Virus record (IMG/VR): IMGVR_UViG_2721755720_000003
Length of the DNA: 50,985 bases
Source: a virus
Taxonomy: Duplodnaviria; Heunggongvirae; Uroviricota; Caudoviricetes
Direction: 5' to 3' (one strand)
Part shown: positions 1 through 50,985 of the stretch, piece by piece
Numbering within the stretch: the first letter of the stretch is position 1
Layout: the number at the start of each line of letters is the position of its first letter
Made by a program: the position numbers and the translations under genes
Notes under the pieces: model-generated
Told to the model about the DNA's origin: nothing
What the model saw: only the letters and a program-made list of their open reading frames with translations
Database searches by the model: none

Positions 1-234
1 ATGAAATCAAAAGACACCCTAAAGTGGTTCCCTGCGCAGCTTCCTGAAGTAAGAATTATCCTAGGGGATGCTGTAGTGGAAGTAGCAAAACAGGGAAGAC
101 CTATCAATACCAGAACATTGCTTGATTACATTGAAGGAAACATAAAGAAAAAATCATGGCTGGATAACAAAGAATTATTACAAACAGCGATATCAGTTCT
201 TAAAGACAACCAAAATTTAAATGGTAAAATGTAA
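1..234 (+). CDS. ynaE: YnaE/YdfK-family small prophage protein (77 aa); ATG is at window position 1
   Basis: 77-aa ORF matching my recollection of the Rac YnaE / Qin YdfK cold-shock-associated protein; sits next to pinR as in Rac. Confidence 0.65.
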   Translation: MKSKDTLKWFPAQLPEVRIILGDAVVEVAKQGRPINTRTLLDYIEGNIKKKSWLDNKELLQTAISVLKDNQNLNGKM

Positions 235-550
235 TATAATAAACTTACTTTTTTATCATTTTTCCACTTTAACAACATTTTGCTCCACTTTTCCACGACC
301 AAACAACTTGAAATCTGGTTAAAATAACACGCAACACTATTCTTCTTCCTTGAGTCCGCCCGGAACTCGAAAAACAAACCGAGTTAAAGCCATTTTTCAC
401 AAAATCGATTTTGGGTCTCACCAAAATTACGGGGTTGCATACGCATTCGTTTATTTTCGAACGTGTACATACAAATATGCACAAAAATAATCATAATTAT
501 TTTCTGAGATGCATTATGATATGAACACCAATTTCGTATAGAGTCTCACT

Positions 551-1141
551 ATGTCTCAAATTTTTGCTTACTGTCGGATATCAACGCTGGATCAGACCAC
601 CGAAAATCAACGCCGGGAAATCGAAAGTGCAGGTTTTAAAATCAAACCTCAGCAAATAATCGAAGAACACATTAGTGGCTCAGCAGCAACCAGTGAGCGT
701 CCTGGTTTTAACCGGTTGCTTGCTCGCCTGAAATGTGGTGATCAATTGATTGTGACAAAACTGGATCGCCTTGGTTGTAATGCAATGGATATCAGGAAAA
801 CAGTGGAACAACTGACCGAAACAGGTATCAGAGTGCATTGCTTAGCATTGGGGGGCATTGACCTGACCAGTCCAACAGGAAAAATGATGATGCAAGTAAT
901 TTCAGCAGTCGCTGAATTTGAACGAGACCTTTTACTTGAACGCACTCATTCCGGGATAGTAAGAGCCCGCGGCGCAGGGAAACGTTTTGGTCGACCACCT
1001 GTGTTAAATGAAGAACAGAAACAGGTGGTATTCGAACGAATTAAGTCAGGTGTAAGTATAAGTGCCATTGCCCGGGAATTCAAAACCTCGCGGCAAACCA
1101 TTTTAAGAGCCAAAGCAAAACTTCAGACACCTGACATATAA
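551..1141 (+). CDS. pinR: Serine recombinase (resolvase/invertase family), PinR-like
   Basis: 196 aa; N-terminal catalytic region with the Ser in [10 protein letters not shown]-terminal HTH; position beside tfa/stf. Confidence 0.85.
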
Positions 1142-1238
1142 AAAATAATCTCGGTGTGAGATGCTTTACGTCTTCCAAGCCCCCTTCCTTGCCGTAAATG
1201 GAAAGATACATCTAATTATAGAATTTATATGTTTTACC

Positions 1239-1814
1239 CTACGGCAGTGCTGGCCATTCAATATCCTGTGAAGTTGACGTATCAACACGGTTCAGCAATA
1301 CCCGATACTTTTTCCATGCTTCCAGCAACGAGATTTCTTCCTCCGTTGCAATTTCCAGATCTGCAGCATCCTGAAGCGGCGCAATATGCTCACTGGCTAC
1401 CTGCATCAGGTTGTTTTTTGTTTCTTCCGCCTCCCGGATCCGGAACAGTTTTTCTGCTTCCGTATCCTTCACCCAGGCTGTGCCGTTCCACTTCTGAAAC
1501 TCCCCTTCCGGCGATAACCAGGTAACATTTTCCGGTAACGGACCGAGTTCAGAAATAAATAACGCGTCGCCGGAAGCCACGTCATAAACCGTTTTACCCC
1601 GATGATCTTCAACGAGATGCCACGATGCCTCATCACTGTTGAAAACAGCCACGAAGCCTGCCGGAATATCTGGCGGTGCAATATCGGTACTGTTTGCTGG
1701 CAGACCTGTATGAGGCGGAATATATGCATCACCTTCACCAATAAATTCATTAGTTCCGGCCAGCAGATTATAAATTGTTATGGTCCGTGGTTGTTCACTC
1801 ATTCTGAATACCAT
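1239..1814 (-). CDS. tfaR: Tail fiber assembly protein Tfa
   Basis: 191 aa, near-identical to lambda Tfa as recalled ([12 protein letters not shown]...); ATG overlaps the stf stop (TAATG). Confidence 0.9.
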
Positions 1815-4800
1815 TATGCAAGCCTCACAATATAGTTAAATGCGATGTTTTTGACGGTGTTTTCCGCGTTACCAGCAGCGTTAACGGTGATGGTGTGTCC
1901 ATGTGAACCAATCGCAACGGAGTGCGTATGAGCACCAATACCGACAGTATGCGCGTGTGCACCTGCAGATGCTGCTGTGCCGGACAGTGAGTGGCTATGA
2001 TTACCATCTGTACTGGTATTAGCTAACCACCCCGTAGACATACCTACTGAGCCTTGTACACCCCAGGTATTTTGACCTGAGCTTGTATAACCATATTGAT
2101 AAGTATCTTTAAAAACACTGGGGTTAAATCGACGGCCATCTCTATGGCTGTGATTACCAGCTGCATTCGTGCTGCCACTTAAACTATGGGTATGCGCACC
2201 AGTGTTATTCGTGGATTTAGTGCCGTAATCAAACGACGATGTGGTTTTCGTCCCCAAATCCGTACTGGATGCGCTGGCGCTGTGGGTATGCGATTTAATG
2301 CCGTCCTGTTCCTGAGACAATACGGCCCGACCACTGGCAGGTTTGCCCTTAATCGTCCAGCCACGCATATCAGGGATCACGCCTGACGGATAAGCCGCTG
2401 CAAGTTTCGGGTATGCAGATTTGTCAAAAGTCTGCCCCTGCATCAGGGCATAGCCAGACGGAACGGTATCTGATGGCCACGGGATTGGTGCACCGACTGG
2501 ATAAAACTCTGCAGGAGGATGAGCCGAGGTGTAAAGCTGCGCCCACGGCGACCAGTTTGCGTCGGTCGTATCCCGTCGTGAACGAATAAATGCCGGAGCA
2601 TGAGCACCGCTTGTACCACTCCAGCCGATGAGTAACTCACCTTCGCCAACGGCTGTCATCCCTTTCAGGTGAATGATATTTCCATACGCTGTTGGATATC
2701 CGTTGTTATACACCTCGTATAACTCAAGACCTGTTGCCCCCTGCGTATTGTCTGTCAGCGCGGTTACCCGACCTTTTGAAGACAGATTAACTGATGATAC
2801 TGCTGTTCCACCTGACGGTAATGCCCCGATCTCTGATGCCGTTGGCTTATTTCTGGAGTTATAGTCCCTTCGCCAGCCAGGTGAATAATCTGTTCCGTGA
2901 TTAATATAGGTAAACTGGGCGTTAGTTGTTCCGCCACCAGTGGAGGTAGTCGGTGTGGTAATGCGGATCGTCATCGCTGACTTTATCCCCATTACTTCAA
3001 TGACAGCTCCTGCGAGATGAATATTACCGCAGCCAGTATCAGTAATGATTTTATTATTGCCATAAGACCAGGAACCCTTGCACATCCAGTATGGATGGTT
3101 AAATGCTCCCTGAGAATCCAGCCACTCGATAAACTGTGCAGTCGTCCAGTCTCCTGTTGTTGTGCTTACTGACCCACCGAAGGCACGGCTGGCACCAATA
3201 TTTTTCGTAAAGGTGTCTTTGCCAGGGATATCCGCACCGTTCTTATCTTTCTGCAGACGTTTCTCAGCATTGTCATTGGCTGCTTTTACTGCCTTTGGCG
3301 TTGCTGCCAGCGTTTCAGACGTGCTGTTGGTCGCGCTGCTTAGCTGGACTATCCCTTTCTGTGCTGTCGTTGCATCCTGTGCGGTGTATTTCCCGTCAGC
3401 CAGGTCATACGCGGCCTTAACTGCTTTTGGCGTTGCCGCCAGTGACTCGGAAGTGCTGTTGGTCGCACTGCTGAGCTGTACTATCCCCTTTTTCGTCGTG
3501 CTCGCATCCTCAAGCGCCACGGCGGATGCAATATCCTCTGCCCGTTTTGCCGCTGTCTCAGCGCGCGTTGCCGCGGATTCCGCCGTACTTTTGCTCTGTG
3601 CTGCCGCCGTCGCACTGCCAGCTGCCTCTGTCGCCTTCGTGGATGCTGTCGTGGCGCTGCCCTTCGCTGCTGACGCTTGTCTGGTCGCCTCATCTTTTGA
3701 AGCAGACGCAGATGATGCCGATGACGCCGCCGAACTGGCGGACGATGCGGCAGCCGTTTTTGAGGATTCTGCGCTGGTTTCCGACGCTTTCGCGTTCGTT
3801 TCGGATGTCTTCGCTGCGGAAGCAGACCTCGCTGCTGCTCTGGCCTGTTCAGTGGCTTCGCCAGCCTTCGTTGTGGCTGTTGAAGCAGACGATGCGGCGC
3901 TTTCTGCCGATTTTCCGGCGGCGGTGGCACTGGCTGAGGCCTGCCCGGCACTTGTTGACGCGGCACTGGCAGACGACGCAGCCGCTGTTTTTGAGCCTGC
4001 CGCAGCCGAGGCGCTCTGTCCCGCTGCCGTTTCAGAAGACCTGGCGTTCGTCTCTGACGTTTTTGCCGCCTTCGCGGAATTTCCTGCCGCTGTTGCCGAG
4101 GAAGCTGCGCTACTGGCGCTCGAGGATGCGTTCGTTTCTGATGATTTTGCCGCCTCTTTTGAAGCCGCCGCATCCCGGGCTGAGCTGGCAGCTTCTGACG
4201 CTTTCGTGGTCGCGGTGGATGCAGAAGTGGCTGCTGATTGTTGTGACGCTGCCGCATTCGTTTCTGACGTTTTCGCGGCACTGGCACTGGTAGCTGCCGC
4301 GCTTTTTGAGGACTCTGCAGCGGCAGCACTTTTTGATGCTTCAGTGGCCTTTGTTGATGCCGTTCCTGCGCTGGAAGACGCTGACTGAGCCGACGAAGCG
4401 GCCTGTCCGGCTGACGTGCTGGCTGCGCGTGCTGAGCCTGTAGCATCAGTCGCATGGGTTGCCGCCTCACGGGCAGATGTGCCGGCATCGCCGGCTGACT
4501 TCTTCGCGACTGCCGTGTTCTGTGCCACCACGGACGCGTTACGCGCCACCTCTTCCACCATCAGTTCAAAACGGCGCAGTGCCTCCGGACGGGCATCATC
4601 CTCCGTCATGGCACCGAGAAAATCATTCAGCGTACCGGGTCGGGAATCTTCATACACGGTGATGGTCCCGGCATGTGACGGCGGGAATCCCTCCACCAAC
4701 AGAATAACGCTGTACTGCCCGTACTCAACGTCCATGCTGTAACGCCCGGCTTCATCCGGATTTTCTGAGGCCAGCGTGTTCACCACCACCGTGGTACTGT

Positions 4801-4885
4801 TACGTTTTGCTTTCAGCTGGATTGTGCAGTTCTGTACCGGTTTTCCTGTGCCGTCTTTCAGTACACCTGAAATCTTTACTGCCAT
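1814..4885 (-). CDS. stfR: Side tail fiber protein Stf, with a long Ala/Ser/Thr-rich repetitive central region
   Basis: N-terminus [26 protein letters not shown] matches lambda Stf; C-terminal His-rich GAHxH repeats; ATG at 4885 preferred over the GTG at 4891 in the ORF track. Confidence 0.9.
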
Positions 4886-4949
4886 ATTCACCCCACAAAA
4901 AAGCCCGCCTGAACCGGCGGGCTGTCATAACACTGTGTTACCTGGCTAA

Positions 4950-5549
4950 TCAGAATTTATAACCGACACCCACGATGAAACCGTCAGTGCGCCAGTCGCC
5001 ACTGCCGGAACCTTCATAAGCGACATCAATGGCCACGGACTCGGTCGGGTTAAACTGCACGCCAGCCCCCCACGCCAGAGACGTGTTGCTGTGGCGACCG
5101 TCATCACTTCCGGTCAGCACATCGTGCGTTTTCCCCTTATTGTCAGTTACGCGGAGATAATCCCCGGAGAAAGTCGACACACGGCTGTAAGCCACACCCG
5201 CCATCGCATACGCGCTGAACCATTCATTCACGCGTACAGACGGCCCCGCCATCACGCTGAACCAGCGGTTACGCACGGAATCTTCATACCAGCGGGTATC
5301 GCTGTAACGGGTCAGCTGGCGATTCTTGTCTCCTGCATAGCTGAACGACGTCACCATCCCCAGTGTGTCCGTAAACTCATAACGGTATTTCACGTTAATC
5401 CCGTTAAGATCATCGCTGCCGGGAACGTTCGTCGAGGCATGAAGATACCCCGCGCTCAGCGTGGACTGATGTTCAGATGCCCATGCAGGCGCACCGGATA
5501 CGGCCAGACAAATGGCTGCGGAAAAAATGGCGGCATAAAGTTTACGCAT
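4950..5549 (-). CDS. lom: Lom outer-membrane protein (Ail/Lom family beta-barrel)
   Basis: 199 aa with signal peptide and C-terminal GYKF; lambda lom position between J and stf; intact here. Confidence 0.9.
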   Translation of the reverse strand: MRKLYAAIFSAAICLAVSGAPAWASEHQSTLSAGYLHASTNVPGSDDLNGINVKYRYEFTDTLGMVTSFSYAGDKNRQLTRYSDTRWYEDSVRNRWFSVMAGPSVRVNEWFSAYAMAGVAYSRVSTFSGDYLRVTDNKGKTHDVLTGSDDGRHSNTSLAWGAGVQFNPTESVAIDVAYEGSGSGDWRTDGFIVGVGYKF

Positions 5550-5618
5550 AATTACCTCTCGCTTTTCTGCAATAAAAAAGGCACCATTTCTGGTGCCCTT
5601 ATATGGGTTATAACAATT

Positions 5619-8600
5619 TCAACGAATACTGATGCCGGAAGCGGCTTTTTTGGTCACAATCACCGTACAGTCGGTGATATTGCCTGCCCCCTGATTGCCT
5701 TTCTGGAAAATCTTAAACTCCAGAGTGACGCTACCACCACCACTAGGCATATCAATAACTGCACTGTAACTACCGGGAATGGCCCCTTTAGTTTCTCTGG
5801 ATGCGATTAATACGCCGTTTTTGCGAACTTCAAAACCATAACCCGTGTATCGCGTGCCTCCTGGGTTATTTCCGCTCCCCGGATCGTCATACGCTATACC
5901 GTTAAAAATAATGGGCGGAATAATAATCTGGCGGTCAAAGTTATGATCATCGCTGATGGTGACTGTAACCGTACCGTTTGGTGTTTCCGTGTTACCCCAC
6001 GTACCGACTTTTTTCGGGAAGGCTTTTGATACAGCTTTAACGAAATCCCCTCTGACCTGGGTCGCCTCCAGCATGCCCTTAATCGTACAGTTCTGGTTAA
6101 TCGTGACATTGTTGAGCGTTCCTGAGTTCGCATTCACACTACCACTGATATCCGCATTTTTAGCGGTCAGCTTTCCGTCTGATGTCAGGGAAAATACCGG
6201 AGGACTGCCACCGCTGGTAATGGTGGGGGCTGTCAGGCGCTTCAGGAACACGTCGTTCATGAATATCTGGTTGCCCTGCGCCACAAACATCGGCGTTTCA
6301 TTCCCGTTTGCCGGGTCAATAAACGCGATACGGTTAGCGGCAACCAGAAACTGGCTCAGCTTGCCTTCCTCCGTGTCCTCCATGCTGAGGCCAATACCCG
6401 CGACATAATGTTTGCCGTCTTTGGTCTGCTCAATTTTGACGCCCCACATGGCATTCCATTTATCGTTAGCGTCCTTCCACTCTTTCGAAAACTCATCCAG
6501 TCTGCTGGCGTTATCCTCCGTCAGATCAACTTTTTCCAGCAACTCCTTGCCGAGATGAGATTCGGTTATCTTGCCTTTGAAAAAATCCAGGTAACCTTCC
6601 GCATCATCGCTCGCCCGACCGACAGCCTCCACGAATGCCGATTTGCCAACGGTGTTCACACTGCGAACGTAAAAATAATAATCATGGCCCGGCCTGATAT
6701 TGATACTGGCAGCTATCCAGTACAGCGCCGTGCCAAGATAGCGGGCTGTGGTTTCAACCTGCCTGATATCAGCAATCCGTTTTTCCGAGAACCAGAACTC
6801 AAACTGTACCGTCGGGTCATAAACCGCAAGATGCGGCGTGGCGGTTATCTGAAAATAGCCCGGTGTCAGCTCAATCCGAGACGGCGCTGCCGGTGCGGCA
6901 ATCCGGAACGATACCGATGCCGGATCGCCCTGCTGTCCCCACGCATTTACCACCCGGACTGTCAGCCTGTAGTTCCCCAGCGCCAGTTGCGTGAAGCGGT
7001 ATGTGGTTTCCGTCGTCCGGGCCGTGCTGACCAGCCGCTCACTGCCGTCATCCGCGGCCACGGTCAGGCGAAGCATAAAGCTCACCCCCTTCACCACCTT
7101 CGGCGTATCCCAGCGCGCCAGCACCTGGTATTCCCCACTGTCTGCGGTGACTTCTGCGGTCAGGTGCTGCACCGCTGGCGGCGTGACACCATTCACCGTG
7201 CCGCTCTGGTCGCCGTCAAAGTGCGCCCCGTTATCCACGATAGCTTCTTTTTCCGGTACATGCTGCACGGCGGTGATGGCATACGTGCCGTCGTCGTTCT
7301 CACGGATACTCACGCAGCGGAACAGGCGCTGGCGCAGCGTCGGCAGCTTCAGCCCCCACACGCTGTATTCAGCAACGCCGTCAGGAACACGGCTCACTTT
7401 CACCTTCACGCCGTCGGTGACGGACTGAACCTCCACGCTGACCGGATTGCCACTTCCGTCAACCAGGCTTATCAGCGTGGTACCGGAGGATGGCAGCGTG
7501 ATTTCACGGTCGAGCGTCAGCGTCCGGGTCTGGCTGTTCACAGCCAGCACGCGCCCGCCGATGCTGATCCCCGCATAGTCATCATCGCAGATTTCAATAA
7601 CATCACCCGGCACATGGCGAAGCCCTTCTGCGCCCACGCTGAAGTCCACGGTCTGCGTTTCCAGCAGCTCCGTTTTAATCAGCCACAGCCCGGCGCGGTG
7701 TGCCTGCCCCCGGCTGGTACAGCCAAAGGCGTCCATCTTCGTGACGTTACGACCGTAACGGAGAATGGCCGGCGTGTCCTCCACAAGCTCTGTCGCCGTC
7801 TCCCAGCCGTTATCCGGGTCAATCCAGTTCACCTCAACGGCATTATGGCGGTCCTTCAGGGCGCTGAAGCTGTAGCGGAACGGCGCGCCATCATCCGGCA
7901 TCACCACATTACTGCGGTTATAGGTCCACACCTTATCCGACGGTCGGTCCTGCACAAACGTCAGCGTCTGCCCGTTCCATACCGGCATACAGCGCATCGC
8001 CGAGCAGAAATCACTGAGCACATCCCACGCCTTACGCTGTGTGGTCAGGTACGCATTACAGGTGATGCGCGGCTCCGTGCCGCCAAAGCCGTCCGGCACT
8101 GACTGGTCGCAGTACTGGCCGATGACATACAGCGCCCATTTATCCACATCCGCCGCACCAAGACGTTTCCCCATGCCGTAGCGCGGATGGGTCAGCATAT
8201 CCCACAGACACCAGGCCATGTTGTTGCTGTATGCCGGTTTAAACGTTCCGTCCCAGATACCGCTGTATTGCCGCGTCTGCGGGTTATAGTTCGACGGCAC
8301 CTGCAGAATACGCCCGCGCAGATGATAATTACGGCTCACCTGCTGGCTGCCGAACTGCTCCGAATCCACCTGCACGCCGACCAGTGCCGTGTTCGGGTAG
8401 CACTGTTTCACATCGATGATTTCGGTGTATGACGACCAGAGCGTTTTGTTCTGCAGCTGGTCTGTGGTGCTGTCCGGCGTCATCCTGCGCATCCGGATAT
8501 TGAACGGGCGCGGCGGCAGGTTACCCACCACCACCGATGCCAGATACTGTGAGGTGGTTTTGCCTTTAATGGTGATGTCTTTTTCCGTCACCCAGCCACC

Positions 8601-9032
8601 GTTACGCTGTATCTGAACCAGCAGGCGGACTTCCGACGGATTCCGGTCCCCCTTTGAGGTGGTTTCCACCAGTGCCTGCACACCGAAGGTAAAGCGCAGA
8701 CGGTCGATGTTTGCCGACGTGATGGTCCGGGTAATCGGCGTGTCGTACTTCACTTCCGTACCCAGCACCGTCTCGGAGCCGGAGGATTCAAATCCCTCCG
8801 GCGGTGTCTGCTCCTGCTCACCTGCCCGGAAAACCACCGTGACACCGGAGATATTGGTATTCCCCTCACTGTCCAGCACCGGCGTACTGTTCAGCAGCAC
8901 ACTTTTTAATCCGTCCACCGGACCTTCAACCGGCCCTTCACTGATGGCGTCTATCACGCTCAGCATCTGGGATGATTTCAGGTTGTCCTTCGCTTCGCGC
9001 GGGGTATGCCCCTTACTGCTGCCTTTACCCAT
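5619..9032 (-). CDS. J: Tail tip / host specificity protein J (central tail fiber)
   Basis: 1137 aa; N-terminal ~980 aa near-identical to lambda J as recalled; C-terminal ~150 aa diverged. Confidence 0.9.
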
Positions 9033-9092
9033 TCCTCACGCTCCATAAACGACAAAACCGCCCGGAGGCGGTTTCACATAAAACGTTTTTCA

Positions 9093-9740
9093 TCAGCGAC
9101 CAATCACCACAACCTGACCACCATCCCCTTCGTCTGCCGTGCTGATCTCCTGAGAGACCACCCGCGACCCCACGCGCATTTCACCGTACAGAACGGGCAG
9201 AACATTGCCCTGGGCAACCATGTTATCCAGTGACGAGAAATACGTGTTCTGTTTGCCGTTATCTGTACTGGCTGCCGTGGGCGTCCTGGCTTTCGGTGCC
9301 AACATCTGCGCCACACCGCCCAGGATCATACTGGCCCCTGCCGCATACATACCCGATACAGCCGTGGCCCCCAGCCAGCCCACAGGGTTCCACCATGCAA
9401 CCGCAATCAGCGCCGCCCCCAGCACTGCCTGAAAAATACCGCCACTTTTAGCACCCGCCGGACGCGGTACGATGTGGATCACGGCACCATTTTCCAGCGG
9501 CTCATTAAGACGGGCAGACAATTCAGTTTCACCTGCATCACGCCCGGCAATGCGTACCTGGTACCAGCCGTCGCTCAGTTTCTGACGAAATGCCGGGATC
9601 TGCATGGCCAGCGCCCGGATGGCTTCGGACCCCGTTTTCACTCGAAGGTCGATGCGGCGGCCAAATCGTTGTAAATCCCCGTAAAGGCAGATGCGTGCCA
9701 TGCCCGGTGACGCCAGAGGGAGTGTGTGCGTCGCTGCCAT
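9093..9740 (-). CDS. I: Tail assembly protein I
   Basis: 215 aa; N-terminal MAATHTLPLASPGMARICLYGDLQRFGRR matches lambda gpI; overlaps the 3' end of K. Confidence 0.85.
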   Translation of the reverse strand: MAATHTLPLASPGMARICLYGDLQRFGRRIDLRVKTGSEAIRALAMQIPAFRQKLSDGWYQVRIAGRDAGETELSARLNEPLENGAVIHIVPRPAGAKSGGIFQAVLGAALIAVAWWNPVGWLGATAVSGMYAAGASMILGGVAQMLAPKARTPTAASTDNGKQNTYFSSLDNMVAQGNVLPVLYGEMRVGSRVVSQEISTADEGDGGQVVVIGR

Positions 9741-10381
9741 TTGTCGGTGTACCTCTCTCGTTTGCTCAGTTGTTCAGGAATATGGTGCAGCAGCTCGCTG
9801 TCACCACAGTAAATGGCGGCATGATTCGGCACCGATGAACCAAAACAGCACAGCAGCACATCGCCCGGCTGCGCCGCTGACAACGGCACCTGATACAGCC
9901 CTGTGGCCTCCAGATTATCCAGATAGAGATTCTGACCGTGACGCCACCAGTTATCCCCGCGATGAAAATCCGGCATCTCAATTCCCGCCAGATGGTAAGC
10001 GTCCCGGAACAGCGTGTAACAGTCCGTCACCCCGTGCTCAAAGCGCCGCCCGGTGAGATGCGGCACACAGCGGAATTTATGAATCGCCCCCCGGCAGACC
10101 AGCCACCACGGCAAATCACTCTGTACCTGCAGCCGCCGGTCGGCCTCACTCAGCCAGGGCAGACCACCGGGGTGGCTGTGGACCAGCGCCACAATCTCTC
10201 CCTGCATTTCTGCACTCAGCCAGTCCTCCGGCGACATCCGGAAATACGCCTCCGGCTCACCGGAGATATTCACGCAGGGAAAATATCTTTCCTCCTCCGG
10301 CGTTCTCACCACGAAGCCGCACGACTCCGCTGGCGCACATCGCCGGGCGTGCGCCAGAATCGCTGATTCTGTCTCTGTCAT
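9638..10381 (-). CDS. K: Tail assembly protein K (JAB/MPN plus NlpC/P60-like domains)
   Basis: HSHPGGLPWLSEAD JAMM-like motif; Cys/His NlpC-P60-like C-terminus; start directly after the L stop. Confidence 0.8.
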   Translation of the reverse strand: MTETESAILAHARRCAPAESCGFVVRTPEEERYFPCVNISGEPEAYFRMSPEDWLSAEMQGEIVALVHSHPGGLPWLSEADRRLQVQSDLPWWLVCRGAIHKFRCVPHLTGRRFEHGVTDCYTLFRDAYHLAGIEMPDFHRGDNWWRHGQNLYLDNLEATGLYQVPLSAAQPGDVLLCCFGSSVPNHAAIYCGDSELLHHIPEQLSKRERYTDKWQRRTHSLWRHRAWHASAFTGIYNDLAAASTFE

Positions 10382-10386
10382 GGGAT

Positions 10387-11085
10387 TTACTGCGAAAGTT
10401 TGTTAATGGAAAGGAAGCTGCCAAAGTTGCCGACATTATTGCGAAACTTACAGCCACTCAGGCATTTGCTGCATTTATCCTTCGTGATATCGGACGTCGG
10501 CTGGTCATATTCATCCGCGACCGCCGGACCGCTATAACCGCACTCATCGCCGCGATAGGTCCAGGTGCAGGTGTTGGCCAGCATGATACGTCCCGGAAAA
10601 ACAGCGCCATCCGTTTCAGTCGGCGTGGACAGTACAAAAGAGGCACTGACCGCGCTCAGTTCGCTGCACTGCTCGATGCGCCAGCGGCTGATCACCTCCT
10701 GCTCCGGATCGGCTTCGCTGTTTCCGTTGACGAAGTTCACCGCATCCAGAAAGCGGGCGTAAACCTTACGCCGGACCACCGTTCCGCCGACCAGACTCTG
10801 CAGATCTTCCGCCATCCCGGTGATCATGCCGTGCAGGTTAGAGACCGTCAGTGTCGGACGGGCAGCACTGCCCTTGCCGTTCATCTCAAATCCACTCCCC
10901 TGAATGGGATAGGCCTGATACTGCCGACTCTGCCAGGTGACAGACTCACCTTTTTCGTTCTGCTCATTACAGAAAAAGTAGCGATCCCCGCCTACCTCGG
11001 TCAGGTCGATTTCCCAGAGCACCACGCTGGCCGACTGCTCCGCACGAATGCATTCATTCAGCGTTTCCTGTTGTATGTCCTGCAT
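10387..11085 (-). CDS. L: Minor tail protein L
   Basis: 232 aa with C-terminal Cys cluster; position between M and K. Confidence 0.85.
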   Translation of the reverse strand: MQDIQQETLNECIRAEQSASVVLWEIDLTEVGGDRYFFCNEQNEKGESVTWQSRQYQAYPIQGSGFEMNGKGSAARPTLTVSNLHGMITGMAEDLQSLVGGTVVRRKVYARFLDAVNFVNGNSEADPEQEVISRWRIEQCSELSAVSASFVLSTPTETDGAVFPGRIMLANTCTWTYRGDECGYSGPAVADEYDQPTSDITKDKCSKCLSGCKFRNNVGNFGSFLSINKLSQ

Positions 11086-11423
11086 CAGATCACCACTTCG
11101 TCAAACTGACACGAAAAATCGGTATAGGTGATATGTTCTGTCGCTGACCACGTTCGACACACCACTCTGATTTTTCTGTTAATACCAGGCGGGCGCCAAA
11201 AAAAAGATTTATAGCCTTCATGCCGGGCTAAAAATTTTTCAAATGAATCACGTTCATTCGCCTCAACTTTGAAATCACAGGTGAAAACGCGCAGAGAATG
11301 ATTAAGTCCATTTGGACTTCGTTGCTCATAACCATCGCCAAATCTTACAGTTTTTATCGATGGTTTATTTTCTGTTTTCATTCCATCCTCTGGTAACCAG
11401 TGAAATTCTTCCGTATTAGCCAC
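11085..11423 (-). CDS. M: Minor tail protein M
   Basis: 112 aa; [10 protein letters not shown] motif; position between the tape measure gene and L. Confidence 0.75.
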
Positions 11424-14400
11424 TTAACATTCCCCCATCACGTCGCATATTTAACAGATTGCCCTGCACCCGCTGATCAACCATCCCCATAAGTGCTTTT
11501 ATTGCCTGAGGGCCAATCTCTCCATTCTGGCCGTCATTTTGAATAGTGATTTGGTATACAGGGGCATAGGTAATATCTCCGCCTCCATTACCACTTTTAC
11601 TATTAATAGCTCTGACACCAAGAGAACCATCGGAAGTTCGTGTTAATGGCATAATGGCTTCCGGACCAGCCTCACCAAAAACACCAGCCCCTTTTGCAAA
11701 AGCAAAAAATTGCGGGGAATCATAAATACCGTTCGAATACGTGTTCAATGACGGAGACTCATAAACACCGCCCTTTGCATTCGGAATAAATTTACTAATA
11801 GCACTCCCGATAGTTCCTAAAATCCCCCCCGAAGAACTGTTACTAATGCTGTCGAAAATCCCAGTAATTGAAGCCTTTAATGCTATTCGACTAAGATCCG
11901 AAATCACGGAAGTAGCGAAAGAACGAAAATTTGCCTTGCCTGTCGTGACAAAATCACCCAGCGCATCGGTCATTCCATCAAACATCTGAGTCGTGGTTGA
12001 TTTTATCTGCTCACTGATATCCTTAGTGTCATCCAGCCAGTTATTGAATCCCTGGGAGGCACCACTAACCCAGTCTCCTGCCTGAATATCGAGCTGCTCG
12101 TTTTTCTGTCTGACAATTTCTTTTTCTCGTTCCAGAGCATCATTCAGAGCCTGCATTTTCTCCTGAAAAACATGATTTGACATCCCACGGGATTTATCTG
12201 CATAGTCACGTTCAAGTTGCAGACGCTGATTGTTATATTCACGTTCAATCCGCAGTAATTCCTGCTGGCGTTGCTGATTTTTATCGCCAACCCCATAACC
12301 AGCAATCTGAATATCATACCCCTGTTGACGATTATCAATCGAAGCCTGCAATGAATCACGCCATGCAGCTATTTCGGCGGATTCCTTGATTAGCCTGTTA
12401 TTTTTTTCAATCGCAACATTTTTCTCCATCAACGCGGTTATTTCTTCCCGGTGTAAGAGAAGCGATTTCTGATCCTTGGTTAATTTCGATGACGGTCGTG
12501 ACTCCAGGTCGGCAATCTGCTGACGCCACTTAACCAGTTCCTGTTCAGAGGAACTTAATTTAACGGTTAATTCAGTTTGTGAACTTAGCAACGCATTCTG
12601 TTGATTCAGATGATCAATCATTCGTTGGGCAGCATCATCCGAATAACCTTTCGCCTTTGGTTGCTTTGGATCTTTATAACGCTCATTTATTTGAGCGATA
12701 AGATTATTATATTCTTCCTTTGAATACTGACTCTTTAGTTTTTCCAGTTTTGCAAGTTCACTAGCTCTCTGCTGCTCCCGGGTCTGATATTGTTTTGAAA
12801 AGGCATCTGCTCTCTGTCTGAGTTCAATTCCTTCCTGTTGTCGCTTGTTGTAATCGTTTATTGATGAATTTAGTACGTCCTGAGCAATTTTTTCTGCTTG
12901 AAGTACGCCCAATTGCTGCTTTAATCGTGCCAGCCTTTTATTTTGAGCTCCGCCATCTCCAATGCCACCTAACCCGAAAACTCCGGGTCGGGTATTTTTT
13001 TCTATTTCATCAATTTGACGGAGAACATCTGAGATTTTTTGATCAAGGGAGGCCTCACGGCCAATATCCAGCATGGAATCCCATGCCCATTTTGCGGAGT
13101 CTGCGACAGCTTTCCATGCAGTCTCAAGATAACCAAGATTTTCTTTAATCTGGTTGGTGCGCTGGATCATTGAGGATGAGTATGCTTCTGTCGCAATGCG
13201 GGCGGCCTCCTGCTGGTTCCCTTCATCCTGTAGCGCCTTAATCTGGTTATAAGTCGCAATTGTCAGAAAATGGTACTGATCATTAAGTTTTGATATGGCA
13301 CTGACAGGATCCTTTGCAATTTCATTGAAGTCATTAACCAGTTGTTCGGTTGATATTCCTGTTACTTCGCTCGTTTTTACTATCGCTGTCGTCACTTGCT
13401 CCAGCGAACTGCTCGCTACCTTTCCCGAACGCACAAGCTGGTTTAATACTGCCGCCGCAGCGCCAGTTGTCGAATCAGCCGCATTCCCGGCACGTTGAGC
13501 TATATCGGCCAATTGCCCGCTGGTTGTCCCCAACTGATTTCCGGTAAGAATAAGAGATTTATTAAATTCGTCCTGCTCCTGAGAGCCTTTATAGTAAGCC
13601 AGCCCTAAGACGCCAACGGCTGCTGCGGCCAGGGTAAAAGGATTAATTAATCCCAGCACATAAGAACCAACACCTTTGATCGCCGGGCCAATCCCACCGA
13701 ACATATCTTTTAGCTGGCCGCCCTGCTGCATTAACACCATAAAAGGCGACTGACCAGTGGACAACCCAACAACAATATCCGTCATTTGTGCAGGCAACAT
13801 GCGCATAGCAAAAGCCGTTTGTTTTGCCGACATTCCGGTTTTGCTTAATTGAGATTGAGTAACCTCAAGCTCACTCCGCATAGCACGAAGTTTTCCAGAA
13901 AGTTCCTCATACATTTCAGGAGAGAGCATCCCCTTAGCTTTTGCTTCATTGAGCTGTTTCTGTTGTTCTACCAGACGATTAAAAGCAGTTCCGACAGGGT
14001 CAAGTTGAGCAATCAGACGTTGCAAAGCAGCAACCTGTTCATCATGCGCTTTTGCTGCTTCTCGCTCTGCCTGAGCCTCTCCGGTAAGCTCTCGCCGTGT
14101 TTCCTGTATTTTTCGGCTATAATTCTCAAACTGAGAACCATTTATTTTCCCGGATGCAAACGCAGCATTAAGTTCATCCTGCTGTTGTTCAAGATTTCTT
14201 AGCGCCGCAGCCAGAGGGTCGATCTTGTCCAGCATTCTTTGAAAGGCCTGAGCCTGCGCTTCCTGCTGGGCGGCAGCAAGTTTTCCGGCCTTCTCGGCTT
14301 CTCTCTGCGCTTGCGCAACCCCGCTCAATTCCTCTGTGGTTTCATTAAGTTTACGGACAAGAAATTCATATTCTTCTTTATCAATAAGCCCTTTATCGAA

Positions 14401-14649
14401 AAATTTCTTTAATTCAGAATAGCGTCGACCGACAGTATCAATTGCGGCACCAACTGGATCAATAGCTGCTTTTAATTTTGCGAGCGCGTTCTTCTCATCT
14501 TCTGTTGCCTTAGTCACTTTCCCTGCGCTATTTGCAGCAGTTTCCCCGGCCTGCGTCATTTTGACTAATGAGGAGGTCAGATTGTCAGCATTATTTTTTG
14601 CTCCAGTGCTATCAATAATTATTGCGAGACGCGAGGTTTGCTCTGCCAT
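11416..14649 (-). CDS. H: Tail length tape measure protein
   Basis: 1077 aa, coiled-coil-rich with a C-terminal Gly-rich region; position downstream of G/GT. Confidence 0.9.
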
Positions 14650-14812
14650 TTATTAAAACTCCAGACAACAAAAAGCCCACCGAAGTGGGTTTCAGGCGAC
14701 ATAATAGTAGATATAGCGATTACGAGGCCACGCAATGCTTTTCTCCAGGAGCATCATCGATTTAATTAAAGACACCATCACATCTCTGTAACAGAGTGTA
14801 CGTAATTAACAA

Positions 14813-15133
14813 CTACACACACTGATTCTGAAAATACTGGTCATCCAGTGCAAAGATCACTGCTTCAAACTCATCGCGCTCAATCAATACCGGATGAGTG
14901 GCTAAATATTCATTTATCTCTGTCAGAGATAAAGGCAAAGGCACCCCGGTCATTCCAGCATAACGTCGGGCACGGGATATTACCGAATAGGCGTACAACA
15001 ATTCCTTAAGCACCGGGTCTATTTCTGGTTCCGGTATCGGTGGCAACCTGAGTTTTTCTCGCTTCCATCTTGCCTTTTCCCCCCTTTCTCCCCCGAACTC
15101 CGATAACCACCGCTGGGCGGCTATGGCTTTTTT
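14813..15133 (-). CDS. T-frame extension of the G-T tail chaperone fusion, entered by -1 frameshift from G
   Basis: The -1 frame is open from the A_AAA_AAG heptamer at 15127-15133 down to the stop at 14813; the ORF track shows only the part from an internal TTG (15046). Confidence 0.65.
   Translation of the reverse strand, partial: KKAIAAQRWLSEFGGERGEKARWKREKLRLPPIPEPEIDPVLKELLYAYSVISRARRYAGMTGVPLPLSLTEINEYLATHPVLIERDEFEAVIFALDDQYFQNQCV
15127..15133 (-). other. Programmed -1 ribosomal frameshift slippery heptamer A_AAA_AAG (G to GT)
   Basis: Heptamer sits 6 nt before the G stop (…D T I K K P *); the -1 frame stays open for ~105 codons. Confidence 0.65.
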
Positions 15134-15358
15134 ATCGTATCCTGCTTCTGCTGCTCTTTACCCTGGGCGATGCTGGCTGCTTCTGCAAGGATCTGCCAGT
15201 ACAACTCTGGATTCTGCTTAAGCAGCGCGATCCCTCGTTCTGGCGTATATTCCAGTGCAACCTCAACACCATTAACCAGTTCACCAACCCCTTTCCAGTC
15301 TTTCAGCAGATAACGAGCGGCATTATCAATGAGTAAATCATCAACAGAATCCACCTCG

Positions 15359-15363
15359 GAAAC
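15359..15363. repeat. IS2 target site duplication GAAAC (left copy)
   Basis: Identical 5-bp direct repeat immediately flanks both IS2 ends. Confidence 0.85.
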
Positions 15364-15454
15364 TAGACTGGCCCCCTGGATCTCCAGACAACCAGTATCA
15401 CTTAAATAAGTGATAGTCTTAATACTAGTTTTTAGACTAGTCATTGGAGAACAG

Positions 15455-15820
15455 ATGATTGATGTCTTAGGGCCGGAGAAACGCAGACGGCGTACGACAC
15501 AGGAAAAGATCGCAATTGTTCAGCAGAGCTTTGAACCGGGGATGACGGTCTCCCTCGTTGCCCGGCAACATGGTGTAGCAGCCAGCCAGTTATTTCTCTG
15601 GCGTAAGCAATACCAGGAAGGAAGTCTTACTGCTGTCGCCGCCGGAGAACAGGTTGTTCCTGCCTCTGAACTTGCTGCCGCCATGAAGCAGATTAAAGAA
15701 CTCCAGCGCCTGCTCGGCAAAAAAACGATGGAAAATGAACTCCTCAAAGAAGCCGTTGAATATGGACGGGCAAAAAAGTGGATAGCGCACGCGCCCTTAT
15801 TGCCCGGGGATGGGGAGTAA
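15455..15820 (+). CDS. insC: IS2 OrfA / InsC (HTH transposase N-terminal part)
   Basis: 121 aa [24 protein letters not shown]…; A6G frameshift window at 15772-15778. Confidence 0.95.
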
Positions 15821-16683
15821 GCTTAGTCAGCCGTTGTCTCCGGGTGTCGCGTGCGCAGTTGCACGTCATTCTCAGACGAACCGATGACTGGATGGATGGC
15901 CGCCGCAGTCGTCACACTGATGATACGGATGTGCTTCTCCGTATACACCATGTTATCGGAGAGCTGCCCACGTATGGTTATCGTCGGGTATGGGCGCTGC
16001 TTCGCAGACAGGCAGAACTTGATGGTATGCCTGCGATCAATGCCAAACGTGTTTACCGGATCATGCGCCAGAATGCGCTGTTGCTTGAGCGAAAACCTGC
16101 TGTACCGCCATCGAAACGGGCACATACAGGCAGAGTGGCCGTGAAAGAAAGCAATCAGCGATGGTGCTCTGACGGGTTCGAGTTCTGCTGTGATAACGGA
16201 GAGAGACTGCGTGTCACGTTCGCGCTGGACTGCTGTGATCGTGAGGCACTGCACTGGGCGGTGACTACCGGCGGCTTCAACAGTGAAACAGTACAGGACG
16301 TCATGCTGGGAGCGGTGGAACGCCGCTTCGGCAACGATCTTCCGTCGTCTCCAGTGGAGTGGCTGACGGATAATGGTTCATGCTACCGGGCTAATGAAAC
16401 ACGCCAGTTCGCCCGGATGTTGGGACTTGAACCGAAGAACACGGCGGTGCGGAGTCCGGAGAGTAACGGAATAGCAGAGAGCTTCGTGAAAACGATAAAG
16501 CGTGACTACATCAGTATCATGCCCAAACCAGACGGGTTAACGGCAGCAAAGAACCTTGCAGAGGCGTTCGAGCATTATAACGAATGGCATCCGCATAGTG
16601 CGCTGGGTTATCGCTCGCCACGGGAATATCTGCGGCAGCGGGCTTGTAATGGGTTAAGTGATAACAGATGTCTGGAAATATAG
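15778..16683 (+). CDS. insD: IS2 OrfB / InsD (DDE transposase catalytic part)
   Basis: 301-aa ORF overlapping insC in the -1 frame; recognised as IS2 InsD. Confidence 0.95.
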
Positions 16684-16694
16684 GGGCAAATCCA

Positions 16695-16699
16695 GAAAC
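16695..16699. repeat. IS2 target site duplication GAAAC (right copy)
   Basis: Matches 15359-15363. Confidence 0.85.
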
Positions 16700-16918
16700 C
16701 TTTGAAATATCAAACTCCTTCGTTCCGACGTGCAAACTGGCATCCATTTTCTCAATGTGGCGACGGATTAATGCATTACGGGAGCGATACTGATCGTTAT
16801 CGCTGCTTGCCACCAACAGTTTTAACCCGTCTACAGGTTTTAAGTCCTTCATTGGCGTAAACCAGCGTTCTCCACCAATGATAATTTTCTGATTAAGAAT
16901 AAACATCCATAACCTCAT
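16695..16918 (-). pseudogene. G: Tail assembly chaperone G, 5' fragment (gene split by IS2)
   Basis: Starts 49 nt after the V stop with a GGGGGA RBS; the frame runs into the IS2 right end; reconstructed junction reads …DISKV-SEVDSVDD…. Confidence 0.75.
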
Positions 16919-16966
16919 TCAATGCGTCCCCCTGTAGGGCAGTACCACAGGAGGAATAACGGAAAA

Positions 16967-17929
16967 TCAACTAATCGCCTCAGCACTGGCTTTTGCGATC
17001 ACGGCAGCCGGGGAATTTTTTTTTCTGGTTATCGTAGGTGCTTCATCTGCTGCGGTAATGCTCAATTGAACCTGGATAATGTCGCTATTACCCCCATCAG
17101 GCCATTCACCTGACACCTGAACCTTCGGGAAACTGAAAGTGTATGCCCCCTCTCCATTCGAAAGCGTGAAGCTGAACGGAACTGTTTCTCCAGTCAGTGT
17201 TTTACTCCAGATTTCCCACGCGGCTTTAGACCATGAAAGCGTCACCGTACCGGACGGTGTAAAAGTAGTCGGAATATTTGCTCCTGCATAAGGCGAGCCA
17301 GTCCCGATACAACGCTGTGTCTGGAGTTTGTTATCGAACTGAATATCAAAACTGTCGATACAAAAACCGTTACCTCCGGCAACACCATTCAGGCTTACTG
17401 CTGAAACCTCCTTAAACGAATAACGTAGCTTTCCTGCACTATCCACAGGTTCGCCTTTGATAAAATTCGTATCATCGGCCTTTGATTCCCAGTCCAGTCC
17501 GGCAAAGGTTACGGTCGCTGTAATATCGCCGTCGTTAGGGATCTGCATTTTCCATGAGCCAACCTGCGCTCCTCTGACGACAGAGGCAATTCCGACATCG
17601 GACGCATAGGTCGCCAGAGAAAATGTTATTCGCTCATTCCCCATTGTCAGAGAATCGCCTGACCATTCCGCGCCGAAACAGGATGCAAGAAAATCATCAT
17701 GTTGACCCCAGCGAAATTTGGTACCAACATCACCGCCGACATCCACAGTGCCAGGCGTCGCCCCCTGAGCCATCCGGGAGCCACCAATCTCATTATTTTC
17801 GCCTTTATTCTGGGTGGGTTTTACTCCCCAGCTTGTGCGTTTTAATAAACTCCAGTCACCACTTGCTGGCGTAGTGCCTGCAACCGTCTCCCGGATAAAT
17901 GCCGAGATAACCTTTGCACCTGAACTCAC
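16967..17929 (-). CDS. Major tail (tube) protein, non-lambda family
   Basis: 320 aa; position between the tail terminator-like gene and G. Confidence 0.6.
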   Translation of the reverse strand: MSSGAKVISAFIRETVAGTTPASGDWSLLKRTSWGVKPTQNKGENNEIGGSRMAQGATPGTVDVGGDVGTKFRWGQHDDFLASCFGAEWSGDSLTMGNERITFSLATYASDVGIASVVRGAQVGSWKMQIPNDGDITATVTFAGLDWESKADDTNFIKGEPVDSAGKLRYSFKEVSAVSLNGVAGGNGFCIDSFDIQFDNKLQTQRCIGTGSPYAGANIPTTFTPSGTVTLSWSKAAWEIWSKTLTGETVPFSFTLSNGEGAYTFSFPKVQVSGEWPDGGNSDIIQVQLSITAADEAPTITRKKNSPAAVIAKASAEAIS

Positions 17930-17955
17930 AGGAGCCTCCTATGTCATTAATTGCG

Positions 17956-18348
17956 CTAGAGCGCGCGATATGGAATTTGAAGATTAAGCTGGAACCAGCC
18001 ATTCTTTTCGCCAACGGCTATTGAGGAAACAGCCTGGTAACTGAGACGATCGTCATCCTGAAACTCAAACAGTTCCCGCAATTTATCGGCTGTCTCAGTA
18101 ATGAGTTTTGAACCAGAACCTGCGGGGACAAATAACTGAATAATGATTATCCCCGTGCGATAAACAATCGGCCCCGCGCCAATTTCATTAACTCCAGCCT
18201 GCCCGGGAATATTACTTAACCGCGCCCAGATTAACTTACCGGAAGGATCGAACGTTGGCGCGTTCGGATACAATACGTCTTTTCCATCAATAATCGTCTG
18301 TGCCGTCATTCTGGAAATAACCGTATTTCTGATTTCAGTAAACTTCAT
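17956..18348 (-). CDS. Tail terminator / tail completion protein (U-like by position)
   Basis: 130 aa, immediately upstream of the major tail gene. Confidence 0.5.
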   Translation of the reverse strand: MKFTEIRNTVISRMTAQTIIDGKDVLYPNAPTFDPSGKLIWARLSNIPGQAGVNEIGAGPIVYRTGIIIIQLFVPAGSGSKLITETADKLRELFEFQDDDRLSYQAVSSIAVGEKNGWFQLNLQIPYRAL

Positions 18349-18725
18349 TTGTAAGCCTGTAAAACACCATGAAAAGCGTTGGCATACACACCAGTTGGCG
18401 CTTGTTGTGAATGACCGTTTTCAAGAGCCTCTGCATAAGGAAGGTTATTCTGGATATAAATAACCCCGTAATTTGCAGCTTTCGAAATAACCCCGATCCC
18501 ACGCTGAACAGCAATCGTACCGTTCGGATCCACGTTATCAGATATACCAAAATCGGGATGCTGTAACGACACCAGGTTGTTATTTCTGAAACGTCCGGTA
18601 TCAACCGGAGCAGCAATATCAATAGCAGTAAGAATCTGAATAGCGATGTAGCGAATCTTCAGCCCTACATCTTCCTCAATCATCCCGGCAAATATTGACG
18701 GTTCTATATCCCATGCCTTTGCCAT
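18345..18725 (-). CDS. Head-tail joining / neck protein (HK97 gp10-like by position)
   Basis: 126 aa; ATGA start-stop overlap with the downstream gene. Confidence 0.45.
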   Translation of the reverse strand: MAKAWDIEPSIFAGMIEEDVGLKIRYIAIQILTAIDIAAPVDTGRFRNNNLVSLQHPDFGISDNVDPNGTIAVQRGIGVISKAANYGVIYIQNNLPYAEALENGHSQQAPTGVYANAFHGVLQAYK

Positions 18726-19109
18726 TTACGCTCTCCTTAACTGGATAGAGTAAACTGATGCGGAAGGATCTACACTTGCTGTAATTACCTCGTATCGTTG
18801 TAACTGCCTTGATACAGGATCATAAATCTCAATAATATGGTCGACAGCTGGTTTATCCGTAACCTCGCATACCAGAGCGGTTAATTTAAGGTCACCATGC
18901 AAAATATTAATCCCATCAATTCTGCCCAGCTTATAACGTGTCAACACGCCTCGCCCGGTATAGATTGCGGTGGATTCGCCGCCAGTTTCCGTCACAGGAT
19001 CCCAGTGCCGGTGCGTAACGTAAGAACCAGAAAAATCACTCACGGCGTCCGCTAAATCCTCATCAAAAGCAGCGGCAACCTCTGACTGAATCTCTTCACG
19101 AAGCCCCAT
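18726..19109 (-). CDS. Head closure / head-tail connector protein
   Basis: 127 aa; operon position in the neck cluster. Confidence 0.45.
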   Translation of the reverse strand: MGLREEIQSEVAAAFDEDLADAVSDFSGSYVTHRHWDPVTETGGESTAIYTGRGVLTRYKLGRIDGINILHGDLKLTALVCEVTDKPAVDHIIEIYDPVSRQLQRYEVITASVDPSASVYSIQLRRA

Positions 19110-19504
19110 TATCCCCCCCTCACAACCCTGACTTGTGAGCGACTAAGTCCGTACGGTTTCAGCAGTGCTATCGCAAGCTGTAAATCGGGTTCAAGCAATG
19201 CAGTGCTGTTTGCTGGCAACTCAGAAAATGATTTCGATACACTGACCCCGTCAGCCGACACGGCTTTACTGATAACAACGCCAGAATCATTTTTCTGCTG
19301 AAACAACTTACCGAATGAGGCAATTCTGGCTGCATATGCTCCCGCAAGTTTTACCTCTTCCGGAATACGGGATGGGTTAATTTTCAGGTTGAAGCCATTA
19401 AGCCAGGCATTAGCCATTAAAACAGCTTTATTTTTAGCGTTCTCACTCGTCCAGGCGTTCCCAAACGCATTATCAACGTCATCACAGGTCACGTAAGTGA
19501 TCAT
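19109..19504 (-). CDS. Head-tail adaptor (gp6-like) protein
   Basis: 131 aa; first gene of the neck cluster after the capsid gene. Confidence 0.45.
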   Translation of the reverse strand: MITYVTCDDVDNAFGNAWTSENAKNKAVLMANAWLNGFNLKINPSRIPEEVKLAGAYAARIASFGKLFQQKNDSGVVISKAVSADGVSVSKSFSELPANSTALLEPDLQLAIALLKPYGLSRSQVRVVRGG

Positions 19505-19507
19505 GTG

Positions 19508-19684
19508 TTACTCCTGAGTTTTCCAGCCCATAGCCTTCCAGTTGTCAACTTCATCAGGATGAACATTAGCGATAGTTGGTGCGCCGGGAAACATCTGATA
19601 ATCGGTCACCATAACCACTAACTCAATTTGCGTTTTTTGTGCGGCTTCACGCTGTGCTCTTTGCTCTTTAGTTAATCCGGCCAT
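19508..19684 (-). CDS. Small hypothetical protein (58 aa) between the major capsid and adaptor genes
   Basis: ATG at 19684 preceded by a G-rich stretch; below the ORF-track length cutoff; translation MAGLTKEQRAQREAAQK…. Confidence 0.3.
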   Translation of the reverse strand: MAGLTKEQRAQREAAQKTQIELVVMVTDYQMFPGAPTIANVHPDEVDNWKAMGWKTQE

Positions 19685-19726
19685 ATGCCCCCCATTAAAA
19701 ATGGGGCCGAAGCCCCGTTTGAATGT

Positions 19727-20866
19727 TTAACCAAGAATCAGACAACCATGTGCCGGCTTCACTGATGAAACACCCCATGCCAGTCCAACTTCATAGCGCA
19801 CCTGGCGATACTGACGATACAGTGCAATCTGGAACGTAATCCCTGAAATCGGGTCCGTAACATTCATTACATCATCAGCATTATCGCCACCTTCCGGCAT
19901 TGCCGGAGTACGGGATGCCAGCAGAAACGCGTTGCGATCAAACGCCATATTTGCCGTAAAGGCCCCAACAACTGTGATGGCAGTATCATCGGCCAGATCC
20001 TGACGCAGTCCGGGCGCTGCAAGAGTAATCAGATTGCTGGTCGCTGCTGCCACAACATACTGATTCGGATCACCAGCGAACGTAACAATCTGACCTGCAG
20101 AAATACTCCCCGAACCAGTATCAATGGAAATAAGAACATCGCCTTCTTTTTTCTCTCCATTCACGAGATAACCAGTTGCAGCAACCTTTGGCGCTCGTTT
20201 CACACCTGCCGAACTGTGAATATTGAATCCCTCCAGACGCCCCAACACGCCCTCACGCAGTAGCTGTTCAGTGCCGGATTCATTCACTTTAAACAATACA
20301 GACTGTTTTCCGCGCAAATTAGCAATGGCAGTGGAGCCAAGCACCATCTGCAGATCGGTTGTCGGTGCGCCGTTATCCTCCAGAACCTGACGAGCCAGAG
20401 CAGCATCAGAAAGATCATCTTTAACACCAAACGGCGTTGTCCCTGCGGTTCCCACGGCGCGGGAAGCACCGAAATACAACGCACCAAGATCAGCCTCAAC
20501 CTCGTTTGCAAGGGCGCGAAAAGCCTGCTTGAACTGATCAGCCAGAATGGTGTTGTAAGTCCCTGAAGGGCCAAGAGCCAGTTGTTCTTCACCATTCCAT
20601 TTAACCGGTGCCATTTTGGATTTAGTAATTTTCACATCAACAGTGCCAATATTTTGATCACCGGTATTCGGAGCTGACGGCCCCGGTACGATATCTTCGG
20701 TTTTCGCCTCAGGCGCAACTGGCGCGGTTACCGTCTGATCTTTTGCTGCGGCGTCAGCTTTTGCGTTTTTTGCTACCGCAGGGATAAAACCTACCTGCTC
20801 ACGGGATACAATATCCAGGGCGGTATAAATAGTCGGGATCAACCCGGTCAGGGTATTTCCAGCCAT
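19727..20866 (-). CDS. Major capsid protein
   Basis: 379 aa from the ATG at 20866 (AGGAATA RBS); the ORF track extends upstream through 31 extra codons; position after the scaffold gene. Confidence 0.75.
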   Translation of the reverse strand: MAGNTLTGLIPTIYTALDIVSREQVGFIPAVAKNAKADAAAKDQTVTAPVAPEAKTEDIVPGPSAPNTGDQNIGTVDVKITKSKMAPVKWNGEEQLALGPSGTYNTILADQFKQAFRALANEVEADLGALYFGASRAVGTAGTTPFGVKDDLSDAALARQVLEDNGAPTTDLQMVLGSTAIANLRGKQSVLFKVNESGTEQLLREGVLGRLEGFNIHSSAGVKRAPKVAATGYLVNGEKKEGDVLISIDTGSGSISAGQIVTFAGDPNQYVVAAATSNLITLAAPGLRQDLADDTAITVVGAFTANMAFDRNAFLLASRTPAMPEGGDNADDVMNVTDPISGITFQIALYRQYRQVRYEVGLAWGVSSVKPAHGCLILG

Positions 20867-20964
20867 AATTAAATATTCCTTAAAAATTTGCGTAATTGTG
20901 AATAGATGGAGTAATGAGCTATCCAGCCCTGACACCAGCTCCCATCCGGAAGCTGACAAATGTG

Positions 20965-21729
20965 TTAATCAACAATTGTGATACCGTCTTTCAATGCGTT
21001 TTGCTTACCTGCAACATCCAGTGCATCAAAAGCAGAGCGTTTCATCGTTTTCTGACCAACATCATGCTGTGTCGGACGGGAGCCGCCGCCATTGTTGCCA
21101 CTGGCTTTCAGGATGTAGTCTTTCTGAGGGTAATTTTCGACGAGGAACTCCAGCGCCTCATCAAACTGCGCCAGTTCGCCAGGCTTCGCGCGGGAATAAA
21201 TTTTGTTGCCGGAAGCGTCATAAGCAACGATCTTCCCTTCTTCCACTTTGAATGCCTGCCCGAAGCGGGCTTGTAATAAATCTGCCGGGATCGCAATTTT
21301 ATCGGCAATATATTTTGAACCCGCAAAACTACCGCCAATCATAGAATCGTAAAGCTGCGTCTCCAGCATCTGAGAGCGTTGCTTTTCTTCATCTAATTGC
21401 TGCTGAAAATTTTTCGTAATTTCTGCCTTAACCTGGTCAACCTGTCCCGCATCGAGCAGCTTTTTCTGGTCGATTTTTGACAGCATTTCCAGTGCCTCGA
21501 TCGCCTTCTTCGGGTCTTCGATAGCGGCAAACTTAGCCAGTTTTTCCTCTGCAGCTTCTTTAGCCAGGCGATGATTTTTTGCCTCGCCATTAAGCTCTGT
21601 AATTTTTTTTGTCGCCAGCGGTGCATCGAAGCCAATTTCTTTACCATCGTCGTGCACATAAACTGGCAGGCCAGCAGTATCAATTTCTGCGTATTGTTTT
21701 CCGTTAATCTCGACCGTTTTCAGTTTCAT
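20965..21729 (-). CDS. Capsid scaffolding protein
   Basis: Charged, helix-rich ~254 aa between the head-morphogenesis and capsid genes; start taken at MKLKTVEINGKQ. Confidence 0.6.
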   Translation of the reverse strand: MKLKTVEINGKQYAEIDTAGLPVYVHDDGKEIGFDAPLATKKITELNGEAKNHRLAKEAAEEKLAKFAAIEDPKKAIEALEMLSKIDQKKLLDAGQVDQVKAEITKNFQQQLDEEKQRSQMLETQLYDSMIGGSFAGSKYIADKIAIPADLLQARFGQAFKVEEGKIVAYDASGNKIYSRAKPGELAQFDEALEFLVENYPQKDYILKASGNNGGGSRPTQHDVGQKTMKRSAFDALDVAGKQNALKDGITIVD

Positions 21730-21833
21730 ATTAGTACCTGGTTTAAGTCTTCCGACAGTTACGCTGCTCACCATCCGGATCGCAGCAATAAAAAAGGCCA
21801 CCCGAAGGTAGCCTGTTGTAATAAATGATTTAT

Positions 21834-22949
21834 TTAAATCCCTGCTTTTCTGAATACCTGTGCATCACGCTCACGGAGCTGCTTCAGCGTCAGCCATTCG
21901 CCTTTATCGGTGTAAAATTCATCTGGCGACATACCACCATCCCGAATCAGCTTTGCTCGGGTTTCCCCCACAATCTGTTTTTGTCTGGTGTAAGGCTGAC
22001 GCAAAAACCATTCCCTGTAGGTTGTATCTCCGGCCACCACGCCATCCATGCTGGCCCGCTCAGCCGGGGAAATATCGCGAACATCAATACCCAGTTCCTT
22101 CGCTGATTTCAGAATGAACGTTTCCGTTGAGCGGCAGCAGAAATGAATTTTTCCCGGCCCCTGCAAATAAGGCACGCTGTGACCTACAGGTTTATTATTC
22201 AGCGTATATTTGAGGCGATCCCTGATTCGACATTGTGGCGTAGTACGATTATCAAGCGTTGATAACCATTGCTTACCCTTAATCAAATCATTATTCGCGC
22301 TGGCAAAACTCTCACGGGCAGTAGCAGCAAGATGTCCAACCGCTGTTTTTGCAATGCTGGCCGCATTAGCCCGGCTCATCTGCAATGCACCATCCTGAAA
22401 TCCCTTACTGACATGTCCCCGAATTTTTCTTGCGATCTGCTCATTGGTATCCCCCAGCAAAAAACCCTGACGCACTGTATTTGTTATGCGTCTGAGCCGA
22501 TCCGCCTCAAGATCTGAGGCCCACTCACTGAGCAGTCGTCCCTGGAATGGTCGCGCCATTGCAGCGGCATAAAGTGCATCAGGAGAGATACCAACCAGAG
22601 GGTGAACATCAGCAACAAAATCAGGTAGCATAGAATCAAACAGACTTAACTGATAACCAGCCTCATAAATTGCCAGCTCGTTCAGCTCTCCGGAGAGACT
22701 GGTAAACATGCTGTTAATAGCAGTGCGGTTAACCTTTCTGACGCTCGCCAGAAGTGACTCCAGGCGCTTAACGGTAAAATTACCTGGATCGAGGCTGTCC
22801 AGTGCTATCAGCAGGCGAGCAGTAAGTTCCGCATCGCTGTCATTCAGTATTTTCACCATTCTGGCAGCCACGCCAGTGCTATAGCGGGATATCCAGACTG
22901 CATGAGCAATTGATTCATCACGCAGCCGTTCATTCACGGTTTGCATCAT
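21834..22949 (-). CDS. Head morphogenesis protein (SPP1 gp7 / Mu F family minor capsid protein)
   Basis: 371 aa immediately downstream of the portal gene. Confidence 0.75.
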   Translation of the reverse strand: MMQTVNERLRDESIAHAVWISRYSTGVAARMVKILNDSDAELTARLLIALDSLDPGNFTVKRLESLLASVRKVNRTAINSMFTSLSGELNELAIYEAGYQLSLFDSMLPDFVADVHPLVGISPDALYAAAMARPFQGRLLSEWASDLEADRLRRITNTVRQGFLLGDTNEQIARKIRGHVSKGFQDGALQMSRANAASIAKTAVGHLAATARESFASANNDLIKGKQWLSTLDNRTTPQCRIRDRLKYTLNNKPVGHSVPYLQGPGKIHFCCRSTETFILKSAKELGIDVRDISPAERASMDGVVAGDTTYREWFLRQPYTRQKQIVGETRAKLIRDGGMSPDEFYTDKGEWLTLKQLRERDAQVFRKAGI

Positions 22950-24336
22950 TGATTTCCATCAGCATTACACTCTGATTTTTTAATTCATCGATCACTTCCT
23001 CTGGACGGGAATCCTGATCGATAAATTTCAACGCCTGCAACACCCGAACCGCATCAATCTGACGTATATCACCGCCCTGACGCAATGACTGAACAGCCAG
23101 CGCGGAGGATGAGTCAAACACCTGGGCAGATACATCCAGTTCAGTGCGCACATCCACATTGCCACCGCAACTCTCTCCGATCCATTCCGCCATTATCTGG
23201 AGAATATTATCGAGGGCATCTTCGAGGGAGTTCGCCATTGTATAAAGCGGCGAGTTTTCCTGCATTCGCTCTTCATTAGTCTGATCAACAGATTTGGTGG
23301 ATGTATTTTCAGCACGCAGAAGTTTAGCGCCGGCATGACGCATCTGATTTTCCAGCTTCTCAAGTGATGTTTCGCCAGATTCTATCGCTGCGCCACTATG
23401 TTCAACATATTCGAGGCCATTTTTTGTTCTGTCCTCAAAAATCGTAGCGGTGGATGCACCAACCGTCAGTTCTTCATTCCTGTCCAGCCCGTAGGCCACC
23501 AGTAATGGAACGCTGGCAACATGAAGAATATTGTCCTGCTCGCTCTGGCTTTGCCAGTGCTTGATATTCAGCAAGCCAAGATTAAGCAATGGCGGTGTAC
23601 CACGCATAAATCCTGTTTTCTTCGTGTACAGTGTTACCAGAGGAATATCATCACGGCTGGTATTCCATGACTCATGAAGCGTCCAGACAGATTCGCCATT
23701 AGTGCCTTCGCTACGTCGATAAATTTCAACTCGACGGGGCATAATATGGCGGATCTGCTCCACCTTCTTCTGCCCGAAATCATCACCATCAATAATGATG
23801 ACCTCTTTTATACGCAAATCAGTGAGAACAACTTTCCCTTTTTCAACTTTCGATTTCCATCCAATAACCTGGCGTGGATTCAGCATCGTAACGTACGGAC
23901 GACCACCGGTCGCGTTTTCATCGGCTTTTGTCCGAATCTCTTTCATATCCGTTCGTGGATAGTCCACCAGCGCATGTGCCACACCATACTGAAATGCGAG
24001 GCTGAAAAATTGCTGCGCCCACACATCCAGTCGGCTCCCCTCCATGTCGATATTTTCTGCATATTCCCTGATTTTTGCCGGCGTTTCCTCACTCAATACT
24101 GTCGGCTCTGCAAATATGCGCCCAATATTTTGCTTGATGCTTTCTTCATACACAGGAAGTAGCGTAGCCACAGACAGGCGTTTTTTATAAGCGTCTTCAT
24201 CTTCGTTAGGCCATTTTGGGAGATAATTTTCCCCCTGCCTGCGCATTTCAAGCGTACCGCCCATCAGTGCGTCGTTAATATCCCACGCCTCCAGCATATC
24301 GTTATAGTCGAGGTTGGGTGTTGATATATCAGCCAT
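22930..24336 (-). CDS. Portal protein
   Basis: 468 aa; position between terL and the MuF-like gene. Confidence 0.8.
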   Translation of the reverse strand: MADISTPNLDYNDMLEAWDINDALMGGTLEMRRQGENYLPKWPNEDEDAYKKRLSVATLLPVYEESIKQNIGRIFAEPTVLSEETPAKIREYAENIDMEGSRLDVWAQQFFSLAFQYGVAHALVDYPRTDMKEIRTKADENATGGRPYVTMLNPRQVIGWKSKVEKGKVVLTDLRIKEVIIIDGDDFGQKKVEQIRHIMPRRVEIYRRSEGTNGESVWTLHESWNTSRDDIPLVTLYTKKTGFMRGTPPLLNLGLLNIKHWQSQSEQDNILHVASVPLLVAYGLDRNEELTVGASTATIFEDRTKNGLEYVEHSGAAIESGETSLEKLENQMRHAGAKLLRAENTSTKSVDQTNEERMQENSPLYTMANSLEDALDNILQIMAEWIGESCGGNVDVRTELDVSAQVFDSSSALAVQSLRQGGDIRQIDAVRVLQALKFIDQDSRPEEVIDELKNQSVMLMEINDANRE

Positions 24337-24338
24337 AA

Positions 24339-25649
24339 TTAAATCCGAAGTGATGTGACTCTTCCGGTCGGTTTGACAATAGGGAATTGCTTAACGATGA
24401 AATAACCTCCGGCATCATTCGGGTGATCATTGCCAGATTTTTTATCAGGCTCCCCCTTCTCATCCCAGACCTGTTGCTCCAGAGATTCGGCATATAACGG
24501 GCAACGCTTCACATTAACTTTATAGCGACGCTCACCATTGGCATTGCAGAACATTGCATTCATTGAGTTAACGCGATCTTTTACTGGCGGGTTCGAGCTG
24601 TTCACCACAACGTTAAAACCAGCCTGCTTAAGCTGGGCTATATCCGTCGTACTTGCGTTACTTGATTTTCTGGAATCCCCGGAAGCATCTGGATAAATAT
24701 AAATTTCCCTCACTTTCCGGTAATCATTCCCATCATACAGCCAGAAGCGTTCTTTAATGATGCGGATCATATCCGGCGTATCGTAGGCATTGATGATTTC
24801 AGTTACCGCACATGGAAGCCCCAAACGCAGCACATGGACGATTCCCGCCATCTTTCCAACGTTAAAATCCATCCCAATATAAATCGGCTCCCCTGGCTGC
24901 TCCACTTCTTCGCAATTATTCAGTTTCCGGTCAAACTGATGGTAAACAGTACCACTTGTCAGGTTAGTAAACTGTCCTCGAAGATAGGCTTTAATCAGCT
25001 CTGGAGGGTATGATTCAAGAAGCGAAGGAATGTAATCTGCTGGCAGGTTCTTTTCATTATCGAAAGTAGATGCCTGCACCAGACCATACAGTGAGGCCAG
25101 CTCTGTTTTTTCACGCACGGCTTTAACAAACTGCTCGTAGACAAATTTGAATCCTTCCGGCGTGGTTGTAACGTCAATACCGTTGCGAAGTCCATCAATC
25201 TTATAACGCATACGTGCAATTATCTTGCGCCACGCCGTTCTGGCTTTTTCCTTCGGCAAAATGTCCAGTTCATCCACCAACGCATTACCAATTTTGAAAC
25301 CGACGATCGTTTGTGGCTTCTCCATCGATCTGCAGATAGTGGTTCCCCGATACTGGCGTCCGTAATAAAAGTGAACCTCTTTATTTCCCTCATTAATTTT
25401 TACGTTCAATCCCCAGTCAGCAGCAACTTCTTCCACTGTAGGGTAAAAAATATCGCGAATTTGGGGATACGTTGGCGCAAAATATCCCTGATTTATACCT
25501 GGATGCTCCCAAATCCCCTTGCATATGCCGCCACACCCAACCCATGTTTTGCCCGAGCCAAAACCAGCAATATAGGCTTTAAATTTATGGGGCATTGAAA
25601 GAAATCGCGCCTGAGGCACATTAAGCGTCGGAGAGATCATCTTCATCAC
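24339..25649 (-). CDS. terL: Terminase large subunit
   Basis: Walker A GFGSGKT near the N-terminus; C-terminal nuclease-like acidic residues; 436 aa. Confidence 0.9.
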   Translation of the reverse strand: MMKMISPTLNVPQARFLSMPHKFKAYIAGFGSGKTWVGCGGICKGIWEHPGINQGYFAPTYPQIRDIFYPTVEEVAADWGLNVKINEGNKEVHFYYGRQYRGTTICRSMEKPQTIVGFKIGNALVDELDILPKEKARTAWRKIIARMRYKIDGLRNGIDVTTTPEGFKFVYEQFVKAVREKTELASLYGLVQASTFDNEKNLPADYIPSLLESYPPELIKAYLRGQFTNLTSGTVYHQFDRKLNNCEEVEQPGEPIYIGMDFNVGKMAGIVHVLRLGLPCAVTEIINAYDTPDMIRIIKERFWLYDGNDYRKVREIYIYPDASGDSRKSSNASTTDIAQLKQAGFNVVVNSSNPPVKDRVNSMNAMFCNANGERRYKVNVKRCPLYAESLEQQVWDEKGEPDKKSGNDHPNDAGGYFIVKQFPIVKPTGRVTSLRI

Positions 25650-26715
25650 TCCTTACTCTGGCATCAACCACATTAATATTGATCGCCACAGGCTGGGGAT
25701 GTTCATTATCTTCCACCGTTTCGATCTCTTTGCGCAGCTTCTGGTTTTCCATTCTGCGCCGTTCAATTTCCAGTTCCTGTAGCCGTTTATCTGCACATAA
25801 AGCCCCGCCAGCAGAAAACAAACGCAACAATTCACGCCGGGCGGCAGCCTTATCCTCCAGCAGGATCTCAACGCCGAATTTTCCGAATTTTGCCCCTGCA
25901 TATAATTGCCGCGCATCCCCATCAAGCAGAGTGGTATCAGCCATATAAAGCTGTCCCGTTCCCTCACCGCAGCACTTCGGGCAGTCCGGATTGGGTATGG
26001 CGTTATCAACAAAGCCGAGGCCTCCATATTCCGGTTCGGGTTTGCCATCTCTGGAAGCCTGCGCCGCTGCCTTGTCGAATTCTGCTATATCGCGCCACTG
26101 GTAGAGATGATTCTCGCCCCAGCAATAACGGCAGTTAACACGGCGAAATTGTGCAAGCTGATTGGGGTCGGCCAGGACAATAGCCATCAACTGACTCACT
26201 AGTAAATCCAGGTCTGCGGTATAGCGTTTCTGGTACTGATTGCGGAAGTAGCTGATAGCGCGAAAAACCCTGGCATTTCTAAGCATACGACTGGCGTTGC
26301 TGTTAGCTGTCGCACCTTGCCCCTCATAACCGGCTAGTCGGTACGCCTCTGTCGGCTTTTTACCCTGAGCAACAAGCATCGCAAACTTAGCCTGCTGGTC
26401 AGAAATGCCGAATTCATCGGGACAGAACGAAAATTCCTCCGCGTCGCCCTCATTCAGGCCCGCATCGAATACTGGCTTTTTTTCCTGAGATTTTTCGTTC
26501 CGCTTTTGTGCAGTCTGCGCAGATTTTTTCTGCGCACTTTTTTGCGCAGTTTTGCACATTTCTGTCTGCGCATTTTTCGGAGTTTTTTTGATGTAACGAC
26601 GGGCTGTTGCGTAATTCAGTCCCCTTGCTTCACACCATGCCACCGGAGATATACCGGAGCGGGTGTATTCAGCAATATACTCCTGCTGCAACGCCCCCCA
26701 GTCCGGTCTGCTCAT
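25621..26715 (-). CDS. terS: Terminase small subunit (long, PacA-like), N-terminal HTH
   Basis: Directly upstream of terL; N-terminal HTH-like segment; Lys/Gln-rich region encoded by TGCGCA repeats. Confidence 0.6.
   Translation of the reverse strand: MSRPDWGALQQEYIAEYTRSGISPVAWCEARGLNYATARRYIKKTPKNAQTEMCKTAQKSAQKKSAQTAQKRNEKSQEKKPVFDAGLNEGDAEEFSFCPDEFGISDQQAKFAMLVAQGKKPTEAYRLAGYEGQGATANSNASRMLRNARVFRAISYFRNQYQKRYTADLDLLVSQLMAIVLADPNQLAQFRRVNCRYCWGENHLYQWRDIAEFDKAAAQASRDGKPEPEYGGLGFVDNAIPNPDCPKCCGEGTGQLYMADTTLLDGDARQLYAGAKFGKFGVEILLEDKAAARRELLRLFSAGGALCADKRLQELEIERRRMENQKLRKEIETVEDNEHPQPVAININVVDARVRSDEDDLSDA
26506..26575. repeat. Cluster of TGCGCA hexamers each followed by a T-run, inside terS; candidate pac site
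   Basis: TGCGCA at ~26514, 26531, 26543 and 26569, plus TGCACA variants, all within ~70 bp. Confidence 0.4.
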
Positions 26716-26718
26716 CAG

Positions 26719-26970
26719 TTAGTCCTGATTTTTATCCACCCTGAGTAGTTCGCGCAGAGCAAAGGCATCCCCTTTTCTGGCAAGCTTAAACAATGCCGCT
26801 CGTAACTCGGCTTCACCTTTCGCTCTGCCCTTACGGATGGCCGCATAAAAATCTGTCATTGCTTCCCGATTTTCTTTCAGTCGGTTCAGATCAACATCCA
26901 GAACGTCAGCGATTTGTTGTGCAGTCATCCGGCACGCTGCCAGAGACTCGACTTTCGAATACGGAATCAT
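26719..26970 (-). CDS. Small hypothetical protein upstream of terS
   Basis: 83 aa with a GGGGGTGA RBS; stop overlaps the terS start region. Confidence 0.5.
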   Translation of the reverse strand: MIPYSKVESLAACRMTAQQIADVLDVDLNRLKENREAMTDFYAAIRKGRAKGEAELRAALFKLARKGDAFALRELLRVDKNQD

Positions 26971-27838
26971 TTGTCACCCCCATTGATATGCAGGGTGTCT
27001 TCTTCCTGTATTTTTCGTGAAGGATTTTTACTGCAGCGTTGTTCCAGGTGACCTGATGGTGAATGCGTTTATGGCTGGCACCCATCAGTGAGATTTTTAC
27101 GCACGACGGCGCATACATGACGGAGTAAAAACTTTTAACGTAGGTTCCGGAATCCAGATACAGCTCGGTCATTCCGCCGCTGTTTTTCTGCGTCTGTTTC
27201 TGCCCTAACTGGACAGCACCGATCGTCATAAACAATTCACCACAGCGACCGAGATTCGTGTACGTATTCACATCCTCGTTAATGCGCCCCATGAATGAGA
27301 ACGGTCGATCAACCGAACAGATAAAGCTGTTCATTGCCTTGCGTTTCACCCACGAAGCATGGCCGCCATTGTCACCAAGAAAATCCCCGCCCTGCGACAT
27401 AGCGATGGAAAGAGCAGGTATTGATTCGTAGTACGCCAGCATTTCAGAAAGGATCGCATCCAGTTTCCTTATCGGAAAATAGGCCTGGTCATAGTTGCGA
27501 TCCACCCGAAACTGGAACTCGTGATAATCATCATCGAGCTGAATGAAGTATTTACACCCGACCAGTTTTGCCAGGTCGAAACAGGCATTACGGGCGTAAA
27601 AAATTGAGCGGCGGTCACAGAAATTATCGGCTTCGTCAAAACGACTGGCGATATCGGCTTTGGAAAACACCAGCACCTGTTCACCAAATTCAGCCATGTA
27701 CTGATTCCGTGTCTTATCTTCATCATCAACAACGATAAAAATTTTCCCGGTATAGCCAGCACGACGCAACGTCCGGTAAGTCAGAACTTTGTCCGGTCGC
27801 CCGTGAGTCAGAATAAAGGCGCAAAAATCATCACGCAT
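26906..27838 (-). CDS. Putative GT-A-like nucleotide-sugar transferase (DxD motif), function unknown
   Basis: 310 aa; N-terminal beta-strand FILTHGRP…IFIVVDDED and QLDDDY motif; ATG overlaps the ParB-like stop (ATGCGTGA). Confidence 0.45.
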   Translation of the reverse strand: MRDDFCAFILTHGRPDKVLTYRTLRRAGYTGKIFIVVDDEDKTRNQYMAEFGEQVLVFSKADIASRFDEADNFCDRRSIFYARNACFDLAKLVGCKYFIQLDDDYHEFQFRVDRNYDQAYFPIRKLDAILSEMLAYYESIPALSIAMSQGGDFLGDNGGHASWVKRKAMNSFICSVDRPFSFMGRINEDVNTYTNLGRCGELFMTIGAVQLGQKQTQKNSGGMTELYLDSGTYVKSFYSVMYAPSCVKISLMGASHKRIHHQVTWNNAAVKILHEKYRKKTPCISMGVTNDSVFESRVSGSVPDDCTTNR

Positions 27839-28622
27839 ATTCCTCCTCCTCACCACCATGCATGATCTCCACCATGCGCTGCGTCATCCGGACAAATCCA
27901 TTTTCAATAGCCTGCTGATAATCAATGATCACCAGCGCCGACTCCTCGAAAAAACACTGAATTTCAGAGGGGGCGTGAGCGTAATAGTCCGCAATTCTGC
28001 TGAAATTAAACACCGTGTGACGTTCTGCCGCACACAGGAGGAATTTCTCAATATCAGGCTCAAGGGACGCCGAACGTATCCGGCTGATCAGCTCCTGAGT
28101 TTTCGTATCGTCGTACAGTTCACTGATATCCGGTTTACCGCCCGACGGCTCATAAACAGGCGTATCAATTTTCGTCGTATACGGCTCCTCCTCATTTCCT
28201 GTACCGGGCAAAACATCCGTCAACAGTTCATCAATTTCTGTCGGGATGAAGCCTGTCAGGGAGACATCAAAATCAGCATTGATTAGGTCCGACAGCTCCA
28301 TCCGCAACAGATCTTCATCCCAGCCAGCATTCATCGGCAGGCGATTATCTGCCAGGCGGTACGCCTTTTTCTGCTCATCCGTCAGGCCAGACAGAACAAT
28401 GACCGGAACAGAATCCATTTTGAGCATTTCAGCCGCCATAACACGACCGTGACCCGCAATAATTTCGCCCTTTTCGTCAATCAGCACCGGATTAGTCCAG
28501 CCGAATTGCTTAATACTTTCTACCAGTTGTGCCACCTGCTCAGGGCTGTGCGTCCTGGCGTTGTGCGCATACGGTGACAATTCTTGTAATGGGCGATAGA
28601 CTATCTTTAATTTCTCGCTCAT
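27831..28622 (-). CDS. ParB-like nuclease domain protein (ParB/Srx N-terminal domain)
   Basis: 263 aa; N-terminal KIVYRPLQELSPYAHNARTH…IIAGHGRVMAA; I recall K-12 Rac ynaK as a short relative. Confidence 0.8.
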   Translation of the reverse strand: MSEKLKIVYRPLQELSPYAHNARTHSPEQVAQLVESIKQFGWTNPVLIDEKGEIIAGHGRVMAAEMLKMDSVPVIVLSGLTDEQKKAYRLADNRLPMNAGWDEDLLRMELSDLINADFDVSLTGFIPTEIDELLTDVLPGTGNEEEPYTTKIDTPVYEPSGGKPDISELYDDTKTQELISRIRSASLEPDIEKFLLCAAERHTVFNFSRIADYYAHAPSEIQCFFEESALVIIDYQQAIENGFVRMTQRMVEIMHGGEEEEYA

Positions 28623-28759
28623 ACAGCCTTGCTTTATGAATAAAACGCACCCCAGCAGCCAGTGCTACTGGGGACGGAGGGGTTGCTGGTAAAGTTAGGT
28701 ATTGGATCAATGAGTGAGTCAACATAATATTAAACTCACAATTATAAATCAGCCATATA

Positions 28760-30217
28760 TTAGGAGCGCCAAAAAAAACCTGAAAACAATATAATAACAG
28801 GATAAATTTCAAGGCGACCAAGAATCATAGCTATGCACATTAAACATTTTGCAATGTCATTAAGCACTCCGAATGACGATGCAGTAGCCCCAAAACCTAA
28901 TCCCATATTATTAATACATGCAGCCACTGTTGCAAATGATGTAAGAAAATCATATCCCATACCATTTAACACCAGTATAAAAAACACCGTGAAGAGAGTA
29001 TAAAGAAAAAAGAAACTCCATACAGACCTCATTACACGATCTGTAACTATCTTCCCTCCTACATTTACACTCAACAACGCTCTGGGATGAGAAAGCTGAT
29101 TTATCTCGTGTTTGCTTTGTTTGAAAAGTATAAGAAATCGAAGTGACTTAATTCCACCACAAGTTGAACCTATACATCCCCCAAAGAAACTTGACAACAG
29201 CAAAAACACTATCGTATGCGTGGGCCAACTTGCATAATCCTGCGTAGCTAAACCATTATCAGTGAGCATGGAGCTGGCAAGAAAAAACGAATGAATAAAA
29301 CTTCCATGCAAGTCATACATACCTATATGCCAGACCTGGAAAGAGGTAACAATGATCACCCCTAAGGCTATTAACAGAAAGAAACGAAGTTCAATATCTC
29401 TGATTAAAGGTTTTATCGTTTTCCTGCTAATAACAATATACCAAAGAGTGAAGTTGAAAGCCGATAGCAGGGAAAAAGAACCAGCCACCAGCTCAACCAA
29501 ATAGTTATTAAAATATCCGATACTCTCGCTATGAGTTGAGAAACCACCAAGCGAAACTGTGGAAATCCCGTGACAAATAGCATCAAACAAAGGCATTCCT
29601 GCAAGTCTATAACAGACAATACAAGCAATACCTAATAAAGAATAAGTTATCCACAGTGTCCGTGACGTATCGGCCAGGCGGGGAGTGAGTTTGTCATCCT
29701 TAAATGGCCCCGGCATTTCTGACTGATAAAGCTTTGCACCACCAATACCCAATAATGGCAATACAGCAACCGCCAGAACAATAACTCCTAAACCACCTAT
29801 AAAATTTAACTGTGACCGATAGTACAAATATGCCCGAGGTAATGAACTAACATCATCAATTACAGTTGCTCCTGTTGTTGTTATTCCAGAAACCCCTTCA
29901 AACAGAGCATCAATGAACGTTAAATTAAGTTCTGAGTCAATCCATAAAGGGAATGCACTAATAACAGAAAACAAAATCCAAAACATTACAATTATAATAA
30001 ACCCATCACGGGTACGTAATTGAATGCCAGATTTCTTAGTTGTATACCACGCTCCGCCACCAATGCAAAAAAATATAACGAAAGTTATAAAGAAAACGAA
30101 CAGGCTTTTTTCTTTATAAAACAATGCTACAACCATTGGTGGCAACATTGAAAGACTATAGAGCCAAACCAGGAACCCACACATATGAGTAACAACTCTT
30201 ACATGAGATGTATTCAT
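28760..30217 (-). CDS. trkG: TrkH/TrkG-family K+ uptake membrane protein
   Basis: 485 aa polytopic membrane protein recognised as Rac TrkG; AT-rich codon usage relative to neighbours. Confidence 0.9.
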   Translation of the reverse strand: MNTSHVRVVTHMCGFLVWLYSLSMLPPMVVALFYKEKSLFVFFITFVIFFCIGGGAWYTTKKSGIQLRTRDGFIIIVMFWILFSVISAFPLWIDSELNLTFIDALFEGVSGITTTGATVIDDVSSLPRAYLYYRSQLNFIGGLGVIVLAVAVLPLLGIGGAKLYQSEMPGPFKDDKLTPRLADTSRTLWITYSLLGIACIVCYRLAGMPLFDAICHGISTVSLGGFSTHSESIGYFNNYLVELVAGSFSLLSAFNFTLWYIVISRKTIKPLIRDIELRFFLLIALGVIIVTSFQVWHIGMYDLHGSFIHSFFLASSMLTDNGLATQDYASWPTHTIVFLLLSSFFGGCIGSTCGGIKSLRFLILFKQSKHEINQLSHPRALLSVNVGGKIVTDRVMRSVWSFFFLYTLFTVFFILVLNGMGYDFLTSFATVAACINNMGLGFGATASSFGVLNDIAKCLMCIAMILGRLEIYPVIILFSGFFWRS

Positions 30218-30354
30218 ATCTAAATATTCTTTCAATTATAACCACCTTGCTGCAATATTATGATTATACTGTATAAAATTTAACTCCTCTTAGATCTTAC
30301 TTCACTGTTCCTTATGAAACAATCATCAAAATGAATCATATTGTAGTTAAGATT

Positions 30355-30819
30355 TTACTTTAAACACTGCTCGGTTATGTATTGCTGAGCACCTTCAAGT
30401 TGGGCCTGCATCATTACCAGTCGTTCCCGGAGGGTGAAATAATCCCGTTCAGCGGTGTCTGCCAGTCGGGGGGAGGCTGCATTATCCACGCCGGAGGCGG
30501 TGGTGGCTTCACGCACTGACTGACAGACTGCTTTGATGTGCAACCGACGACGACCAGCGGCAACATCATCACGCAGAACATCATTTTCAGCTTTCGCATC
30601 AGCTAACTCCTTCGTGTATTTTGCATCGAGCGCAGCAACATCACGCTGACGCATCTGCATGTCAGTAATTGCCGCGTTCGCCAGCTTCAGTTCTCTGGCA
30701 TTTTTGTCGCGCTGTTCTTTGTAGGCGATGGCGTTATCACGGTAATGATTAACACCCCATGACAGGCAGACGACGATGCAGATAACCAGAGCGGAGATAA
30801 TCGCGGTTACTCTGTTCAT
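30355..30819 (-). CDS. rzpR: Rz i-spanin (inner-membrane spanin subunit)
   Basis: N-terminal TM segment and coiled-coil periplasmic domain; ATG overlaps the endolysin stop; Rz1 embedded. Confidence 0.85.
30414..30599 (-). CDS. rzoR: Rz1 o-spanin lipoprotein, embedded in the +1 frame of Rz
   Basis: 61 aa; lipobox VVVGC; Pro-rich PPPPP mature part. Confidence 0.8.
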
Positions 30820-31313
30820 TGCTGACCCCACAAACAGATTTCACGCTCAATCTCACGACGAGTCATGAGACCTTTCCATTGCTTACCGCCAGCATATGTC
30901 CAGCGACGTAGCTGATCACATGCGCCTTTGATATCGCCCTGGTTTATTTTGCGAAGAAGCGTCGATGTTCTGAAATTGCCAGCACCCACGTTGTAAACGA
31001 ATGAGTAAAGAGCGCCGCGCGTTGTTTCCGGTATATCGACTTTGATGTACGGGTTAATTTGTCTGGCGACCGTGGCAAGGTCTTTATTCAAGAGTGTTTT
31101 GCATTCTGCTTTGGTATACGTTTTACCGAGCATGATGTCTTTTCCTGTATGCCCGTGACATACAGTCCATACACCAACAATATCTTTGTATGGTATGTAG
31201 CTGACACCTTCCAGACCATCGTTACCACTTGGGCCAGTGATTAACACTGATGCTATAGCAATTGCTCCGCCACCAATAGCAGCAGCAACGACTTTTCGTA
31301 ATGATGGAGGCAT
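30816..31313 (-). CDS. R: SAR endolysin (phage-21-type lysozyme with N-terminal signal-anchor-release domain)
   Basis: 165 aa; Gly/Ala-rich N-terminal hydrophobic segment [19 protein letters not shown]4-lysozyme-like catalytic region. Confidence 0.9.
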
Positions 31314-31528
31314 TATTCACCTCTCGCAGCCTTGCGCTTATCTTCTTTAATCTTGAAATAAAGGTTTGTCAGGTACGTCAGCAGGCCAAATACCAGACTA
31401 CCCAGCACACCGATTGCAGCCCACTGTGACGGAGTTACTCTATCGAGCAACTGTAAAAACCAGTAGCCAGCACTGCCTGCGGAGGTGCCGTAGGCAATGC
31501 CTGTTGAAATTTTGTCCATGGATTTCAT
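31313..31528 (-). CDS. S: Pinholin (S21-like class II holin) with dual-start motif MKSMDK
   Basis: 71 aa from the ATG at 31528 (GGAGGTGA RBS); two TM segments; stop overlaps the R start. Confidence 0.85.
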
Positions 31529-31636
31529 AGCCTCACCTCCGCACGGAACGGATGGCATAGTTATTATGTGTAGGCTTTCAGACACATCAATCAGAGCCTT
31601 AATTGATATATATGCTGGAGACGATGCAATATAAAA

Positions 31637-31654
31637 AGCTCGCCGTAGCGAGCT
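31637..31654 (-). terminator. Candidate intrinsic terminator hairpin between lipoprotein gene B and the holin
   Basis: AGCTCGC-CGTA-GCGAGCT stem-loop flanked by A/T runs. Confidence 0.4.
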
Positions 31655-31779
31655 AATAAAATGTATTTCTCTGATATTATGTTTATTTGTATTAGCTCAG
31701 ACTTGACATCACAGGTTTCGTATATAGAACATCATCAAATCTGTCAGTTTGCTATGAATGAGATATAGTAATTGAAGAG

Positions 31780-32175
31780 CTAACCTCGCATGTCAAAGCC
31801 AGATTTCTGAAAATCTCTGTAGACTTCCGGATTGTTGAAGGCCGGAAATTTGGCTTTATGAGCTGCGGACTTTATCGCTTCGCAATAGGCTTTATCACCG
31901 TTACTGGTAGATATTTTTAACGCCGTGCCATCCTGAGAGAATTCCATATGCAACCTGCATTTTTTCCCTTTCCAGTTATGCGGCTCATCAAGTTTGGCAT
32001 TAATTGCAGCTCTGATTCCCCGCGCTTGCGCCCCCCATTCATCCTGATCATCCCAGCGTCCTGAACTGCAACTACCTGTAGCAGTAGTTTTGTGGCAATC
32101 TGAAGGGTGTAAAGGTGTGCATCCCGCAACAAAACCGACCCAAAAAGTCAACATAACGATTTTCTTTAATCCCAC
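31780..32175 (-). CDS. Outer-membrane lipoprotein with a TolA-domain-III-like C-terminal domain (paralog B)
   Basis: Signal peptide with lipobox VAGC; C-terminal …KKCRLHMEFSQDG…YCEAI…FPAFNNPEVYRDFQ… aligns with paralog A and with the TolA C-terminus. Confidence 0.6.
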   Translation of the reverse strand: MGLKKIVMLTFWVGFVAGCTPLHPSDCHKTTATGSCSSGRWDDQDEWGAQARGIRAAINAKLDEPHNWKGKKCRLHMEFSQDGTALKISTSNGDKAYCEAIKSAAHKAKFPAFNNPEVYRDFQKSGFDMRG

Positions 32176-32325
32176 TTCTTGCTCCTCAATCCATTAAAAT
32201 CTCAGCAATAGTAGTTGTTACGTCCGCCACTGGCTCAGAGCTGACTATCCGCTAAATTTAGCTCAGTGCCGTAGCTGTGTCAGAACAAACCTAAGCCGAA
32301 ACCGTTTATTACAAAACAATAAATA

Positions 32326-32754
32326 TCAGGGTTTAAAATCCAGCACCCCATTTTGAAATACTTTATATACTTCCGGCGAAGGGGGGGCAGGTATATCAGC
32401 ATTCTTTATCGCATTCATCGCTTCACGACATAAATCGAGGTCTCCACTTTCTCTTTTAACCTCCAGTAGAAGGCCATTCGGGGCCATATGCATTCTCAGT
32501 GTACACTCTTTTCCTGAATACTTACTCGCATCCCCGAACTGTTTTTCGATGGCGCTCTTGATTTGATGGGCATACAGACGGATATCCTCACTAACATCAG
32601 AAGTACGTTCAGATGAACTCACATACTGTGTCTCTATTGCTTTATCGGAGTAATATGATGTACGGTCATGATAATTTGTCGATACAGCATCAGTGCACCC
32701 GATAATAATCCCACTAATAATCAACGTAAGAATTGATGCGCTACGAAAACCCAT
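32326..32754 (-). CDS. Outer-membrane lipoprotein with a TolA-domain-III-like C-terminal domain (paralog A)
   Basis: Lipobox IIGC; C-terminal YAHQIKSAIEKQFGDASKYSGKECTLRMHMAPNGLLLEVK…PEVYKVFQNGVLDFKP closely resembles the E. coli TolA C-terminus as recalled. Confidence 0.75.
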   Translation of the reverse strand: MGFRSASILTLIISGIIIGCTDAVSTNYHDRTSYYSDKAIETQYVSSSERTSDVSEDIRLYAHQIKSAIEKQFGDASKYSGKECTLRMHMAPNGLLLEVKRESGDLDLCREAMNAIKNADIPAPPSPEVYKVFQNGVLDFKP

Positions 32755-33340
32755 TTTTCCTCACATATGTCATATAGTAAAGGATTATATATACCGTTGT
32801 TTTGGACGCTCAAACAGCGAATCAGATCAAATAAAACGCACATTTGTTAACATTTACACAAAGTCTGCGTGGGATATTCTGAAAGAATATCCATAATGTG
32901 GAGAGAATCTATTGAAGTGCATGGTGCCGGGTGCCTCTCGGTGAACAAAATGTTCGTGATACCTGTCGGCGACAGAAAAGGTTAATGGTATCACCCCACC
33001 GCACAGGGGGATTCACCATGCAGGAGTTTTCTTAGCAAACTCACTGCGCGCCCGGCAACTCCCAACCACATAAAATGCGGAGTTTGTGGCATTTATGCAT
33101 ATAACTCGCAGGAATTATCTTAAAAAACTGATGTCGATCCGGATTAAAAAGAAGCAGGTCATCATCAGATGACTGGAAAAAAGGAAAACAAAAAATACTC
33201 ATCATACAGTTTTGATTGCAGGGATGAGCCTGCTATGCACAATATGCAGAATATAAGCAAGATAAAAATATGCAGGCATATTATTTCGGATTTTGTTATT
33301 AACACAACCTTTTTAATAATCATTTGGCATACAATAAACC

Positions 33341-33371
33341 AGCCCAAAAAGAACCGCCTAAACAGGCGGTT
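33341..33371 (-). terminator. Intrinsic terminator (candidate tR'-type) on the - strand
   Basis: CCGCCT-GTTT-AGGCGG hairpin followed by TTCTTTTTGGG on the - strand. Confidence 0.5.
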
Positions 33372-33690
33372 GGTCAATACAAAGGATGCTTCGTCTTTAT
33401 TATAGTAATCTGAGGCGTCGGGTGTCTTGTATCAGACAACATATTGTCCCGCTAAACAGCGAATTACAAACCACCCTGCAATGATCTCTCATCTCATTTT
33501 ATATGAGTTGACGACATCAGGATAACGCATCATCAGCCCCTGCCAAGAAATATCAAAACTCCCGCCAGCAATGTGTTATCACAATATTGTAAAAAAACAC
33601 AGCACCGAAACTATAACTGGTCTCTGTTATAATTTGGAGCAGAAAGACCAGTTGCCCAACTAGCAGCATTCTCCCCTGCTTTCCTGACGT

Positions 33691-33720
33691 AAAAAAAACC
33701 GCATTAAGCGGTTTTTTTAC
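33691..33720. terminator. Bidirectional intrinsic terminator-like hairpin ~100 nt downstream of Q
   Basis: A8-CCGC-ATTAA-GCGG-T7. Confidence 0.5.
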
Positions 33721-33798
33721 GATGTCCATGTCTGCAATCCGCCTCGCGATACAGCTTTGCGAAGCATAGCAAAATTGAAGCAGTTTATACGTAAGAAA

Positions 33799-34341
33799 TC
33801 AAGCCATTTTCTCAGCAAATGATTCACGCATGGGAATATATAGGGCATACTCAGCAACAGCTAACCAATTAGCAATCCGTTTTTCGCATGTGCTAAAACA
33901 CCACTCTGGGTGTGCATCATTTAGCAATTCAGCCATTTTGCGCTTAGTCATCCCCCGCCCTTCATAGCGTTGCCGGAGAATGCAAATCAATCCTGGATGC
34001 TCTGCCAGTACCTCACTTATGACTCGATCAATACATAACGCCTCTGCATCAGTACAATGCGCCAGCCAGCTCTTTTGCTTGCCGTTGATCATCTCTCGCA
34101 AAAACGCTTCCAGCTCAGCTTTCTCTATTCCCGCTTTTTTCATTCTGCGCAGGGCTTCATTAATGGCTGTTTTCGTCAGTTTTTTGGATGCCAACAACTG
34201 ATTGAACATATTCCCTGACCTGCCACCGCCAATATACGACCAGCGCCCCCACATACGTAGTTTTCCCTGAATCCAGACACTTTCCAGCGTGGTGAGGCGA
34301 AGGTGTTCTCCGCTTTTTCCTGTATTCGTTGGGTAAATCAT
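33799..34341 (-). CDS. Late-gene antiterminator Q-like protein
   Basis: 180 aa; WGxW-type motif (LRMWGRWSY); sits immediately upstream of the terminator-rich leader and lysis genes. Confidence 0.6.
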   Translation of the reverse strand: MIYPTNTGKSGEHLRLTTLESVWIQGKLRMWGRWSYIGGGRSGNMFNQLLASKKLTKTAINEALRRMKKAGIEKAELEAFLREMINGKQKSWLAHCTDAEALCIDRVISEVLAEHPGLICILRQRYEGRGMTKRKMAELLNDAHPEWCFSTCEKRIANWLAVAEYALYIPMRESFAEKMA

Positions 34342-34628
34342 AAATGACCTTTCTTTCTCCAGATTTCTTGTGTGCGAAAAACCCCTTCAGCATGCATCAG
34401 GCGCAATTCTTCTTTGGTGTAATCGCTGGTTTTTACCCGCCCGTCGATTAGATCGTGGCATGAGCTACAGGCTATCGCCGCCTGCATATCGTGTGGTTTT
34501 GTCGCTGTTCCGCACGTCCCCGCCAGCCTGTAATGCGCCAGCACAGAGGTTTCGGGATTGTGATTGCAGTAGCCAGGGATTCTGATCTGGCACATCTGGC
34601 CTTTAGCCGCTTTACGTAAATTCACCAT
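34338..34628 (-). CDS. YbcO-like small Cys-rich nin-region protein (DUF1364-like)
   Basis: 96 aa; conserved Cys pattern CQIRIPGYCN…CSSCHD; ATGA overlap with the upstream gene. Confidence 0.55.
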   Translation of the reverse strand: MVNLRKAAKGQMCQIRIPGYCNHNPETSVLAHYRLAGTCGTATKPHDMQAAIACSSCHDLIDGRVKTSDYTKEELRLMHAEGVFRTQEIWRKKGHL

Positions 34629-35227
34629 TACGCAAACTCCAGTAGTTGTGCGGCCACATTTTCAACTTCCTCCTGAGAGGAGAATTTACGGAACAGAATC
34701 CAGTTCCACAGCACATTCAGTACAGATTTATAAACCTGCTGAAACTCGACTTCGTCCATATTCGCAAAAGCGATGGATTTTGCCCGACGCCCACGGCTAC
34801 CGTCCGGATAAATATGCTCGGTGTAAAATCCGGCCTGAATGGTTACCCACTCGCGGAAAGCCTCAAACGACTTTAGCAACGCCGTATCCCGGGTTCTACG
34901 AGTCGCAACGGTGTTAAGGTATTGCTCTGCGGCATCACTCAGGGCTGGCGTGTGTTCCCGACCAACTGATTCGCACAGGTAATCAACGAAACCAGACAGC
35001 AGTTCTCGTTCGCGAGGCGTGATCGCCCCACCGACCGGAGTCCAGTAATCGAATCCCAGTTGCAGGAGTTTGAAAAAACGCTTGTGGAATGCGTAGTTAC
35101 GCACACGCTTAAAGTCTGCGTGTATCCACTCACCTATTTTGATTTGATGCAGAAAATCGCAACTCTCCGGCGTCGCCGGGAGAAGTAAACCAGAAGAGGT
35201 TTGTTTGACCAGTTGTATATGCGCCAT
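34628..35227 (-). CDS. Hypothetical nin-region protein
   Basis: 199-aa ORF in an operon with the YbcO-like gene and Q. Confidence 0.45.
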   Translation of the reverse strand: MAHIQLVKQTSSGLLLPATPESCDFLHQIKIGEWIHADFKRVRNYAFHKRFFKLLQLGFDYWTPVGGAITPRERELLSGFVDYLCESVGREHTPALSDAAEQYLNTVATRRTRDTALLKSFEAFREWVTIQAGFYTEHIYPDGSRGRRAKSIAFANMDEVEFQQVYKSVLNVLWNWILFRKFSSQEEVENVAAQLLEFA

Positions 35228-35502
35228 TTCTCAATCTCTCGATGGCGCAGTGCAGCAGATGCCAGTTGTTCAGGCTGACGTATAAAGTATAAATAAACTG
35301 GTTCCAGTGTAAAGCCCCCACATTGATGGAATAAAAATCAAACAATAGATTGCTGGGATAAAAATACAACGCTTATTATTAAAAGCGGTTAGACAAATTA
35401 AATTTTAATGTTATGCAAATCTGCCAGATTAGCATAATATCTCATTTGAAAACCGCTGAAATAACAATCTTATCAGGATTAATCATATTAAGGTGAGTAA
35501 AT

Positions 35503-35589
35503 ATGGAAAACAACAAATCTGCACATTACGCTCCTTTTTTATCTATAATACTTTTTGTATTTTGTTGTGTATGGGCGGTATTTTTATAA
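35503..35589 (+). CDS. Candidate small hydrophobic peptide (28 aa, single predicted TM), opposite strand to flanking genes
   Basis: AAGGTGAG RBS 7 nt upstream of the ATG; MENNKSAHYAPFLSIILFVFCCVWAVFL; followed by a strong hairpin at 35610-35629. Confidence 0.3.
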   Translation: MENNKSAHYAPFLSIILFVFCCVWAVFL

Positions 35590-35609
35590 AACACACCCAC
35601 AAATAAATC

Positions 35610-35629
35610 AAACCCGCTACAGCGGGTTT
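35610..35629. terminator. Bidirectional intrinsic terminator between the S8 peptidase gene and the small + strand ORF
   Basis: AAACCCGC-TACA-GCGGGTTT, 8-bp stem with T-rich flanks on both strands. Confidence 0.55.
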
Positions 35630-35643
35630 GATTTATATAGTTG

Positions 35644-37908
35644 TTATACGGAAACTGGCACACGAGCAGGCAATGGATAGTGAGCCCAGTTATTAGCATT
35701 TAAAGCTCTTACGCCATCAGCATAAACTTGTGTGTTTCCATCTAATGATTTTAAAGTTACTACAATAGTTACAGGTAAAGGCTCCATTAAGGCCGGTTCA
35801 TTCGCTCTCAACGTTGTTTTAGCCTGAAGAGCCCAGTTACCCGAAGTAATTCCTTTATTAAATGCCTTGCGATGAATTTTTACTGGTGACCACTTTCCAC
35901 CATGCTCAATTTGAGCTCTCTCATATCCAGATTGACCGTTTTCTCCTTCCATAGGCACTTTTCCTTTTATAGTATTATTCTCAATTAAGCCAAAACTTAG
36001 CTCTACGTTCGCGCGAACATATTCACTGCCGGCATTAGGATTCAGTGGTGGTGCATATGCAGCAGTAATTACAATCTCACCTTTAAATTTTCCATTTTGA
36101 ATAAGTGCCGATGGTATGGGATAGTTTTCCTTTCTCCACCTCATCCCAGGAACCAAGAATGTTTGGAAAATCAGAGTAAACCTATCATCACTATCATATA
36201 AGGTCTCAATAACTTCATTAGGAATTCCCGCTCCCAAATAGCGTCTTTCACTTGGCGAGTAATCAGGAGAAGATAATTGAGCGGAATGAATTAATAATGC
36301 TTTAATCAATGATGGTGAAACATTAAAGTCTGAATTAGTGGCTATTCTCTGCCATGTATGCGCAGCTAAACTTGCCACAATTGGAGCAGCAAAACTAGTA
36401 CCAAAATTAGAGCAAAGCCTATTATCTGGCCCTACGACCTTTAAACTGCTTGCTCCTACATTCCAAGGTCTATGAACCCCACCGCCAGCATGGATTATAT
36501 CTGGCTTTGGAGTAAATACAGGCCCAGGGCCACGACGAGTATATGGTGTCGGTGTTCCAATTTCACTTAAAGCATCATTAGCTTCCATATGAGAAACTGA
36601 ACCAACTGTTAGTGCTCGGACTGACTCTCCAGGAGAGGAAATTAAATCAGCACCTCCAAGCGGTTCAGGATTTGGCCATGTACGTATAGGTTCATCTACA
36701 TAATTACCTGCAGCAACTACAAACAAAATACCAAATTTATCGCTGAGCCGATCTAACTCCATCGCAAAATCACTAAACGTCTGCTCATTACATGGTCCGC
36801 CTCCCAAAGACAAATTCCAGACTTTTATATCTGGTCTTTTATTTACAGCATCTGCTAGCCTCAGAATTAAATCTGATATATAAGATCCATTTTCATCTAA
36901 GGCACAAACATCATGGATTTTAGATTTTGTATCAGGAATCCATGGATGATTGTCATTTAAAAAATGAGCGCCTGATATCAATGAAGACACCATAGTCCCA
37001 TGTTCATAACTCGTATCAGGAGGAATTACGTATGTTTCCCTACTCACTACCCAAGGAGTAATTGTTGCCGCGATGGGGCTTACCCCAGTGTCAAATACAG
37101 CAACAATGGGTAATTCTTCTGATGGTACGGGAAAGCTATTTGTTTCAATGCCAACAGAATCACTTACACTAACCGGGAATGCTGAATATTTTGGTTCTGG
37201 AATTAACGTTCTTATACCCGGGTAATTAATGAGAATGTCTAATATATATCTATCATTTGGGGATAAATCCATTATCCTTAATAAGGGAAGACCACATTTT
37301 TGTCTAATCTCATCATATTTAACTCCGTGTTGTTCTAATATAGAAATAACGTTTTCATAGTTGTTGTAAGTTGCATCTTCACCTGTGTACTCAAATAGTC
37401 GTACAAGGATGTTTGATGATTCAAACAAACCATCAGTGCCTCCTGGAACCTTCCTATTCTCATCCCAAGGTTCAATGCGCTCAATCGCGCTTAGATTAGC
37501 CAAAATCGCTTTAATATTCCGATGTAAAATAACTGACTCTAATACGTCAAAACAGCCGGCATGAGCAGCAACCAACATTTCATCTATTTTGGCATGACCG
37601 GCATTTTGCAATCCAGCCTCTTGAGCAATTTTGTTCGGCCTATGCGTTTTGGCTATTCCCTGGTCTCTTAATTTGAAAACCAAAGTACCCAAGCTTCCAG
37701 GGTACTCTGAAAGTTTGGATTCTAAATAATGTTTACTGGTTGTTAAATTTCTTACTAGCCCTTGTCTATATTCGGCTGTTACATCAACCAATACCTTTGC
37801 CCCACCGCCAGCGTTTACTATTGCACCCAAGTCACTACTGGAAAAAGGGATTCTTAACATTGGGTTTGTAACTTTTGCGTTACTAAACTGTGTACCCCTT
37901 CTGCTCAT
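35644..37908 (-). CDS. Subtilisin-like S8 serine peptidase (IetS-like)
   Basis: 754 aa; catalytic triad motifs VAVFDTGV (Asp), HGTMVSS (His), GTSFAAPIVAS (Ser); overlaps the upstream ATPase gene. Confidence 0.85.
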   Translation of the reverse strand: MSRRGTQFSNAKVTNPMLRIPFSSSDLGAIVNAGGGAKVLVDVTAEYRQGLVRNLTTSKHYLESKLSEYPGSLGTLVFKLRDQGIAKTHRPNKIAQEAGLQNAGHAKIDEMLVAAHAGCFDVLESVILHRNIKAILANLSAIERIEPWDENRKVPGGTDGLFESSNILVRLFEYTGEDATYNNYENVISILEQHGVKYDEIRQKCGLPLLRIMDLSPNDRYILDILINYPGIRTLIPEPKYSAFPVSVSDSVGIETNSFPVPSEELPIVAVFDTGVSPIAATITPWVVSRETYVIPPDTSYEHGTMVSSLISGAHFLNDNHPWIPDTKSKIHDVCALDENGSYISDLILRLADAVNKRPDIKVWNLSLGGGPCNEQTFSDFAMELDRLSDKFGILFVVAAGNYVDEPIRTWPNPEPLGGADLISSPGESVRALTVGSVSHMEANDALSEIGTPTPYTRRGPGPVFTPKPDIIHAGGGVHRPWNVGASSLKVVGPDNRLCSNFGTSFAAPIVASLAAHTWQRIATNSDFNVSPSLIKALLIHSAQLSSPDYSPSERRYLGAGIPNEVIETLYDSDDRFTLIFQTFLVPGMRWRKENYPIPSALIQNGKFKGEIVITAAYAPPLNPNAGSEYVRANVELSFGLIENNTIKGKVPMEGENGQSGYERAQIEHGGKWSPVKIHRKAFNKGITSGNWALQAKTTLRANEPALMEPLPVTIVVTLKSLDGNTQVYADGVRALNANNWAHYPLPARVPVSV

Positions 37909-39037
37909 ATGCTCCTGACTCCTTCAGAATGTTTGAAATTACTCTTGATGTAAGTTTGTACAAATTAGCAAGAACTCTGATAGAAAATAATTTTTTATCT
38001 TTAGAACGTAACCAACGAATTTCATCTTCGTAAGTGCTTAAATTTACACCTTCCATAAGCGATTGAGCAAGATACAAACGCCTATACAATTTATGGTGAT
38101 TTATCACACTTGCACCTTCAATAACTGCATCCCTACGTGCATCCAAGCTCACCTGTTCAATTATTGCTCCGGATAATCCTTCCGATTTTCTTGATAAATC
38201 ACTTAAATCTAGATCGCTACATATCATATTCTTTAAACGATTTTTCCAAATTAACTCTCTCTGATGTATGTCAGGCAGAGGCATTGGAATTCTGAAGCTA
38301 AATCGCCTCCAGATTGCAGGATCCAGAAGTTGCTCATGGTTAGTTGAGGCAATAATTACCGTATCCTCTGATGCCGCATCCATATTCTGCAATAGTGAAA
38401 TGACAACTCGCTGAAGCTCACCTATATCTCTCTCATTACCTCTTGCTCCAGCTAAAGCATCAAATTCGTCTAAAAAAAGCACTGATGGCCTCTGCATTAC
38501 ATAATCGAAAACCTGTCTAAGATTTTTGCTGGTTTGTCCCAATAAACTACTAATCAAAGTATCGCAACGCACTGTAAGAAGTGGAAAATCTAAGCGGGTA
38601 GCGATGTACTTAGATAACATAGTCTTACCTGTTCCTGGCTTTCCATACACGAGCATACGACTCGGCAATGCTGCATCAGCTTTAACAAACTCATCATAAC
38701 GTTGAACATTAGTGATAAACTCTTCAACACGGGTACTGATTGCTGCAGGCAGAAAAATCTCTGAACTGTCTAATTTAGGATAACTGACATCAACAGTGTT
38801 GAGTCGACTATCAATATCTACCGGTAATGAGCCCAGAGATATCCCACCTCCAGCCCTTTGAGCTCCTGCCAACGCCTGGGGAGCTCTAAGCAACCTTTCT
38901 CTTATCATTCTGGCTTGCTTGACCTCCCCTTTTTGTTCGAGCTTATCTGCCAGCAACCCAGCATAATTACTAGCCATCGAAGCATTTGCCTTTGTTGCAC
39001 CTTCAATGATTTTTAACACTTCTGATAAATAATCCAT
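37883..39037 (-). CDS. AAA+ ATPase (classic clade; IetA-like)
   Basis: 384 aa; Walker A GKPGTGKT, Walker B VLFLDEFD, sensor-1 ASTNH, Arg finger region PAIWRRF; GGGAG RBS. Confidence 0.85.
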   Translation of the reverse strand: MDYLSEVLKIIEGATKANASMASNYAGLLADKLEQKGEVKQARMIRERLLRAPQALAGAQRAGGGISLGSLPVDIDSRLNTVDVSYPKLDSSEIFLPAAISTRVEEFITNVQRYDEFVKADAALPSRMLVYGKPGTGKTMLSKYIATRLDFPLLTVRCDTLISSLLGQTSKNLRQVFDYVMQRPSVLFLDEFDALAGARGNERDIGELQRVVISLLQNMDAASEDTVIIASTNHEQLLDPAIWRRFSFRIPMPLPDIHQRELIWKNRLKNMICSDLDLSDLSRKSEGLSGAIIEQVSLDARRDAVIEGASVINHHKLYRRLYLAQSLMEGVNLSTYEDEIRWLRSKDKKLFSIRVLANLYKLTSRVISNILKESGAYEQKGYTV

Positions 39038-39230
39038 TCAACACTCCCACAACAAAAAGCCACAGCAATCAAAAAATGAGCACGCAGAATCAAAATGCTC
39101 TCTAATCGTAACGCATTTTGAGATTTTTGATACGTTTTTTTGGGATTATGTAACGCCAAATGGTCATTTTGTGTCAGAAAAATAAATCTTAGTACCGAGA
39201 ATATGTAGCTTCCATCCTTCATCGTTCTAT

Positions 39231-39677
39231 TCATCCCTGATCTCCAAGCCTCTCTCGAAAACCATTCTGATAAAACGCCAGCACACGCTGCATAACTTCA
39301 CTCTTCCGGCACTCGCGACAGATTATGTTCAGACGCCTGTCGTAACGGCGTATTTCTCCGTCTGGTAATGACCAGATAAGGTCAGGATCAACCACAACCG
39401 GTTTCTTCACCTTTGTCCTTGATAGTTTTTTGCGGGCGTTTTGCCAGTCTTTACGCGCCTGCTCAGACGGGAATAATCCGTAGCCTGAATTGTAAACATC
39501 ACCACTGGCGACTAGTTCTCTGGCGAGAGTGCTTATGTAATACCTTGATGCACCGGTTTTAGCCTCCAGAGCCCGTAACGTCTCGCGACCGCTCAGAGGT
39601 ACAAGTTCAACAACCTGTCCTTTAATTTTTTCTCGCTCTTCTGGTGTAAATACTTTTGCCATAGGTGCCTCCGGCAA
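39231..39677 (-). CDS. Hypothetical protein, possible HTH
   Basis: 148-aa ORF between the replication genes and the defense cassette. Confidence 0.45.
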   Translation of the reverse strand: MPEAPMAKVFTPEEREKIKGQVVELVPLSGRETLRALEAKTGASRYYISTLARELVASGDVYNSGYGLFPSEQARKDWQNARKKLSRTKVKKPVVVDPDLIWSLPDGEIRRYDRRLNIICRECRKSEVMQRVLAFYQNGFRERLGDQG

Positions 39678-40439
39678 TCACTTTTCCGATGCAACATGGC
39701 GGGAAGAATCAGTAATCTGTCGTACAATATCCCTGTGCTTGTTCAACTCACGCAGCGCGGCGCAGACACGCTCCCACTTCTGGAGATGATTTTTCGCCCG
39801 ACGCAGTTCGCGGTTTGCCATATGCAGTGATGGTAAAACCAGGTCATCCGCTCGCGTTTCAGTAAACGATGGCAGCGACTGCACAATGTCCGCCACAGTT
39901 TCTGTTTTAATATCTTCCTGTGTTGCAGCCTCCTGTACTGGTAACGCAACACCTGCGGTCTGAGGAAAGGCCTTACCATCAGTTTCCGCTACCGATGCTG
40001 CTTTCGGCTCTGCTGGTAAATTATCGCCCGGTATGCAGTAACGAAATTTACCGCCCTGATTTACGCGAATCAGACGACCTTTGCTGATTGCCATTGCCAG
40101 CGTTGAAGCCACTTTGCGTGATGTGGTACCAAACAATGTAGCCAGCTCATCAGCCGTTTGTGGTCCTCGTTGTTCAATCGTCGCGGTTAAATCGCACTCT
40201 GAGATTTTCGCTACTGTTGCTGTGGTGATTTCTTCCGGCAGTTCTGCCTGCGCTGGCTGTTCCTGCTGAATATTGTTATCAGCCACACGCCAGGTGTACG
40301 CGCTTTTATCAACAAAACCAGCCTTTTTCAGTTCCCATAGTTCGTTCAGCACTTCTTCACGACTGATATCAAGTCGCGCAGCAAGTTCTATGGATGTGGC
40401 TTTTCCCATTGCTTTCAGTGCGTCAAAAACAGTCTCCAT
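39678..40439 (-). CDS. Hypothetical protein with N-terminal winged-helix-like domain
   Basis: Start chosen at [13 protein letters not shown]… (GGGAGA RBS) rather than the upstream ORF-track start. Confidence 0.45.
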
Positions 40440-40461
40440 TAAATTTTTCTCCCGGTAAAAA

Positions 40462-41208
40462 TTACTTCGCAATTCCTGGCTGGACGACATTCGGACGCCA
40501 GCTCTCCCAGTTAAAATTCACCCATCGCCCGCCGTTCATGGTCATGCGATCCATAATCCGCTCGCCGAGCAATGTTTTCATGGCCTCATAGTTCAGGTTT
40601 GTCAGCATCCCCACGCTGCGCATCGACGCTGTCCGGCGATCAACAATCTGGTGCAGTACCACCTGCTCGTTTTTCGTCTCGCGCTGAATGCCAATTTCAT
40701 CAAGAACCAGCAGATCCACTTCGCATAGTTCCCGCAAAAATTTTTCGCCTGACTGCCCATCGTCATAGCTGGCGTGCAGGGCACTCATAACATCAGCCAC
40801 GGTAACCACAATCACTGTCTGACCGTCTTTCAGCAGGCGATTCCCGATAGCTGCCGCTAAGTGGTTCTTCCCGGTACCAGGTTTTCCGCTGAACGCAAAA
40901 TTTGTACACCCGGTCATCAGTTCATCAGCGATGGATTTCGCCTGACTCAACGCGTATCGCTGCCCTTCGTTCTGCACCTGGTAATTCGAAAACGAGCATT
41001 TGCGGTGCAATGGCTGGATGCCAGAGCGATTCAGAATTTTTTCCACCCGCAACTGACGATTCTGACGGTTGATCTCCTCACAACGTTTCTGGCCTTCGGA
41101 AAGTTGCCACTCGCGCCACTCCGCTACCGTTTTGAATGGGGCGGTTACATGTGGCGGGGCCAGTCTGCGGATACGTTCAAGAATGCCGCCTGCCGCAATA
41201 TTTTTCAT
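40462..41208 (-). CDS. ydaV: DnaC/IstB-family helicase loader ATPase (YdaV-like replication protein)
   Basis: 248 aa; Walker [16 protein letters not shown]; Walker B LLVLDEIG. Confidence 0.85.
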
Positions 41209-41214
41209 GGTCAG

Positions 41215-42003
41215 TTACCCCCTGAAGCCTGGCGGGATCGCACTATCCGGTAACGAGACGGTGTTAACCTGTCGGAGTAACGTCTCAGGTCGAACACCTT
41301 TTGGCGCGAACAAGCCCTGGTATTCATTGGCGATGCTGTGTCGAATCACCTGCTCAGGTGAAAAACCCTGCTGGCGGAATTTTTCCAGCTCCCGTATCGC
41401 CCCGTTAGCGCCCTGCTCCGTTCGAATCGGTTTTCGCAATGCCTGCCTGAACTGAACCCACTCATGCCAGAGTGTTTCCGGCAACCAGTCAGGCAGCTCG
41501 ATAGCCTCCGGTTCGAATTTTTTAGACGCTCGTTTTTGGCGAGGGGGATTTAGGGGGAGATAAGTATTTATATCTTCCTCTTTCTCTTCCTCTGGTAACG
41601 CTTTTTGATCCGTTTTTGTAACGCTGGCAGCGTTACCTTTTCGTTTCAGTTCTCGTATTTTTGTTACTCTCTCGTTTGTAACCGCCCGTTTTTTAGAGCT
41701 TTTCCCGTTATGGCGCTCAAAGTTAGGAAGCGACAACACACCATTAGTTTCGACCAGCCATCCAACCTGAATTAACGCATCAGCAAAACCAGCCATAAAA
41801 GTGATGCGATCTATTGCACTTTTTGTAACGCCGCGAGCGTTACACTCTGCGTTACCGTCTATCATTTGTTGATCCGCCCATGCCCAGAAGCGAATGACTT
41901 TCCCTAATGCGGCATCTGGATCAATATTCAGAATCTCAGCAAGCCTGAATATTTCCGGCTTATCCGGCGTAATAACTTCGAGCTTTATCCAGTTTGAAGC
42001 CAT
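41215..42003 (-). CDS. ydaU: Replication initiation protein (YdaU-like, O-analog)
   Basis: 262 aa immediately upstream of the DnaC-like gene; contains palindromic repeats in its DNA. Confidence 0.65.
   Translation of the reverse strand: MASNWIKLEVITPDKPEIFRLAEILNIDPDAALGKVIRFWAWADQQMIDGNAECNARGVTKSAIDRITFMAGFADALIQVGWLVETNGVLSLPNFERHNGKSSKKRAVTNERVTKIRELKRKGNAASVTKTDQKALPEEEKEEDINTYLPLNPPRQKRASKKFEPEAIELPDWLPETLWHEWVQFRQALRKPIRTEQGANGAIRELEKFRQQGFSPEQVIRHSIANEYQGLFAPKGVRPETLLRQVNTVSLPDSAIPPGFRG
41618..41637. repeat. Palindrome TGTAACGC-N5-GCGTTAC (copy 1, inside ydaU)
   Basis: Perfect 7-bp arms; one of three copies spaced ~200 bp apart. Confidence 0.6.
41824..41844. repeat. Palindrome TGTAACGC-N5-GCGTTACA (copy 2, inside ydaU)
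   Basis: Perfect 7-bp arms; extra GCGTTACC half-site 5 bp downstream. Confidence 0.6.
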
Positions 42004-42015
42004 TTGTTTTCACCT

Positions 42016-42036
42016 TGTAACGCTCGCAGCGTTACA
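42016..42036. repeat. Palindrome TGTAACGC-N5-GCGTTACA (copy 3, just upstream of the ydaU start)
   Basis: Perfect 7-bp arms in the ydaT-ydaU intergenic region. Confidence 0.6.
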
Positions 42037-42080
42037 TTTAACTGATACCGAACAAAACAGTTCGGTACGATTAATTTCAA

Positions 42081-42503
42081 TCAATGCACTACGACAGAAT
42101 CGCTAGGAGAACCGCCGCCGCTGAAATGTGCTTTACGGTAAACGGCCTGGACTGCATCATCATGCGCATCAATTGCCGTACTCAGTGCATCCTGTGCCGC
42201 CAGTAATGCACGGCGTTCCAGGGTATCGAAGATGCAGAGTCGGTGACGCAGCTCGCGAGGAAGAATTGCCAGAACCGCAGGGATCAGTTTCTGAATTTTT
42301 TCCCTTTGCGCATTCGTTTCACCTTTCAACCAACGATGATAGATATTCTGCTGATTGTTCCAGTCCTTGCCTGGTACCAGGGGCAATTCGCCGCCCCCCT
42401 GGCGCAGATATTCTTCAGTAATTGCGTTAGCGACCCACGCCTGCCCTTTTTCGGCTGCCAGGGCTAACAACACTGATTCGATGTGCTCATGCTTGATTTT
42501 CAT
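42081..42503 (-). CDS. ydaT: YdaT-like protein (reported toxic product of the Rac immunity region)
   Basis: 140 aa; directly downstream of the Cro-like gene, same operon. Confidence 0.65.
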   Translation of the reverse strand: MKIKHEHIESVLLALAAEKGQAWVANAITEEYLRQGGGELPLVPGKDWNNQQNIYHRWLKGETNAQREKIQKLIPAVLAILPRELRHRLCIFDTLERRALLAAQDALSTAIDAHDDAVQAVYRKAHFSGGGSPSDSVVVH

Positions 42504-42754
42504 GAATCAACTCCCATCAGCTTTTTCGTAGTAGTTTTATTTCTGCCAATAGTTAAAATTGCATCGGCAGAAAATAATCCGTTTGATGCATGAGCGATTT
42601 TTTCAGCGTAATTTGTTTCGCCGGTATATTCTGTGCGAGGCAATTTTCCGTTATCCATCCATTTGTAGATTGCTCTTTGGCTGACACCACAAACGTCGGC
42701 CACAACAGAAACGCGAACAGTTTTGATTACATCTTCAAGTGTTTTCTGGTTCAT
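42500..42754 (-). CDS. ydaS: Cro-like HTH regulator (YdaS-like)
   Basis: 84 aa from the ATG at 42754 (GAGGGTG RBS); HTH VADVCGVSQRAIYKW; divergent from the repressor gene. Confidence 0.7.
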   Translation of the reverse strand: MNQKTLEDVIKTVRVSVVADVCGVSQRAIYKWMDNGKLPRTEYTGETNYAEKIAHASNGLFSADAILTIGRNKTTTKKLMGVDS

Positions 42755-42833
42755 ATCACCCTCACAATGTGAACTTTGAGTACATGCTATAACAGAACTG
42801 ACAGTACATTCAAGAGCGAATATCATTGAACTT
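42755..42833. promoter_or_regulatory. Divergent promoter/operator region between racR and ydaS (OR-like)
   Basis: 79-bp gap between divergent starts; two AGTACAT repeats at 42779-42785 and 42803-42809. Confidence 0.5.
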
Positions 42834-43253
42834 ATGGTTCATGAAGATAAAGCGCGTAAAGAGTTCGCCAGTAGGCTTGCGCTAGCCTGTGAAAACGCTG
42901 GTTATGAACAACATGGAAGGCAGGCAGAAATTGCCCGTCGAATGAAATTAACACCAAAAGCGGTTAGCAAATGGTTTAATGGTGAAACAATTCCTCGCCG
43001 AGAGAAATTAAGGGAATTAGCAACACTCATTGGAACAACACCAACCTATCTTTTGGGAGAGGATACAGAAGAAAGTGGACAGATACGTTTCTATCAGGAG
43101 TTAAATCCAAGACAAAAAATCATCATTGACCTTCTGGACGAGCTCCCTGACAGTGAGACAGATGAACTTTTAAAAACTCTTGAGGAGAAAAAACAGAAGT
43201 ACAATGCAATTTACGAAGAGTTAGCACGAAAGAAAAAACAAAAAGCCTCTTAA
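42834..43253 (+). CDS. racR: XRE-family HTH repressor (cI-analog, RacR-like)
   Basis: 139 aa; HTH in AEIARRMKLTPKAVSKWFNGE; divergent to the cro-like gene. Confidence 0.6.
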   Translation: MVHEDKARKEFASRLALACENAGYEQHGRQAEIARRMKLTPKAVSKWFNGETIPRREKLRELATLIGTTPTYLLGEDTEESGQIRFYQELNPRQKIIIDLLDELPDSETDELLKTLEEKKQKYNAIYEELARKKKQKAS

Positions 43254-43320
43254 ACCAGCATAAATCCGGTAGCGTCCCCCTCCGGGTTTGTGCTTCACTT
43301 TATCCCGTCTCATTTTTTTA

Positions 43321-43372
43321 TACATAAAATGTACTTAAAGTACTTTACAATGATGAACACAAAGTACATTAT
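43321..43372. promoter_or_regulatory. Operator-like palindrome and half-sites downstream of racR (OL-like, ahead of ydaG)
   Basis: GTACTT-A-AAGTAC perfect palindrome plus ATGTACT and AGTACAT copies and A/T-rich -10-like elements. Confidence 0.4.
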
Positions 43373-43539
43373 ATACCTACCAACCCACCCCGCCCCACAG
43401 AACGCCGGGCAATACTTCGAGTTACCAGGCAGTGGTCAGGGGTTAAGTAGCCAGCCCGAGGCGTATGAACATGACGGCGGGATTCAAATTTTGCAGTGCA
43501 GCAGTTAGTTCCGCCACCCGGCGTTAAGGGGATAGATAA

Positions 43540-43674
43540 GATGGTGCATTACGAAGTAGTTCAGTATTTGATGGATTGTTGCGGTATCACTTACAACCAG
43601 GCTGTGCAGGCTTTACGCAGCAACGACTGGGATCTCTGGCAGGCAGAAGTCGCTATACGTAGCAACAAGATGTG
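43540..43674 (+). CDS. ydaG: YdaG-like small protein (44 aa)
   Basis: AAGGGG RBS; MVHYEVVQYLMDCCGITYNQ…; below the ORF-track cutoff. Confidence 0.55.
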
Positions 43675-43685
43675 AGATTCGCAAA

Positions 43686-43841
43686 ATGCAAAAAATCGAC
43701 CTCGGCAACAACGAATCCCTGGTGTGCGGCGTGTTCCCCAACCAGGATGGAACGTTCACTGCCATGACGTATACCAAAAGCAAAACATTTAAAACCGAAA
43801 CTGGTGCGCGCCGATGGTTGGAGAAGCACACAGTAAGCTAA
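43686..43841 (+). CDS. ydaF: YdaF-like small protein (51 aa)
   Basis: ORF MQKIDLGNNESLVCGVFPNQDG… directly after ydaG. Confidence 0.55.
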   Translation: MQKIDLGNNESLVCGVFPNQDGTFTAMTYTKSKTFKTETGARRWLEKHTVS

Positions 43842-44326
43842 CGATTAAAACGTCTACTCCTGCTGTTCCAGAATAACTTCATAAAATGGGAGTATTTTTC
43901 GGTGACGAGATAATAAGAACAGTTTGCGCTATCACTCTGATGTTGAATGATGCCCTTCCGTTCTAATTTTTTCATAACCGGGTTACGGCAAGGAGAAGTG
44001 ATAATAAGATTTCCTGTTTTAAGGAAATCTTTAAATACAGCGATTTCTTTCTCAGATAAACGAAGCAATACTCGTTGCTCTGGCAGTAATGAATAATGCT
44101 TTTGAATATGTGCTCGCAATCTTGAGAAGGAAATGGCGACCACGAAAGAAAAGGCAAAAACGATAATCTGAAAGAGCCAAGGTATTTCAGTATAAGCATT
44201 GAATGCGACAGTAAACTCTTTCGGTATCAGCCAGAGAGTGAGACCAAAAATGATAATCGTATACATAAGTCTTTCGAGTGGCTCGTTAGCAAAAAGTTTC
44301 AACAATGGAGTAAATACATCCAACAT
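43838..44326 (-). CDS. sieB: Superinfection exclusion protein SieB
   Basis: 162 aa from MLDVFTPLLKLFANEPLERL…; membrane segments. Confidence 0.85.
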   Translation of the reverse strand: MLDVFTPLLKLFANEPLERLMYTIIIFGLTLWLIPKEFTVAFNAYTEIPWLFQIIVFAFSFVVAISFSRLRAHIQKHYSLLPEQRVLLRLSEKEIAVFKDFLKTGNLIITSPCRNPVMKKLERKGIIQHQSDSANCSYYLVTEKYSHFMKLFWNSRSRRFNR

Positions 44327-44767
44327 ATCAATAACTCTCAACTGTAAGGGTATTGAAATGTTAACACAAGCTCTCGCTGTAGGGGTATAGCCGAGACCAC
44401 CGAAGCCCGGAGGTGGTGAAATAAAACCGGGCACAACACGAAGGCGCATTTCCGATATCCATAAAGAGTCGGTCTTGTCTGTTAAATTTAAATGGTGGGA
44501 GTGCGCCTCCGGTTGTAAATAACGACATTGCTGTGTGTAGTCCTGGCGGCATCAGTTTTTTTCTTGAAGTTCGGCTGATGTCCGCCCTTTTTAAAGTGAA
44601 TTTTGTGATGCGGTGAATGCGGCTAAGCGCACGTGGCACAGTTAAAAGTCATGTTAGTCCTTATTGGTTTGGGTGGGAAAGCCGACTGTAATTGTTAACT
44701 GGTTGCAGTCACCTGGAGGCACCAGGCACCGCATCAACAAAGTTCATTTGTAAAAATGGAGATAATT

Positions 44768-44989
44768 ATGATTGCACATCACTTCGGAACTGATGAAATA
44801 CCACGTCAGTGTGTGACTCCTGGCGATTATGTTCTTCATGAAGGCCGGACATATATTGCCTCGGCAAACAATATTAAAAAGCGAAAACTATATATTCGTA
44901 ACCTGACCACAAAAACATGCATTACTGACCGCATGATTAAAGTCTTCCTCGGTCGTAATGGTTTACCTGTAAAGGCGGAGTCATGGTGA
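44768..44989 (+). CDS. kilR: KilR, FtsZ-targeting cell division inhibitor
   Basis: 73 aa [26 protein letters not shown]…. Confidence 0.85.
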
Positions 44990-45159
44990 TGACTAAGAAA
45001 ATAAAATGTGCTTACCACCTTTGCAAAAAAGACGTTGAAGAAAGCAAAGCTATTGAAAGAATGCTTCACTTCATGCACGGGATTTTATCAAAAGACGAAC
45101 CGAGAAAATATTGCAGTGAAGCTTGTGCCGAAAAAGACCAGATGGCACATGAACTTTAA
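44989..45159 (+). CDS. ydaE: YdaE-like small Cys-rich protein
   Basis: 56 aa [14 protein letters not shown]…CSEAC…; start overlaps the kilR stop. Confidence 0.55.
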   Translation: MTKKIKCAYHLCKKDVEESKAIERMLHFMHGILSKDEPRKYCSEACAEKDQMAHEL

Positions 45160-45233
45160 TTAATTGACTATTCGAAACTGAATTTATGCCAGAAATGGCA
45201 GGTATTCGCTCAACCTTAATTAAGGAGAAAAAC

Positions 45234-45509
45234 ATGATTACCAATTATGAAGCCACTGTTGTAACTACCGATGACATTGTTCACGAGGTGAATCTGGAAG
45301 GAAAGCGCATTGGCTACGTAATTAAAACAGAAAATAAAGAAACCCCATTCACTGTGGTTGATATCGATGGTCCATCAGGCAACGTAAAAACACTTGATGA
45401 AGGTGTCAAAAAAATGAGCCTGGTGCATATCGGAAAGAATCTGCCCGCAGAAAAAAAAGCCGAATTTCTGGCAACTCTAATTGCAATGAAATTAAAAGGT
45501 GAAATCTGA
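45234..45509 (+). CDS. racC: RacC-like protein
   Basis: 91 aa from MITNYEATVV… with an AAGGAG RBS; immediately upstream of recE. Confidence 0.55.
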   Translation: MITNYEATVVTTDDIVHEVNLEGKRIGYVIKTENKETPFTVVDIDGPSGNVKTLDEGVKKMSLVHIGKNLPAEKKAEFLATLIAMKLKGEI

Positions 45510-45610
45510 AAGAAATAGCCTGCGTATGGCGCAGGCTATGAACAGTGTGTATCCGGCAAGATCATTCACTGAACAAAACGAATTTTAATCTGAGTTGAGG
45601 TTAAAAAACA

Positions 45611-48211
45611 ATGAGCACAAAACCACTCTTCCTGTTACGGAAAGCGAAAAAATCATCCGGTGAACCTGACGTCGTCCTGTGGGCAAGCAACGATTTTGAA
45701 TCGACCTGTGCCACTCTGGACTACCTGATCGTTAAGTCAGGTAAAAAACTGAGCAGCTATTTTAAAGCTGTTGCCACGAATTTTCCTGTCGTTAATGACC
45801 TGCCCGCTGAAGGTGAGATCGATTTTACCTGGAGTGAACGCTATCAACTCAGCAAAGACTCCATGACATGGGAACTAAAACCGGGAGCAGCACCAGACAA
45901 CGCTCACTATCAAGGCAATACCAACGTCAACGGCGAAGACATGACTGAGATTGAGGAGAATATGCTACTCCCAATTTCTGGCCAGGAACTGCCCATTCGT
46001 TGGCTTGCTCAACACGGCAGCGAAAAACCGGTAACGCACGTTTCACGCGACGGACTCCAGGCATTACACATTGCTCGGGCTGAAGAACTACCGGCTGTTA
46101 CTGCCCTGGCTGTTTCCCACAAAACCAGCCTGCTCGACCCGCTGGAAATTCGCGAACTCCACAAACTGGTTCGTGACACTGACAAAGTTTTCCCTAATCC
46201 TGGTAATTCAAACCTGGGACTGATAACTGCTTTTTTCGAAGCATACCTGAACGCTGACTACACCGATCGAGGACTGCTGACAAAAGAGTGGATGAAGGGT
46301 AATCGTGTTTCACACATCACTCGCACGGCTTCCGGTGCTAATGCTGGCGGCGGAAACCTCACCGATCGCGGCGAAGGTTTCGTACACGATCTGACGTCAC
46401 TGGCGCGCGACGTAGCCACTGGCGTACTGGCCCGTTCAATGGATCTGGACATCTATAACCTTCATCCGGCACACGCTAAACGCATTGAGGAAATTATCGC
46501 TGAAAATAAACCGCCCTTTTCTGTTTTCCGCGACAAATTCATCACCATGCCTGGCGGGCTGGATTATTCCCGCGCCATCGTGGTTGCGTCCGTAAAAGAA
46601 GCACCAATTGGGATCGAGGTCATCCCCGCGCACGTCACTGAATATCTGAACAAAGTACTGACTGAAACCGATCATGCCAACCCTGATCCGGAAATCGTGG
46701 ATATTGCCTGCGGTCGCTCCTCTGCCCCGATGCCGCAGCGAGTAACAGAAGAAGGAAAACAGGATGATGAAGAAAAACCGCAACCATCTGGAACAACGGC
46801 AGTTGAACAGGGAGAGGCTGAAACAATGGAACCGGACGCAACTGAACATCATCAGGACACGCAGCCGCTGGATGCTCAGTCACAGGTAAATTCTGTTGAT
46901 GCGAAATATCAGGAACTGCGGGCAGAACTCCATGAAGCCCGGAAAAACATTCCATCAAAAAATCCTGTCGATGCCGATAAATTGCTTGCTGCATCACGTG
47001 GTGAATTTGTTGACGGAATTAGCGACCCGAACGATCCGAAATGGGTAAAGGGGATCCAGACTCGCGATTGTGTGTACCAGAACCAGCCAGAAACGGAAAA
47101 AACCAGCCCAGATATGAATCAACCTGAGCCAGTAGTGCAACAGGAACCGGAAATAGCCTGCAATGCCTGCGGCCAGACTGGCGGGGATAACTGCCCTGAC
47201 TGTGGTGCGGTGATGGGCGACGCAACATACCAGGAAACATTCGCTGAAGAGAGTCAGGTTGAAGCTAAGGAAAATGATCCGGAGGAAATGGAAGGCGCTG
47301 AACATCCGCACAATGAGAATGCTGGCAGCGATCCGCATCGCGATTGCAGTGATGAAACTGGCGAAGTCGCAGATCCCGTAATCGTAGAAGACATAGAGCC
47401 AGGTATTTATTACGGAATTTCGAATGAGAATTACCACGCGGGTCCCGGTATCAGTAAGTCTCAGCTCGATGACATTGCTGATACTCCGGCACTATATTTG
47501 TGGCGTAAAAATGCCCCCGTGGACACCACAAAGACAAAAACGCTCGATTTAGGAACTGCTTTCCACTGCCGGGTACTTGAACCGGAAGAATTCAGTAACC
47601 GCTTTATCGTAGCACCTGAATTTAACCGCCGTACAAACGCCGGAAAAGAAGAAGAGAAAGCGTTTCTGATGGAATGCGCAAGCACAGGAAAAACGGTTAT
47701 CACTGCGGAAGAAGGCCGGAAAATTGAACTCATGTATCAAAGCGTTATGGCTTTGCCGCTGGGGCAATGGCTTGTTGAAAGCGCCGGACACGCTGAATCA
47801 TCAATTTACTGGGAAGATCCTGAAACAGGAATTTTGTGTCGGTGCCGTCCGGACAAAATTATCCCTGAATTTCACTGGATCATGGACGTGAAAACTACGG
47901 CGGATATTCAACGATTCAAAACCGATTATTACGACTACCGCTATCACGTTCAGGATGCATTCTACAGTGACGGTTATGAAGCACAGTTTGGAGTGCAGCC
48001 AACTTTCGTTTTTCTGGTTGCCAGCACAACTATTGAATGCGGACGTTATCCGGTTGAAATTTTCATGATGGGCGAAGAAGCAAAACTGGCAGGTCAACAG
48101 GAATATCACCGCAATCTGCGAACCCTGTCTGACTGCCTGAATACCGATGAATGGCCAGCTATTAAGACATTATCACTGCCCCGCTGGGCTAAGGAATATG
48201 CAAATGACTAA
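45611..48211 (+). CDS. recE: Exodeoxyribonuclease VIII (RecE)
   Basis: 866 aa; essentially identical over its length to E. coli RecE as recalled. Confidence 0.95.
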
Positions 48212-49013
48212 GCAACCACCAATCGCAAAAGCCGATCTGCAAAAAACTCAGGGAAATCGTGCACCAGCAGCAGTTAAAAATAGCGACGTGATTAGTTTTA
48301 TTAACCAGCCATCAATGAAAGAGCAACTGGCAGCAGCTCTTCCACGCCATATGACGGCTGAACGTATGATCCGTATCGCCACCACAGAAATTCGTAAAGT
48401 TCCGGCGTTAGGAAACTGTGACACTATGAGTTTTGTCAGTGCGATCGTACAGTGTTCACAGCTCGGACTTGAGCCAGGTAGCGCCCTCGGTCATGCATAT
48501 TTACTGCCTTTTGGTAATAAAAACGAAAAGAGCGGTAAAAAGAACGTTCAGCTAATCATTGGCTATCGCGGCATGATTGATCTGGCTCGCCGTTCTGGTC
48601 AAATCGCCAGCCTGTCAGCCCGTGTTGTCCGTGAAGGTGACGAGTTTAGCTTCGAATTTGGCCTTGATGAAAAGTTAATACACCGCCCGGGAGAAAACGA
48701 AGATGCCCCGGTTACCCACGTCTATGCTGTCGCAAGACTGAAAGACGGAGGTACTCAGTTTGAAGTTATGACGCGCAAACAGATTGAGCTGGTGCGCAGC
48801 CTGAGTAAAGCTGGTAATAACGGGCCGTGGGTAACTCACTGGGAAGAAATGGCAAAGAAAACGGCTATTCGTCGCCTGTTCAAATATTTGCCCGTATCAA
48901 TTGAGATCCAGCGTGCAGTATCAATGGATGAAAAGGAACCACTGACAATCGATCCTGCAGATTCCTCTGTATTAACCGGGGAATACAGTGTAATCGATAA
49001 TTCAGAGGAATAA
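48204..49013 (+). CDS. recT: RecT single-strand annealing recombinase
   Basis: 269 aa from [12 protein letters not shown]…; ATG overlaps the recE stop (ATGACTAA). Confidence 0.95.
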
Positions 49014-49072
49014 TTCAGCCTGGCGGTGTAATGCACCGCCAACTTGAAATATTTTTTATGAGAAAAATTATG

Positions 49073-49264
49073 AGATATGACAATGTTAAACCATGTCCAT
49101 TTTGTGGTTGTCCATCAGTAACGGTGAAAGCCATTTCAGGATATTACCGAGCGAAGTGTAACGGATGCGAATCCCGAACCGGTTATGGTGGAAGTGAAAA
49201 AGAAGCACTCGAAAGATGGAATAAACGAACCACTGGAAATAATAATGGAGGTGTTCATGTATAA
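49073..49264 (+). CDS. ralR: RalR / Lar restriction-alleviation protein (type I TA toxin, DNase)
   Basis: 64 aa MRYDNVKPCPFCGCPSVTV… with Cys4 cluster. Confidence 0.85.
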   Translation, partial: RYDNVKPCPFCGCPSVTVKAISGYYRAKCNGCESRTGYGGSEKEALERWNKRTTGNNNGGVHV

Positions 49265-49454
49265 AATTACCGCCACTATTGAAAAGGAAGGTGGCACTCC
49301 TACTAACTGGACAAGATATTCAAAATCTAAACTAACGAAATCAGAATGCGAAAAAATGCTCTCAGGTAAAATTTCCAGAGAGCAGAAAGTAAAACTGATA
49401 AATTTTAATTGCGAGAAACTTCAGTCCTCGAGAATTGCATTGTATTCAAATTAA
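49257..49454 (+). CDS. ydaC: YdaC-like small protein
   Basis: 65 aa from MYKITATIEKEGG…; overlaps the ralR stop. Confidence 0.55.
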   Translation: MYKITATIEKEGGTPTNWTRYSKSKLTKSECEKMLSGKISREQKVKLINFNCEKLQSSRIALYSN

Positions 49455-49532
49455 AACTTCATAGCTGATTATTAATAATCAACATCGGGCGTCAATTTCA
49501 GTCTAACATTGGCGCCTGCCAGAGGTGATGCG

Positions 49533-49748
49533 ATGGCACAAGTAATCTTTAATGAAGAGTGGATGGTTGAATACGGCCTGATGCTTCGCACTGGTCTGGG
49601 GGCCAGACAAATTGAAGCATACCGCCAGAACTGTTGGGTGGAGGGCTTCCACTTCAAACGAGTATCTCCTTTAGGTAAGCCAGACAGCAAACGAGGGATT
49701 ATCTGGTACAACTATCCAAAGATAAATCAGTTTATCAAAGACTCATGA
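49533..49748 (+). CDS. xisR: Excisionase-like protein (XisR / YdaQ)
   Basis: 71 aa from [15 protein letters not shown]…; immediately upstream of int. Confidence 0.7.
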
Positions 49749-49749
49749 T

Positions 49750-50985
49750 ATGTCTAAATTACCAACAGGTGTCGAGATTAGAGGTAGATACATTCGCATC
49801 TGGTTCATGTTTCGAGGAAAACGATGTCGGGAAACATTAAAAGGCTGGGAGATTACAAACAGTAATATTAAAAAGGCCGGAAATTTAAGAGCGCTGATAG
49901 TTCATGAAATAAACTCCGGTGAATTTGAGTATTTAAGACGTTTTCCCCAGTCCAGCACTGGGGCAAAAATGGTGACAACGAGAGTCATAAAAACGTTCGG
50001 AGAGCTTTGTGATATCTGGACAAAAATTAAAGAGACAGAGTTAACAACAAACACAATGAAGAAAACGAAATCACAATTAAAAACACTCAGAATAATAATT
50101 TGTGAAAGTACCCCGATATCACATATTCGTTATAGCGATATCTTAAACTACCGGAATGAACTGCTGCATGGAGAAACGCTTTACCTGGATAATCCAAGAT
50201 CCAACAAAAAAGGAAGAACCGTGCGCACAGTTGATAACTATATCGCCCTGCTCTGTTCGCTGTTGCGTTTTGCGTATCAGTCGGGATTTATATCAACCAA
50301 ACCATTTGAAGGAGTAAAAAAATTACAGCGAAACAGAATAAAGCCTGATCCGTTATCTAAAACAGAATTCAATGCATTAATGGAAAGTGAAAAAGGACAG
50401 AGCCAGAACTTGTGGAAATTTGCCGTTTACTCAGGACTTCGTCACGGGGAACTGGCAGCTCTGGCGTGGGAGGATGTGGATCTCGAAAAGGGAATAGTGA
50501 ATGTCAGAAGAAACCTGACGATACTTGATATGTTCGGTCCCCCAAAAACAAATGCCGGGATCCGAACAGTAACACTACTGCAGCCTGCTCTTGAAGCACT
50601 GAAGGAGCAATACAAACTGACCGGGCATCATCGCAAAAGCGAAATCACCTTTTATCATCGGGAGTACGGCAGAACCGAAAAGCAAAAACTGCATTTTGTT
50701 TTCATGCCCAGGGTGTGTAACGGAAAACAAAAACCTTATTACTCGGTAAGCAGTTTGGGGGCAAGGTGGAATGCAGCAGTAAAACGTGCTGGTATTCGCC
50801 GCCGTAATCCGTACCATACGCGGCATACTTTTGCCTGCTGGCTGTTGACGGCAGGAGCGAACCCGGCATTTATAGCCAGCCAAATGGGGCATGAAACTGC
50901 GCAGATGGTGTATGAAATTTACGGTATGTGGATTGATGACATGAACGACGAACAGATAGCCATGTTGAATGCGCGGTTATCGTAG
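49750..50985 (+). CDS. intR: Tyrosine integrase IntR
   Basis: 411 aa, complete to the stop at the window end; C-terminal catalytic region with …HTRHTFA…Y. Confidence 0.9.
   Translation: MSKLPTGVEIRGRYIRIWFMFRGKRCRETLKGWEITNSNIKKAGNLRALIVHEINSGEFEYLRRFPQSSTGAKMVTTRVIKTFGELCDIWTKIKETELTTNTMKKTKSQLKTLRIIICESTPISHIRYSDILNYRNELLHGETLYLDNPRSNKKGRTVRTVDNYIALLCSLLRFAYQSGFISTKPFEGVKKLQRNRIKPDPLSKTEFNALMESEKGQSQNLWKFAVYSGLRHGELAALAWEDVDLEKGIVNVRRNLTILDMFGPPKTNAGIRTVTLLQPALEALKEQYKLTGHHRKSEITFYHREYGRTEKQKLHFVFMPRVCNGKQKPYYSVSSLGARWNAAVKRAGIRRRNPYHTRHTFACWLLTAGANPAFIASQMGHETAQMVYEIYGMWIDDMNDEQIAMLNARLS

Follow-up and report, generated by a model that had tools for sequence, protein, structure and literature searches.

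A full-length Rac-family prophage with an IS2 insertion in its tail assembly chaperone gene, compared with the Rac remnant of Escherichia coli K-12

Rac in E. coli K-12 is a cryptic prophage, and the 50,985-nt stretch of DNA analyzed here, referred to as the window, raises the question of whether a relative has kept the segments that K-12 Rac lost and could still complete a phage cycle. A preliminary description saw in it a near-complete Rac-type prophage whose only obvious lesion was an IS2 in gene G, and both parts of this hold up. The window runs from ynaE (1-234, plus strand), at the prophage end distal to int, through intR (49750-50985, plus strand), and encloses a complete Rac-family lambdoid prophage. 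Apart from the IS2 break, none of the 58 coding sequences checked (58/58 open, head and lysis genes included) contains the stop or frameshift that a further inactivating mutation might have left, missense changes being beyond a reading of the sequence. Each module could be given a family assignment (Pfam, PHROG, PADLOC, NCBIfam, or a Q-family profile), and by homology the window is the full-length genome of a temperate lambdoid siphovirus of the Rac family. Such full-size prophages are common in E. coli and have already been described (PMC5917428, PMC4632033), including Sp10, CP-933R, Rac-SA53, and the active KingRac, and the element is not novel in this respect. Novel to the window is the IS2 allele alone, which is private among the known copies.

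We aligned the whole element to the Rac remnant of K-12 (NC_000913.3, 1411899-1434958). The segments lost from K-12 appear as 3 deletions, each a single junction, corresponding to window positions 30800-39989 (late control and lysis, 9.2 kb), 16809-28368 (head and tail shaft, 11.6 kb), and 5346-13714 (tail tip, 8.4 kb), which gives an exact map of the K-12 losses. The same junctions recur against a second full-length relative, vB_EcoS-683R6. Nucleotide identity to K-12 Rac is 99.7% from intR through ydaG (50985-43378, 7.6 kb), 92.5% for ydaT, 96.4% for the 3' part of ydaU with ydaV and the 5' part of ydaW, 99.7% for the 3' end of Rz with rzoR, trkG, and the ynaK stub, and 95.9-99.2% for lom, the ends of stfR, tfaR, pinR, and ynaE. 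The late remnants in K-12 (rzoR, trkG, ynaK, ydaY, ynaA, lomR, stfR, tfaR, pinR, and ynaE) are all colinear with the window at 93-100% identity. In total, 81.8% of the K-12 span aligns, and the remainder consists of an IS5 (1,195 bp), the immunity region (1,059 bp), the 5' part of ydaU (498 bp), and the centre of stfR (1,286 bp). Contrary to what had been supposed, the K-12 content is not strictly a subset of the window element, the remainder being the IS5 and allelic replacements. The list of K-12 genes first recognized in the window was correct for intR to ydaG, ydaT, ydaV, trkG, lom, tfaR, pinR, and ynaE, and wrong for racR, ydaS, the N-terminal half of ydaU, and the centre of stfR.

The IS2 (15364-16694, plus strand) is 1331 bp long, with imperfect terminal repeats and two open, overlapping transposase reading frames (15410-15820 and 15778-16683), as is typical of IS2 in the IS3 family; related copies carry the annotation "IS3-like element IS2 family transposase". 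It is flanked by a 5-bp target duplication, GTTTC, at 15359-15363 and 16695-16699, and a 5-bp overlap is also found in the K-12 alignment. The insertion cuts the G-like tail assembly chaperone gene (ydaY) at about codon 71, leaving a 5' fragment of about 70 codons (16695-16906, minus strand), with a GAGG 6 nt ahead of its start codon (ATG at 16906), and a 3' fragment (15121-15363, minus strand). When rejoined, the protein matches PHROG_313, "tail assembly chaperone" (E=8e-47). The gene has the features of a G/GT chaperone, lying between the tail tube and tape measure genes with a slippery heptamer, A AAA AAG, near its stop (15127-15133), from which a -1 frameshift would enter a T frame that stays open to 14813 (14813-15133, minus strand; PHROG_1189). 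Xu, Hendrix and Duda reportedly found that lambda tail assembly requires G and GT alike. The insertion, which is probably recent and strain-private, would remove G and its frameshift product GT together. Its junction occurs in 0 of 5,426 complete E. coli genomes.

Near-identical prophages at ttcA in strains CEC15, M1/M3, and MIN6 (NZ_CP133657.1, NZ_CP010180/3.1, NZ_CP069692.1) carry the window sequence without IS2 in G. With IS2 removed, the window measures 49,649 bp. Against it the M3 copy shows 3 SNPs and 1 indel and the CEC15 copy 2 SNPs; the MIN6 copy, with 71 substitutions and no indels, is colinear and apparently intact. IS2 aside, no more than 2-4 bases separate some deposited copies from the window, and so few SNPs point to recent spread as a phage. 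The terminase small subunit gene of CEC15 has a TGG codon changed to a stop and the O-like gene of M3 has a frameshift, while both are intact in the window; in four other strains, the endolysin, tape measure, J, or side fibre gene of a near-identical copy is hit by an IS element. Of the 5,426 complete genomes, 331 contain 80% or more of window positions 1-25000, a span that takes in the tail genes and the greater part of the head module. In CEC15, M3, and MIN6, intR adjoins ttcA, and the CEC15 copy is flanked by a 43-bp att repeat at ttcA and at ttcC, the partial ttcA duplicate at the far end. By analogy with these copies, we infer that the window element is integrated in the 5' end of ttcA. 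The att sites fall beyond the window at both edges, and not at the right edge only as first proposed. The ynaE equivalent of CEC15 is annotated ydfK, a name also applicable to the window's small cold-shock-type protein (99% amino acid identity to K-12 YnaE).

The immunity region of the window differs from that of K-12. Neither racR nor ydaS is present in the window, and positions 8720-9778 of K-12 Rac have no DNA match there. The place of the repressor is taken by a DicA-like protein of 139 amino acids with an HTH_3 domain and no S24 cleavage domain (42834-43253, plus strand), which scores 56 bits against NF007257 (DicA), below the cutoff of that model. Its identification as RacR was rejected, as there is no DNA match. 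Divergent from it lies a gene for a Cro-like helix-turn-helix protein (42500-42754, minus strand; PHROG_35), unrelated to YdaS, and the two window proteins have the helix-turn-helix stretch alone in common with RacR and YdaS. Between the two genes, a repeat search found three 17-bp operator-like repeats, TGAACTnnnnGTnCATG (42770-42843), in a region about 70% identical in nucleotide sequence to the cro-cI region of HK022/HK75. Immunity varies within the Rac family, with DicA/DicC in MN652886 and RacR in 683R6, and we therefore treat RacR/YdaS as strain-specific rather than family-defining. This corrects the tempting assumption that full-length Rac relatives share RacR/YdaS immunity; since they need not, results on the essentiality of RacR in K-12 are not transferable to the window allele.

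The genes around the switch are those of the Rac family. On the minus strand, ydaT encodes a CII-like protein (42081-42503, 94% amino acid identity to K-12 YdaT) and is followed by an O-like replication initiator (41215-42003; PHROG_2509), whose C-terminal 124 amino acids resemble YdaU at 81% and whose N-terminal half is unrelated, the DnaC-like loader ydaV (40462-41208, 98%), and, by Pfam, ydaW (DUF1627, 39678-40439) and a DUF977 protein (39231-39662). In the other direction are the ydaG-region ORF (43496-43675, plus strand), ydaF (43686-43841, plus), sieB (43838-44326, minus), kilR (44768-44989, plus), ydaE (44989-45159, plus), and racC (45234-45509, plus), all with 97-100% amino acid identity to K-12, and then, on the plus strand, recE (45611-48211), recT (48204-49013), xisR (49533-49748), and the IntR-type tyrosine integrase, each identical to K-12 at 100%. 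The toxin gene ralR with rcbA (49070-49454, plus strand) was assigned by protein comparison to K-12, and antisense RalA RNA (49263-49429, minus strand) matches Rfam at 180.8 bits. The early-left operon ralR-recT-recE-racC-ydaE-kilR with sieB, a feature of the family, is therefore present.

Late control, lysis, cargo, and defence genes occupy the minus strand between the early and head genes. The proposed Q-like antiterminator (DUF1133, 33799-34341) is supported by a borderline match to PF06530 (26.1 bits against a cutoff of 26) and by a match of its family profile to the Q21 antiterminator structures 6JNX/6P18 (E=2.7e-5); its AlphaFold model is poor (pLDDT 55.8). Its position, immediately before the late leader and the lysis genes, fits that of Q, and relatives are named "antiterminator" in their sources. 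Next to it Pfam places YbcO (34338-34628) and DUF1367 (34628-35227), and downstream is an STnc100-family RNA (32865-33051; 79.8 bits in Rfam, where the gathering score is 47). A pair of genes with TolA C-terminal domains (31780-32154 and 32326-32754; Pfam TolA E=1e-14 and 2e-23, also NCBIfam) sits in moron position in the interval from Q to the lysis genes. The lysis cassette is complete, as had been described, and of the phage 21 type: an S21-type pinholin (31313-31528; Phage_holin_2_1) with the dual start MKSM, a SAR endolysin (30816-31313; Phage_lysozyme) with an N-terminal SAR helix in its translation, Rz (30355-30819; Phage_lysis), and an embedded Rz1 (30414-30599) with the lipobox VVGC. 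Beyond it are the cargo gene trkG, a potassium transporter (28760-30217, 100% amino acid identity to K-12 TrkG), a ParB_N/Srx-domain protein (27831-28622; PF02195), of which K-12 ynaK is an N-terminal stub with a match covering 34%, and a TAGT-family glycosyltransferase (26906-27838; PF20691, E=8e-35). Upstream, full-length PADLOC matches, also seen with Pfam, identify the AAA ATPase IetA (37883-39037, E=9e-143) and the S8 peptidase (subtilase) IetS (35644-37908, E=9e-302), and by homology this adjacent pair is an IetAS anti-phage defence system. The preliminary description did not mention IetAS, the ParB_N/TAGT pair, or the two TolA C-terminal-domain genes.

The structural genes, also on the minus strand, agree with the full head module and lambda-like tail genes reported before, the latter as regards the tail tip. 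An intact terminase small subunit of 364 amino acids (25621-26715; Terminase_2) and a large subunit (24339-25640; Terminase_6N/6C) are followed by a DUF4055 portal (22930-24336, E=1e-44), a MuF-like minor head protein (21834-22946), a DUF6651 protein in scaffold position (20965-21729), and a major capsid protein of the P22-coat type (19727-20866), all by Pfam. The large terminase subunit shares 43% identity with its counterpart in Jersey-type Salmonella phages, and on this basis packaging is putatively headful. A 58-amino-acid protein (19508-19684), adaptor Ad1 (19109-19504), head closure protein Hc1 (18726-19109), and neck or tail completion protein (18345-18725) come next, then the tail terminator (17956-18348; Phage_tail_terminator_5) and tail tube (16967-17929; Phage_tube_2), with matches to PHROGs 169, 161, 493, and 1514 across this group (16967-19684). 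Past the broken chaperone gene lies a tape measure gene (11416-14649, 1077 amino acids; TMP_2, TMP_4, Tape_meas_lam_C), of which K-12 ynaA represents the N-terminal 29%. The tail tip comprises M (11085-11423; Phage_min_tail; 42% amino acid identity to lambda), L (10387-11085; Phage_tail_L; 94%), K (9638-10381; JAB and NlpC/P60; 96%), I (9093-9740; Lambda_tail_I; 78%), and J (5619-9032; J domains; 88%). An intact lom (4950-5549; Ail_Lom over its full length, E=1e-118) matches the two IS5-split lomR fragments of K-12 at 97.2% and 95.9% nucleotide identity. The side tail fibre (1814-4885, 1023 amino acids) is an allele of stfR, 88% identical to K-12 StfR over the N-terminal 55%, with a C-terminal end that matches K-12 at the DNA level and a diverged centre. 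It is followed by tfaR (1239-1814; 97% to K-12 TfaR, 94% to lambda Tfa), inside which Rfam reports an IS009 RNA (1273-1471), and, on the plus strand, the serine recombinase gene pinR (551-1141; 99% to K-12 PinR).

Taken jointly, this pattern suggests a Rac-family temperate phage with modules that would work by homology, tails blocked by IS2, and K-12 Rac as a decayed relative, a reading to which we give a probability of roughly 0.85. From homology and gene order, the DicA-like repressor and Cro-like protein would act as a switch on the three putative operators, IntR and XisR would carry out excision, and the O-like initiator with DnaC-like YdaV would serve replication. The putative Q21-family antiterminator would then turn on one long minus-strand late operon, which encodes the lysis proteins (pinholin, SAR endolysin, Rz/Rz1), a terminase of putative headful type, a head like that of HK639, a shaft of third ancestry, and a lambda-like tip and fibres. 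Excision, replication, DNA packaging, and lysis are predicted to be kept while tail assembly fails, and the element is therefore predicted to be non-infectious. For the source strain, the expected outcome of induction is cell death and lysis, perhaps with release of heads filled with DNA, but no infectious phage.

Infectivity might nonetheless persist if a co-resident lambdoid prophage supplied G/GT or if the tail module were swapped by recombination. With 78-96% identity to lambda, the tail-tip genes are exchangeable with other lambdoid prophages, and according to a preprint the structural modules of KingRac often recombine with other prophages (10.64898/2026.05.27.728231). The G-like chaperone, however, belongs to the non-lambda shaft module, for which tblastn gave no hit in lambda or HK639, and chaperones pair with their own tape measure and tube, which makes cross-complementation unlikely; we consider continued infectivity improbable. 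That the IS2 is an assembly artefact masking an intact prophage is hardly credible: IS2 is multicopy in E. coli, repeats can be misassembled, and the junction recurs in no other complete genome searched, but both IS2 ends are complete, the perfect 5-bp direct duplication is a signature of real transposition, and removing IS2 with one duplicate restores the sequence of M3, CEC15, and MIN6.

The same copies bear on whether the element, like K-12 Rac, is instead a long-standing and fully cryptic remnant, with several hidden inactivating changes of which IS2 is merely the most visible. The private lesions of CEC15, M3, and the IS-hit strains suggest that the family decays readily, yet the 58 open coding sequences, the intact window allele wherever CEC15 or M3 is damaged, the colinear, indel-free MIN6 copy, and the handful of SNPs among copies, pointing to recent phage spread, make this improbable. 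Because near-identical copies in unrelated strains each bear a different private knock-out, the window may, rather doubtfully, catch an active Rac-type phage at the first step of a "grounding" that would be repeated and possibly selected, along the path that ended in the K-12 remnant. If so, infectivity would be lost but the lysis, IetAS defence, and cargo genes retained. Beyond careful annotation, the importance of the locus is small.

Among known systems, the mosaicism proposed for the element is evident against HK639 and lambda. The window shares with HK639 the portal (69% amino acid identity), coat (75%), scaffold-position (66%), and MuF (50%) proteins and the order of their genes, and with lambda L, K, J, I, and Tfa (78-96%) and Rz/Rz1 (92-93%). 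Its terminase, adaptor, head-closure, tail terminator, and tube proteins have no match to HK639 or lambda proteins, the tape measure reaches only about 28% identity with either, and the early region is unrelated to both; the terminase and shaft are like neither phage, and we propose a third ancestry for the tail shaft. KingRac, a full-size lambdoid prophage related to Rac, lies at ttcA in a commensal E. coli from mice; it contains ydaV, and K-12 Rac does not block it (PMC6731689); it forms particles, lysogenizes K-12 at ttcA, and transduces flanking DNA (PMC6731689, PMC12251178), the latter consistent with headful packaging (PMC12251178). At 46,834 bp, against about 50.5 kb att-to-att for the window element, it is likened here by description, not sequence, and by analogy its activity is functional evidence for the family, not for the window element. 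The predicted prophage vB_EcoS-683R6 (ON470595.1, a partial genome record including about 14 kb of host chromosome) has the head, lysis, IetAS, Q-like, trkG, and ParB/TAGT genes of the window at 90-100% amino acid identity, and differs in its K-12-type racR-ydaS-ydaU and in having tRNA genes, not TolA-like genes, downstream of Q. K-12 Rac shares with the window identical integrase, excisionase, RalR, RecET, SieB, and YdaE-YdaF proteins, rcbA, racC, kilR, and the ydaG-region ORF at 93-99%, and ydaT, ydaV, trkG, Rz1, tfaR, pinR, and ynaE, with colinear gene order throughout. It lacks the three blocks and has IS5 in lom, whereas in the window lom is intact and IS2 lies in G, and its racR, ydaS, ydaU N-terminal half, and stfR centre are represented in the window by different alleles. 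Judged by this comparison, K-12 Rac is a further-decayed, heteroimmune relative in the same family that lost three blocks and gained IS5, and the better model of its progenitor is a prophage of the 683R6 type, which keeps the K-12-type racR-ydaS-ydaU.

The Rac prophage of E. coli K-12 has lost three segments that are still present in the window, which bears out the central idea of the preliminary description. In a whole-element alignment, the K-12 region from intR to ydaG matched window positions 50985-43378 at 99.7%, ydaT matched at 92.5%, and the 3' part of ydaU, ydaV, and the 5' part of ydaW matched at 96.4%. The alignment then skips from window position 39990 to 30799, a 9.2-kb deletion that removed from K-12 the remainder of ydaW, DUF977, IetAS, DUF1367, YbcO, and the Q-like gene, along with the TolA-like genes, the holin, the endolysin, and the 5' end of Rz. 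Beyond a block of truncated Rz, rzoR, trkG, and ynaK (99.7%), an 11.6-kb deletion (28369 to 16808) took the 3' part of ParB, TAGT, the terminases, every head gene, the connectors, the tube, and the 5' end of G. The ydaY/ynaA block (98.7%) is followed by an 8.4-kb deletion (13715 to 5345), by which most of the tape measure, M, L, K, I, J, and the 5' end of lom are absent, while the rest of lom, the ends of stfR, tfaR, pinR, and ynaE match at 95.9% to 99.2%. All three K-12 junctions were identical when compared with a second full-length relative, vB_EcoS-683R6.

The K-12 element is not, however, a strict subset of the one in the window, since 81.8% of the K-12 span aligns overall and the remainder consists of an IS5 (1,195 bp), the immunity region (1,059 bp), the 5' part of ydaU (498 bp), and the centre of stfR (1,286 bp). 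The racR and ydaS genes that had been listed for the window are absent, with no DNA match in the window to positions 8720-9778 of the K-12 Rac span (L004), nor to the 5' part of ydaU (L004 10206-10703). Protein comparison limited the similarity between the window repressor (139 aa, 42834-43253) and RacR to a 33-residue helix-turn-helix stretch, found nothing significant in common between the Cro-like protein and YdaS, and showed that, of the O-like initiator, only the C-terminal 124 residues match YdaU (81%). The repressor resembles DicA, with an NF007257 score of 56 bits that is under the model cutoff, and three 17-bp repeats, TGAACTnnnnGTnCATG, are found between the divergent repressor and Cro-like genes. 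This immunity region is found in 1,045 of the 5,426 genomes searched; phage Tritos carries the same region at 98%, and the cro-cI region of HK022/HK75 has approximately 70% nucleotide identity to it. The window element and the K-12 progenitor are heteroimmune siblings. A better model of that progenitor is 683R6, which has the K-12-type racR-ydaS-ydaU alongside a full head module. Adjacent to intR, the 683R6 record additionally contains approximately 14 kb of chromosomal host DNA, from abgABT to ttcA (L005, ON470595.1 1-14278); the record is not a clean phage genome but represents a predicted prophage region or else flanking DNA that was packaged.

All 58 defined CDS of the window are open, and the window is intact where the copies in strains CEC15 and M3 are damaged, which leaves IS2 as the only obvious lesion, as originally noted. 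IS2 (15364-16694, 1331 bp, transposase ORFs on the + strand) is flanked by GTTTC at 15359-15363 and 16695-16699. The gene it cuts has, when rejoined, a product of 149-153 aa that matches PHROG_313, "tail assembly chaperone" (E=8e-47). A slippery heptamer, A AAA AAG (15127-15133), is found at the end of this gene, after which the -1 frame is open for approximately 104 codons, to 14813, and matches PHROG_1189. The cut gene and its -1 frame form the G/GT arrangement, a tail assembly chaperone gene with its -1 frameshift product. Xu, Hendrix and Duda reportedly found lambda G and GT to be required for tail assembly, and loss of both through IS2 would be predicted to block tail assembly in the window phage. 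IS2 is also antisense to the late operon and could exert polarity on the genes for the tape measure and tip. One of the K-12 deletions ends 114 bp from the IS2 insertion. We rejected a link between the two and judge this spacing to be a coincidence, because K-12 lacks IS2 at that position and the deletion does not end where the IS does.

For comparison with the nearest copies, IS2 and one duplicate were taken out of the window, leaving 49,649 bp. This sequence differs from M3 by 3 SNPs and a single 1-bp indel, the latter being an M3 frameshift in the O-like gene, and from CEC15 by 2 SNPs, one of which changes TGG to a stop in the CEC15 TerS. The "internal stop" annotated by PGAP in TerS is true of CEC15 and is not present in the window, where the codon is intact. 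MIN6 differs by 71 substitutions and no indels, with 66 of the 71 in J (L011, the MIN6 copy, versus window 6000-8999), a pattern that suggests a recombination patch in this receptor-binding tail tip gene. The IS2/G junction occurs in none of the 5,426 complete genomes, and the IS2 allele is the only part private to the window sequence.

A different private lesion was seen in each copy of a sample with at least 99.4% nucleotide identity over window 1-25000, biased to hits with extra alignment pieces. These are the TerS nonsense codon in CEC15 (L001 27736-28830), the frameshift in the O-like gene of M3 (L010 39954-40741), an IS2 in the endolysin of c1-17 (L006 19128-20961), an IS110-family element in the tape measure of KCJ3K291 (L012 9016-13537), an IS5 in the side fibre of 4114 (L013 1814-5951), and an IS3-family element in J of L725 (L014 5620-10294). 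In MIN6, PGAP flags ParB as a partial "ynaK" pseudogene (L011 27090-27347) and one TolA-like gene as partial (31051-31311). We rejected these "pseudo" calls as lesions because the DNA is that of the intact CDS in the window, CEC15, and M3, and they look like an annotation artefact from the truncated K-12 reference. Matching flags occur on the ParB/TolA-like genes of c1-17 (L006 16677-16934); the base-by-base comparison behind the rejection was of MIN6.

The head genes encode a Terminase_2 TerS, a Terminase_6N/6C TerL, a DUF4055 portal, MuF, DUF6651, and a P22-type coat, followed by Ad1, Hc1, neck, terminator, and tube. Amino acid identity to HK639 is 69% for the portal, 75% for the coat, 66% for DUF6651, and 50% for MuF, while the window terminase and shaft proteins have no match in HK639. 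The tip is lambda-like, and amino acid identity to lambda is 94% for L, 96% for K, 88% for J, 78% for I, 94% for Tfa, and 92-93% for Rz/Rz1, but just 42% for M and 28% for the tape measure. The proposed mosaic ancestry of head and tail is therefore supported, and the late operon combines no fewer than three ancestries. TerL has 43% identity to those of Jersey-type Salmonella phages, and it is only from TerL homology that we infer headful packaging.

Late control appears to involve a Q-like DUF1133 protein (180 aa, 33799-34341) that scores 26.1 bits against PF06530 Phage_antitermQ, where the cutoff is 26, and whose relatives are labelled antiterminator or late gene regulator in several sources. 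A single-sequence search of the PDB gave Q21 as its sole match (E=0.27). Since the AlphaFold model built from a 22-sequence alignment was too poor for a fold search (mean pLDDT 55.8), a 22-sequence profile of the family was searched against PDB sequences instead, matching the Q21 antiterminator structures 6JNX and 6P18 (E=2.7e-5). An STnc100-family RNA lies downstream (32865-33051, - strand; Rfam 79.8 bits). The lysis genes encode an S21-type pinholin with an MKSM dual start, an endolysin with an N-terminal SAR helix, and Rz, within which Rz1 is embedded with the lipobox VVGC.

PADLOC identified the AAA ATPase IetA and the subtilase IetS as an IetAS anti-phage defence system (35644-39037, -), unmentioned in the preliminary description, that separates the replication genes from the nin-like/Q region; in some relatives its place is taken by a cytosine methyltransferase and an ATP-dependent nuclease. 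Immediately upstream of the terminase are genes for a ParB_N/Srx-domain protein and a TET-associated-glycosyltransferase-family protein (PF20691, PGAP "GREB1-related"; 26906-28622, -), and the ParB gene is represented in K-12 by ynaK, its N-terminal stub. Neither a TET nor a methyltransferase gene is near this pair, and a literature search found no papers on TAGT with ParB in phages; the pair could have a putative role in modification of DNA or protein. The classic moron position, from the Q-like gene to the holin, holds genes for two small proteins that both have a TolA C-terminal domain (31780-32754, -), where 683R6 has tRNA-Thr and tRNA-Gly; ARAGORN found no tRNA genes in the window. An IS009 RNA match is found inside tfaR (1273-1471, -; Rfam 220.9 bits).

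The left edge of the window is the exact start of ynaE/ydfK (1-234, +) and the right edge is the intR stop (intR 49750-50985, +), with the majority of genes between them on the minus strand, so that the map runs opposite to that of K-12. In all copies examined, intR adjoins ttcA and the opposite end faces ynaM-uspF-ompN. The short motif TTTGCCCC is repeated by both att regions of the CEC15 copy (L003 6100-6140; L001 2820-2870), and these repeats may be candidate arm-type binding sites of the integrase. The element is common among E. coli: by megablast, at least 80% of bases 1-25000 is present in 331 of 5,426 complete genomes and at least 80% of bases 25001-50000 in 125, the nearest copies being in strains CEC15, M1/M3, and MIN6.

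The earlier observations were mostly right and their interpretation right in substance. Computation establishes the identity and integrity of the window phage, and from homology we infer its life cycle. The finding is an ordinary one and already known, since full-size Rac-like prophages have been published, including Sp10 and CP-933R in O157:H7 (PMC4632033), Rac-SA53 and similar LT-II toxin phages (PMC5917428; KU052037), and KingRac, a 46,834-bp prophage at ttcA that forms particles, in the mouse gut displaces Rac from K-12, and transduces DNA next to it (PMC6731689, PMC12251178).

Follow-up and report, generated by a model that had tools for sequence, protein, structure and literature searches.

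We report that the stretch of DNA analysed here (50,985 nucleotides, hereafter the window) is a full-length Rac-type prophage of Escherichia coli M18, in which the insertion sequence IS2 has recently interrupted a gene with the hallmarks of a G/GT-type tail assembly chaperone. Taken together, the evidence makes it likely, with a probability that we put at about 0.85, that the insertion has cost the prophage both G and GT and, by analogy with phage lambda, the ability to build tails.

Results

A complete IS2 element in the late operon

The window comes from E. coli M18, which was isolated from a mouse and whose chromosome (NZ_CP010219.1) it matches at 100% identity. An element lying in the late operon displays every feature of IS2, a member of the IS3 family, that we looked for: length, terminal repeats, an OrfA/OrfB frameshift at an A6G site, a DDE transposase and a 5-bp target duplication, with no noteworthy difference from the known element (Table 1). 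As a yardstick for membership we used a length of about 1331 bp and imperfect terminal inverted repeats of about 41-42 bp, and the element agrees with both. It starts with TAGACTGGCCCCC and ends with GGGGCAAATCCA; its left repeat, TAGACTGGCCCCC...ATCACTTAA, matches the reverse complement of the right repeat, TGGATTTGCCCC...ATCACTTAA, imperfectly and with one 1-nt offset in an alignment read by eye.

A simulated -1 shift at the A6G site yields a 409-aa OrfAB fusion free of stops, and the PGAP annotation of WP_088895425.1 reads 'IS3-like element IS2 family transposase, programmed frameshift'. Thousands of E. coli genomes carry annotated IS2 copies to which the M18 element is at least 99% identical; compared with those of strains S1-IND-01-A and 025542-1 it shows 6-7 base differences. 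A scan for consensus promoters and terminators gave nothing above shuffled expectation, and on the phage-sense strand it found no intrinsic terminator within IS2.

Table 1. Features of the interrupted chaperone locus and its neighbours, in window coordinates
Feature	Position	Strand	Remarks
Tape measure gene, directly downstream of T	11416..14649	-	Pfam TMP_2 E 1e-81, Tape_meas_lam_C E 4e-26; phrog_24
T segment, 104 codons in the -1 frame	14813..15127	-	phrog_1189 E 3e-35
G 3' part: codons 71-149 and TAG stop	15121..15363	-	RefSeq: partial ydaY pseudogene
Slippery heptamer A_AAA_AAG, predicted -1 G-to-T frameshift site	15127..15133	-	in the G frame, two codons before the G stop
GAAAC, left copy of the target-site duplication	15359..15363	.	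single copy in M1
IS2, 1331 bp	15364..16694	+	at least 99% identity to annotated IS2 copies; transposase genes antisense to the phage late operon
IS2 orfA (insC), 121 aa	15455..15820	+	HTH_Tnp_1 (Pfam)
IS2 A6G -1 frameshift site	15772-15778	+	leads into the orfB frame
IS2 A6G site and orfB (insD) frame	15772..16683	+	rve (DDE), rve_3, HTH_21 (Pfam)
Chimeric ORF: G N-terminus through Ser71 and 58 residues from the antisense IS2 right end	16517..16918	-	sole G-derived product expected
GAAAC, right copy of the target-site duplication	16695..16699	.	single copy in M1
G (ydaY family) 5' part: codons 1-70 and two bases of Ser71	16695..16906	-	start conserved in homologues
Tail tube gene, directly upstream of G	16967..17929	-	Pfam Phage_tube_2 E 9e-32; PGAP 'phage tail tube protein'

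The empty site and the age of the insertion

Deleting IS2 together with one copy of GAAAC restores a single open frame, ...TKEFDISKVSEVDSVDDLL...QDTIKKP*, whose reading agrees residue for residue with the intact database proteins P0010 and P0021. The same arrangement exists in nature. In the sister mouse isolate M1, which carries the same prophage with no IS, the two gene halves abut with a single GAAAC, and a chance explanation of the split is thus excluded. The reconstructed 1005-bp empty site was recovered at full length and 100% identity in at least ten other E. coli genomes, and 1059 of the 5426 complete E. coli genomes contain the uninterrupted region (at least 80% of the 1005 bp).

M1 also serves to date the event. 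Over the 35.6 kb of the prophage it differs from the window by 2 SNPs (window positions 15269 and 32295), its alignment blocks with the window overlap by exactly the 5-bp target, and the chromosomal flank shows 0 differences between M18 and M1 in 6419 bp. Since M1 lacks the IS yet is nearly identical, the insertion is, on this comparison, very recent and later than the divergence of M18 and M1. These results bear out a sequence-only reading of the window, which had described a complete 1331-bp IS2 with intact insC/insD and terminal inverted repeats, a perfect GAAAC duplication on both flanks, a continuous frame after IS2 removal that runs to the G stop and the -1 frameshift site, and a recent date; the alignment to IS2-free Rac-like prophages that it had suggested is the one reported here.

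A full-length Rac-type prophage

In the PGAP annotation the prophage opens with intR, xisR, rcbA, ralR, recT, recE, kilR and sieB leading to the ydaT/ydaV region, and continues with the iteA/iteS anti-phage pair, the lysis genes and trkG. A complete head module (terminase, portal, P22-type capsid) then leads into a lambda-like tail module, with tfaR and pinR at the end, and the prophage adjoins ydfK, uspF, ompN and nifJ. Membership of the Rac group was judged by gene content and by chromosomal position: intR, xisR, ralR, recE, recT, kilR, sieB, ydaF, ydaT, ydaV, trkG, ynaK, ydaY, tfaR and pinR are annotated by PGAP in both M18 and M1, and in both strains the element occupies the Rac chromosomal locus on the ompN/uspF side. 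The earlier label "Rac-like" is correct because of this gene set and this location.

The interrupted gene as a predicted G/GT-type chaperone

Intact G is a protein of 149 aa that starts at the ATG at 16906, preceded 6 nt upstream by a GAGG Shine-Dalgarno motif; an additional in-frame ATG lies at 16918. The gene had been drawn as 15121-16918, a span that indeed reaches from the G stop to the most upstream in-frame ATG, whereas the conserved start is the ATG at 16906. IS2 interrupts the Ser71 codon between its second and third bases, immediately ahead of DSVDDLLIDN, the most conserved motif of the family. PGAP annotates the M18 locus as IS2 with two flanking pseudogene pieces, a ydaY 'missing N-terminus' and a hypothetical protein 'missing C-terminus', and names the intact genes of other genomes ydaY.

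Three lines of evidence, namely gene position, PHROG family and a conserved frameshift arrangement, support the assignment of the split gene to a predicted G/GT-type tail assembly chaperone unit. First, the order tail tube, G, T, tape measure, all on the minus strand, is that expected for a chaperone. Second, restored G matches phrog_313, 'Tail assembly chaperone', with E 8e-47, and the GT fusion does so with E 1.6e-51, covering positions 13-245 of the 258-position profile. Third, the G gene ends in frame as ACG ATA AAA AAG CCA TAG, and a simulated shift at the heptamer within this end gives a restored GT fusion of 252 aa.

The same heptamer, followed by a homologous open -1 frame, recurs in two Klebsiella phages and in the Flyfo siphovirus from bat faeces, whose proteins are about 64-66% identical to that of M18; taken as a whole, the homologues that keep the frameshift arrangement share about 60-66% protein identity. 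In the Klebsiella phages, the Flyfo siphovirus and M1, one to seven codons separate the heptamer from the G stop, and the open -1 frame of the homologues measures about 105-125 codons. In the Erwinia phage Gungnir39 the -1 frame is likewise open, and a strict scan found no canonical X_XXY_YYZ heptamer. The RefSeq annotations examined give either two separate hypothetical genes or a single one, with no GT fusion product. Conservation of the frameshift and gene position are the strongest evidence for a G/GT-type chaperone pair.

Proposed consequence of the insertion

We propose the following sequence of events. In the M18 lineage, after its split from M1, IS2 transposed into codon 71 of the chaperone gene and duplicated GAAAC. 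In the intact allele, some of the ribosomes would slip at A_AAA_AAG into the -1 T frame, giving GT next to G. In the interrupted allele, ribosomes that set out from the G start would add 58 residues read from antisense IS2 before meeting a stop at 16517. The C-terminal half of G, which is conserved, would be left, like the slippery site and the T frame, with no start codon served by a ribosome-binding site. As a possible rescue start we considered the ATG at 15444 in the left end of IS2, from which a 107-aa frame runs into the C-terminal part of G, and rejected it, as no Shine-Dalgarno motif precedes it. Because the 3' half and the T frame are without a credible start, neither G nor GT would be made.

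In lambda, G and GT are both required, at a set ratio, for the tape-measure-dependent polymerisation of the tail tube, and they hold the tape-measure protein and bring in subunits of the tube (PMC5009743; the primary work is that of Levin, Hendrix & Casjens 1993 and Xu, Hendrix & Duda 2004, 2013, 2014, as cited there). Since lambda needs both proteins, no functional tails are expected from M18: the induced prophage would make heads only, and its tail-building is probably stopped by the loss of G and GT.

The stop of the chimeric ORF and the tape-measure start would be separated by an untranslated RNA stretch of about 1.9 kb, and Rho-dependent polarity arising from it may lower the expression of the downstream tail genes. 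A late antiterminator could suppress such polarity.

Discussion

Was the prophage viable before the insertion?

The insertion could be real and still have no phenotype, if the prophage was already unable to finish a lytic cycle and IS2 struck an element that was grounded. We regard this as possible, though not as the favoured account. It draws on ynaK, a truncated pseudogene in M18 and also in the IS-free M1, and on host-type cargo (trkG, iteA/iteS, ralR, kilR) that is typical of a long-resident element. No report of full-length Rac particles came up in the literature searched. Near-identical records named 'Escherichia phage vB_EcoS-...' were considered as proof of viable IS-free relatives and rejected, because they come from a prophage prediction study of clinical genomes rather than from isolated virions. 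Against an already defective prophage, every head, tail, lysis, recombination and integration gene is open, G excepted, and none of them carries a pseudogene flag. The tube-to-tape-measure module is moreover 95-100% conserved in about 1060 genomes and 98.8% identical in a Salmonella record, as would fit recent mobility or purifying selection. The IS2 insertion may thus have disabled the prophage or have been one neutral hit among others.

Could tails be made despite the insertion?

E. coli genomes usually hold several lambdoid prophages, and IS elements are known to be lost precisely, on rare occasions, between the short repeats of their target. A chaperone supplied by another M18 prophage, or precise loss of IS2 in a subpopulation, might in principle rescue tail assembly. 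We consider such rescue very unlikely. A repeat of only 5 bp should allow precise excision very rarely, and the module occupies a median of 1 and at most 2 places per genome. A second copy of G or T was sought in the 51-kb window and none was found, which also answers the objection, foreseen in the sequence-only reading, that an intact G homologue might lie elsewhere in the prophage. Cross-complementation by an unrelated chaperone is in addition improbable because lambda G/GT bind their own tape-measure and tube proteins (PMC5009743). Loss of both chaperone forms, and with them of tails, remains the reading that we prefer.

Other insertions in the same module

No other complete E. coli genome carries an IS at the M18 site. 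Four further full-coverage matches raised the question of a shared insertion, which we rejected, as their IS lie elsewhere: at the 5' end of the tape-measure gene, in the tail tube gene, in the spacer between T and the tape-measure gene, and in the T region. The elements concerned are IS2 or a 95.6%-related IS3-family element. In all, five independent IS3-family insertions are found in the tube-G-T-tape-measure module among about 1070 carrier genomes. IS2-like sequences occupy a median of about 3 places per genome, and a rough estimate from the carrier number and IS2 copy numbers predicts a handful of such hits by chance; we therefore do not treat the module as a hotspot.

One may nevertheless speculate that selection favours such hits, the host grounding an inducible Rac-type prophage while keeping its cargo, and that the chimeric G fragment hinders superinfecting phages; we give this little credence. 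The cargo in question would be the iteA/iteS defence pair, trkG, ralR and recET, and the fragment a 129-aa product acting on the tail assembly of superinfecting phages that have the same tape-measure protein.

An unrelated gene?

The naming of the gene as G is well founded in position, phrog_313 and the conserved frameshift, with the caveat that the G part has no Pfam tail-chaperone match. Restored G found no match in Pfam (in a release predating PF27119) or in NCBIfam, and the T part reaches only 17.6 bits against Pfam Phage_TAC_18, below the curated cut-off of 27. All database homologues of G carry PF27119, under the names 'hypothetical' or 'YdaY'. Sequence and profile searches of the PDB returned no meaningful relative of G. 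An AlphaFold2 model of P0004, a 95%-identical homologue of G, was built from a 26-sequence alignment and is of low confidence (pLDDT 57). With this model, Foldseek returned only noise from the PDB (Hsp70 domains, E about 1); several of the BFVD matches, the best named ones among them, bear tape-measure or tail-assembly chaperone names and are weak (E 0.01-1, TM 0.37-0.46), and we did not count them as support. Literature searches found nothing relevant on a link between ydaY or Rac and either tail assembly chaperones or IS2.

That the split ORF is an unrelated small phage gene with a coincidental -1 frame downstream, as these uninformative names, profile searches and fold matches might suggest, is extremely unlikely given a phrog_313 match whose fusion spans the whole profile, the exact tube-G-T-tape-measure position, and an identical heptamer kept with its open -1 frame at this level of protein divergence.

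Relation to known systems

The lambda G/GT pair resembles the M18 locus in its two ORFs, which overlap and lie between the genes for the major tail tube and the tape measure, and in sizes similar to those of the M18 unit. The two differ in sequence, as Pfam detects no similarity between the lambda-type G/T families and the M18 unit, whose function we infer, and in the heptamer, which is G_GGA_AAG in lambda and A_AAA_AAG in M18.

Closer at hand, ydaY of the defective Rac prophage of K-12 belongs to the same gene family as M18 G. The 119-aa YdaY protein (P0021) lacks the first 30 codons of G and is 98% identical to residues 31-149 of restored G; this alignment shows it to be a 5'-truncated remnant of the G gene. 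In comparison with such remnants, M18 has the whole structural module, its gene being broken by an IS.

Another IS disruption of a prophage structural gene is lomR::IS5 in the Rac prophage of K-12. It likewise places an IS in a late gene that the host can do without, as a step in prophage decay. It differs in the IS and in the gene concerned, and the M18 case has an isogenic strain with an empty site. The existence of M1 makes the M18 event both datable and testable.

The insertion itself is not new, because the public RefSeq record already annotates IS2 and both gene halves, and as a textbook IS2 insertion in a prophage late gene it is ordinary prophage decay. What the present analysis adds is modest: the dating of the event by the isogenic empty-site strain, the recognition of the 119-aa YdaY protein as a truncated remnant, and the identification of 'YdaY', including the K-12 Rac remnant, as the G-type chaperone of this phage family, whose conserved A_AAA_AAG site for the G-T frameshift the annotations examined overlook. 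The wider importance is small, since a single step in the decay of one Rac-type prophage has been dated. The IS-bearing M18 and the IS-free M1 form a natural isogenic pair for asking whether a full-length Rac can still make particles, and the pair also suits the question of whether YdaY and its -1 extension are tail chaperones.

In the database protein P0041, ParB(YnaK) is fused to YdaY at what looks like the junction of a deletion that took out the head genes.

Variation in the tail module

Across the prophage, only two SNPs separate M18 from its sister mouse strain M1, at window positions 15269 and 32295. The first falls within the C-terminal half of the chaperone gene G, where the allele of M18 is the common one and that of M1 is a variant, G100D. 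The second is found downstream of an ORF resembling tolA. The ORF at 32326-32754, identical in both strains, is called 'partial' by PGAP in M18 and complete in M1; these differing calls are an inconsistency of annotation.

A 119-aa protein named 'YdaY' (P0021) corresponds to the C-terminal 80% of the G chaperone, and P0041 is a fusion in which ParB (YnaK) is joined to YdaY, with a joint that looks like the junction of a deletion which took out the head genes. In P0010 (240 aa), a small deletion has fused G and T in frame, and an allele of this type would yield GT as its sole product.

Independent insertions of IS2 or IS3-family elements were also seen in the same tube-G-T-tape-measure module of four further E. 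coli genomes (S1-IND-01-A, 025542-1, MS 119-7 and TUM9868), the sites being the 5' end of the tape-measure gene, the tail tube gene, the spacer between T and the tape-measure gene, and the T region. A rough estimate puts the number expected by chance at about this level.

Candidate signals and cargo genes

The terminator-like hairpin and T run lie within the 163 nt that separate the stop of T from the start of the tape-measure gene, and come from a scan whose total match count was at chance level. The sigma-70-like pair straddles the junction between phage DNA and the right end of IS2, is directed into the antisense strand of the IS, and is probably a chance match.

Candidate signals and cargo or host-type genes (window coordinates)
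Feature	Position	Strand	Detail
Terminator-like GC hairpin, then T run	14676-14689	-	CCCACTTCGGTGGG CTTTTTGTTG
Sigma-70-like hexamer pair	16677-16706	-	TTCAAA, 18 nt, TATATT
ynaK	about 28437-28694	-	ParB-like; adjoins trkG
trkG	28760-30235	-	Potassium transporter gene
iteA/iteS, two-gene cargo	35644-39037	-	IteA anti-phage ATPase, IteS anti-phage peptidase (S8-family); PGAP names

In the M18 prophage, trkG has the lysis genes on one side and the terminase genes on the other, as in K-12 Rac. Its neighbour ynaK is a truncated pseudogene in M18 and in the IS-free M1 alike. The iteA/iteS cargo is located between the replication and late-regulation regions.

Follow-up and report, generated by a model that had tools for sequence, protein, structure and literature searches.

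The window analysed here, the whole 50,985-nt stretch of DNA, comes from a Rac-like lambdoid siphovirus prophage. Its small terminase gene, terS (25621..26715, minus strand), encodes a protein of 364 aa and was recognized by matches to Pfam Terminase_2 and to a PHROG. The end of terS is overlapped by terL (24339..25649, minus strand), encoding a large terminase of 436 aa with Terminase_6N/6C domains, and beyond it lie genes for a portal protein (22930..24336, minus strand; DUF4055 domain match) and a MuF-like head morphogenesis protein (21834..22949, minus strand; Phage_Mu_F, E = 1.3e-8). A gene for a P22-like coat protein is also present. The window TerL is 40-51% identical to the TerL proteins of Jerseyvirus, Kagunavirus and Dhillonvirus siphoviruses, which have been described as headful packagers. 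Taken together, the Terminase_6 type of TerL and the genes for the MuF-like and P22-like coat proteins point indirectly to a headful-type context.

TerS consists, in order, of a PacA-like helix-turn-helix (HTH), a linker and a Terminase_2 body (aa 122-321) carrying a Cys4 insertion. The body belongs to Pfam Terminase_2 (PF03592), scoring 34.5 bits over aa 122-321 against a gathering cut-off of 26.1, and the protein matches PHROG 51, 'terminase small subunit', with E = 1.7e-75. The HTH coding region (26584..26715, minus strand; aa 1-44) was delimited using the N-termini of PHROG small terminases, hhalign and AF2. Helices were predicted by AF2 at residues 6-20, 24-30 and 35-42 (pLDDT 68-77), and the third of these, the predicted recognition helix, includes R39, R40 and Y41. 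A profile search of the PDB with the N-terminal HTH returned no solved structure below E 0.5. The Lys/Gln/Ala-rich, low-complexity linker (26422..26583, minus strand; aa 45-98), placed by pLDDT and alignment, is predicted to be disordered (pLDDT < 50 over aa 44-94); besides the hexamer array described below, it contains a poly-A run in which one relative (L005) has a frameshift. The AlphaFold model of TerS has a mean pLDDT of 49 and is usable for aa 1-43 and 99-165 only. TerS additionally has the usual Terminase_2 HTH at approximately aa 99-165.

Directly 3' of the HTH-coding part (CDS nt 1-132), a hexamer array with six positions lies inside terS (26507..26572, no strand assigned; CDS nt 144-209, aa 48-69), defined by position, clustering and alignment with relatives. 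The sequence-only reading had described four TGCGCA copies and two variants clustered in terS, each followed by a T-run, and this description held. Exact TGCGCA occurs at H1 (26567-26572, CDS nt 144), H3 (26543-26548, CDS nt 168), H4 (26531-26536, CDS nt 180) and H5 (26516-26521, CDS nt 195). One-base variants occur at H2 (26553-26558, CDS nt 158), which reads TGCACA on the plus strand, and at H6 (26507-26512, CDS nt 204), which reads TGTGCA on the plus strand and TGCACA on the coding strand. The four exact copies are packed into 57 bp, and all six into 66 bp. The T-rich run 3' of each copy on the plus strand corresponds to A-rich Lys/Gln codons of the minus-strand terS, and Tandem Repeats Finder reported periods of 12 and 15 nt for the array. 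Across the whole window there are 23 copies of TGCGCA versus 21 ± 5 expected by chance, so the total is not enriched and only the clustering is unusual: four copies fall in one 60-bp stretch, as compared with a maximum of two in 300 block shuffles of the window. Two IMG/VR loci (L244 and L258) whose starts appeared to coincide with the array were considered as packaging termini and set aside, as these starts are edges of stored chunks within longer contigs. An 83-aa open reading frame just upstream (26719-26970) is unlikely to encode the hexamer binder, being absent from a relative (L010) that has both the HTH and the array.

Whether the hexamers are retained in related terS genes despite synonymous drift had been set as a test beforehand. 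We collected 39 intact terS homologues by protein similarity from 30+ genera of Enterobacterales, and the outcome was strongly positive. TGCGCA is concentrated at CDS nt 121-210, where the 38 distinct sequences together contain 181 copies; the background density is 0.14 per kb. The 39 relatives hold 4.8 hexamers per array versus 0.47 expected from peptide and codon usage, a ten-fold excess, and 1000 synonymous resamples of each sequence ever reached the observed count in only 2 of the 39. Alanine is encoded by GCG in 138 of 144 Ala-Gln pairs of the linker, compared with 28% elsewhere in the same genes, and 142 of the 144 pairs follow a codon whose third base is T, no matter which amino acid (T, S, A, N, P, I, G, D or C) that codon specifies. 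Entropy at third codon positions is 0.16 bits within hexamers versus 0.79 in the conserved HTH, and the linker is hypervariable except for the hexamers. The hexamers are spread over the three reading frames (143/35/10), in which they encode AQ, [LMV]R and CA. When aligned with relatives from E. coli, Scandinavium, Serratia and Pseudescherichia, each of the six positions is perfect somewhere, and two relatives (L008 and L015) have TGCGCA at all six sites. Among relatives, HTH identity is 59-82% and the TerS bodies differ; those with other bodies have bipartite arrays, in which 5-6 hexamers are followed by 2-3 more approximately 150-200 bp downstream. Selection on TGCGCA acts at the DNA level.

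The array is strictly associated with the N-terminal HTH rather than with the TerS body, and the type of repeat switches with the type of HTH. TerS bodies of 223-377 aa that carry this HTH and fall into different PHROGs all have the array. Conversely, the window's TerS body is shared by phage pPE4 (L002; 93% nucleotide identity), which has an unrelated HTH_50-like N-terminus and no TGCGCA; where the array would be, it has about six GGAAAC/GTTTCC repeats. A reverse scan of IMG/VR for three closely spaced TGCGCA copies found this HTH within 450 nt at at least 75 of 120 loci. Within the HTH family, approximately 118 distinct sequences with ARR[YH] helices (R39) are accompanied by 5-6 TGCGCA and almost no TGCGAA, whereas 16 distinct sequences with AKR[YH] helices (K39), including those of Yersinia and Pasteurella phages, are accompanied by 5-8 TGCGAA/TTCGCA and almost no TGCGCA. 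The K39-type arrays include the palindrome TGCGAATTCGCA. The corresponding scan with three TGCGAA copies found the HTH at only 5 of 120 loci, all five of them K39. The other TGCGAA loci were unrelated tandem repeats, many in giant-virus bins, and the pattern is not specific. On a tree of residues 1-35, the K39 forms are scattered among R39 forms, and only about 20 nt separate codon 39 from the repeats. Part of the covariation may therefore stem from physical linkage within a block that recombines, and not from co-evolution as an independent process; with 35 residues and such tight linkage, repeated evolution and block recombination are not separable. The wider HTH family extends to Stx-converting phages and to phages of Klebsiella, Yersinia, Vibrio and Pasteurella.

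The sequence-only reading had offered phage P1, whose pac hexamers lie inside pacA, as a precedent, and the relationship turned out to be more than an analogy. A profile of the TerS HTH matched the PacA N-terminus in hhalign with a probability of 91% (E = 1.1e-6, 39 colinear columns), although pairwise blastp between TerS and PacA gave an E-value of 0.045 only. The P1 HEX4 and HEX3 hexamers (TGATCA/G) are at the equivalent place, at nt 194-233 and 324-352 of the pacA CDS, where they flank the annotated cleavage sites and, as in the window family, occupy mixed reading frames. Synonymous mutation of these hexamers lowers P1 packaging, and their GATC Dam site allows methylation to regulate processing (PMC10028697). 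The window and P1 thus share iterated palindromic TGnnCA hexamers in the small-terminase gene, with at least four DNA-maintained copies a few dozen nt 3' of a region encoding a PacA-like N-terminal HTH. Relatives of the window element, but not the window copy, also have a bipartite array like HEX4/HEX3. The window hexamer, on the other hand, is TGCGCA and its array has no GATC, hence no Dam-methylation switch. P1 has two clusters around a cleavage region with an IHF site, whereas the window terS has a single cluster (four perfect and two degenerate copies) with no second one beyond scattered one-mismatch copies, and no IHF consensus WATCAANNNNTTR near the array, the two matches in the window being distant and at chance level. 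With one cluster, four of six hexamers perfect and no IHF site, the P1 architecture is only partly reproduced in the window. Moreover, the body of the window TerS is Terminase_2 and unrelated to the rest of PacA, its TerL is a Terminase_6 enzyme rather than PacB, and the element resides in a Rac-like lambdoid siphovirus prophage as opposed to a P1-like plasmid prophage. Helix 3 of P1 PacA also reads A-R-R-Y, yet its target is TGATCA, so recognition must depend on more than residue 39.

We consider that the TGCGCA array is probably the DNA recognition element of the prophage's pac site. Homology and comparative genomics are best read as indicating a pac recognition site of the P1 hexamer-array type in which the hexamer is new, a Dam site is absent and the window has a single cluster. 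The proposal of a candidate pac site in terS accordingly gains support, as a candidate recognition site, from the conservation test and the PacA-like HTH. Evidence for a protein-DNA recognition module would fit any function of the bound complex, however, and two features of P1, its second cluster and its IHF site, are missing from the window copy. The array might instead be bound by the TerS HTH or another protein for regulation, such as autorepression of terS/terL, with the true pac site elsewhere. We regard this as unlikely. The homologous elements in P1 are the pac site itself, the bipartite arrays of relatives mirror HEX4/HEX3, and no further repeated element was found in or near the window terS. 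Furthermore, DNA-binding domains of TerS proteins are known to serve in pac or cos recognition (PMC9611059).

Self-complementary UGCGCA could also form hairpins in terS mRNA that tune its translation or stability, so that the hexamers work as RNA. The 121-nt window segment folds at -30.8 kcal/mol (z = -3.69), and other TGCGCA-type arrays have z of about -3, but any repeated palindrome automatically confers such stability. In the K39 arrays, whose TGCGAA direct repeats are not palindromic, there is no excess structure (z = -0.04 in L150 and -0.6 in L149), and yet these arrays are conserved in place, which led us to downgrade a role as RNA. Neighbouring hexamers are also commonly spaced at 7 nt, so that a loop of only 1 nt would be left between them, the type of repeat tracks the DNA-binding helix, and the P1 homologue acts as DNA, given its Dam-dependent processing (PMC10028697). 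Hence, we judge this explanation to be improbable. Although tandem periodicity of 12/15 nt, variable copy number (L003 is without one 12-bp unit) and predicted disorder would suit a by-product of a slippage-prone (T/S)AQK peptide repeat in the linker, with no selection on DNA, this explanation is highly implausible and was rejected by synonymous resampling, frame analysis and column entropy: the three frames give unrelated dipeptides, synonymous positions are near-invariant while linker peptide and spacers diverge, the excess over the peptide-plus-codon expectation recurs across genera, a different motif takes over when the HTH changes, and the HTH identities and differing TerS bodies exclude recent copying of one sequence. 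The Lys/Gln/Ala peptide repeat lacking DNA-level conservation, which the sequence-only reading had named as its own refutation, falls with it on the same frame and codon evidence.

As a pac recognition site, the array would work as follows. The extra three-helix HTH at the N-terminus of TerS (aa 1-44), homologous at profile level to the PacA N-terminus, would read the target hexamer, and the codons downstream (aa 48-69, in the disordered linker) would be written so as to hold about six copies of that target. On phage DNA that is concatemeric or has been replicated in situ, a TerS oligomer could then engage the array through several of its HTHs. Once bound, TerS would recruit TerL, presumably both nuclease and motor, and the first cut would be made nearby. 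Headful packaging would then run from terS through terL to the portal gene, that is, leftward in window coordinates. Physical binding, the position of cleavage and the direction of packaging are all predicted from this scheme. Since the binding domain lies next to its target within a single block of about 200 bp, the two would move together between unrelated TerS bodies as a specificity cassette. A broader proposition, which we hold to be evenly balanced, is that an HTH with its own hexamer array defines a large undescribed superfamily of portable ~200-bp pac-specificity cassettes, found in Enterobacterales, Vibrio, Pasteurellaceae and Stx phages and including P1 pac as a member. Its code would pair R39 with TGCGCA, K39 with TGCGAA, and P1/Stx forms with TGATCA-like targets. 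For the prophage family of the window, this would make pac sites predictable from sequence, together with the pseudo-pac sites in host DNA from which generalized or lateral transduction starts.

The small terminases of Stx-converting phages (Traversvirus/Sepvirinae) have a related N-terminal HTH (~40% identity) immediately followed by an array of 12-bp period in the gene, but their array comprises two TGCGCA copies and four [TC]GATCAT repeats, which contain a Dam site like the P1 hexamers, and their helix 3 is ARTRIKM. In P22, pac is a single asymmetric sequence, about 22 bp long and midway along gene 3, that is recognized by a gp3-type TerS; it does not consist of repeated short palindromes. 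The window array is made up of 6-bp palindromes and sits close to the 5' end of terS, and the window TerS joins Terminase_2 to a PacA-like HTH, which is not the P22 type. Like the window array, P22 pac is within terS (PMC11260489). In P22 and Sf6, as here, recognition protein and target are inherited together, and packaging is headful (putatively so for the window phage), whereas the TerS families and DNA-binding domains of P22 and Sf6 are unrelated to the PacA-like HTH. SPP1 G1P and the body of the window TerS both belong to Pfam Terminase_2. The pacL and pacR boxes of SPP1 have different sequences and straddle the start of gene 1, and it is the Terminase_2 HTH itself that binds them. In the window family, by contrast, it is an extra N-terminal HTH that correlates with the repeats. 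As proposed for the window array, recognition in SPP1 involves several short repeated boxes, around which the DNA is wrapped by oligomeric TerS (PMC4737164).

Our literature searches on TGCGCA with pac or terminase, on Stx/933W pac and on the vB_EcoS prophage records found nothing, neither virion sequencing nor biochemistry, and neither an ES18/P22 paper nor a gut-virome paper reported data on a terminase family with TGCGCA arrays. The vB_EcoS prophage records originate from a computational prophage survey. To our knowledge, experiments have defined pac sites in very few phages, among them P1, P22, SPP1 and Sf6, and for most prophages such sites are unpredictable. If our reading is correct, it would connect lambdoid prophages with the P1 pac paradigm, which has long stood alone, and provide natural HTH/hexamer pairs for studying how oligomeric TerS reads DNA. 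The start and direction of lateral transduction would become predictable, here leftward via the structural genes into flanking host DNA. Short cassettes could likewise be used to build phagemids or transducing particles of chosen specificity. Among 5426 complete E. coli genomes, 913 carry the terS linker region of this prophage, and for these the array offers a pac candidate that can be read from sequence.

The TGCGCA cluster that the sequence-only reading placed at 26500-26580 is real. The + strand there includes tgtgcagtcTGCGCAgattttttcTGCGCActtttttGCGCAgttttgcacatttctgtcTGCGCAtttttcgg, with exact hexamers starting at 26516, 26531, 26543 and 26567 and two one-base variants, TGTGCA at 26507 and TGCACA at 26553. 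Over the whole window TGCGCA was not in excess (23 copies versus 21 +/- 5 by chance). However, four copies fell within 57 bp, while composition-preserving shuffles (n = 300) reached at most two per 60 bp. Tandem Repeats Finder assigned the array 12-nt and 15-nt periods. Read in the terS direction, the array covers CDS nt 144-209, the codons for aa 48-69 (KNAQTEMCKTAQKSAQKKSAQTAQK), and most hexamers are read as xxT-GCG-CAR. A direct repeat, GGCTTTTTACCCTGAG / GGCTTTTTTTCCTGAG, at 26354-26369 and 26474-26489 (spaced 120 bp) lies 3' of the array in gene orientation and may be due to chance.

The host gene, terS (25621-26715, minus strand), encodes 364 aa; residues 122-321 match Pfam Terminase_2 above the gathering score, and the protein also matches PHROG 51 'terminase small subunit'. 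Its AlphaFold2 model, although of low overall confidence (mean pLDDT 49), was locally informative. Three helices were predicted within aa 1-43 (6-20, 24-30 and 35-42; pLDDT 68-77), and their modeled arrangement is that of a helix-turn-helix (HTH) domain. Residues 44-94 were predicted to be disordered (pLDDT < 50), and the Terminase_2 body begins at aa 99-165 (pLDDT 61-87). The hexamers are therefore encoded in a predicted disordered linker straight after the N-terminal HTH. Within the body, an insertion at aa 195-249 (25969-26133) carries four invariant cysteines (CRYC ... CPKCC), which suggests a zinc ribbon, in a part of the model that is of low confidence.

To compare relatives, we used the N-terminal 44 aa of TerS to fetch 55 loci from bacterial assemblies, one genome per species, including Shigella, Scandinavium, Serratia, Lelliottia, Citrobacter, Enterobacter, Kluyvera, Pantoea, Raoultella, Xenorhabdus, Pectobacterium and others, with HTH identities to the query of 59-100%. 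In the 38 distinct intact genes whose HTH ended in ...ARR(Y/H)IK, TGCGCA occurred 181 times at CDS nt 121-210, compared to 0.14 per kb in the flanks. Synonymous codon resampling under the genes' own codon usage predicted 0.47 hexamers per array against an observed mean of 4.8, and the observed count was equalled by any of 1000 resamples in only 2 of 39 sequences. Alanine in linker Ala-Gln pairs was encoded by GCG in 138 of 144 cases versus 28% elsewhere, and the preceding codon ended in T in 142 of 144, whether the residue was T, S, A, N, P, I, G, D or C. Hexamers occupied all three reading frames (143/35/10), yielding the peptides AQ, [LMV]R[KNT] or CA. When the window's TerS type was aligned, six hexamer positions were kept in E. 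coli, Scandinavium, Serratia and Pseudescherichia while spacers and peptide varied; the window itself differs by single transitions at two of the six (CDS 158 and 204). Third-position entropy was 0.16 bits in hexamers versus 0.79 in the conserved HTH and 0.70 in linker spacers, among sequences picked for a common register. Hence, the hexamers persist in related terS genes despite synonymous drift. Judged by these sequence comparisons, selection targets the nucleotide sequence of the array, and the AQ-rich peptide is probably a by-product.

The comparison also associates the array with the HTH. This domain was found on TerS bodies of 223-377 aa (PHROGs 51, 370, 32222, 2606 and 1711) that pair with different TerL types, such as a PBSX-type TerL in one fetched locus (L010), and the array was present in all body types bearing it. 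The record PP818812 ('Actinobacillus phage vB_Apl-pPE4') combines the window's TerS body (93% nucleotide identity over the matched 591 nt, part of the window terS) with an unrelated, HTH_50-like N-terminus; its terS has no TGCGCA and carries about six GGAAAC/GTTTCC repeats in place of the array. Among 120 IMG/VR loci chosen solely by three closely spaced TGCGCA, 73 had the HTH within 450 nt and 2 more were cut at stored-sequence boundaries.

Moreover, the repeat changes with HTH type. In one subgroup helix 3 reads ...AKRYIK(I/V/K) rather than ...ARRYIKK, and TGCGAA(T) repeats and a 12-bp palindrome, TGCGAATTCGCA, stand at the array position. Yersinia phage vB_YenM_29.18 and Pasteurella phage Pmp11 share the AKRYIK-type helix and TGCGAA-type repeats, and Pmp11 has nine CTGCGAA spread over two reading frames; TGCGCA occurs in Vibrio phage douglas 12A4 (ARRYIKL) and Klebsiella phage 5 LV-2017 (ARRYIKK). 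Across all loci compared, domains with arginine at residue 39 (~118 distinct) averaged 5-6 TGCGCA and ~0 TGCGAA, whereas those with lysine (n = 16) were TGCGAA-rich with ~0 TGCGCA. Several of these loci were ascertained via the motif itself; protein-ascertained sets gave the same pattern with zero exceptions. Codon 39 is ~20 nt from the repeats and the two forms are interspersed on a tree of residues 1-35, so linkage in a recombining block accounts for part of this pattern.

A pac site inside terS and the hexamer arrays of P1 are textbook principle, and the precedent invoked by the sequence-only reading extends to the protein. The PacA N-terminus (W3...NLNPNTARRYLRA41) is homologous to and colinear with the HTH profile (W6...GLNYATARRYIKK44; hhalign probability 91%, E 1.1e-6), although pairwise blastp alone was weak (E 0.045). 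In the P1 record, pacA (90529-91722) contains TGATC(A/G) hexamers at CDS 194, 201, 213, 228 and 324, 336, 347 in mixed reading frames, pac cleavage at CDS nt 276-285 and an annotated IHF site. P1 pac is a 161-bp stretch of pacA whose seven TGATCA/G hexamers (HEX4, HEX3) bear Dam sites, and mutating the hexamers synonymously lowered genome packaging about nine-fold (PMC10028697). The outer TG..(C/A)A is common to TGATCA, TGCGCA and TGCGAA. P1 is cut between two clusters, whereas the window has a single cluster, from which the cut position is not predictable by sequence. The P1 Dam switch has no counterpart in the window array because GATC is absent from it. In relatives whose TerS bodies are of ~330 aa or ~240 aa, a further 2-3 TGCGCA form a second group 150-200 bp downstream, an arrangement that resembles HEX4/HEX3 and is absent from the window's TerS type. 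We class the array as a candidate P1-type hexamer-array pac that differs in its hexamer and terminase body, lacks a methylation site and, in this copy, has one cluster.

Stx-phage TerS proteins have an HTH ~40% identical to the window's and four [TC]GATCAT at a 12-bp period followed by two TGCGCA, and these arrays bridge the TGATCA and TGCGCA motif types. In Stx phage vB_EcoP_phi296 (PV189400, 1330-1400), the [TC]GATCAT repeats carry Dam sites and encode (I/T)DHE/K, making them a candidate methylation-sensitive pac of Stx phages. That record is linearised inside terS.

Given the DNA-level constraint, HTH association, switch of repeat between HTH types and PacA homology, we consider it likely that the array is the element of pac recognised by TerS, and the pac-site proposal holds as a candidate. 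We infer that the N-terminal HTHs of a TerS oligomer would bind the array on replicated phage DNA, that bound TerS would recruit TerL to cut nearby, and that headful packaging would then run from terS toward terL. The array could instead be a regulatory operator and not pac, which we regard as unlikely. Action of the hexamers via mRNA structure is less likely still: the palindromic hexamers give z of about -3.7, but equally conserved non-palindromic TGCGAA arrays give z of about 0 and hexamers at 7-nt spacings are unable to form a hairpin. That the hexamers are an incidental peptide repeat without DNA-level conservation, as the sequence-only reading had allowed, is highly improbable and contradicted by the resampling, synonymous-site, reading-frame and entropy results.

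Neither TGCGCA or TGCGAA arrays nor lambdoid Terminase_2 proteins with a PacA-like HTH cassette were found described in the literature searched; few subscription journals were included, which makes this absence weak evidence. The terS linker region was present in 913 of 5426 complete E. coli genomes, and the protein collection held 1829 close TerS relatives. Through this comparative pattern, what was an isolated P1 paradigm becomes a predictable, directly testable rule.

In two LT-II enterotoxin prophages, phage Rac-SA53 (KU052037, 3794-4822) and E. coli STEC719 (745-1773), terS carries the annotation 'gpOterS; fusion of two genes by deletion', and this fused gene has lost the N-terminal HTH and retains just two TGCGCA. 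Specific packaging would be expected to be impaired in these phages if the array is read by the HTH. The allele of E. coli AST215 (742-1824) lacks one 12-bp repeat unit with one hexamer relative to the window, so that alleles otherwise 96% identical differ in array copy number. In E. coli ETEC1747 (744-1834), terS is annotated as frameshifted, in a poly-A run (A7-A8) just 3' of the array (equivalent to ~26475-26485 in the window) that is likely a slippage hot spot. The pPE4 record matches the E. coli phage Rac-SA53 in terS-to-head gene order and coordinates within the stretch fetched, and its stated Actinobacillus host seems doubtful.

The window is essentially a single Rac-like lambdoid prophage. 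The same strand encodes, downstream of terS, TerL (24339-25649, Terminase_6N/6C), the portal protein (22930-24336), a MuF-like protein (21834-22949), a coat protein of P22 type and tail proteins. On the upstream side lie genes for a TAGT glycosyltransferase and a ParB_N protein, a trkG-like gene and the lysis cassette. Directly upstream of terS, an 83-aa ORF (26719-26970, minus) gave a match to the central part of PHROG 309 'terminase small subunit' (E 8e-23); the annotation of RefSeq relatives has a shorter 69-aa hypothetical protein there, and the ORF is not present in L010, which has both HTH and array. Between the lysis genes and terS, the TAGT gene (TET-associated glycosyltransferase, PF20691; RefSeq relatives annotated 'GREB1-related') overlaps that of the ParB_N-domain protein (26906-28622, minus), which resembles the N-terminus of type II methyltransferases (PADLOC); the pair may be a DNA-modification module. 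The trkG-like K+ transporter gene (28760-30235, minus; TrkH family, E 5e-145) is a moron between lysis and packaging genes, as in the Rac prophage. Two adjoining genes (35644-39037, minus) match the IetAS anti-phage defence system in PADLOC, IetS as a 754-aa subtilase (E 8.7e-302) and IetA as a 384-aa AAA ATPase (E 8.9e-143), and the prophage therefore carries a defence cassette.

Follow-up and report, generated by a model that had tools for sequence, protein, structure and literature searches.

An intact Rac-type E. coli prophage, contained within the 50,985-nucleotide stretch of DNA analysed here (the window), carries just ahead of its packaging genes two overlapping genes that encode a clear member of the TAGT (TET-associated glycosyltransferase) family with a GT-A fold and, upstream of it, an acidic YnaK-type protein. 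Homologues of the two travel together through viruses of numerous bacterial phyla and of an archaeon, and the constant element of the upstream partner is a Y[TS]xK..PxYxP motif followed by a helical C-terminal module of about 100 amino acids, not the ParB-like N-terminal domain. Tentatively, and with slightly less than even confidence, we read the pair as a two-subunit, late-expressed DNA glycosyltransferase that would mark progeny DNA.

The gene pair and its setting

The list of open reading frames places both genes on the minus strand, a detail that the original prediction did not give. The partner gene (27831..28622) encodes a full-length YnaK-type protein of 263 amino acids that matches phrog_620 over its full length (E=8.5e-91) and, as the original prediction had said, stops inside the start of the next gene: its stop codon TGA (27833..27831) is part of the overlap ATGCGTGA (27838..27831). 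For the TAGT gene (26906..27838) the longest open reading frame has 317 amino acids (27859..26906, minus strand), and homologue alignments together with the RefSeq annotation of strain SE11 place the true start at the ATG at 27838..27836, giving 310 amino acids, the length originally estimated. A Shine-Dalgarno sequence, GGAGGAGG, precedes this start, and the coupling junction (27831..27849, minus strand) consists of GGAGGAGGAA at 27849..27840, one base ahead of the ATG, followed by the ATG that overlaps the TGA of the partner.

The genes around the pair define its position. A small open reading frame (26719..26970, minus strand; 69 amino acids in RefSeq, 83 as the longest frame) lies between the TAGT gene, whose 3′ end it overlaps, and the small terminase gene; it has a partial match to phrog_309, ‘terminase small subunit’ (E=8e-23), and is called ‘hypothetical’ in SE11. 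The small (364 amino acids) and large (436 amino acids) terminase subunits (24339..26715, minus strand; Terminase_2, Terminase_6N and Terminase_6C) are encoded directly downstream of the pair in the same close-packed operon. On the other side, a terminator-like hairpin recognised by consensus match only (28650..28673, minus strand) separates the partner gene from the trkG moron and has a 10-bp stem with seven G-C pairs and the tail TGCGTTTTAT. This whole 2-kb stretch is kept in 866 of 5426 complete E. coli genomes (16%), mostly at ≥99% identity, and of the E. coli genomes that match it at all, roughly half contain only a part. In MG1655, trkG is followed by an 87-amino-acid, ParB-like ynaK and then by ydaY, which represents a deletion that begins within the ParB gene and reaches the tail region; the original prediction had thus described this position of the K-12 Rac prophage correctly. 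RefSeq genomes annotate the partner as ‘ynaK: ParB/Srx family N-terminal domain-containing protein’.

The pairing extends well beyond E. coli. A homologous partner lies directly upstream of the TAGT gene in 68 of 71 diverse loci from many phyla, and the overlap of stop and start is conserved in 64 of those 68 (8 nucleotides long in 26 loci and 11 in 27). Such conservation indicates that the stop-in-start arrangement is more than chance and, together with the overlap in the sequence itself, bears out the translational coupling that had been proposed. The TAGT clade has more than 8000 database matches, and the pair is found in viruses whose hosts are Proteobacteria, Firmicutes, Bacteroidota, Actinobacteria and haloarchaea; compared with the E. 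coli enzyme, those of Bacteroidota, Firmicutes, Actinobacteria and a haloarchaeal virus retain about 40–57% identity, and their catalytic motifs are invariant. Nothing but these two genes is constant: the neighbourhoods of 72 loci contain no conserved third gene, the most recurrent other family reaches at most 21 of the 72, and the recurrent families are packaging genes. The pair sits either ahead of the terS/terL genes of at least five terminase families or within replisome gene clusters (Pol A with beta clamp, primase-helicase, 5′–3′ exonuclease, SSB, helicase), and the terminase, portal and replisome families beside it differ from phage to phage.

It is worth asking, given this distribution, whether the pair might be functionless or decaying cargo, a selfish element or a remnant. 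Its loss from K-12 and the partial copies in about half of the matching E. coli genomes would fit such a view; however, the level of TAGT identity across phyla with unchanged catalytic motifs, the conserved overlap and the many E. coli genomes that keep the whole stretch make it highly improbable.

A few loci contain additional genes: UDP-glucose dehydrogenase directly after the TAGT gene in one (L151), tandem TAGT paralogues in another (L155), and a C5-MTase near the pair in L134 and, by cluster membership, in L138. These additions are occasional, and they are typical of DNA sugar-hypermodification clusters. The TAGT family itself was reportedly defined by Iyer et al. in 2013 (NAR). Literature searches, whose scope did not include that paper, found no characterisation of the pair or of any member of the clade.

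A TAGT enzyme apart from its T-even namesake

Assignment of the 310-amino-acid protein is unambiguous. It matches PF20691 with 121.1 bits (cut-off 27.5; E=7.6e-35) over positions 4–205 of the 205 in the model, and phrog_842 with E=1.1e-103. Its motifs are HGR14, D38/D41, D102-D103-D104 (27535..27527) and N187-E188-D189 (27280..27272), and R14, D102-D103-D104 and N187-E188-D189-V190 are invariant among 26 sequences down to about 60% identity. These are the elements of the R..DDD..ED set described for JGT, the base-J glucosyltransferase of trypanosomes, and for phage DNA GT-A enzymes (preprint 10.1101/2023.12.21.572611), with the difference that the residue after ED is Val, whereas the definition, R ... 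DDD ... ED[Y/F], has Tyr or Phe. An AF2 model of moderate confidence (pLDDT 71.7, pTM 0.72) finds only GT-A enzymes among its top PDB fold matches (ColGalT1, SpsA, TarS, TarP, GnT-I and glycogenin), and its best viral fold matches are TAGT-domain proteins, with TM up to 0.83. The GT-A nucleotide-sugar transferase of the original prediction is thus upheld by both profile and predicted structure, and the segments on which that prediction had relied (FILTHGRP, IFIVVDDED and QLDDDY) are all present in the translation. The core of the enzyme is basic (pI 8.6 without the tail), and across homologues the median pI is 8.8 for the TAGT protein and 4.7 for the partner.

We considered and rejected a role in O-antigen or teichoic-acid conversion: the pair contains no membrane segments, it lies in the late operon and not beside the integrase, and its hosts, which include an archaeon, have unrelated envelopes.

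The names that databases give to this protein deserve some caution. The T2/T6 beta-glucosyl-HMC-alpha-glucosyltransferase glycosylates DNA (PMC13216743; PMC13390438), as do phage 5hmC glycosyltransferases and JGT (preprint 10.1101/2023.12.21.572611), and the prophage enzyme has PF20691, the GT-A fold and the R..DDD..ED motifs in common with the phage and kinetoplastid TAGT enzymes that act on DNA. Unlike the systems of those enzymes, however, the prophage has no pathway to hmC, hmU or glucosyl-hmC, and those enzymes do not have the obligate, coupled partner of the prophage-type clade. The name ‘beta-glucosyl-HMC-alpha-glucosyltransferase’ (PHROG, RefSeq) is a transferred one, phrog_842 being named after the T-even enzyme, and we rejected it as a description of function: the acceptor of the T2/T6 enzyme is alpha-glucosyl-5hmC, in DNA of a phage with hmdCTP synthesis and an alpha-glucosyltransferase, neither an hmC pathway nor an alpha-glucosyltransferase was found in the window, and the similarity is remote. 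Homologues in T4-like Aeromonas phages show 22–24% identity, the T2/T6 enzymes were not recovered as homologues at E≤1e-3, and a T-even-type enzyme superposes with a TM of about 0.55 at 10% identity. Sequence comparison thus places the prophage-type TAGT proteins in a clade separate from the T-even enzymes. In UniRef the E. coli protein goes by the name ‘GREB1-related protein’, and the glycosyltransferase domain of animal GREB1 does belong to the same family, although GREB1 is a large eukaryotic multidomain protein without a ParB partner.

The partner: a ParB-like domain, a linear motif and a new candidate adaptor module

Pfam, PDB profiles and Foldseek agree on a ParB/Srx domain with the CTPase fold in residues 1–135 of the partner (28218..28622, minus strand). 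ParB_N (PF02195) matches residues 23–90 with 28.9 bits (cut-off 26.3), PDB profiles match Noc and ParB chains at E of about 2e-5, and Foldseek, working from an AF2 model of moderate confidence (pLDDT 69), returns Noc, ParB, KorB, PadC, Srx and SerK, with probability 1.00 for Noc, ParB, KorB and PadC. The ParB N-terminal domain originally recognised, whose fold matches the CTPase domains of Noc, ParB and KorB, was therefore correctly identified. Its description as a nuclease has to be dropped, since we found no supporting feature in the protein; the term is a historical name.

The partner shares the N-domain fold with the partition proteins ParB, Noc and KorB and keeps the box II Arg and the box III Asn; box II reads IIAGHGR, and G57, G59, R60 and N93 (box III) are invariant. 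On the other hand, it scores 38.5 bits against a TIGR00180 cut-off of 58.45, it is strongly acidic (pI 4.5, net charge about −25), and where GERR aligns to G57-H58-G59-R60 the hydrolytic Glu is replaced by His and the first Arg by Gly, leaving one Arg. Judged from these residues, binding of an NTP by the N-domain is plausible. Pfam finds no match to an HTH family in the partner, and no ParA is present among the scanned open reading frames of the window; on these grounds, with the acidity and the score below the TIGR00180 cut-off, we rejected a classical partition function. For a protein so acidic and without an HTH, DNA binding in the manner of classical ParB is likewise unlikely.

It is useful to compare the partner with two kinds of ParB-like protein that accompany DNA-modifying enzymes. 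The subtype of its N-domain is the one found at the N-termini of phage methyltransferases (residues ~3–144; phrog_498, E=1e-50; PADLOC MTase_II PDLC03229, 2e-38), and the PADLOC match arises solely through the ParB N-domain of the methyltransferase model. Fusions of this subtype to phage DNA methyltransferases, which are enriched in prophages, have been described (Kaljevic et al. 2025, PMC12704722) and substantiate the association of such domains with DNA-modifying enzymes that the original prediction had invoked; in the prophage, by contrast, the enzyme is a separate polypeptide of another class and would be joined through the dedicated C-terminal module. The second kind comprises ParB homologues with an N-terminal NTP-binding domain, a C-terminal domain and no DNA-binding domain; experiments have shown that these activate phage DNA T-dioxygenases, and that they do so specifically on dsDNA (O’Toole et al., PNAS 2026, PMC13229309). 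Pairs of this type (such as 5mYOX176/ParB176) often lie near terminase genes, and the partner has the published architecture, including the adjacent enzyme, a likeness by description. The cognate enzyme here is nevertheless a TAGT protein and not a 5-methylpyrimidine dioxygenase, and in the published systems glycosyltransferases are linked to the ParB-independent class of 5mYOX, the ParB-dependent class being linked to kinases, amidotransferases and amino-acid:DNA transferases (PMC13229309).

A nucleotide-binding fold also invites the idea that the pair glycosylates a small universal metabolite or nucleotide (an immune signalling nucleotide, an NAD-derived compound or a dNTP), with the ParB/Srx domain as a nucleotide-binding or phosphotransfer subunit and with a role in counter-defence or in the nucleotide pool. 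The ParB/Srx fold does include small-molecule enzymes, Srx and SerK are among the fold matches, ParB-fold proteins bind CTP, ATP or GTP, and a self-sufficient module spread over bacteria and archaea demands a universal substrate. Yet the ParB-N domain is absent in about seven loci and in Vibrio phages that keep the C-module and the TAGT gene, which means that a nucleotide-binding domain cannot be essential to the chemistry; a place in the late operon is poor timing for counter-defence; and the activity would be without precedent among TAGT enzymes. The TAGT protein has no PADLOC match either, weak evidence to which we attach little weight because PADLOC covers host defence systems and not phage counter-defence. 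On balance we consider this idea improbable.

What is constant in the partner lies beyond the N-domain. An acidic linker predicted to be disordered (pLDDT <50, residues 136–158) contains the short linear motif Y148-T-T-K-I-D-T-P-V-Y-E-P159 (28146..28181, minus strand), in which Y148, T149, K151, P155, Y157 and P159 are invariant among close homologues and both Tyr residues are invariant as far as the Vibrio, Lactobacillus and Haloarcula virus versions. The C-terminal helical module that follows (residues 165–263; 27834..28130, minus strand) aligns with an invariant R-H, E and D and is present upstream of the TAGT gene even in loci without ParB-N. It has no Pfam family and no PDB relative, and we regard it as a previously undescribed domain, a candidate adaptor. 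An exhaustive search yielded 1189 cluster representatives; none of these is a Rosetta-stone fusion of C-module and TAGT, and the longer proteins among them are ParB-N proteins with N-terminal extensions.

The main rival to a DNA-directed enzyme, and one that we hold to be unlikely, starts from this motif. The TAGT protein could O-glycosylate protein, either a Tyr or Thr of the partner motif, in the manner of glycogenin or GREB1, or a replication or packaging protein recruited by the partner. Two invariant Tyr and a Thr/Ser stand in an otherwise variable, disordered acidic linker; the constant partner is C-module plus motif rather than ParB-N; the TAGT domain of GREB1 is reported to O-GlcNAcylate ER-alpha (PMC7968844); coupled translation would suit an enzyme and its stoichiometric substrate or chaperone; and the difficulty of finding an acceptor in DNA, discussed below, would disappear. 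Against this, a docking peptide would account just as well for a conserved motif rich in aromatic residues, the viral TAGT enzymes that have been characterised all act on DNA, and the variation of the neighbouring terminase, portal and replisome families leaves no apparent common protein target except the partner, whose self-glycosylation would have no obvious purpose.

The acceptor problem and a possible mechanism

TAGT enzymes catalyse a second step, for which a base must already be hydroxymethylated or even carry a first sugar. Those characterised from phages and trypanosomes act on hydroxymethyl-pyrimidines or on glucosyl-hmC, and the grooves of canonical DNA expose neither hydroxymethyl groups nor sugar hydroxyls, a difficulty that the original prediction did not raise. 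Among the open reading frames of the window, Pfam and RefSeq reveal no TET/JBP dioxygenase, thymidylate-synthase-like hydroxymethylase or other base-modifying enzyme, and the entire prophage is within the window, with every frame of dioxygenase size accounted for by Pfam or RefSeq annotation. Precomputed Pfam annotation likewise shows no TET/JBP or other source of hydroxymethyl-pyrimidine within ±10 kb in three metagenomic contexts, and no enzyme for a hydroxymethyl base is annotated in the complete genomes of the Lactobacillus phages c5 and phi jlb1, the former of which has no unannotated frame above about 210 amino acids. Of the unannotated proteins of 300–355 amino acids encoded upstream in four loci (L134, L138, L140 and L122), which we examined as candidate dioxygenases, those that find a match, in L134, L138 and L122, are primase-like; the 330-amino-acid cluster c88, shared by L134 and L140, and three further frames in L140 and L122 are without a match.

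A conventional hydroxymethyl-base glycosyltransferase would nonetheless share its R..DDD..ED motifs with the prophage enzyme, and its substrate could come from a divergent dioxygenase in the same genome or from the hmC/hmU DNA of co-infecting phages, in competition or exclusion. Thousands of phage 5mYOX proteins are missed by the Pfam TET_JBP model, and in L134 and L140 the unannotated 330-amino-acid frame is the immediate upstream neighbour of the partner. We judge this distinctly unlikely in view of the whole prophage without an annotated dioxygenase, the lack of room for one among the unannotated frames of phage c5, and the ceiling of 21 of 72 loci for any third gene family; moreover, a sugar placed on the hydroxymethyl bases of an invader would normally favour the invader.

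How, then, might a two-subunit DNA glycosyltransferase work? The TAGT protein would be the catalytic subunit, a basic GT-A enzyme that requires a divalent metal and uses an NDP-sugar, and the acidic YnaK-type protein its obligatory adaptor or activator, which would engage it through the C-module and probably also through the Y[TS]xK..PxYxP motif, with the ParB/Srx N-domain as an accessory NTP-binding switch; in related phage systems this domain serves to give a base-modifying enzyme access to dsDNA. The pair would be part of the Q-dependent late transcript, in which the lysis genes and trkG come first and terS and terL follow the pair immediately, and because of this place in the transcript the enzyme would be present at packaging time: it would appear as concatemeric progeny DNA nears packaging and add sugar to that DNA, and the sugar would protect against the nucleases of the next host. 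The complex of both proteins, DNA as the target, the anti-restriction function and the timing of expression are what we infer here. Family membership, fold and the motifs invariant in the clade argue for a DNA glycosyltransferase, and DNA as the target is further suggested by the characterised viral and kinetoplastid members of the family, all of which glycosylate DNA. Two subunits are suggested by the obligate pairing, the conserved overlap, the conservation of these two genes only and the opposite charge of a basic enzyme and an acidic partner, and an activating role for the latter by the precedent of the ParB homologues that activate DNA T-dioxygenases. A role in DNA metabolism also fits the position of the pair, always beside genes that handle DNA in packaging or in the replisome, and the occasional extra genes of the hypermodification type. 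The lack of an evident acceptor-making enzyme and of a conserved third gene speaks against a DNA target, as does the report that one TAGT-domain protein, GREB1, glycosylates protein, and so do the acidity of a partner without an HTH and the survey of phage glycosyltransferases taken up below.

Given that the module appears self-sufficient and crosses viruses of unrelated hosts, its acceptor would have to be universally available and not a phage-specific hypermodified base. This leads to a bolder proposal, one that we regard as rather doubtful, in which the pair is a self-sufficient system adding sugar to ordinary, unmodified DNA (at a base N or O or at the backbone) or to some other universal macromolecule. 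If true, it would mean a glycosylation chemistry undescribed for nucleic acids, delivered by a new adaptor domain.

Seen more broadly, a conserved TAGT clade travels with one partner and without a first-step enzyme. The authors of a survey that mined phage glycosyltransferases considered the contigs lacking 5mYOX or ThyS, about 65%, less obviously involved in DNA hypermodification, and this clade belongs to that group of loci, which the field has left unexplained. ParB-like activators of DNA-modifying enzymes were discovered recently in the dioxygenase systems, and by analogy the pair may add glycosyltransferases to the enzymes they serve. Since 16% of complete E. coli genomes have the module, and the Rac-type prophage that contains it is inducible, these ideas are directly testable in a model organism. 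Discovery of the acceptor would reveal either a new DNA modification, which would bear on restriction evasion, sequencing artefacts and enzyme tools, or a viral branch of the ‘DNA’ glycosyltransferase family whose target is not DNA.

Prophage setting and the gene junction

The window holds an intact Rac-type lambdoid prophage whose early part, read from the right end leftwards, comprises integrase, recET, kilR and sieB, the repressors, ydaTUV and a Q-like antiterminator. Past the Q-like gene, the leftward order follows late transcription, which is on the minus strand, and continues with holin, lysozyme and Rz, trkG, the gene pair considered here, a small ORF, terS, terL and portal, and then the P22-type capsid and lambda-like tail genes, a position from which the pair would presumably be expressed late. 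With a GC content of 0.48–0.50 the pair matches the packaging genes, in contrast to trkG (0.38–0.41). The trkG gene itself (28650–30235 region, minus strand) is a low-GC moron (neighbours about 0.49) between the lysis cassette and the first gene of the pair, and a terminator-like hairpin lies at 28673..28650, shortly before that gene's start.

The pair consists of an ORF for a 263-aa YnaK-type protein, here called the partner (28622..27831, minus strand), and a gene for a 310-aa TAGT glycosyltransferase (27838..26906, minus strand). The start of the latter, an ATG at 27838..27836, was set by homologue alignments and by where RefSeq begins the gene in E. coli SE11, in which the region is identical; the longest version of the ORF, from an upstream ATG, encodes 317 aa. 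The junction reads GGAGGAGGAA-T-ATGCGTGA on the minus strand, and the partner TGA (27833..27831) falls within TAGT codons 2–3, immediately after a strong Shine-Dalgarno sequence. This bears out the original observation that a ParB-domain protein stops inside the start of a gene for a protein of about 310 aa. The accompanying suggestion that the K-12 Rac prophage keeps only a short ynaK and a pseudogene where the window pair is intact also held: the order in MG1655 is trkG, ynaK (87 aa), ydaY, owing to a deletion that starts within the first gene and extends to the tail region. The 263-aa protein is therefore the intact form of YnaK. The full 2-kb stretch occurs in 866 of 5426 complete E. coli genomes, in which the TAGT gene is annotated merely as 'hypothetical protein'.

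Several other features of the prophage deserve mention. Overlapping the TAGT 3′ end is a small ORF (26719–26970, minus strand) that gives a partial match to the terminase small subunit family phrog_309. The early region carries the IetAS anti-phage defence pair (35644–39037, minus strand), comprising the S8 subtilase IetS (754 aa; PADLOC E=8.7e-302) and the AAA ATPase IetA (384 aa; E=8.9e-143); since SE11 has different genes in this slot (TPR and DUF262 proteins and an IS3), it is a slot for variable defence cargo. Upstream of the lysis genes, two ORFs with TolA C-terminal domains (31780–32175 and 32326–32754, minus strand) may encode decoys for Tol-dependent phages or colicins.

The glycosyltransferase and its acidic partner

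The 310-aa protein matches the Pfam TAGT family (TET-associated glycosyltransferase, PF20691) over the whole model (E=7.6e-35) as well as phrog_842 (E=1e-103). In an alignment of 26 homologues, the most distant of them about 60% identical, the invariant residues include G13-R14, D38/D41, D102-D103-D104-Y105 and N187-E188-D189-V190. This is the R..DDD..ED motif set that phage GT-A DNA glycosyltransferases have in common with JGT, the trypanosome base-J glucosyltransferase (preprint 10.1101/2023.12.21.572611). We found no solved structure among TAGT family members; an AlphaFold2 model (pLDDT 71.7, pTM 0.72) matched only GT-A glycosyltransferases in the PDB and, among viral models, TAGT-domain proteins with TM up to 0.83. 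The last ~28 residues (283–310) of the E. coli protein form a non-conserved, low-confidence tail that is missing in other genera.

The N-terminal domain of the partner belongs to the ParB/Srx group (Pfam 28.9 bits, cut-off 26.3), with PDB profile matches to Noc and ParB and fold matches to Noc, ParB, KorB, PadC, Srx and SerK. Both domain assignments made at the outset, a ParB N-terminal domain followed by a GT-A-fold transferase, therefore stand, and the peptides on which the latter was based (FILTHGRP, IFIVVDDED and QLDDDY) are all present in the window. In box II of the partner (IIAGHGR, against the canonical GERR) the last Arg (R60) is invariant and the hydrolytic Glu is replaced by His; the box III Asn (N93) is also invariant. 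Phage DNA methyltransferases carry the same domain subtype at their N-terminus (phrog_498 E=1e-50; PADLOC MTase_II E=2e-38). Identity as a partition ParB was rejected, given a TIGR00180 score under the cut-off and the lack of an HTH and of a ParA.

The remainder of the partner, which we call the C-module, comprises a motif, Y[TS]xK..PxYxP (Y148..P159), in a disordered acidic linker, and a ~100-aa helical domain with invariant R-H, E and D. It matched no Pfam family or solved structure; seven of 14 C-module sequences in our alignment gave a weak, sub-threshold match to Phage_Gene47 (mycobacteriophage L5 gp47-like; E about 0.03, 14 bits against a cut-off of 27). An exhaustive search returned 1189 cluster representatives, nearly all stand-alone or C-terminal in 250–300-aa proteins, and no fusion to TAGT among them. 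The partner is strongly acidic (pI 4.5, net charge −25; median pI 4.7 over 52 homologues) and TAGT is basic (median pI 8.8); the two may form a complex in which the partner would bind TAGT through the C-module or its motif. It is also conceivable, if unlikely, that the pair glycosylates protein, for which GREB1 offers a precedent (PMC7968844), and that the invariant Tyr/Thr motif of the partner is itself the acceptor. TAGT has its own invariant segment (residues 232–244, GTYVKSFYSVMYAP) loosely resembling the motif of the partner family. The BLAST alignment, to the homologue P0278 (TYSRKIEAPIYEP), is not significant (E=4.5), and the likeness might reflect chance or strand/peptide mimicry.

Conservation and genomic neighbourhood

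TAGT relatives number at least 8000. The neighbourhood sample comprised three metagenomic contexts, 69 species-dereplicated genomic loci (Proteobacteria, Bacteroidota, Firmicutes, Desulfobacterota, Actinobacteriota and others) and cultured phages. Of 71 loci, 68 have a partner homologue immediately upstream of TAGT and in the same orientation, the other three being contig-edge or truncated cases, and the stop-inside-start overlap is retained in 64 of the 68 (8 nt in 26, 11 nt in 27). Gene clustering within ±8 positions identified partner and TAGT as the only conserved families, the next commonest cluster being a packaging gene at 21 loci. On the downstream side the pair is followed by a terminase, which across the loci belongs to one of five or more families (Terminase_6N, TerL_ATPase, GpA, Terminase_3 and others), and further on by portal and capsid genes; the genes on the upstream side are unrelated. 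Lactobacillus phage c5 has the pair as ORF1 and ORF2, beginning 90 nt from the cos end. The same pair occurs in an archaeal tailed virus, Haloarcula virus HHTV-2 (locus L156, 6196–7858), about 3 kb upstream of the large terminase, and its TAGT is 43% identical to that of E. coli. Such conservation contradicts the idea that the pair is a functionless remnant, which we consider highly improbable.

By profile-based domain typing, the ParB domain and the C-terminal part are fused in 53 loci and split over two adjacent ORFs in four, and the C-terminal part alone (~130 aa) precedes TAGT in about seven loci and in ~190-kb Vibrio phages. The constant element of the TAGT partner is thus the C-module, not the ParB domain. 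That the ParB domain is dispensable in some lineages weakens the proposal that a small universal nucleotide or metabolite is glycosylated, which we judge very unlikely. The short-partner modules are located within replisome clusters, in the orders Pol A, adaptor, TAGT, beta clamp; primase-helicase, adaptor, TAGT; 5′–3′ exonuclease, adaptor, TAGT, UDP-glucose dehydrogenase; and clamp, SSB, exonuclease, primase, adaptor, TAGT, helicase. A location in such a cluster, or at the start of a packaging operon, would suit an enzyme that acts on newly made phage DNA.

Some surveyed loci are more elaborate. In locus L155 (8442–11819) the partner is followed by two TAGT paralogues in tandem, a radical-SAM protein and terS, and L146 (9285–11799) encodes a member of the same radical-SAM cluster. 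In L147 (17–3267), a 477-aa TAGT-domain protein is followed by a second adaptor and TAGT. A UDP-glucose/GDP-mannose dehydrogenase directly after TAGT in L151 (9610–13104), followed by a 323-aa gene, may point to tailoring of the donor sugar, with a uronic acid as one example. Separately, in a batch scan of representatives of the neighbour clusters from all loci, one matched NAD-dependent epimerase/dehydratases. One group of gut and rumen phages has additional genes upstream of the partner: in L134 (5289–8900) these include a primase-like protein and a DNA methyltransferase of the C5-cytosine type, both of whose clusters also have members in L138 (5104–7885), and L134 and L140 (7892–8887) share an unannotated 330-aa protein (cluster c88) ahead of the partner. 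In their occasional sugar-nucleotide enzymes, C5-methyltransferase and TAGT paralogues in tandem, such loci are reminiscent of known DNA sugar-hypermodification clusters.

The acceptor and a proposed function

Characterised TAGT acceptors are 5hmU for JGT and 5hmC for phage GT-A enzymes (10.1101/2023.12.21.572611), and the T2/T6 TAGT acts on the glucose of alpha-glucosyl-5hmC (PMC13216743, PMC13390438). The clade studied here is remote from the T-even enzyme (22–24% identity to T4-like Aeromonas phages, TM about 0.55), and the label 'beta-glucosyl-HMC-alpha-glucosyltransferase' on some records is a transferred name. In the complete prophage, covered by Pfam scans of non-structural ORFs and the RefSeq annotation of the SE11 prophage for the structural region, there is no TET/JBP dioxygenase, thymidylate-synthase-like hydroxymethylase or DNA polymerase. 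Likewise, neither phage c5 (31.8 kb) nor phi jlb1 (38.3 kb) encodes a DNA polymerase or a hydroxymethylase, and no dioxygenase is annotated in either; the unannotated ORFs of c5 are all at most ~210 aa, and the sole large one of phi jlb1 encodes a 722-aa protein in the tail region. A conventional glycosyltransferase of hydroxymethylated bases, supplied with substrate by an unrecognised dioxygenase or by other phages, seems quite unlikely. Given that the module is so conserved and moves among viruses of unrelated hosts and replication strategies, its donor and acceptor must be available everywhere.

The reading we favour, quite possible if somewhat short of probable, is that the pair is a two-subunit DNA glycosyltransferase, in which TAGT would be the catalytic subunit and the ParB domain, where present, an NTP-dependent switch; the product may protect phage DNA. 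The closest experimental precedent is the activation of phage thymine dioxygenases, specifically on dsDNA, by ParB homologues with N-terminal nucleotide-binding and C-terminal domains and without a DNA-binding domain (2026, PMC13229309). There is a small but real chance that the pair hides a new modification chemistry. Both gene families and the theme of ParB plus modifier are already known; our literature searches turned up no earlier account or experimental test of the obligate, translationally coupled partner/TAGT module (Iyer et al. 2013 may mention the gene neighbourhood), of the C-terminal adaptor domain, or of the independence of the module from hydroxymethyl-base pathways. About 65% of phage glycosyltransferase contigs have no neighbouring 5-methylpyrimidine dioxygenase (5mYOX) or thymidylate-synthase-like (ThyS) gene and were left unexplained (Pyle et al.); among these, the partner/TAGT module forms a clearly delimited subset.

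Follow-up and report, generated by a model that had tools for sequence, protein, structure and literature searches.

Cor and Llp, two small outer-membrane lipoproteins, attach to the host receptor FhuA and plug it, and they block phages and colicins that share one import route. A different kind of block is known from the Tol system, where exclusion mediated by g3p, like overproduction of TolA domain III (TolAIII) or of g3p-N1 in the periplasm, is accompanied by leakiness of the outer membrane, colicin tolerance and resistance to Ff phages. Infection by Ff phages is blocked by g3p-N1 in the periplasm, and E. coli exporting soluble TolAIII to the periplasm reportedly became tolerant to group A colicins in work of Levengood-Freyermuth, Click and Webster in J Bacteriol in 1993. 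Cor (phages phi80, N15 and the mEp phages) and Llp (T5) are described as outer-membrane lipoproteins of superinfection exclusion (10.64898/2026.03.26.714494). A further precedent is that of the FimU-like pilins encoded by Pseudomonas prophages, in which the lysogen is guarded by a prophage-borne version of a component of the host envelope (PMC12952977).

The surfaces by which TolA is bound have been mapped in some detail. Asp418 and Lys420 belong to the edge strand beta3, at which g3p, ColN and TolB are bound, and the substitutions D418P and K420P both lead to a tol phenotype (PMC4339652). The site for colicin A consists of TolA residues 375-380 together with Lys368, Lys379 and Lys396 (PMC3365938). 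Here, we describe two prophage genes, A and B, whose products combine a predicted lipid anchor with this same domain.

The locus between the Q-like gene and the holin

The cassette of A and B is carried by a full-length Rac-type E. coli prophage, and the whole stretch of DNA that was analysed, the window, comprises 50,985 nucleotides. Both genes lie on the minus strand between a Q-like gene and the gene of a P21-type holin. The first-pass annotation had assigned them to the moron slot between Q and the holin, and this position is borne out, with a Q-like DUF1133 protein as the one neighbour and the P21-type holin as the other. The upstream flank, a Q-like late-gene regulator (33799-34341, minus strand; Pfam DUF1133, 2.5e-107), has a borderline match to Phage_antitermQ (26.1 bits, cutoff 26), and its gene is preceded by YbcO and DUF1367 genes, as is the case in lambdoid nin regions. 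On the minus strand there follow a pR'-like sigma-70 promoter match (33399-33428; AAGACA-18-TATAAT, 10/12 in a consensus scan, and as such a pattern match only) and, downstream of the Q-like gene, a tR'-like intrinsic terminator (33352-33371; AACCGCC-TGTT-TAGGCGGTT, then a T run).

Just upstream of gene A, the minus strand carries an STnc100-family sRNA-like element (32865-33051; Rfam RF02076), which matches the model over its full length with 79.8 bits (gathering score 47) and an E value of 1.8e-16. Between this element and A lies a sigma-70 promoter-like site (32784-32813, minus strand; TTGAGC-18-TATAAT, consensus scan 10/12). Since the site is a consensus match only and is missing from the region before the A-like gene in strain JNE141411, we take it as weak evidence for a promoter.

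Gene A (32326-32754, minus strand) starts with ATG and encodes 142 aa. It is separated from gene B (31780-32175, minus strand; GTG start, 131 aa) by a spacer (32176-32325, minus strand) that carries the Shine-Dalgarno sequence for B. A terminator-like hairpin had been proposed after each of the two genes, and this holds for B, which is followed by an intrinsic terminator with a 7-bp GC-rich stem (31637-31654, minus strand; AGCUCGC-UACG-GCGAGCU-UUUUU), but not for A: the spacer folds no better than its shuffles (z = -0.25) and a U-tract is absent, which rules out a terminator at this place. With the only terminator after B, A and B look like one two-gene unit. The lysis genes lie beyond it, namely the P21-type holin (31313-31528, minus strand; Pfam Phage_holin_2_1), then the lysozyme (30816-31313; Pfam Phage_lysozyme), Rz (30355-30831; Pfam Phage_lysis) and Rz1 (30414-30599; Pfam Rz1). 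A scan of the slot between the Q-like gene and the holin found no tRNAs. The unit has the trait of a moron in that it is inserted between conserved phage modules and is variably present among related phages. The cassette is also found in phage mEp460_ev081, there with a different Q gene, and in the stx slot of another lambdoid prophage an A-like gene occurs by itself.

Two predicted lipoproteins and their TolAIII relatives

That the 142-aa and 131-aa products start with lipoprotein signals (lipoboxes IIGC and VAGC, no Asp at +2) was confirmed along with their reading frames, both having Thr at +2. Each has a positive n-region, a hydrophobic core and a lipobox of the pattern [LVI][ASTVI][GAS]C. 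In A, the signal peptide covers residues 1-19 (MGFRSASILTLIISGIIIGC, MGFR...IIGC, then T), with the lipid-bearing Cys20 encoded at 32695-32697, as checked in the sequence; in B, it covers residues 1-18 (MGLKKIVMLTFWVGFVAGC, MGLKK...VAGC, then T), with Cys19 encoded at 32119-32121. The GTG start of B is preceded at a distance of 7 nt by a GAGGAG Shine-Dalgarno sequence, and in plasmid homologues the corresponding codon is ATG. By these signals, A and B are predicted outer-membrane lipoproteins. Linkers with a pLDDT below 50, predicted to be disordered, follow in both proteins and extend in A to about residue 49.

The C-terminal domains belong to the TolA C-terminal family, as the first-pass annotation had held; the TolA sequence used there agrees with the PDB sequence. 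Profile searches place both genes above the curated gathering cutoff of 25 bits for Pfam PF06519: the domain of A (residues 49-142, 32329-32610, minus strand; Pfam match over residues 49-140) scores 82.6 bits (2.4e-23) and that of B (about residue 40 to 131, 31783-32058, minus strand) 54.6 bits (1.3e-14). A matches solved chains of E. coli TolAIII at about 5e-28 in phmmer and is about 59% identical to TolA 334-421, whereas B is about 32% identical to E. coli TolAIII and 30% identical to A, such that B is, in its sequence, far less TolA-like than A. Superposition of the AlphaFold2 models agrees with the assignment, an alpha/beta fold in which a sheet of three strands packs on helices. In Foldseek, the best matches of both were E. 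coli TolAIII: A (pLDDT above 90) aligns with 2x9a_B at an rmsd of 0.6 Å (TM 0.96), and B (pLDDT about 90) with 3qdp at 1.1 Å (TM 0.89, E 9e-9). The pair Cys363-Cys388 is invariant across A, B, the plasmid homologues and TolA.

A and B are not full-length TolA. They comprise only 142 and 131 aa, their N-termini are lipoprotein signals, and they lie outside a tolQRA-tolB-pal operon, between the Q-like gene and the holin. The NCBIfam models match them only with their C-terminal part (positions 293-386 of 387 for NF007065 and 265-362 of 362 for TIGR02794). Both fall below the NF007065 equivalog cutoff of 213 (A 107.8 bits, B 53.7 bits); for TIGR02794 (cutoff 59.45), B remains below with 47.2, and the passing score of A, 75.6, comes from a partial match only.

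With respect to the mapped binding sites, A retains the Cys363/Cys388 pair, Lys379, Lys396 and a beta3 strand, LDFKP, that is identical to that of TolA. In B, the beta3 strand reads FDMRG, with the Asp invariant and Lys replaced by Arg. The colicin A strand is LLEVKR in A, where Lys379 and Lys396 are retained and His replaces Lys368, and ALKIST in B, where it has diverged and is not conserved. A looks like a near-full mimic of TolA, and B, which retains only the beta3 face, probably has a different or narrower set of ligands. The B clade has in addition a conserved module between lipid anchor and fold, consisting of Cys27/Cys36 and a SSGRWDDQDEWG motif.

The genes are widespread. The A-B cassette is present at >=99% identity in 773 of the 5426 complete E. 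coli genomes (14%). On conjugative plasmids of the I complex (MPF_I), B-type genes follow the relaxase gene at a distance of 68 nt; they are also found on pO157 and as solo genes on the chromosomes of about 30 Enterobacterales species, all of which rules out a family specific to prophages; the first-pass view of prophage lipoproteins was thus right for this prophage and too narrow for the family. The solo chromosomal copies stand in housekeeping or metabolic surroundings in Enterobacter, Serratia, Citrobacter, Klebsiella and other genera, and these surroundings differ in nearly every species. A genome scan with a B-only alignment gave 33 loci at the species level, all solo except the Shigella Rac locus (L013), so that a tandem of A and B is not the general rule. 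In Klebsiella michiganensis, an adjacency of A-like and B-like genes was inferred solely from consecutive accession numbers. Loci of the Klebsiella oxytoca group have a thioredoxin-like gene, a gene for an unrelated lipoprotein and a lipoprotein-TolAIII gene upstream of cdiBA-like genes. A third lipoprotein type occurs on about 750 plasmids, mostly of Klebsiella, including MPF_I plasmids and others. At least 50 of the 72 short representatives obtained by clustering at 50% identity share the architecture of lipobox plus TolAIII, by which the lipoprotein-TolAIII proteins are a large and diverse family. Both genes are under purifying selection, with a dN/dS of 0.05-0.14 for B (about 0.07 across genera) and of 0.27-0.40 for A.

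The family has so far gone by misleading names. PHROGs lists it as phrog_5772, of unknown function, and the models of PADLOC-DB 2.0 gave zero matches for A, B and the Klebsiella plasmid type. Full-text literature yielded no paper on the function of prophage TolA-III lipoproteins, in keeping with the first-pass annotation, which was aware of no characterised one; the sole relevant mention found was in a Cronobacter genome paper of 2010, where a prophage 'TolA' gene was given a guessed role in phage uptake. The 'TolA' EDL933_2012 of a ciprofloxacin transcriptome of EHEC was considered as a family member and rejected, as it is in fact a tail-fibre gene. PGAP labels A of strain ECCHD184 as 'tolA, incomplete, missing N-terminus', that is, as a pseudogene.

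Possible decoys of the Tol import route and other readings

The reading that we favour, though only tentatively, is that A and B are outer-membrane decoys that capture TolA-binding ligands, where we infer their localisation, expression in the lysogen, binding and protective effect. The lipid anchor would position the TolAIII fold between the outer membrane and the peptidoglycan, the compartment in which the translocation domains of colicins and the g3p-N1 of filamentous phages first emerge. The mimics could bind the short segments that normally dock onto TolA, the 'TolA boxes', by beta-strand augmentation, and a ligand held on a domain without a link to the TolQR motor could not be pulled inward. 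Such a capture would leave the cell tolerant of Tol-dependent bacteriocins and of filamentous phages that depend on a pilus.

Such a role is supported by the fold and the lipoprotein signals, by the conservation of binding-site residues, by purifying selection and by the occurrence of the genes on mobile elements. That the carriers are mobile elements whose hosts meet TolA-dependent invaders suggests the same, as do the moron-like behaviour, the solitary A-like gene in the stx slot and the unit's own terminator. I pili are the receptor of the filamentous phage IF1, and the solved structure 2x9a has the g3p of IF1 bound to TolAIII. It is conceivable, though we consider it doubtful, that lipid-anchored TolAIII represents a widespread, unrecognised form of immunity by receptor-domain decoys on the prophages, conjugative plasmids and genomic islets of Enterobacterales. 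Under this extension, a TolA tip without a motor would intercept Tol-dependent bacteriocins and g3p ahead of the energised TolA; the tandem would cover two classes of ligands, A with both TolA faces and B with beta3 only, and the relaxase-adjacent copies on I-type plasmids would shield piliated donors from filamentous phages that use the I pilus. If true, this could account for part of the high natural colicin insensitivity of E. coli isolates.

Several observations run against the decoys. The site before A is only a consensus match that is not conserved at a related locus, A and B match no PADLOC model, and the solo chromosomal copies in ordinary metabolic surroundings show a family that is not confined to mobile elements. 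Furthermore, the strong conservation of B across genera (dN/dS about 0.07) at only about 32% identity to TolAIII fits less well with a decoy, since such constraint would be better explained by a conserved host partner than by an arms race with diverse toxins. A decoy would also tend to disturb Tol-Pal, because the beta3 face for g3p and ColN is at the same time the one that binds TolB (PMC4339652). The main rival, in our estimate an unlikely one, is that A and B modulate Tol-Pal: their ligand at the outer membrane would be the TolA box at the N-terminus of TolB, and possibly also Pal or CpoB. In competition with TolA, they would retain TolB on Pal, with outer membrane and peptidoglycan less tightly linked. 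The beta3 residues required for TolB binding are kept in A and in B, and a conserved host ligand, for instance the TolB N-terminus, suits the cross-genus constraint on B. Overproduction of periplasmic TolAIII causes leakiness and hypervesiculation. The location of the unit between the Q-like gene, with its pR'- and tR'-like signals, and the holin implies that Q-modified late transcription would read through A and B; the proteins would then act mainly on late read-through and could aid outer-membrane disruption, vesiculation or virion release beside the spanin, yet lambdoid lysis in this phage already has its full set of holin, endolysin and spanin. On I-complex plasmids, where the gene is positioned as if co-transcribed with the relaxase gene, a modulator could ease assembly of the transfer apparatus, and the chromosomal copies would regulate envelope dynamics. 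However, a constitutive antagonist of Tol-Pal should be costly, which is difficult to reconcile with a cassette in 14% of the complete E. coli genomes and with solo copies kept on the chromosomes of about 30 species.

The same solo B-type genes in housekeeping surroundings across genera could also reflect a host envelope factor that has nothing to do with invaders, and whose TolAIII/TonB-C fold contacts another periplasmic or inner-membrane partner, for example PBP1B-CpoB, or a protein of the outer membrane that has a TolA-box-like strand; on mobile elements it would then be cargo of general fitness value. TolA itself is a known interaction hub that touches CpoB and PBP1B (PMC7391070), and the Cys27/Cys36 and SSGRWDDQDEWG module of the B clade suggests an additional, specific interaction. 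We nevertheless consider such a factor quite improbable, given that the surroundings differ in almost every species, as is typical of single genes that move horizontally, and that repeated carriage by prophages and plasmids argues for a benefit related to conflict. Least credible by far is that the genes are debris, i.e., non-functional 3' fragments of tolA that were gained through illegitimate recombination and owe their annotation to homology only. The 'incomplete' label that PGAP gives to A in ECCHD184 and the restriction of the NCBIfam TolA equivalog matches to the C-terminal 90-100 positions might be read in this way, but both reading frames are intact, each is preceded by a Shine-Dalgarno sequence and encodes a tether as well as a lipoprotein signal that is new and well formed, the domains fold confidently in the models, dN/dS is far below 1, and the same lipobox-plus-TolAIII architecture recurs in at least 50 of the 72 short representatives. 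The selection and architecture data effectively refute this reading.

A and B beside described systems

Irrespective of whether A and B act as decoys or on the envelope, the current labels 'tolA', 'colicin import membrane protein' and 'pseudogene' are misleading. With the cassette in about one seventh of the sequenced E. coli genomes and in well over a thousand sequenced plasmids, a protective function would bear on antimicrobials based on colicins or phages, and further on the hosts used for phage display and on strategies that target plasmids by 'male-specific' phages. Should TolB-Pal be their target instead, phages and plasmids would have in them a natural means of tuning how the outer membrane is tethered.

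The closest relative is the host's own protein. A and B share the fold and the disulfide pair with domain III of E. coli TolA (PDB 1tol, 1s62, 2x9a, 3qdp, 3qdr; PF06519), A retaining the beta3 LDFKP and most of the colicin A box and B the equivalent of Asp418. In contrast to TolA, they have neither domain I, the transmembrane helix coupled to TolQR, nor domain II, the long helical spacer; they are predicted to be anchored by lipid to the opposite membrane, and they cannot transmit a force derived from the proton motive force.

To Cor and Llp, they are analogous at most, as small outer-membrane lipoproteins encoded by phages. Searches of Pfam (E up to 1) and PHROGs gave only TolA/TonB_2 and phrog_5772, and no homology to Cor or Llp. 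Whereas Cor and Llp plug FhuA, A and B resemble a component of the host import machinery itself, and would therefore have the invader, rather than the receptor, as their target. The FimU-like pilins are similar in concept only, as prophage copies of a host component that phages require; they are of another protein family, belong to the type IV pilus and work by incorporation into it and not as soluble or anchored decoys.

Exclusion by g3p, like the overproduction of TolAIII or g3p-N1, targets the binding of a TolA box to TolAIII (PMC4339652), the interaction that the proposed decoys would exploit in the same compartment. There, however, TolA is saturated by the phage's own ligand, or the domain is a laboratory construct, whereas A and B are natural, lipid-anchored copies of the receptor domain on unrelated mobile elements. 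If they are decoys, mimicry of a periplasmic import hub would join the known means of protection by mobile elements, which block a receptor at the surface.

Two predicted lipoproteins carrying a TolA domain III

The two genes considered here, A and B, both lie on the minus strand of the window, at 32326-32754 (A, ATG start, 142 aa) and 31780-32175 (B, GTG start, 131 aa), exactly where the first-pass annotation had placed them. The GTG of B has a GAGGAG Shine-Dalgarno sequence 7 nt upstream and aligns with the ATG start of plasmid homologues. By inspection of the sequence, each protein has a charged n-region, a hydrophobic core, a lipobox, whose cysteine codon is present in the window DNA, and Thr at position +2, in agreement with the earlier proposal of lipoprotein signal peptides without Asp at this position. 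The N-terminus reads MGFRSASILTLIISGIIIGC in A, continuing with TD after the lipobox cysteine, and MGLKKIVMLTFWVGFVAGC in B, continuing with TP. Since the residue following the lipid cysteine predicts lipoprotein sorting (the +2 rule), both are predicted to reside in the outer membrane. PGAP names A 'tolA', and in E. coli ECCHD184 marks it as an incomplete tolA pseudogene; there it also places the start of B seven codons late, such that the charged n-region is lost.

The C-terminal parts of both proteins are homologous to TolA domain III (TolAIII), far beyond chance and as the first-pass annotation had proposed. In Pfam, the TolA C-terminal model PF06519 gives E values of 2.4e-23 for A and 1.3e-14 for B, with scores well clear of the gathering threshold in each case, and a phmmer search with A against all PDB sequences returned E. 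coli TolAIII entries only (~1e-27). The latter alignment also bears out the TolA sequence that the first-pass annotation had given. A is 59% identical to TolA 334-421, and B is 30% identical to A. AlphaFold2 models have a pLDDT of ~90 or more over the C-terminal 90 residues and of <50 in the signal peptide and linker. With Foldseek, A superposes on the TolAIII chain bound to IF1 g3p (2x9a_B; rmsd 0.6 Å, TM 0.96) and B on free TolAIII (3qdp; rmsd 1.1 Å, TM 0.89), and TonB C-domains appear among the distant matches only.

A and B are not orthologues of TolA: the NCBIfam TolA equivalog models match over their last 90-100 positions only (NF007065: 107.8 bits for A and 53.7 bits for B, at a cutoff of 213). 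Furthermore, both proteins lack TolA domains I and II, and their genes lie outside a tol-pal operon. While their domain is a structural member of the TolA_C family, the combination of lipid anchor, tether and TolAIII is a new architecture.

A probable bicistronic unit in a Rac-type prophage

The window holds a full-length Rac-type lambdoid prophage, and ECCHD184 carries the identical A-B cassette between intR-xisR-recET-kilR-sieB and trkG-ompN. In the window, too, trkG (28760-30235) belongs to the prophage, an arrangement shared with K-12 Rac. Upstream of A lies a gene for a DUF1133 protein with a borderline Pfam match to Phage_antitermQ, followed by pattern matches to a pR'-like promoter and a tR'-like terminator. 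Between this terminator and A, on the same strand as A, is a full-length match to the STnc100 sRNA family (32865-33051, minus; Rfam, 79.8 bits, gathering score 47), which could be a late-leader RNA or a piece of the 5′ region of an A-B transcript.

A clean intrinsic terminator follows B (31654-31637, minus), and beyond it come genes for a P21-type holin, a lysozyme, Rz and Rz1. The terminator-like hairpin proposed earlier after each gene exists for B only: the A-B spacer contains no terminator (fold z = -0.25 versus shuffles, no U-tract), and A-B is therefore best read as a single bicistronic unit. As the unit lies in the path of the late operon, transcription through it is expected upon induction. 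A putative promoter upstream of A (TTGAGC-18-TATAAT, 32813-32784, minus), which could drive expression in the lysogen, is a consensus match only and is not conserved before an A-like gene found elsewhere.

The lysozyme (30816-31313) has a hydrophobic N-terminus and adjoins the holin, which suggests a SAR-endolysin/pinholin lysis system. The record of phage mEp460_ev081 mislabels the 71-aa holin as 'Phage tail fiber protein'. The same prophage also encodes the IetA/IetS defence pair (35644-39037, minus), both near full length by PADLOC: the AAA ATPase IetA (37883-39037, 8.9e-143) and the subtilase IetS (35644-37908, 8.7e-302).

A family on prophages, plasmids and chromosomes

Of 5426 complete E. 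coli genomes, 773 carry the 1.2-kb cassette at ≥99% identity; it is also found in one sequenced phage, mEp460_ev081. The A+B tandem was seen only in this phage and in the E. coli/Shigella Rac-type prophage; a possible second tandem in K. michiganensis is indicated by consecutive accession numbers only. Other E. coli prophages encode A-like proteins (65-74% identity). In JNE141411, an A-like gene stands alone in the stx slot of Stx phages, in the order Q, DNA methylase, tRNA-Ile, tRNA-Arg, A-like gene, SASA/NanS-p-like esterase; homology to the window begins at the ORF and amounts to ~90% in the domain and ~65-70% in the signal and linker.

About 600 plasmids of E. coli and Shigella carry B-type genes (~88% protein identity), in every case 68 nt downstream of a MOBP relaxase gene; the carriers are MPF_I conjugative plasmids of the I-complex (IncI-gamma/K1, IncK2/Z), and in pO157 the gene lies in a relaxase remnant. 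A third type, a 145-aa protein with the lipobox ITAC, is found on several hundred mostly Klebsiella plasmids, where its gene adjoins a thioredoxin-like gene. On chromosomes, B-type proteins (70-89% identity) are encoded by solo genes in ~30 species of genera including Enterobacter, Citrobacter, Serratia, Klebsiella, Raoultella, Leclercia, Lelliottia, Kluyvera, Pantoea and Rouxiella, with neighbours that differ almost everywhere. An exhaustive profile search (E 1e-3 or better) gave 639 representatives of 50% identity clusters; among the best 150 of these, 72 are 115-175 aa long, and at least 50 of the 72 have a recognisable lipobox. Thus, lipoprotein-TolAIII proteins are a large family and not a prophage oddity: their description as prophage lipoproteins was true of their carriage by prophages and too narrow in scope.

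Some of these surroundings deserve mention. In Serratia marcescens, the solo B-type gene is flanked by nrdDG on one side and a GmrSD-plus-HEPN gene pair on the other, the pair resembling a small defence islet; in the Enterobacter cloacae complex, its two neighbours are a glutathione-peroxidase gene and a RidA gene. Three Klebsiella oxytoca-group contigs (~1300-10500) carry a module of a Thioredoxin_2 gene (in one of the contigs, a GGDEF-domain gene instead), an unrelated 134-aa lipoprotein gene and a lipoprotein-TolAIII gene, directly upstream of a ShlB/CdiB-type transporter and then a large CdiA-like TPS/DUF637 exoprotein.

Binding surfaces and possible function

In TolAIII, g3p-N1, colicin N and TolB all dock on the edge strand β3 (Ala415-Lys420), where the Asp418 and Lys420 backbone is critical and the substitutions D418P and K420P cause a tol phenotype (PMC4339652). 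Colicin A binds the opposite strand, 375-LLDIKP-380, together with Lys368, Lys379 and Lys396 (PMC3365938). In A, β3 reads LDFKP exactly as in TolA, and the colicin A face reads LLEVKR; Lys379 and Lys396 are retained, and His takes the place of Lys368. With most of both sites retained, A looks able to bind everything that TolA binds. In B, β3 (FDMRG) keeps the Asp and a basic residue, and the colicin A face reads ALKIST, with Glu and His at the two lysine positions; judged by these residues, B looks specialised to the β3 face or to a different ligand. In the segment that joins the lipid anchor to the fold (residues 20-39, window 32059-32118, where AlphaFold2 confidence is low), the B clade furthermore conserves an extra pair of cysteines, Cys27 and Cys36, and the acidic Trp motif SSGRWDDQDEWG. 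This motif may loosely resemble the TolB-box epitopes of colicins (DGSGW...W).

The best-supported reading, which we put forward tentatively, is that A and B are motor-less decoys of the TolA tip, held by a tether beneath the outer membrane. There they would intercept group A bacteriocins and filamentous phages by their TolA-box ligands, ahead of any contact with energised TolA. A precedent is that periplasmic TolAIII is reported to confer colicin tolerance. The link of B-type genes to I-type conjugation genes is suggestive in favour of such decoys: I pili are the receptor for phage IF1, and it is TolAIII bound to the IF1 g3p that A matches best in structure. Yet β3 is also the face on which TolB docks, and A and B could instead primarily titrate TolB and loosen the tethering of the outer membrane, which in a phage version would happen at late times. 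We consider this rather unlikely and still rate it the main rival, because B is very strongly conserved across genera, which speaks for a host ligand that is itself conserved. A host envelope role unrelated to invaders is improbable. That the genes are debris is least credible of all, being contradicted by the architecture and by selection, with dN/dS values of 0.05-0.14 for B versus its plasmid and chromosomal homologues and of 0.27-0.40 for A versus the JNE141411 gene. A share of the probability is assigned to none of these four readings. The decoy idea is plausible, and it is cheap to test.

The first-pass annotation was aware of no characterised function, and our literature search likewise found no experimental study of lipoprotein-TolAIII proteins. 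A Cronobacter genome paper of 2010 recorded a prophage 'TolA' and speculated on a role in phage uptake. In PHROGs the family is entered as phrog_5772 with its function given as unknown, PGAP uses the name 'TolA C-terminal domain-containing protein', and no PADLOC model matched A or B. If A and B are decoys, the functionally closest known proteins are the Cor/Llp outer-membrane lipoproteins, which act by plugging the FhuA receptor and have no sequence relationship to A and B. Also close in function would be g3p-mediated exclusion and the prophage-encoded copies of host pilus components.

Follow-up and report, generated by a model that had tools for sequence, protein, structure and literature searches.

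An intact IetAS gene pair as low-GC cargo of a Rac-type lambdoid prophage of Escherichia coli

The window analyzed here, a 50,985-nucleotide stretch of DNA from a Caudoviricetes record, carries at 35644–39037 two minus-strand genes that, judged from their sequences, are an intact and apparently functional copy of the two-gene IetAS system (Gao_Iet; IteA/IteS at NCBI), an anti-phage system of toxin–antitoxin type. Its carrier is a Rac-type lambdoid prophage of E. coli, inserted at ttcA, with the cassette as cargo of the nin-like region. We assign a probability of about 0.9 to this explanation as a whole, namely, a canonical IetAS system borne as a low-GC prophage moron, with a mechanism inferred from published homologues. 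The system itself is already known: it is catalogued, E. coli strain M18 has DNA 100% identical to it on which RefSeq names iteA (WP_000385105.1) and iteS (WP_000091105.1), and a prophage location for IetAS in E. coli is already in print (10.1101/2022.08.21.504612).

Profile matches and comparison with described systems

The upstream gene, iteA/ietA (37883–39037, minus strand; putative antitoxin/regulator), encodes a 384-amino-acid classic-clade AAA+ ATPase, as called from its ORF and from PADLOC, NCBIfam, and Pfam AAA (PF00004) matches, and the downstream gene, iteS/ietS (35644–37908, minus strand; putative toxin/effector), encodes a 754-amino-acid S8 subtilase. The initial annotation had likened this pair to IetA/IetS and had left family membership to an HMM comparison, which was run here. 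Among the several IetA and IetS sub-models of PADLOC, the two proteins were closest to PDLC02196 (IetA; E = 8.9e-143, 474 bits, residues 1–374 on profile positions 1–371 of 374) and PDLC02197 (IetS; E = 8.7e-302, 1001 bits, residues 12–753 on positions 3–748 of 749). Furthermore, IetA scored 526.6 bits against NCBIfam NF042959 ("anti-phage ATPase IteA"), above the equivalog cut-off of 510, and IetS scored 1046.1 bits against NF042956 ("S8 family anti-phage peptidase IteS"), above the cut-off of 900. These full-length matches above curated cut-offs, together with the RefSeq labels on identical DNA, bear out the proposed likeness, as do homologous pairs of matching sizes, order, and overlap in five other genera. 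In the window, as in those genera, the genes are co-oriented with ietA upstream of ietS.

When set against IetAS/Gao_Iet (Gao et al. 2020), the pair displayed no structural difference, with gene order, overlap, motifs, and mobile-element location all in agreement. IetA/IetS of pTiC58 and SgiA/SgiT of Salmonella genomic island 1 (SGI1) resemble it in architecture (AAA ATPase antitoxin and subtilase toxin) and in gene order, and a toxin–antitoxin logic is therefore suggested, although these systems, found on a plasmid and on an integrative mobilizable element, respectively, were studied for stability and not for phage defense. The ietHAS system (Liu-DS4; PMC13069673) shares the IetA and IetS modules, the need for protease activity, and the antitoxin behavior of IetA, but it includes an extra essential SNF2-type helicase, IetH. 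No helicase gene, of the SNF2 family or otherwise, was found beside the window's cassette; the neighbors are DUF977/Ren-like, DUF1627, DUF1367/NinB-like, and YbcO genes, all of them devoid of a helicase domain. In phage resources, record ON470595 labels IetA "cell division protein FtsH," and the PHROGs families that cover both proteins at full length are annotated "unknown function."

Domain architecture of the ATPase and the protease

IetA consists of a short helical N-terminal region, an AAA core (residues 128–253), and a lid (about 275–315). The Walker A (GKPGTGKT, 132–139), Walker B (LFLDEFD, 187–193), and sensor-1 (ASTNH, 230–234) motifs read from the DNA by the initial annotation were all located, and its arginine-finger region could be assigned to R244/R245, which align with both conserved SRH arginines of p97 D2 (RPGR). 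The best solved-structure relatives of residues ~99–310 were p97/Cdc48 D2, PAN/Rpt, and FtsH (E of about 1e-53), classic-clade AAA+ unfoldases with which IetA has the Walker A and B motifs, sensor-1, and the two SRH arginines in common. Unlike these proteins, IetA has a single AAA module, a short unique N-terminal region, and no fused protease. The aromatic-hydrophobic-Gly pore-loop-1 of processive unfoldases was likewise not found in IetA, which has S164-L-L-G167 at the position of M-W-F-G in p97 D2, a segment resembling the non-aromatic K-L-A-G of p97 D1. Because this loop carries no aromatic residue, an unfoldase role is not assured; the result would weaken the label of canonical unfoldase for IetA while leaving its AAA+ membership untouched.

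IetS combines an N-terminal alpha/beta region (~45–245), an S8 core (~268–560), and a beta-rich C-terminal domain (~570–740). The core scored above the gathering threshold of Pfam PF00082 and presented its catalytic residues in D-H-S order, namely, D273 (VFDTG), H303 (HGT), and S505 (GTSFA), with N402 (AAGNY) as the oxyanion residue, so that the triad reported by the initial annotation is indeed intact. All four residues were invariant across 40 homologues at 50 to 84% identity. The N-terminal region may be formed by two tandem beta-alpha-beta-beta-alpha-beta modules, the arrangement of I9-type subtilase propeptides, and bears an invariant AK-x-HRP motif at 86–91. In comparison with subtilases that have accessory domains (Tk-SP 3afg, KP-43 1wmd, and pro-subtilisin E 3whi), IetS is distinguished by its cytoplasmic location, by this conserved N-terminal region of ~260 residues, and by its C-terminal beta domain. 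Sequence searches detected no solved relatives of either the ~260-residue N-terminal region or the ~180-residue C-terminal beta domain, and a search for solved structures of IetA or IetS themselves returned generic AAA+ and subtilase relatives only.

Cassette layout and prophage slot

The iteA stop and iteS start overlap by 26 nt (37883–37908), as first reported in the initial annotation, and an AGGAG Shine-Dalgarno sequence lies inside iteA (~37913–37917), 5 nt ahead of the iteS ATG. This combination of overlap and internal ribosome-binding site makes translational coupling of iteA and iteS probable. The same 26-nt overlap occurs in the Morganella and Klebsiella loci, and those of Pseudomonas and Burkholderia are longer. 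Upstream of iteA, a leader of ~117 nt (39038–39154, minus strand) that includes a GGGAG ribosome-binding site moves together with the cassette, as it aligned with that of a Citrobacter cassette preceded by a different gene. Farther upstream, junction DNA (39155–39266, minus strand) separates the leader from the end of the DUF977-backbone homology; it takes in the final ~36 nt of the DUF977 ORF, where the sequence departs from that of sibling prophages. A 73-amino-acid ORF at 39013–39234, called "kinase (fragment)" in ON470595, was considered as a third gene and set aside, having no family match, no PGAP call, and no conservation in the Citrobacter locus.

A search of the minus strand upstream of iteA for sigma-70 promoters gave no match of at least 9/12, and expression of iteAS in the lysogen is putative for this reason; GTTACA-N16-TATCAA in the leader may be a conserved promoter, at best a weak one. 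The negative promoter search is one of the observations expected of an inert remnant in which intact-looking ORFs have lost expression or activity, as are the IS2 element and several pseudogenes of the host prophage and the IS-disrupted or split copies seen in a few genomes, including some of iteS. We nevertheless regard such a remnant as very unlikely, as neither ORF is truncated and no catalytic or nucleotide-binding residue has been lost, the leader and ribosome-binding sites are conserved, and at least 99% identity is maintained across 78 genomes from diverse hosts and sources.

Downstream, a hairpin resembling an intrinsic terminator (35603–35636; 15-bp stem) begins 8 nt past the iteS stop codon and folds at −26 kcal/mol as RNA (z = −5.9 versus shuffles). 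The strong terminator and AT-rich spacer noted at the outset are thus both present, but neither is specific to the cassette. A counterpart of the hairpin sits after the hok module of sibling prophages and the hairpin is therefore probably derived from the backbone, while the spacer (35228–35590) is conserved prophage backbone that is also found in siblings with other cargo. The hok module of these siblings is absent at the window's locus; no RNA family or hok/sok remnant reached gathering score in the spacer, and sub-threshold RNA-family matches nearby corresponded to the terminator hairpin only.

The cassette occupies a slot between Ren-like and NinB-like genes (the lambda ninA position), and the initial annotation was right to locate it between the replication genes and Q. 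The lower GC content noted there was also upheld, at 0.40 (GC3, 0.27–0.32) compared to 0.49–0.50 (GC3, 0.44–0.61) for adjoining phage genes. Of 5426 complete E. coli genomes, 78 had the cassette at an identity of at least 99%, and in every one of them it lay in this prophage slot, whereas its flanks were found in >4000 genomes. Low GC and GC3 and this rarity relative to the flanks point to a foreign, horizontally acquired cargo. Induced phage vB_EcoS-683R6 also carries it at 99.3% identity. Neither ECOR52 nor any other experimentally used strain was among those of the 78 carriers that were listed. The absence of the cassette from K-12 Rac, stated correctly at first, is uninformative because a deletion in K-12 Rac has taken out the whole DUF977-to-Q segment and left the lysis gene fused with a truncated ydaW (DUF1627).

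Since a genome-contig search with IetA alone returned one locus, wider context was taken from contigs encoding homologues. The same pair was found in lambdoid prophages of Klebsiella and Citrobacter, at a prophage edge in Morganella, on a Burkholderia chromosome, and in a Pseudomonas island with Fic, NERD, and AAA_15/21 genes. In sibling prophages, the slot holds an OLD/PtuA/AriA-like ATPase-nuclease with a C5 methyltransferase, a BstA-like KilA-N protein, or an Sll1717 ATPase, and the ren/ninB slot of Rac-type phages behaves as a defense-cargo hotspot.

The surroundings also bear on whether the pair could work for the prophage itself during lytic growth, for instance in virion maturation as a chaperone-protease or in the degradation of host proteins during takeover. 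With the orientation of the early-right operon, and with replication genes on one side and a Q-like antiterminator on the other, the cassette would be transcribed upon induction, and full-length phage families exist in PHROGs for both proteins. However, the vast majority of prophages of the same backbone do without the cassette, its composition is foreign, the head and tail genes are distant from it, and Pseudomonas and Burkholderia have the pair in non-phage settings, which together render a lytic function highly improbable.

Putative role and control of the protease

Functional data on IetAS defense and toxicity come from pTiC58, SGI1, and B. cereus, homologues that may be distant from the window's pair. 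As cited in PMC5006074 and PMC13069673, Iet was first reported (Yamamoto et al. 2009) as a toxin–antitoxin system for the stability of the Agrobacterium plasmid pTiC58. For SGI1, the S026 ATPase neutralizes the toxicity that the S025 protease has in E. coli, and sgiAT stabilizes the island (Huguet et al. 2016, PMC5006074). The ietAS pair of B. cereus works through abortive infection, and expression of yosG of phage SPbeta makes it toxic (10.1101/2022.08.27.505566). Defense by ietHAS requires protease activity, and ietA mutants of that system could not be cloned (Nucleic Acids Res 2026, PMC13069673).

Building on these homologues, we propose that IetS would be a cytoplasmic subtilisin-like protease that is toxic when unrestrained, and that IetA, translated just ahead of it from one mRNA, would hold it harmless in an ATP-dependent manner, most likely by binding or remodeling. 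A phage-infection cue, which in the single studied case is a specific phage protein, would lift this restraint, and freed IetS would then cut cellular and/or phage proteins, leading to abortive infection and protection of the lysogen population. Stabilization of the prophage in toxin–antitoxin fashion could arise as a by-product.

That by-product might instead be the main selected role, the pair acting in prophage addiction (post-segregational killing or anti-curing) and not in defense against other phages. The early plasmid and island work fits such a role, as does the confinement of the enterobacterial cassette to mobile elements; moreover, ietAS of E. coli ECOR52, which may differ from the window's allele, gave limited protection when tested alone against a 29-phage panel (10.1101/2022.08.21.504612). 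We consider addiction as the main role unlikely, if by no means negligible, given that homologues protect against phages, one of them through abortive infection in response to a defined trigger from the phage, that sibling prophages fill the same slot with other defense-type genes, and that sgiAT expressed from its own promoter produced no post-segregational killing (PMC5006074). Addiction and defense are compatible with each other.

Returning to defense by a restrained protease, a more speculative and rather doubtful proposal is that IetS is a cytoplasmic, zymogen-like subtilase whose conserved N-terminal region serves as a covalently linked, propeptide-like inhibitor or sensor, with IetA, given its non-aromatic pore loop, as the holdase or remodeler of that region and not a degradative unfoldase. 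This proposal concerns the build and control of IetS, ground that has no earlier description.

The value of these results for genome annotation is small because the NCBI pipeline already labels iteA/iteS, even if phage-record annotations still mislabel IetAS genes (ON470595 and PHROGs). They provide a clean example of a prophage-borne defense system in the ren/ninB slot, which also hosts less-characterized cargo, and the near-clonal E. coli allele offers a practical starting point for work on the IetAS mechanism. Should the zymogen-like proposal be true, this abundant, monomorphic allele would be a convenient native model in which to study that mechanism.

A canonical IetAS cassette

The initial annotation placed an IetAS-like defense cassette at 35644-39037, and both this observation and its interpretation proved correct. 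Two ORFs on the minus strand, iteA (37883-39037, 384 aa) and iteS (35644-37908, 754 aa), encoding IetA and IetS, were found exactly at the coordinates it gave, with the same sizes and 26-nt overlap; an AGGAG ribosome-binding site lies within iteA, 5 nt upstream of the iteS ATG. The profile comparison that it had proposed gave unambiguous matches for both proteins, with full-length hits of IetA to PADLOC PDLC02196 (474 bits) and of IetS to PDLC02197 (1001 bits), and scores beyond the cut-offs of the NCBIfam equivalogs NF042959, "anti-phage ATPase IteA" (526.6 bits, cut-off 510), and NF042956, "S8 family anti-phage peptidase IteS" (1046.1 bits, cut-off 900). The sole Pfam matches were AAA (PF00004) for IetA and Peptidase_S8 (PF00082) for IetS. 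Furthermore, from 15228 onward the window matches the E. coli M18 genome base for base, without a mismatch in 35,758 nt; there, RefSeq names the genes iteA (WP_000385105.1) and iteS (WP_000091105.1). The cassette is a canonical member of an already catalogued system that current annotation names as such. Phage-side annotation trails behind: the phage record ON470595 mislabels IetA as "cell division protein FtsH" (locus L002, 10653-11807), and the full-length PHROGs families matching IetA and IetS, phrog_3757 and phrog_3964, are both labelled "unknown function".

All ATPase motifs previously read in IetA are present, namely, Walker A GKPGTGKT (residues 132-139), Walker B LFLDEFD (187-193), sensor-1 ASTNH (230-234), and two SRH arginines, R244 and R245, aligned with the conserved pair of p97 D2 (RPGR in the alignment). 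The nearest solved structures are the classic-clade unfoldases p97/Cdc48 D2, PAN, and FtsH (E about 1e-53). The pore-loop-1 position, S-L-L-G (residues 164-167, window about 38537-38548, minus strand), lacks the aromatic residue usual in AAA+ unfoldases that translocate their substrates and is closer in kind to p97 D1 (K-L-A-G) than to p97 D2 (M-W-F-G).

The Asp/His/Ser triad of IetS is likewise intact (D273, H303, and S505) and, together with the oxyanion Asn402, invariant in 40 aligned homologues of 50-84% identity. A confident AlphaFold2 model built from this 40-sequence alignment (pLDDT 82, pTM 0.86) predicts an N-terminal alpha/beta region with two beta-alpha-beta-beta-alpha-beta units (about 45-245), an S8 core (about 268-560), and, from about 570 to 740, a C-terminal domain rich in beta structure. 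By sequence profile, solved structures aligned to positions 269-578 only, leaving a propeptide-like N-terminal region as a candidate reading. Across the alignment, mean identity to the query was highest in the C-terminal domain (0.69), followed by the S8 core (0.64) and the N-terminal region (0.50). Outside the protease core, an N-terminal cluster comprising R81, A86-K87, and H89-R90-P91 (AK-x-HRP; residues 81-91, window about 37636-37668, minus strand) was invariant in 40/40 homologues. Neither a signal peptide nor a transmembrane segment was detected in IetA or IetS.

A variable cargo slot in Rac-type prophages

A Rac-type lambdoid prophage, sited at ttcA, makes up the window; its genes run in the order intR, xisR, ralR/RalA, recET, kilR, sieB, repressor and cro-like genes, ydaT, a ydaU-like gene, ydaV, and DUF1627 and DUF977 (Ren-like) genes, then iteA-iteS, and then DUF1367 (NinB/Orf-like), YbcO, and DUF1133 (Q-like) genes, lysis genes, trkG, terminase, and head and tail genes. 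From the cro-like to the Q-like gene, every gene, iteAS included, lies on one strand. Beyond sieB, kilR, and trkG, the prophage encodes an Ail/Lom protein and the pinR invertase; an IS2 at about 15455-16683 breaks the tail region beside a truncated ydaY, and Rfam matches comprise IS009 (1273-1471, minus strand), the STnc100 sRNA (32865-33051), and the RalA antitoxin sRNA (49263-49429), which adjoins ralR. K-12 Rac was confirmed to be without the cassette, because a deletion joins its truncated DUF1627 gene (ydaW) directly to a lysis gene. The induced phage vB_EcoS-683R6, whose record holds the FtsH mislabelling of IetA, carries a copy at 99.3% identity in the same position.

The operon is, as noted initially, more AT-rich than its surroundings, with 40% GC (GC3 0.27-0.32) versus 49-50% (GC3 0.44-0.61) in flanking phage genes. 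It is followed by a strong hairpin (35603-35636), whose 15-bp stem begins 8 nt past the iteS stop codon (RNA fold -26 kcal/mol, z = -5.9 versus shuffles) and whose counterpart stands after a hok module in sibling prophages, which share the backbone. Toward DUF977, backbone homology ends at about 39255-39265; it restarts at about 35585-35617 on the iteS side. The stretch of about 117 nt just upstream of iteA (39038-39154) belongs to the cassette, since a Citrobacter cassette with a different upstream gene has it too. A 73-aa ORF at 39013-39234 (minus strand), labelled "kinase (fragment)" in ON470595 (L002 11783-12004), is probably spurious; it overlaps the DUF977 stop at its ATG (ATGA) and the iteA start at its end, has no family match, is uncalled by PGAP, and lacks a conserved equivalent in the Citrobacter locus. 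The non-coding spacer at 35228-35590 (about 360 nt, 33% GC), upstream of DUF1367, is conserved backbone in siblings whatever the cargo; it contains two promoter-like sites on the minus strand (35313..35286 and 35509..35482) and no Rfam match.

The slot between the DUF977 and DUF1367 genes (35591-39266 in the window) is the lambda ninA position, and its cargo, some of it less well characterised than IetAS, differs across sibling prophages (comparison loci L003 2566-5760, L004 2968-5437, L005 2564-4858, and L006 2972-5134). Occupants include an OLD/PtuA/AriA-like ATPase-nuclease accompanied by a C5 methyltransferase and a Hok gene; a KilA-N protein whose C-terminal half resembles BstA, plus a 167-aa hypothetical protein; a 689-aa Sll1717-family P-loop ATPase with weak PADLOC candidate matches only; and QueH with a DUF1971 protein, without PADLOC match. 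Hok/Gef genes accompany several of these alternatives. The slot behaves as a defence-cargo hotspot in Rac-type prophages.

Distribution of the cassette and its family

The cassette was present in 78 of 5426 complete E. coli genomes, always single-copy, chromosomal, at least 99% identical, and with the same immediate flanks. Since more than 4000 genomes hold the flanking backbone genes, the cassette is optional cargo. The only divergent iteAS among complete E. coli genomes, additional to these 78, was found in strain CT282 (H174; NZ_CP095798.1 1198897-1202194; 65.8% nucleotide identity), annotated iteA/iteS. Decayed copies occur in F2_81 (H18), 28Eco12 (H101), NR3736 (H103), and B19695 (H157); in one such genome an IS3-family insertion splits the cassette-region match, and in three the iteS region bears two annotations, "S8 family peptidase" and "hypothetical protein", suggestive of a frameshift or stop.

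At least 310 IetS homologues were recovered at E <= 1e-10. The 120 matches listed were nearly all full-length (about 750-770 aa), and the genera include Morganella, Leclercia, Klebsiella, Providencia, Salmonella, Erwinia, Aeromonas, Pseudomonas, Ralstonia, Comamonas, Burkholderia, and Achromobacter. Overlapping AAA and S8 genes, in that order, also occur directly past the replication genes of Klebsiella and Citrobacter lambdoid prophages, next to a Morganella prophage integrase, in an island of Pseudomonas aeruginosa that carries Fic, NERD, and AAA_15/21 genes, and on a Burkholderia chromosome.

A proposed mode of action

Later papers cite IetAS of pTiC58 as a toxin-antitoxin pair of protease toxin and ATPase antitoxin, and in E. 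coli the SGI1 homologue S025 acts as a toxin that S026 neutralises (PMC5006074). B. cereus ietAS protects via abortive infection and becomes toxic once SPbeta yosG is expressed (10.1101/2022.08.27.505566); the helicase-containing variant ietHAS needs protease activity, and its ietA mutants resisted cloning (PMC13069673). The ECOR52 E. coli ietAS gave limited protection on its own, and its authors pointed to prophage location and mutual exclusion with Zorya II (10.1101/2022.08.21.504612). Based on these homologues, the best-supported model is one in which IetA would restrain the cytoplasmic IetS protease in an ATP-dependent manner, a phage cue would free IetS, and the ensuing proteolysis would abort infection, with prophage addiction as a likely side benefit.
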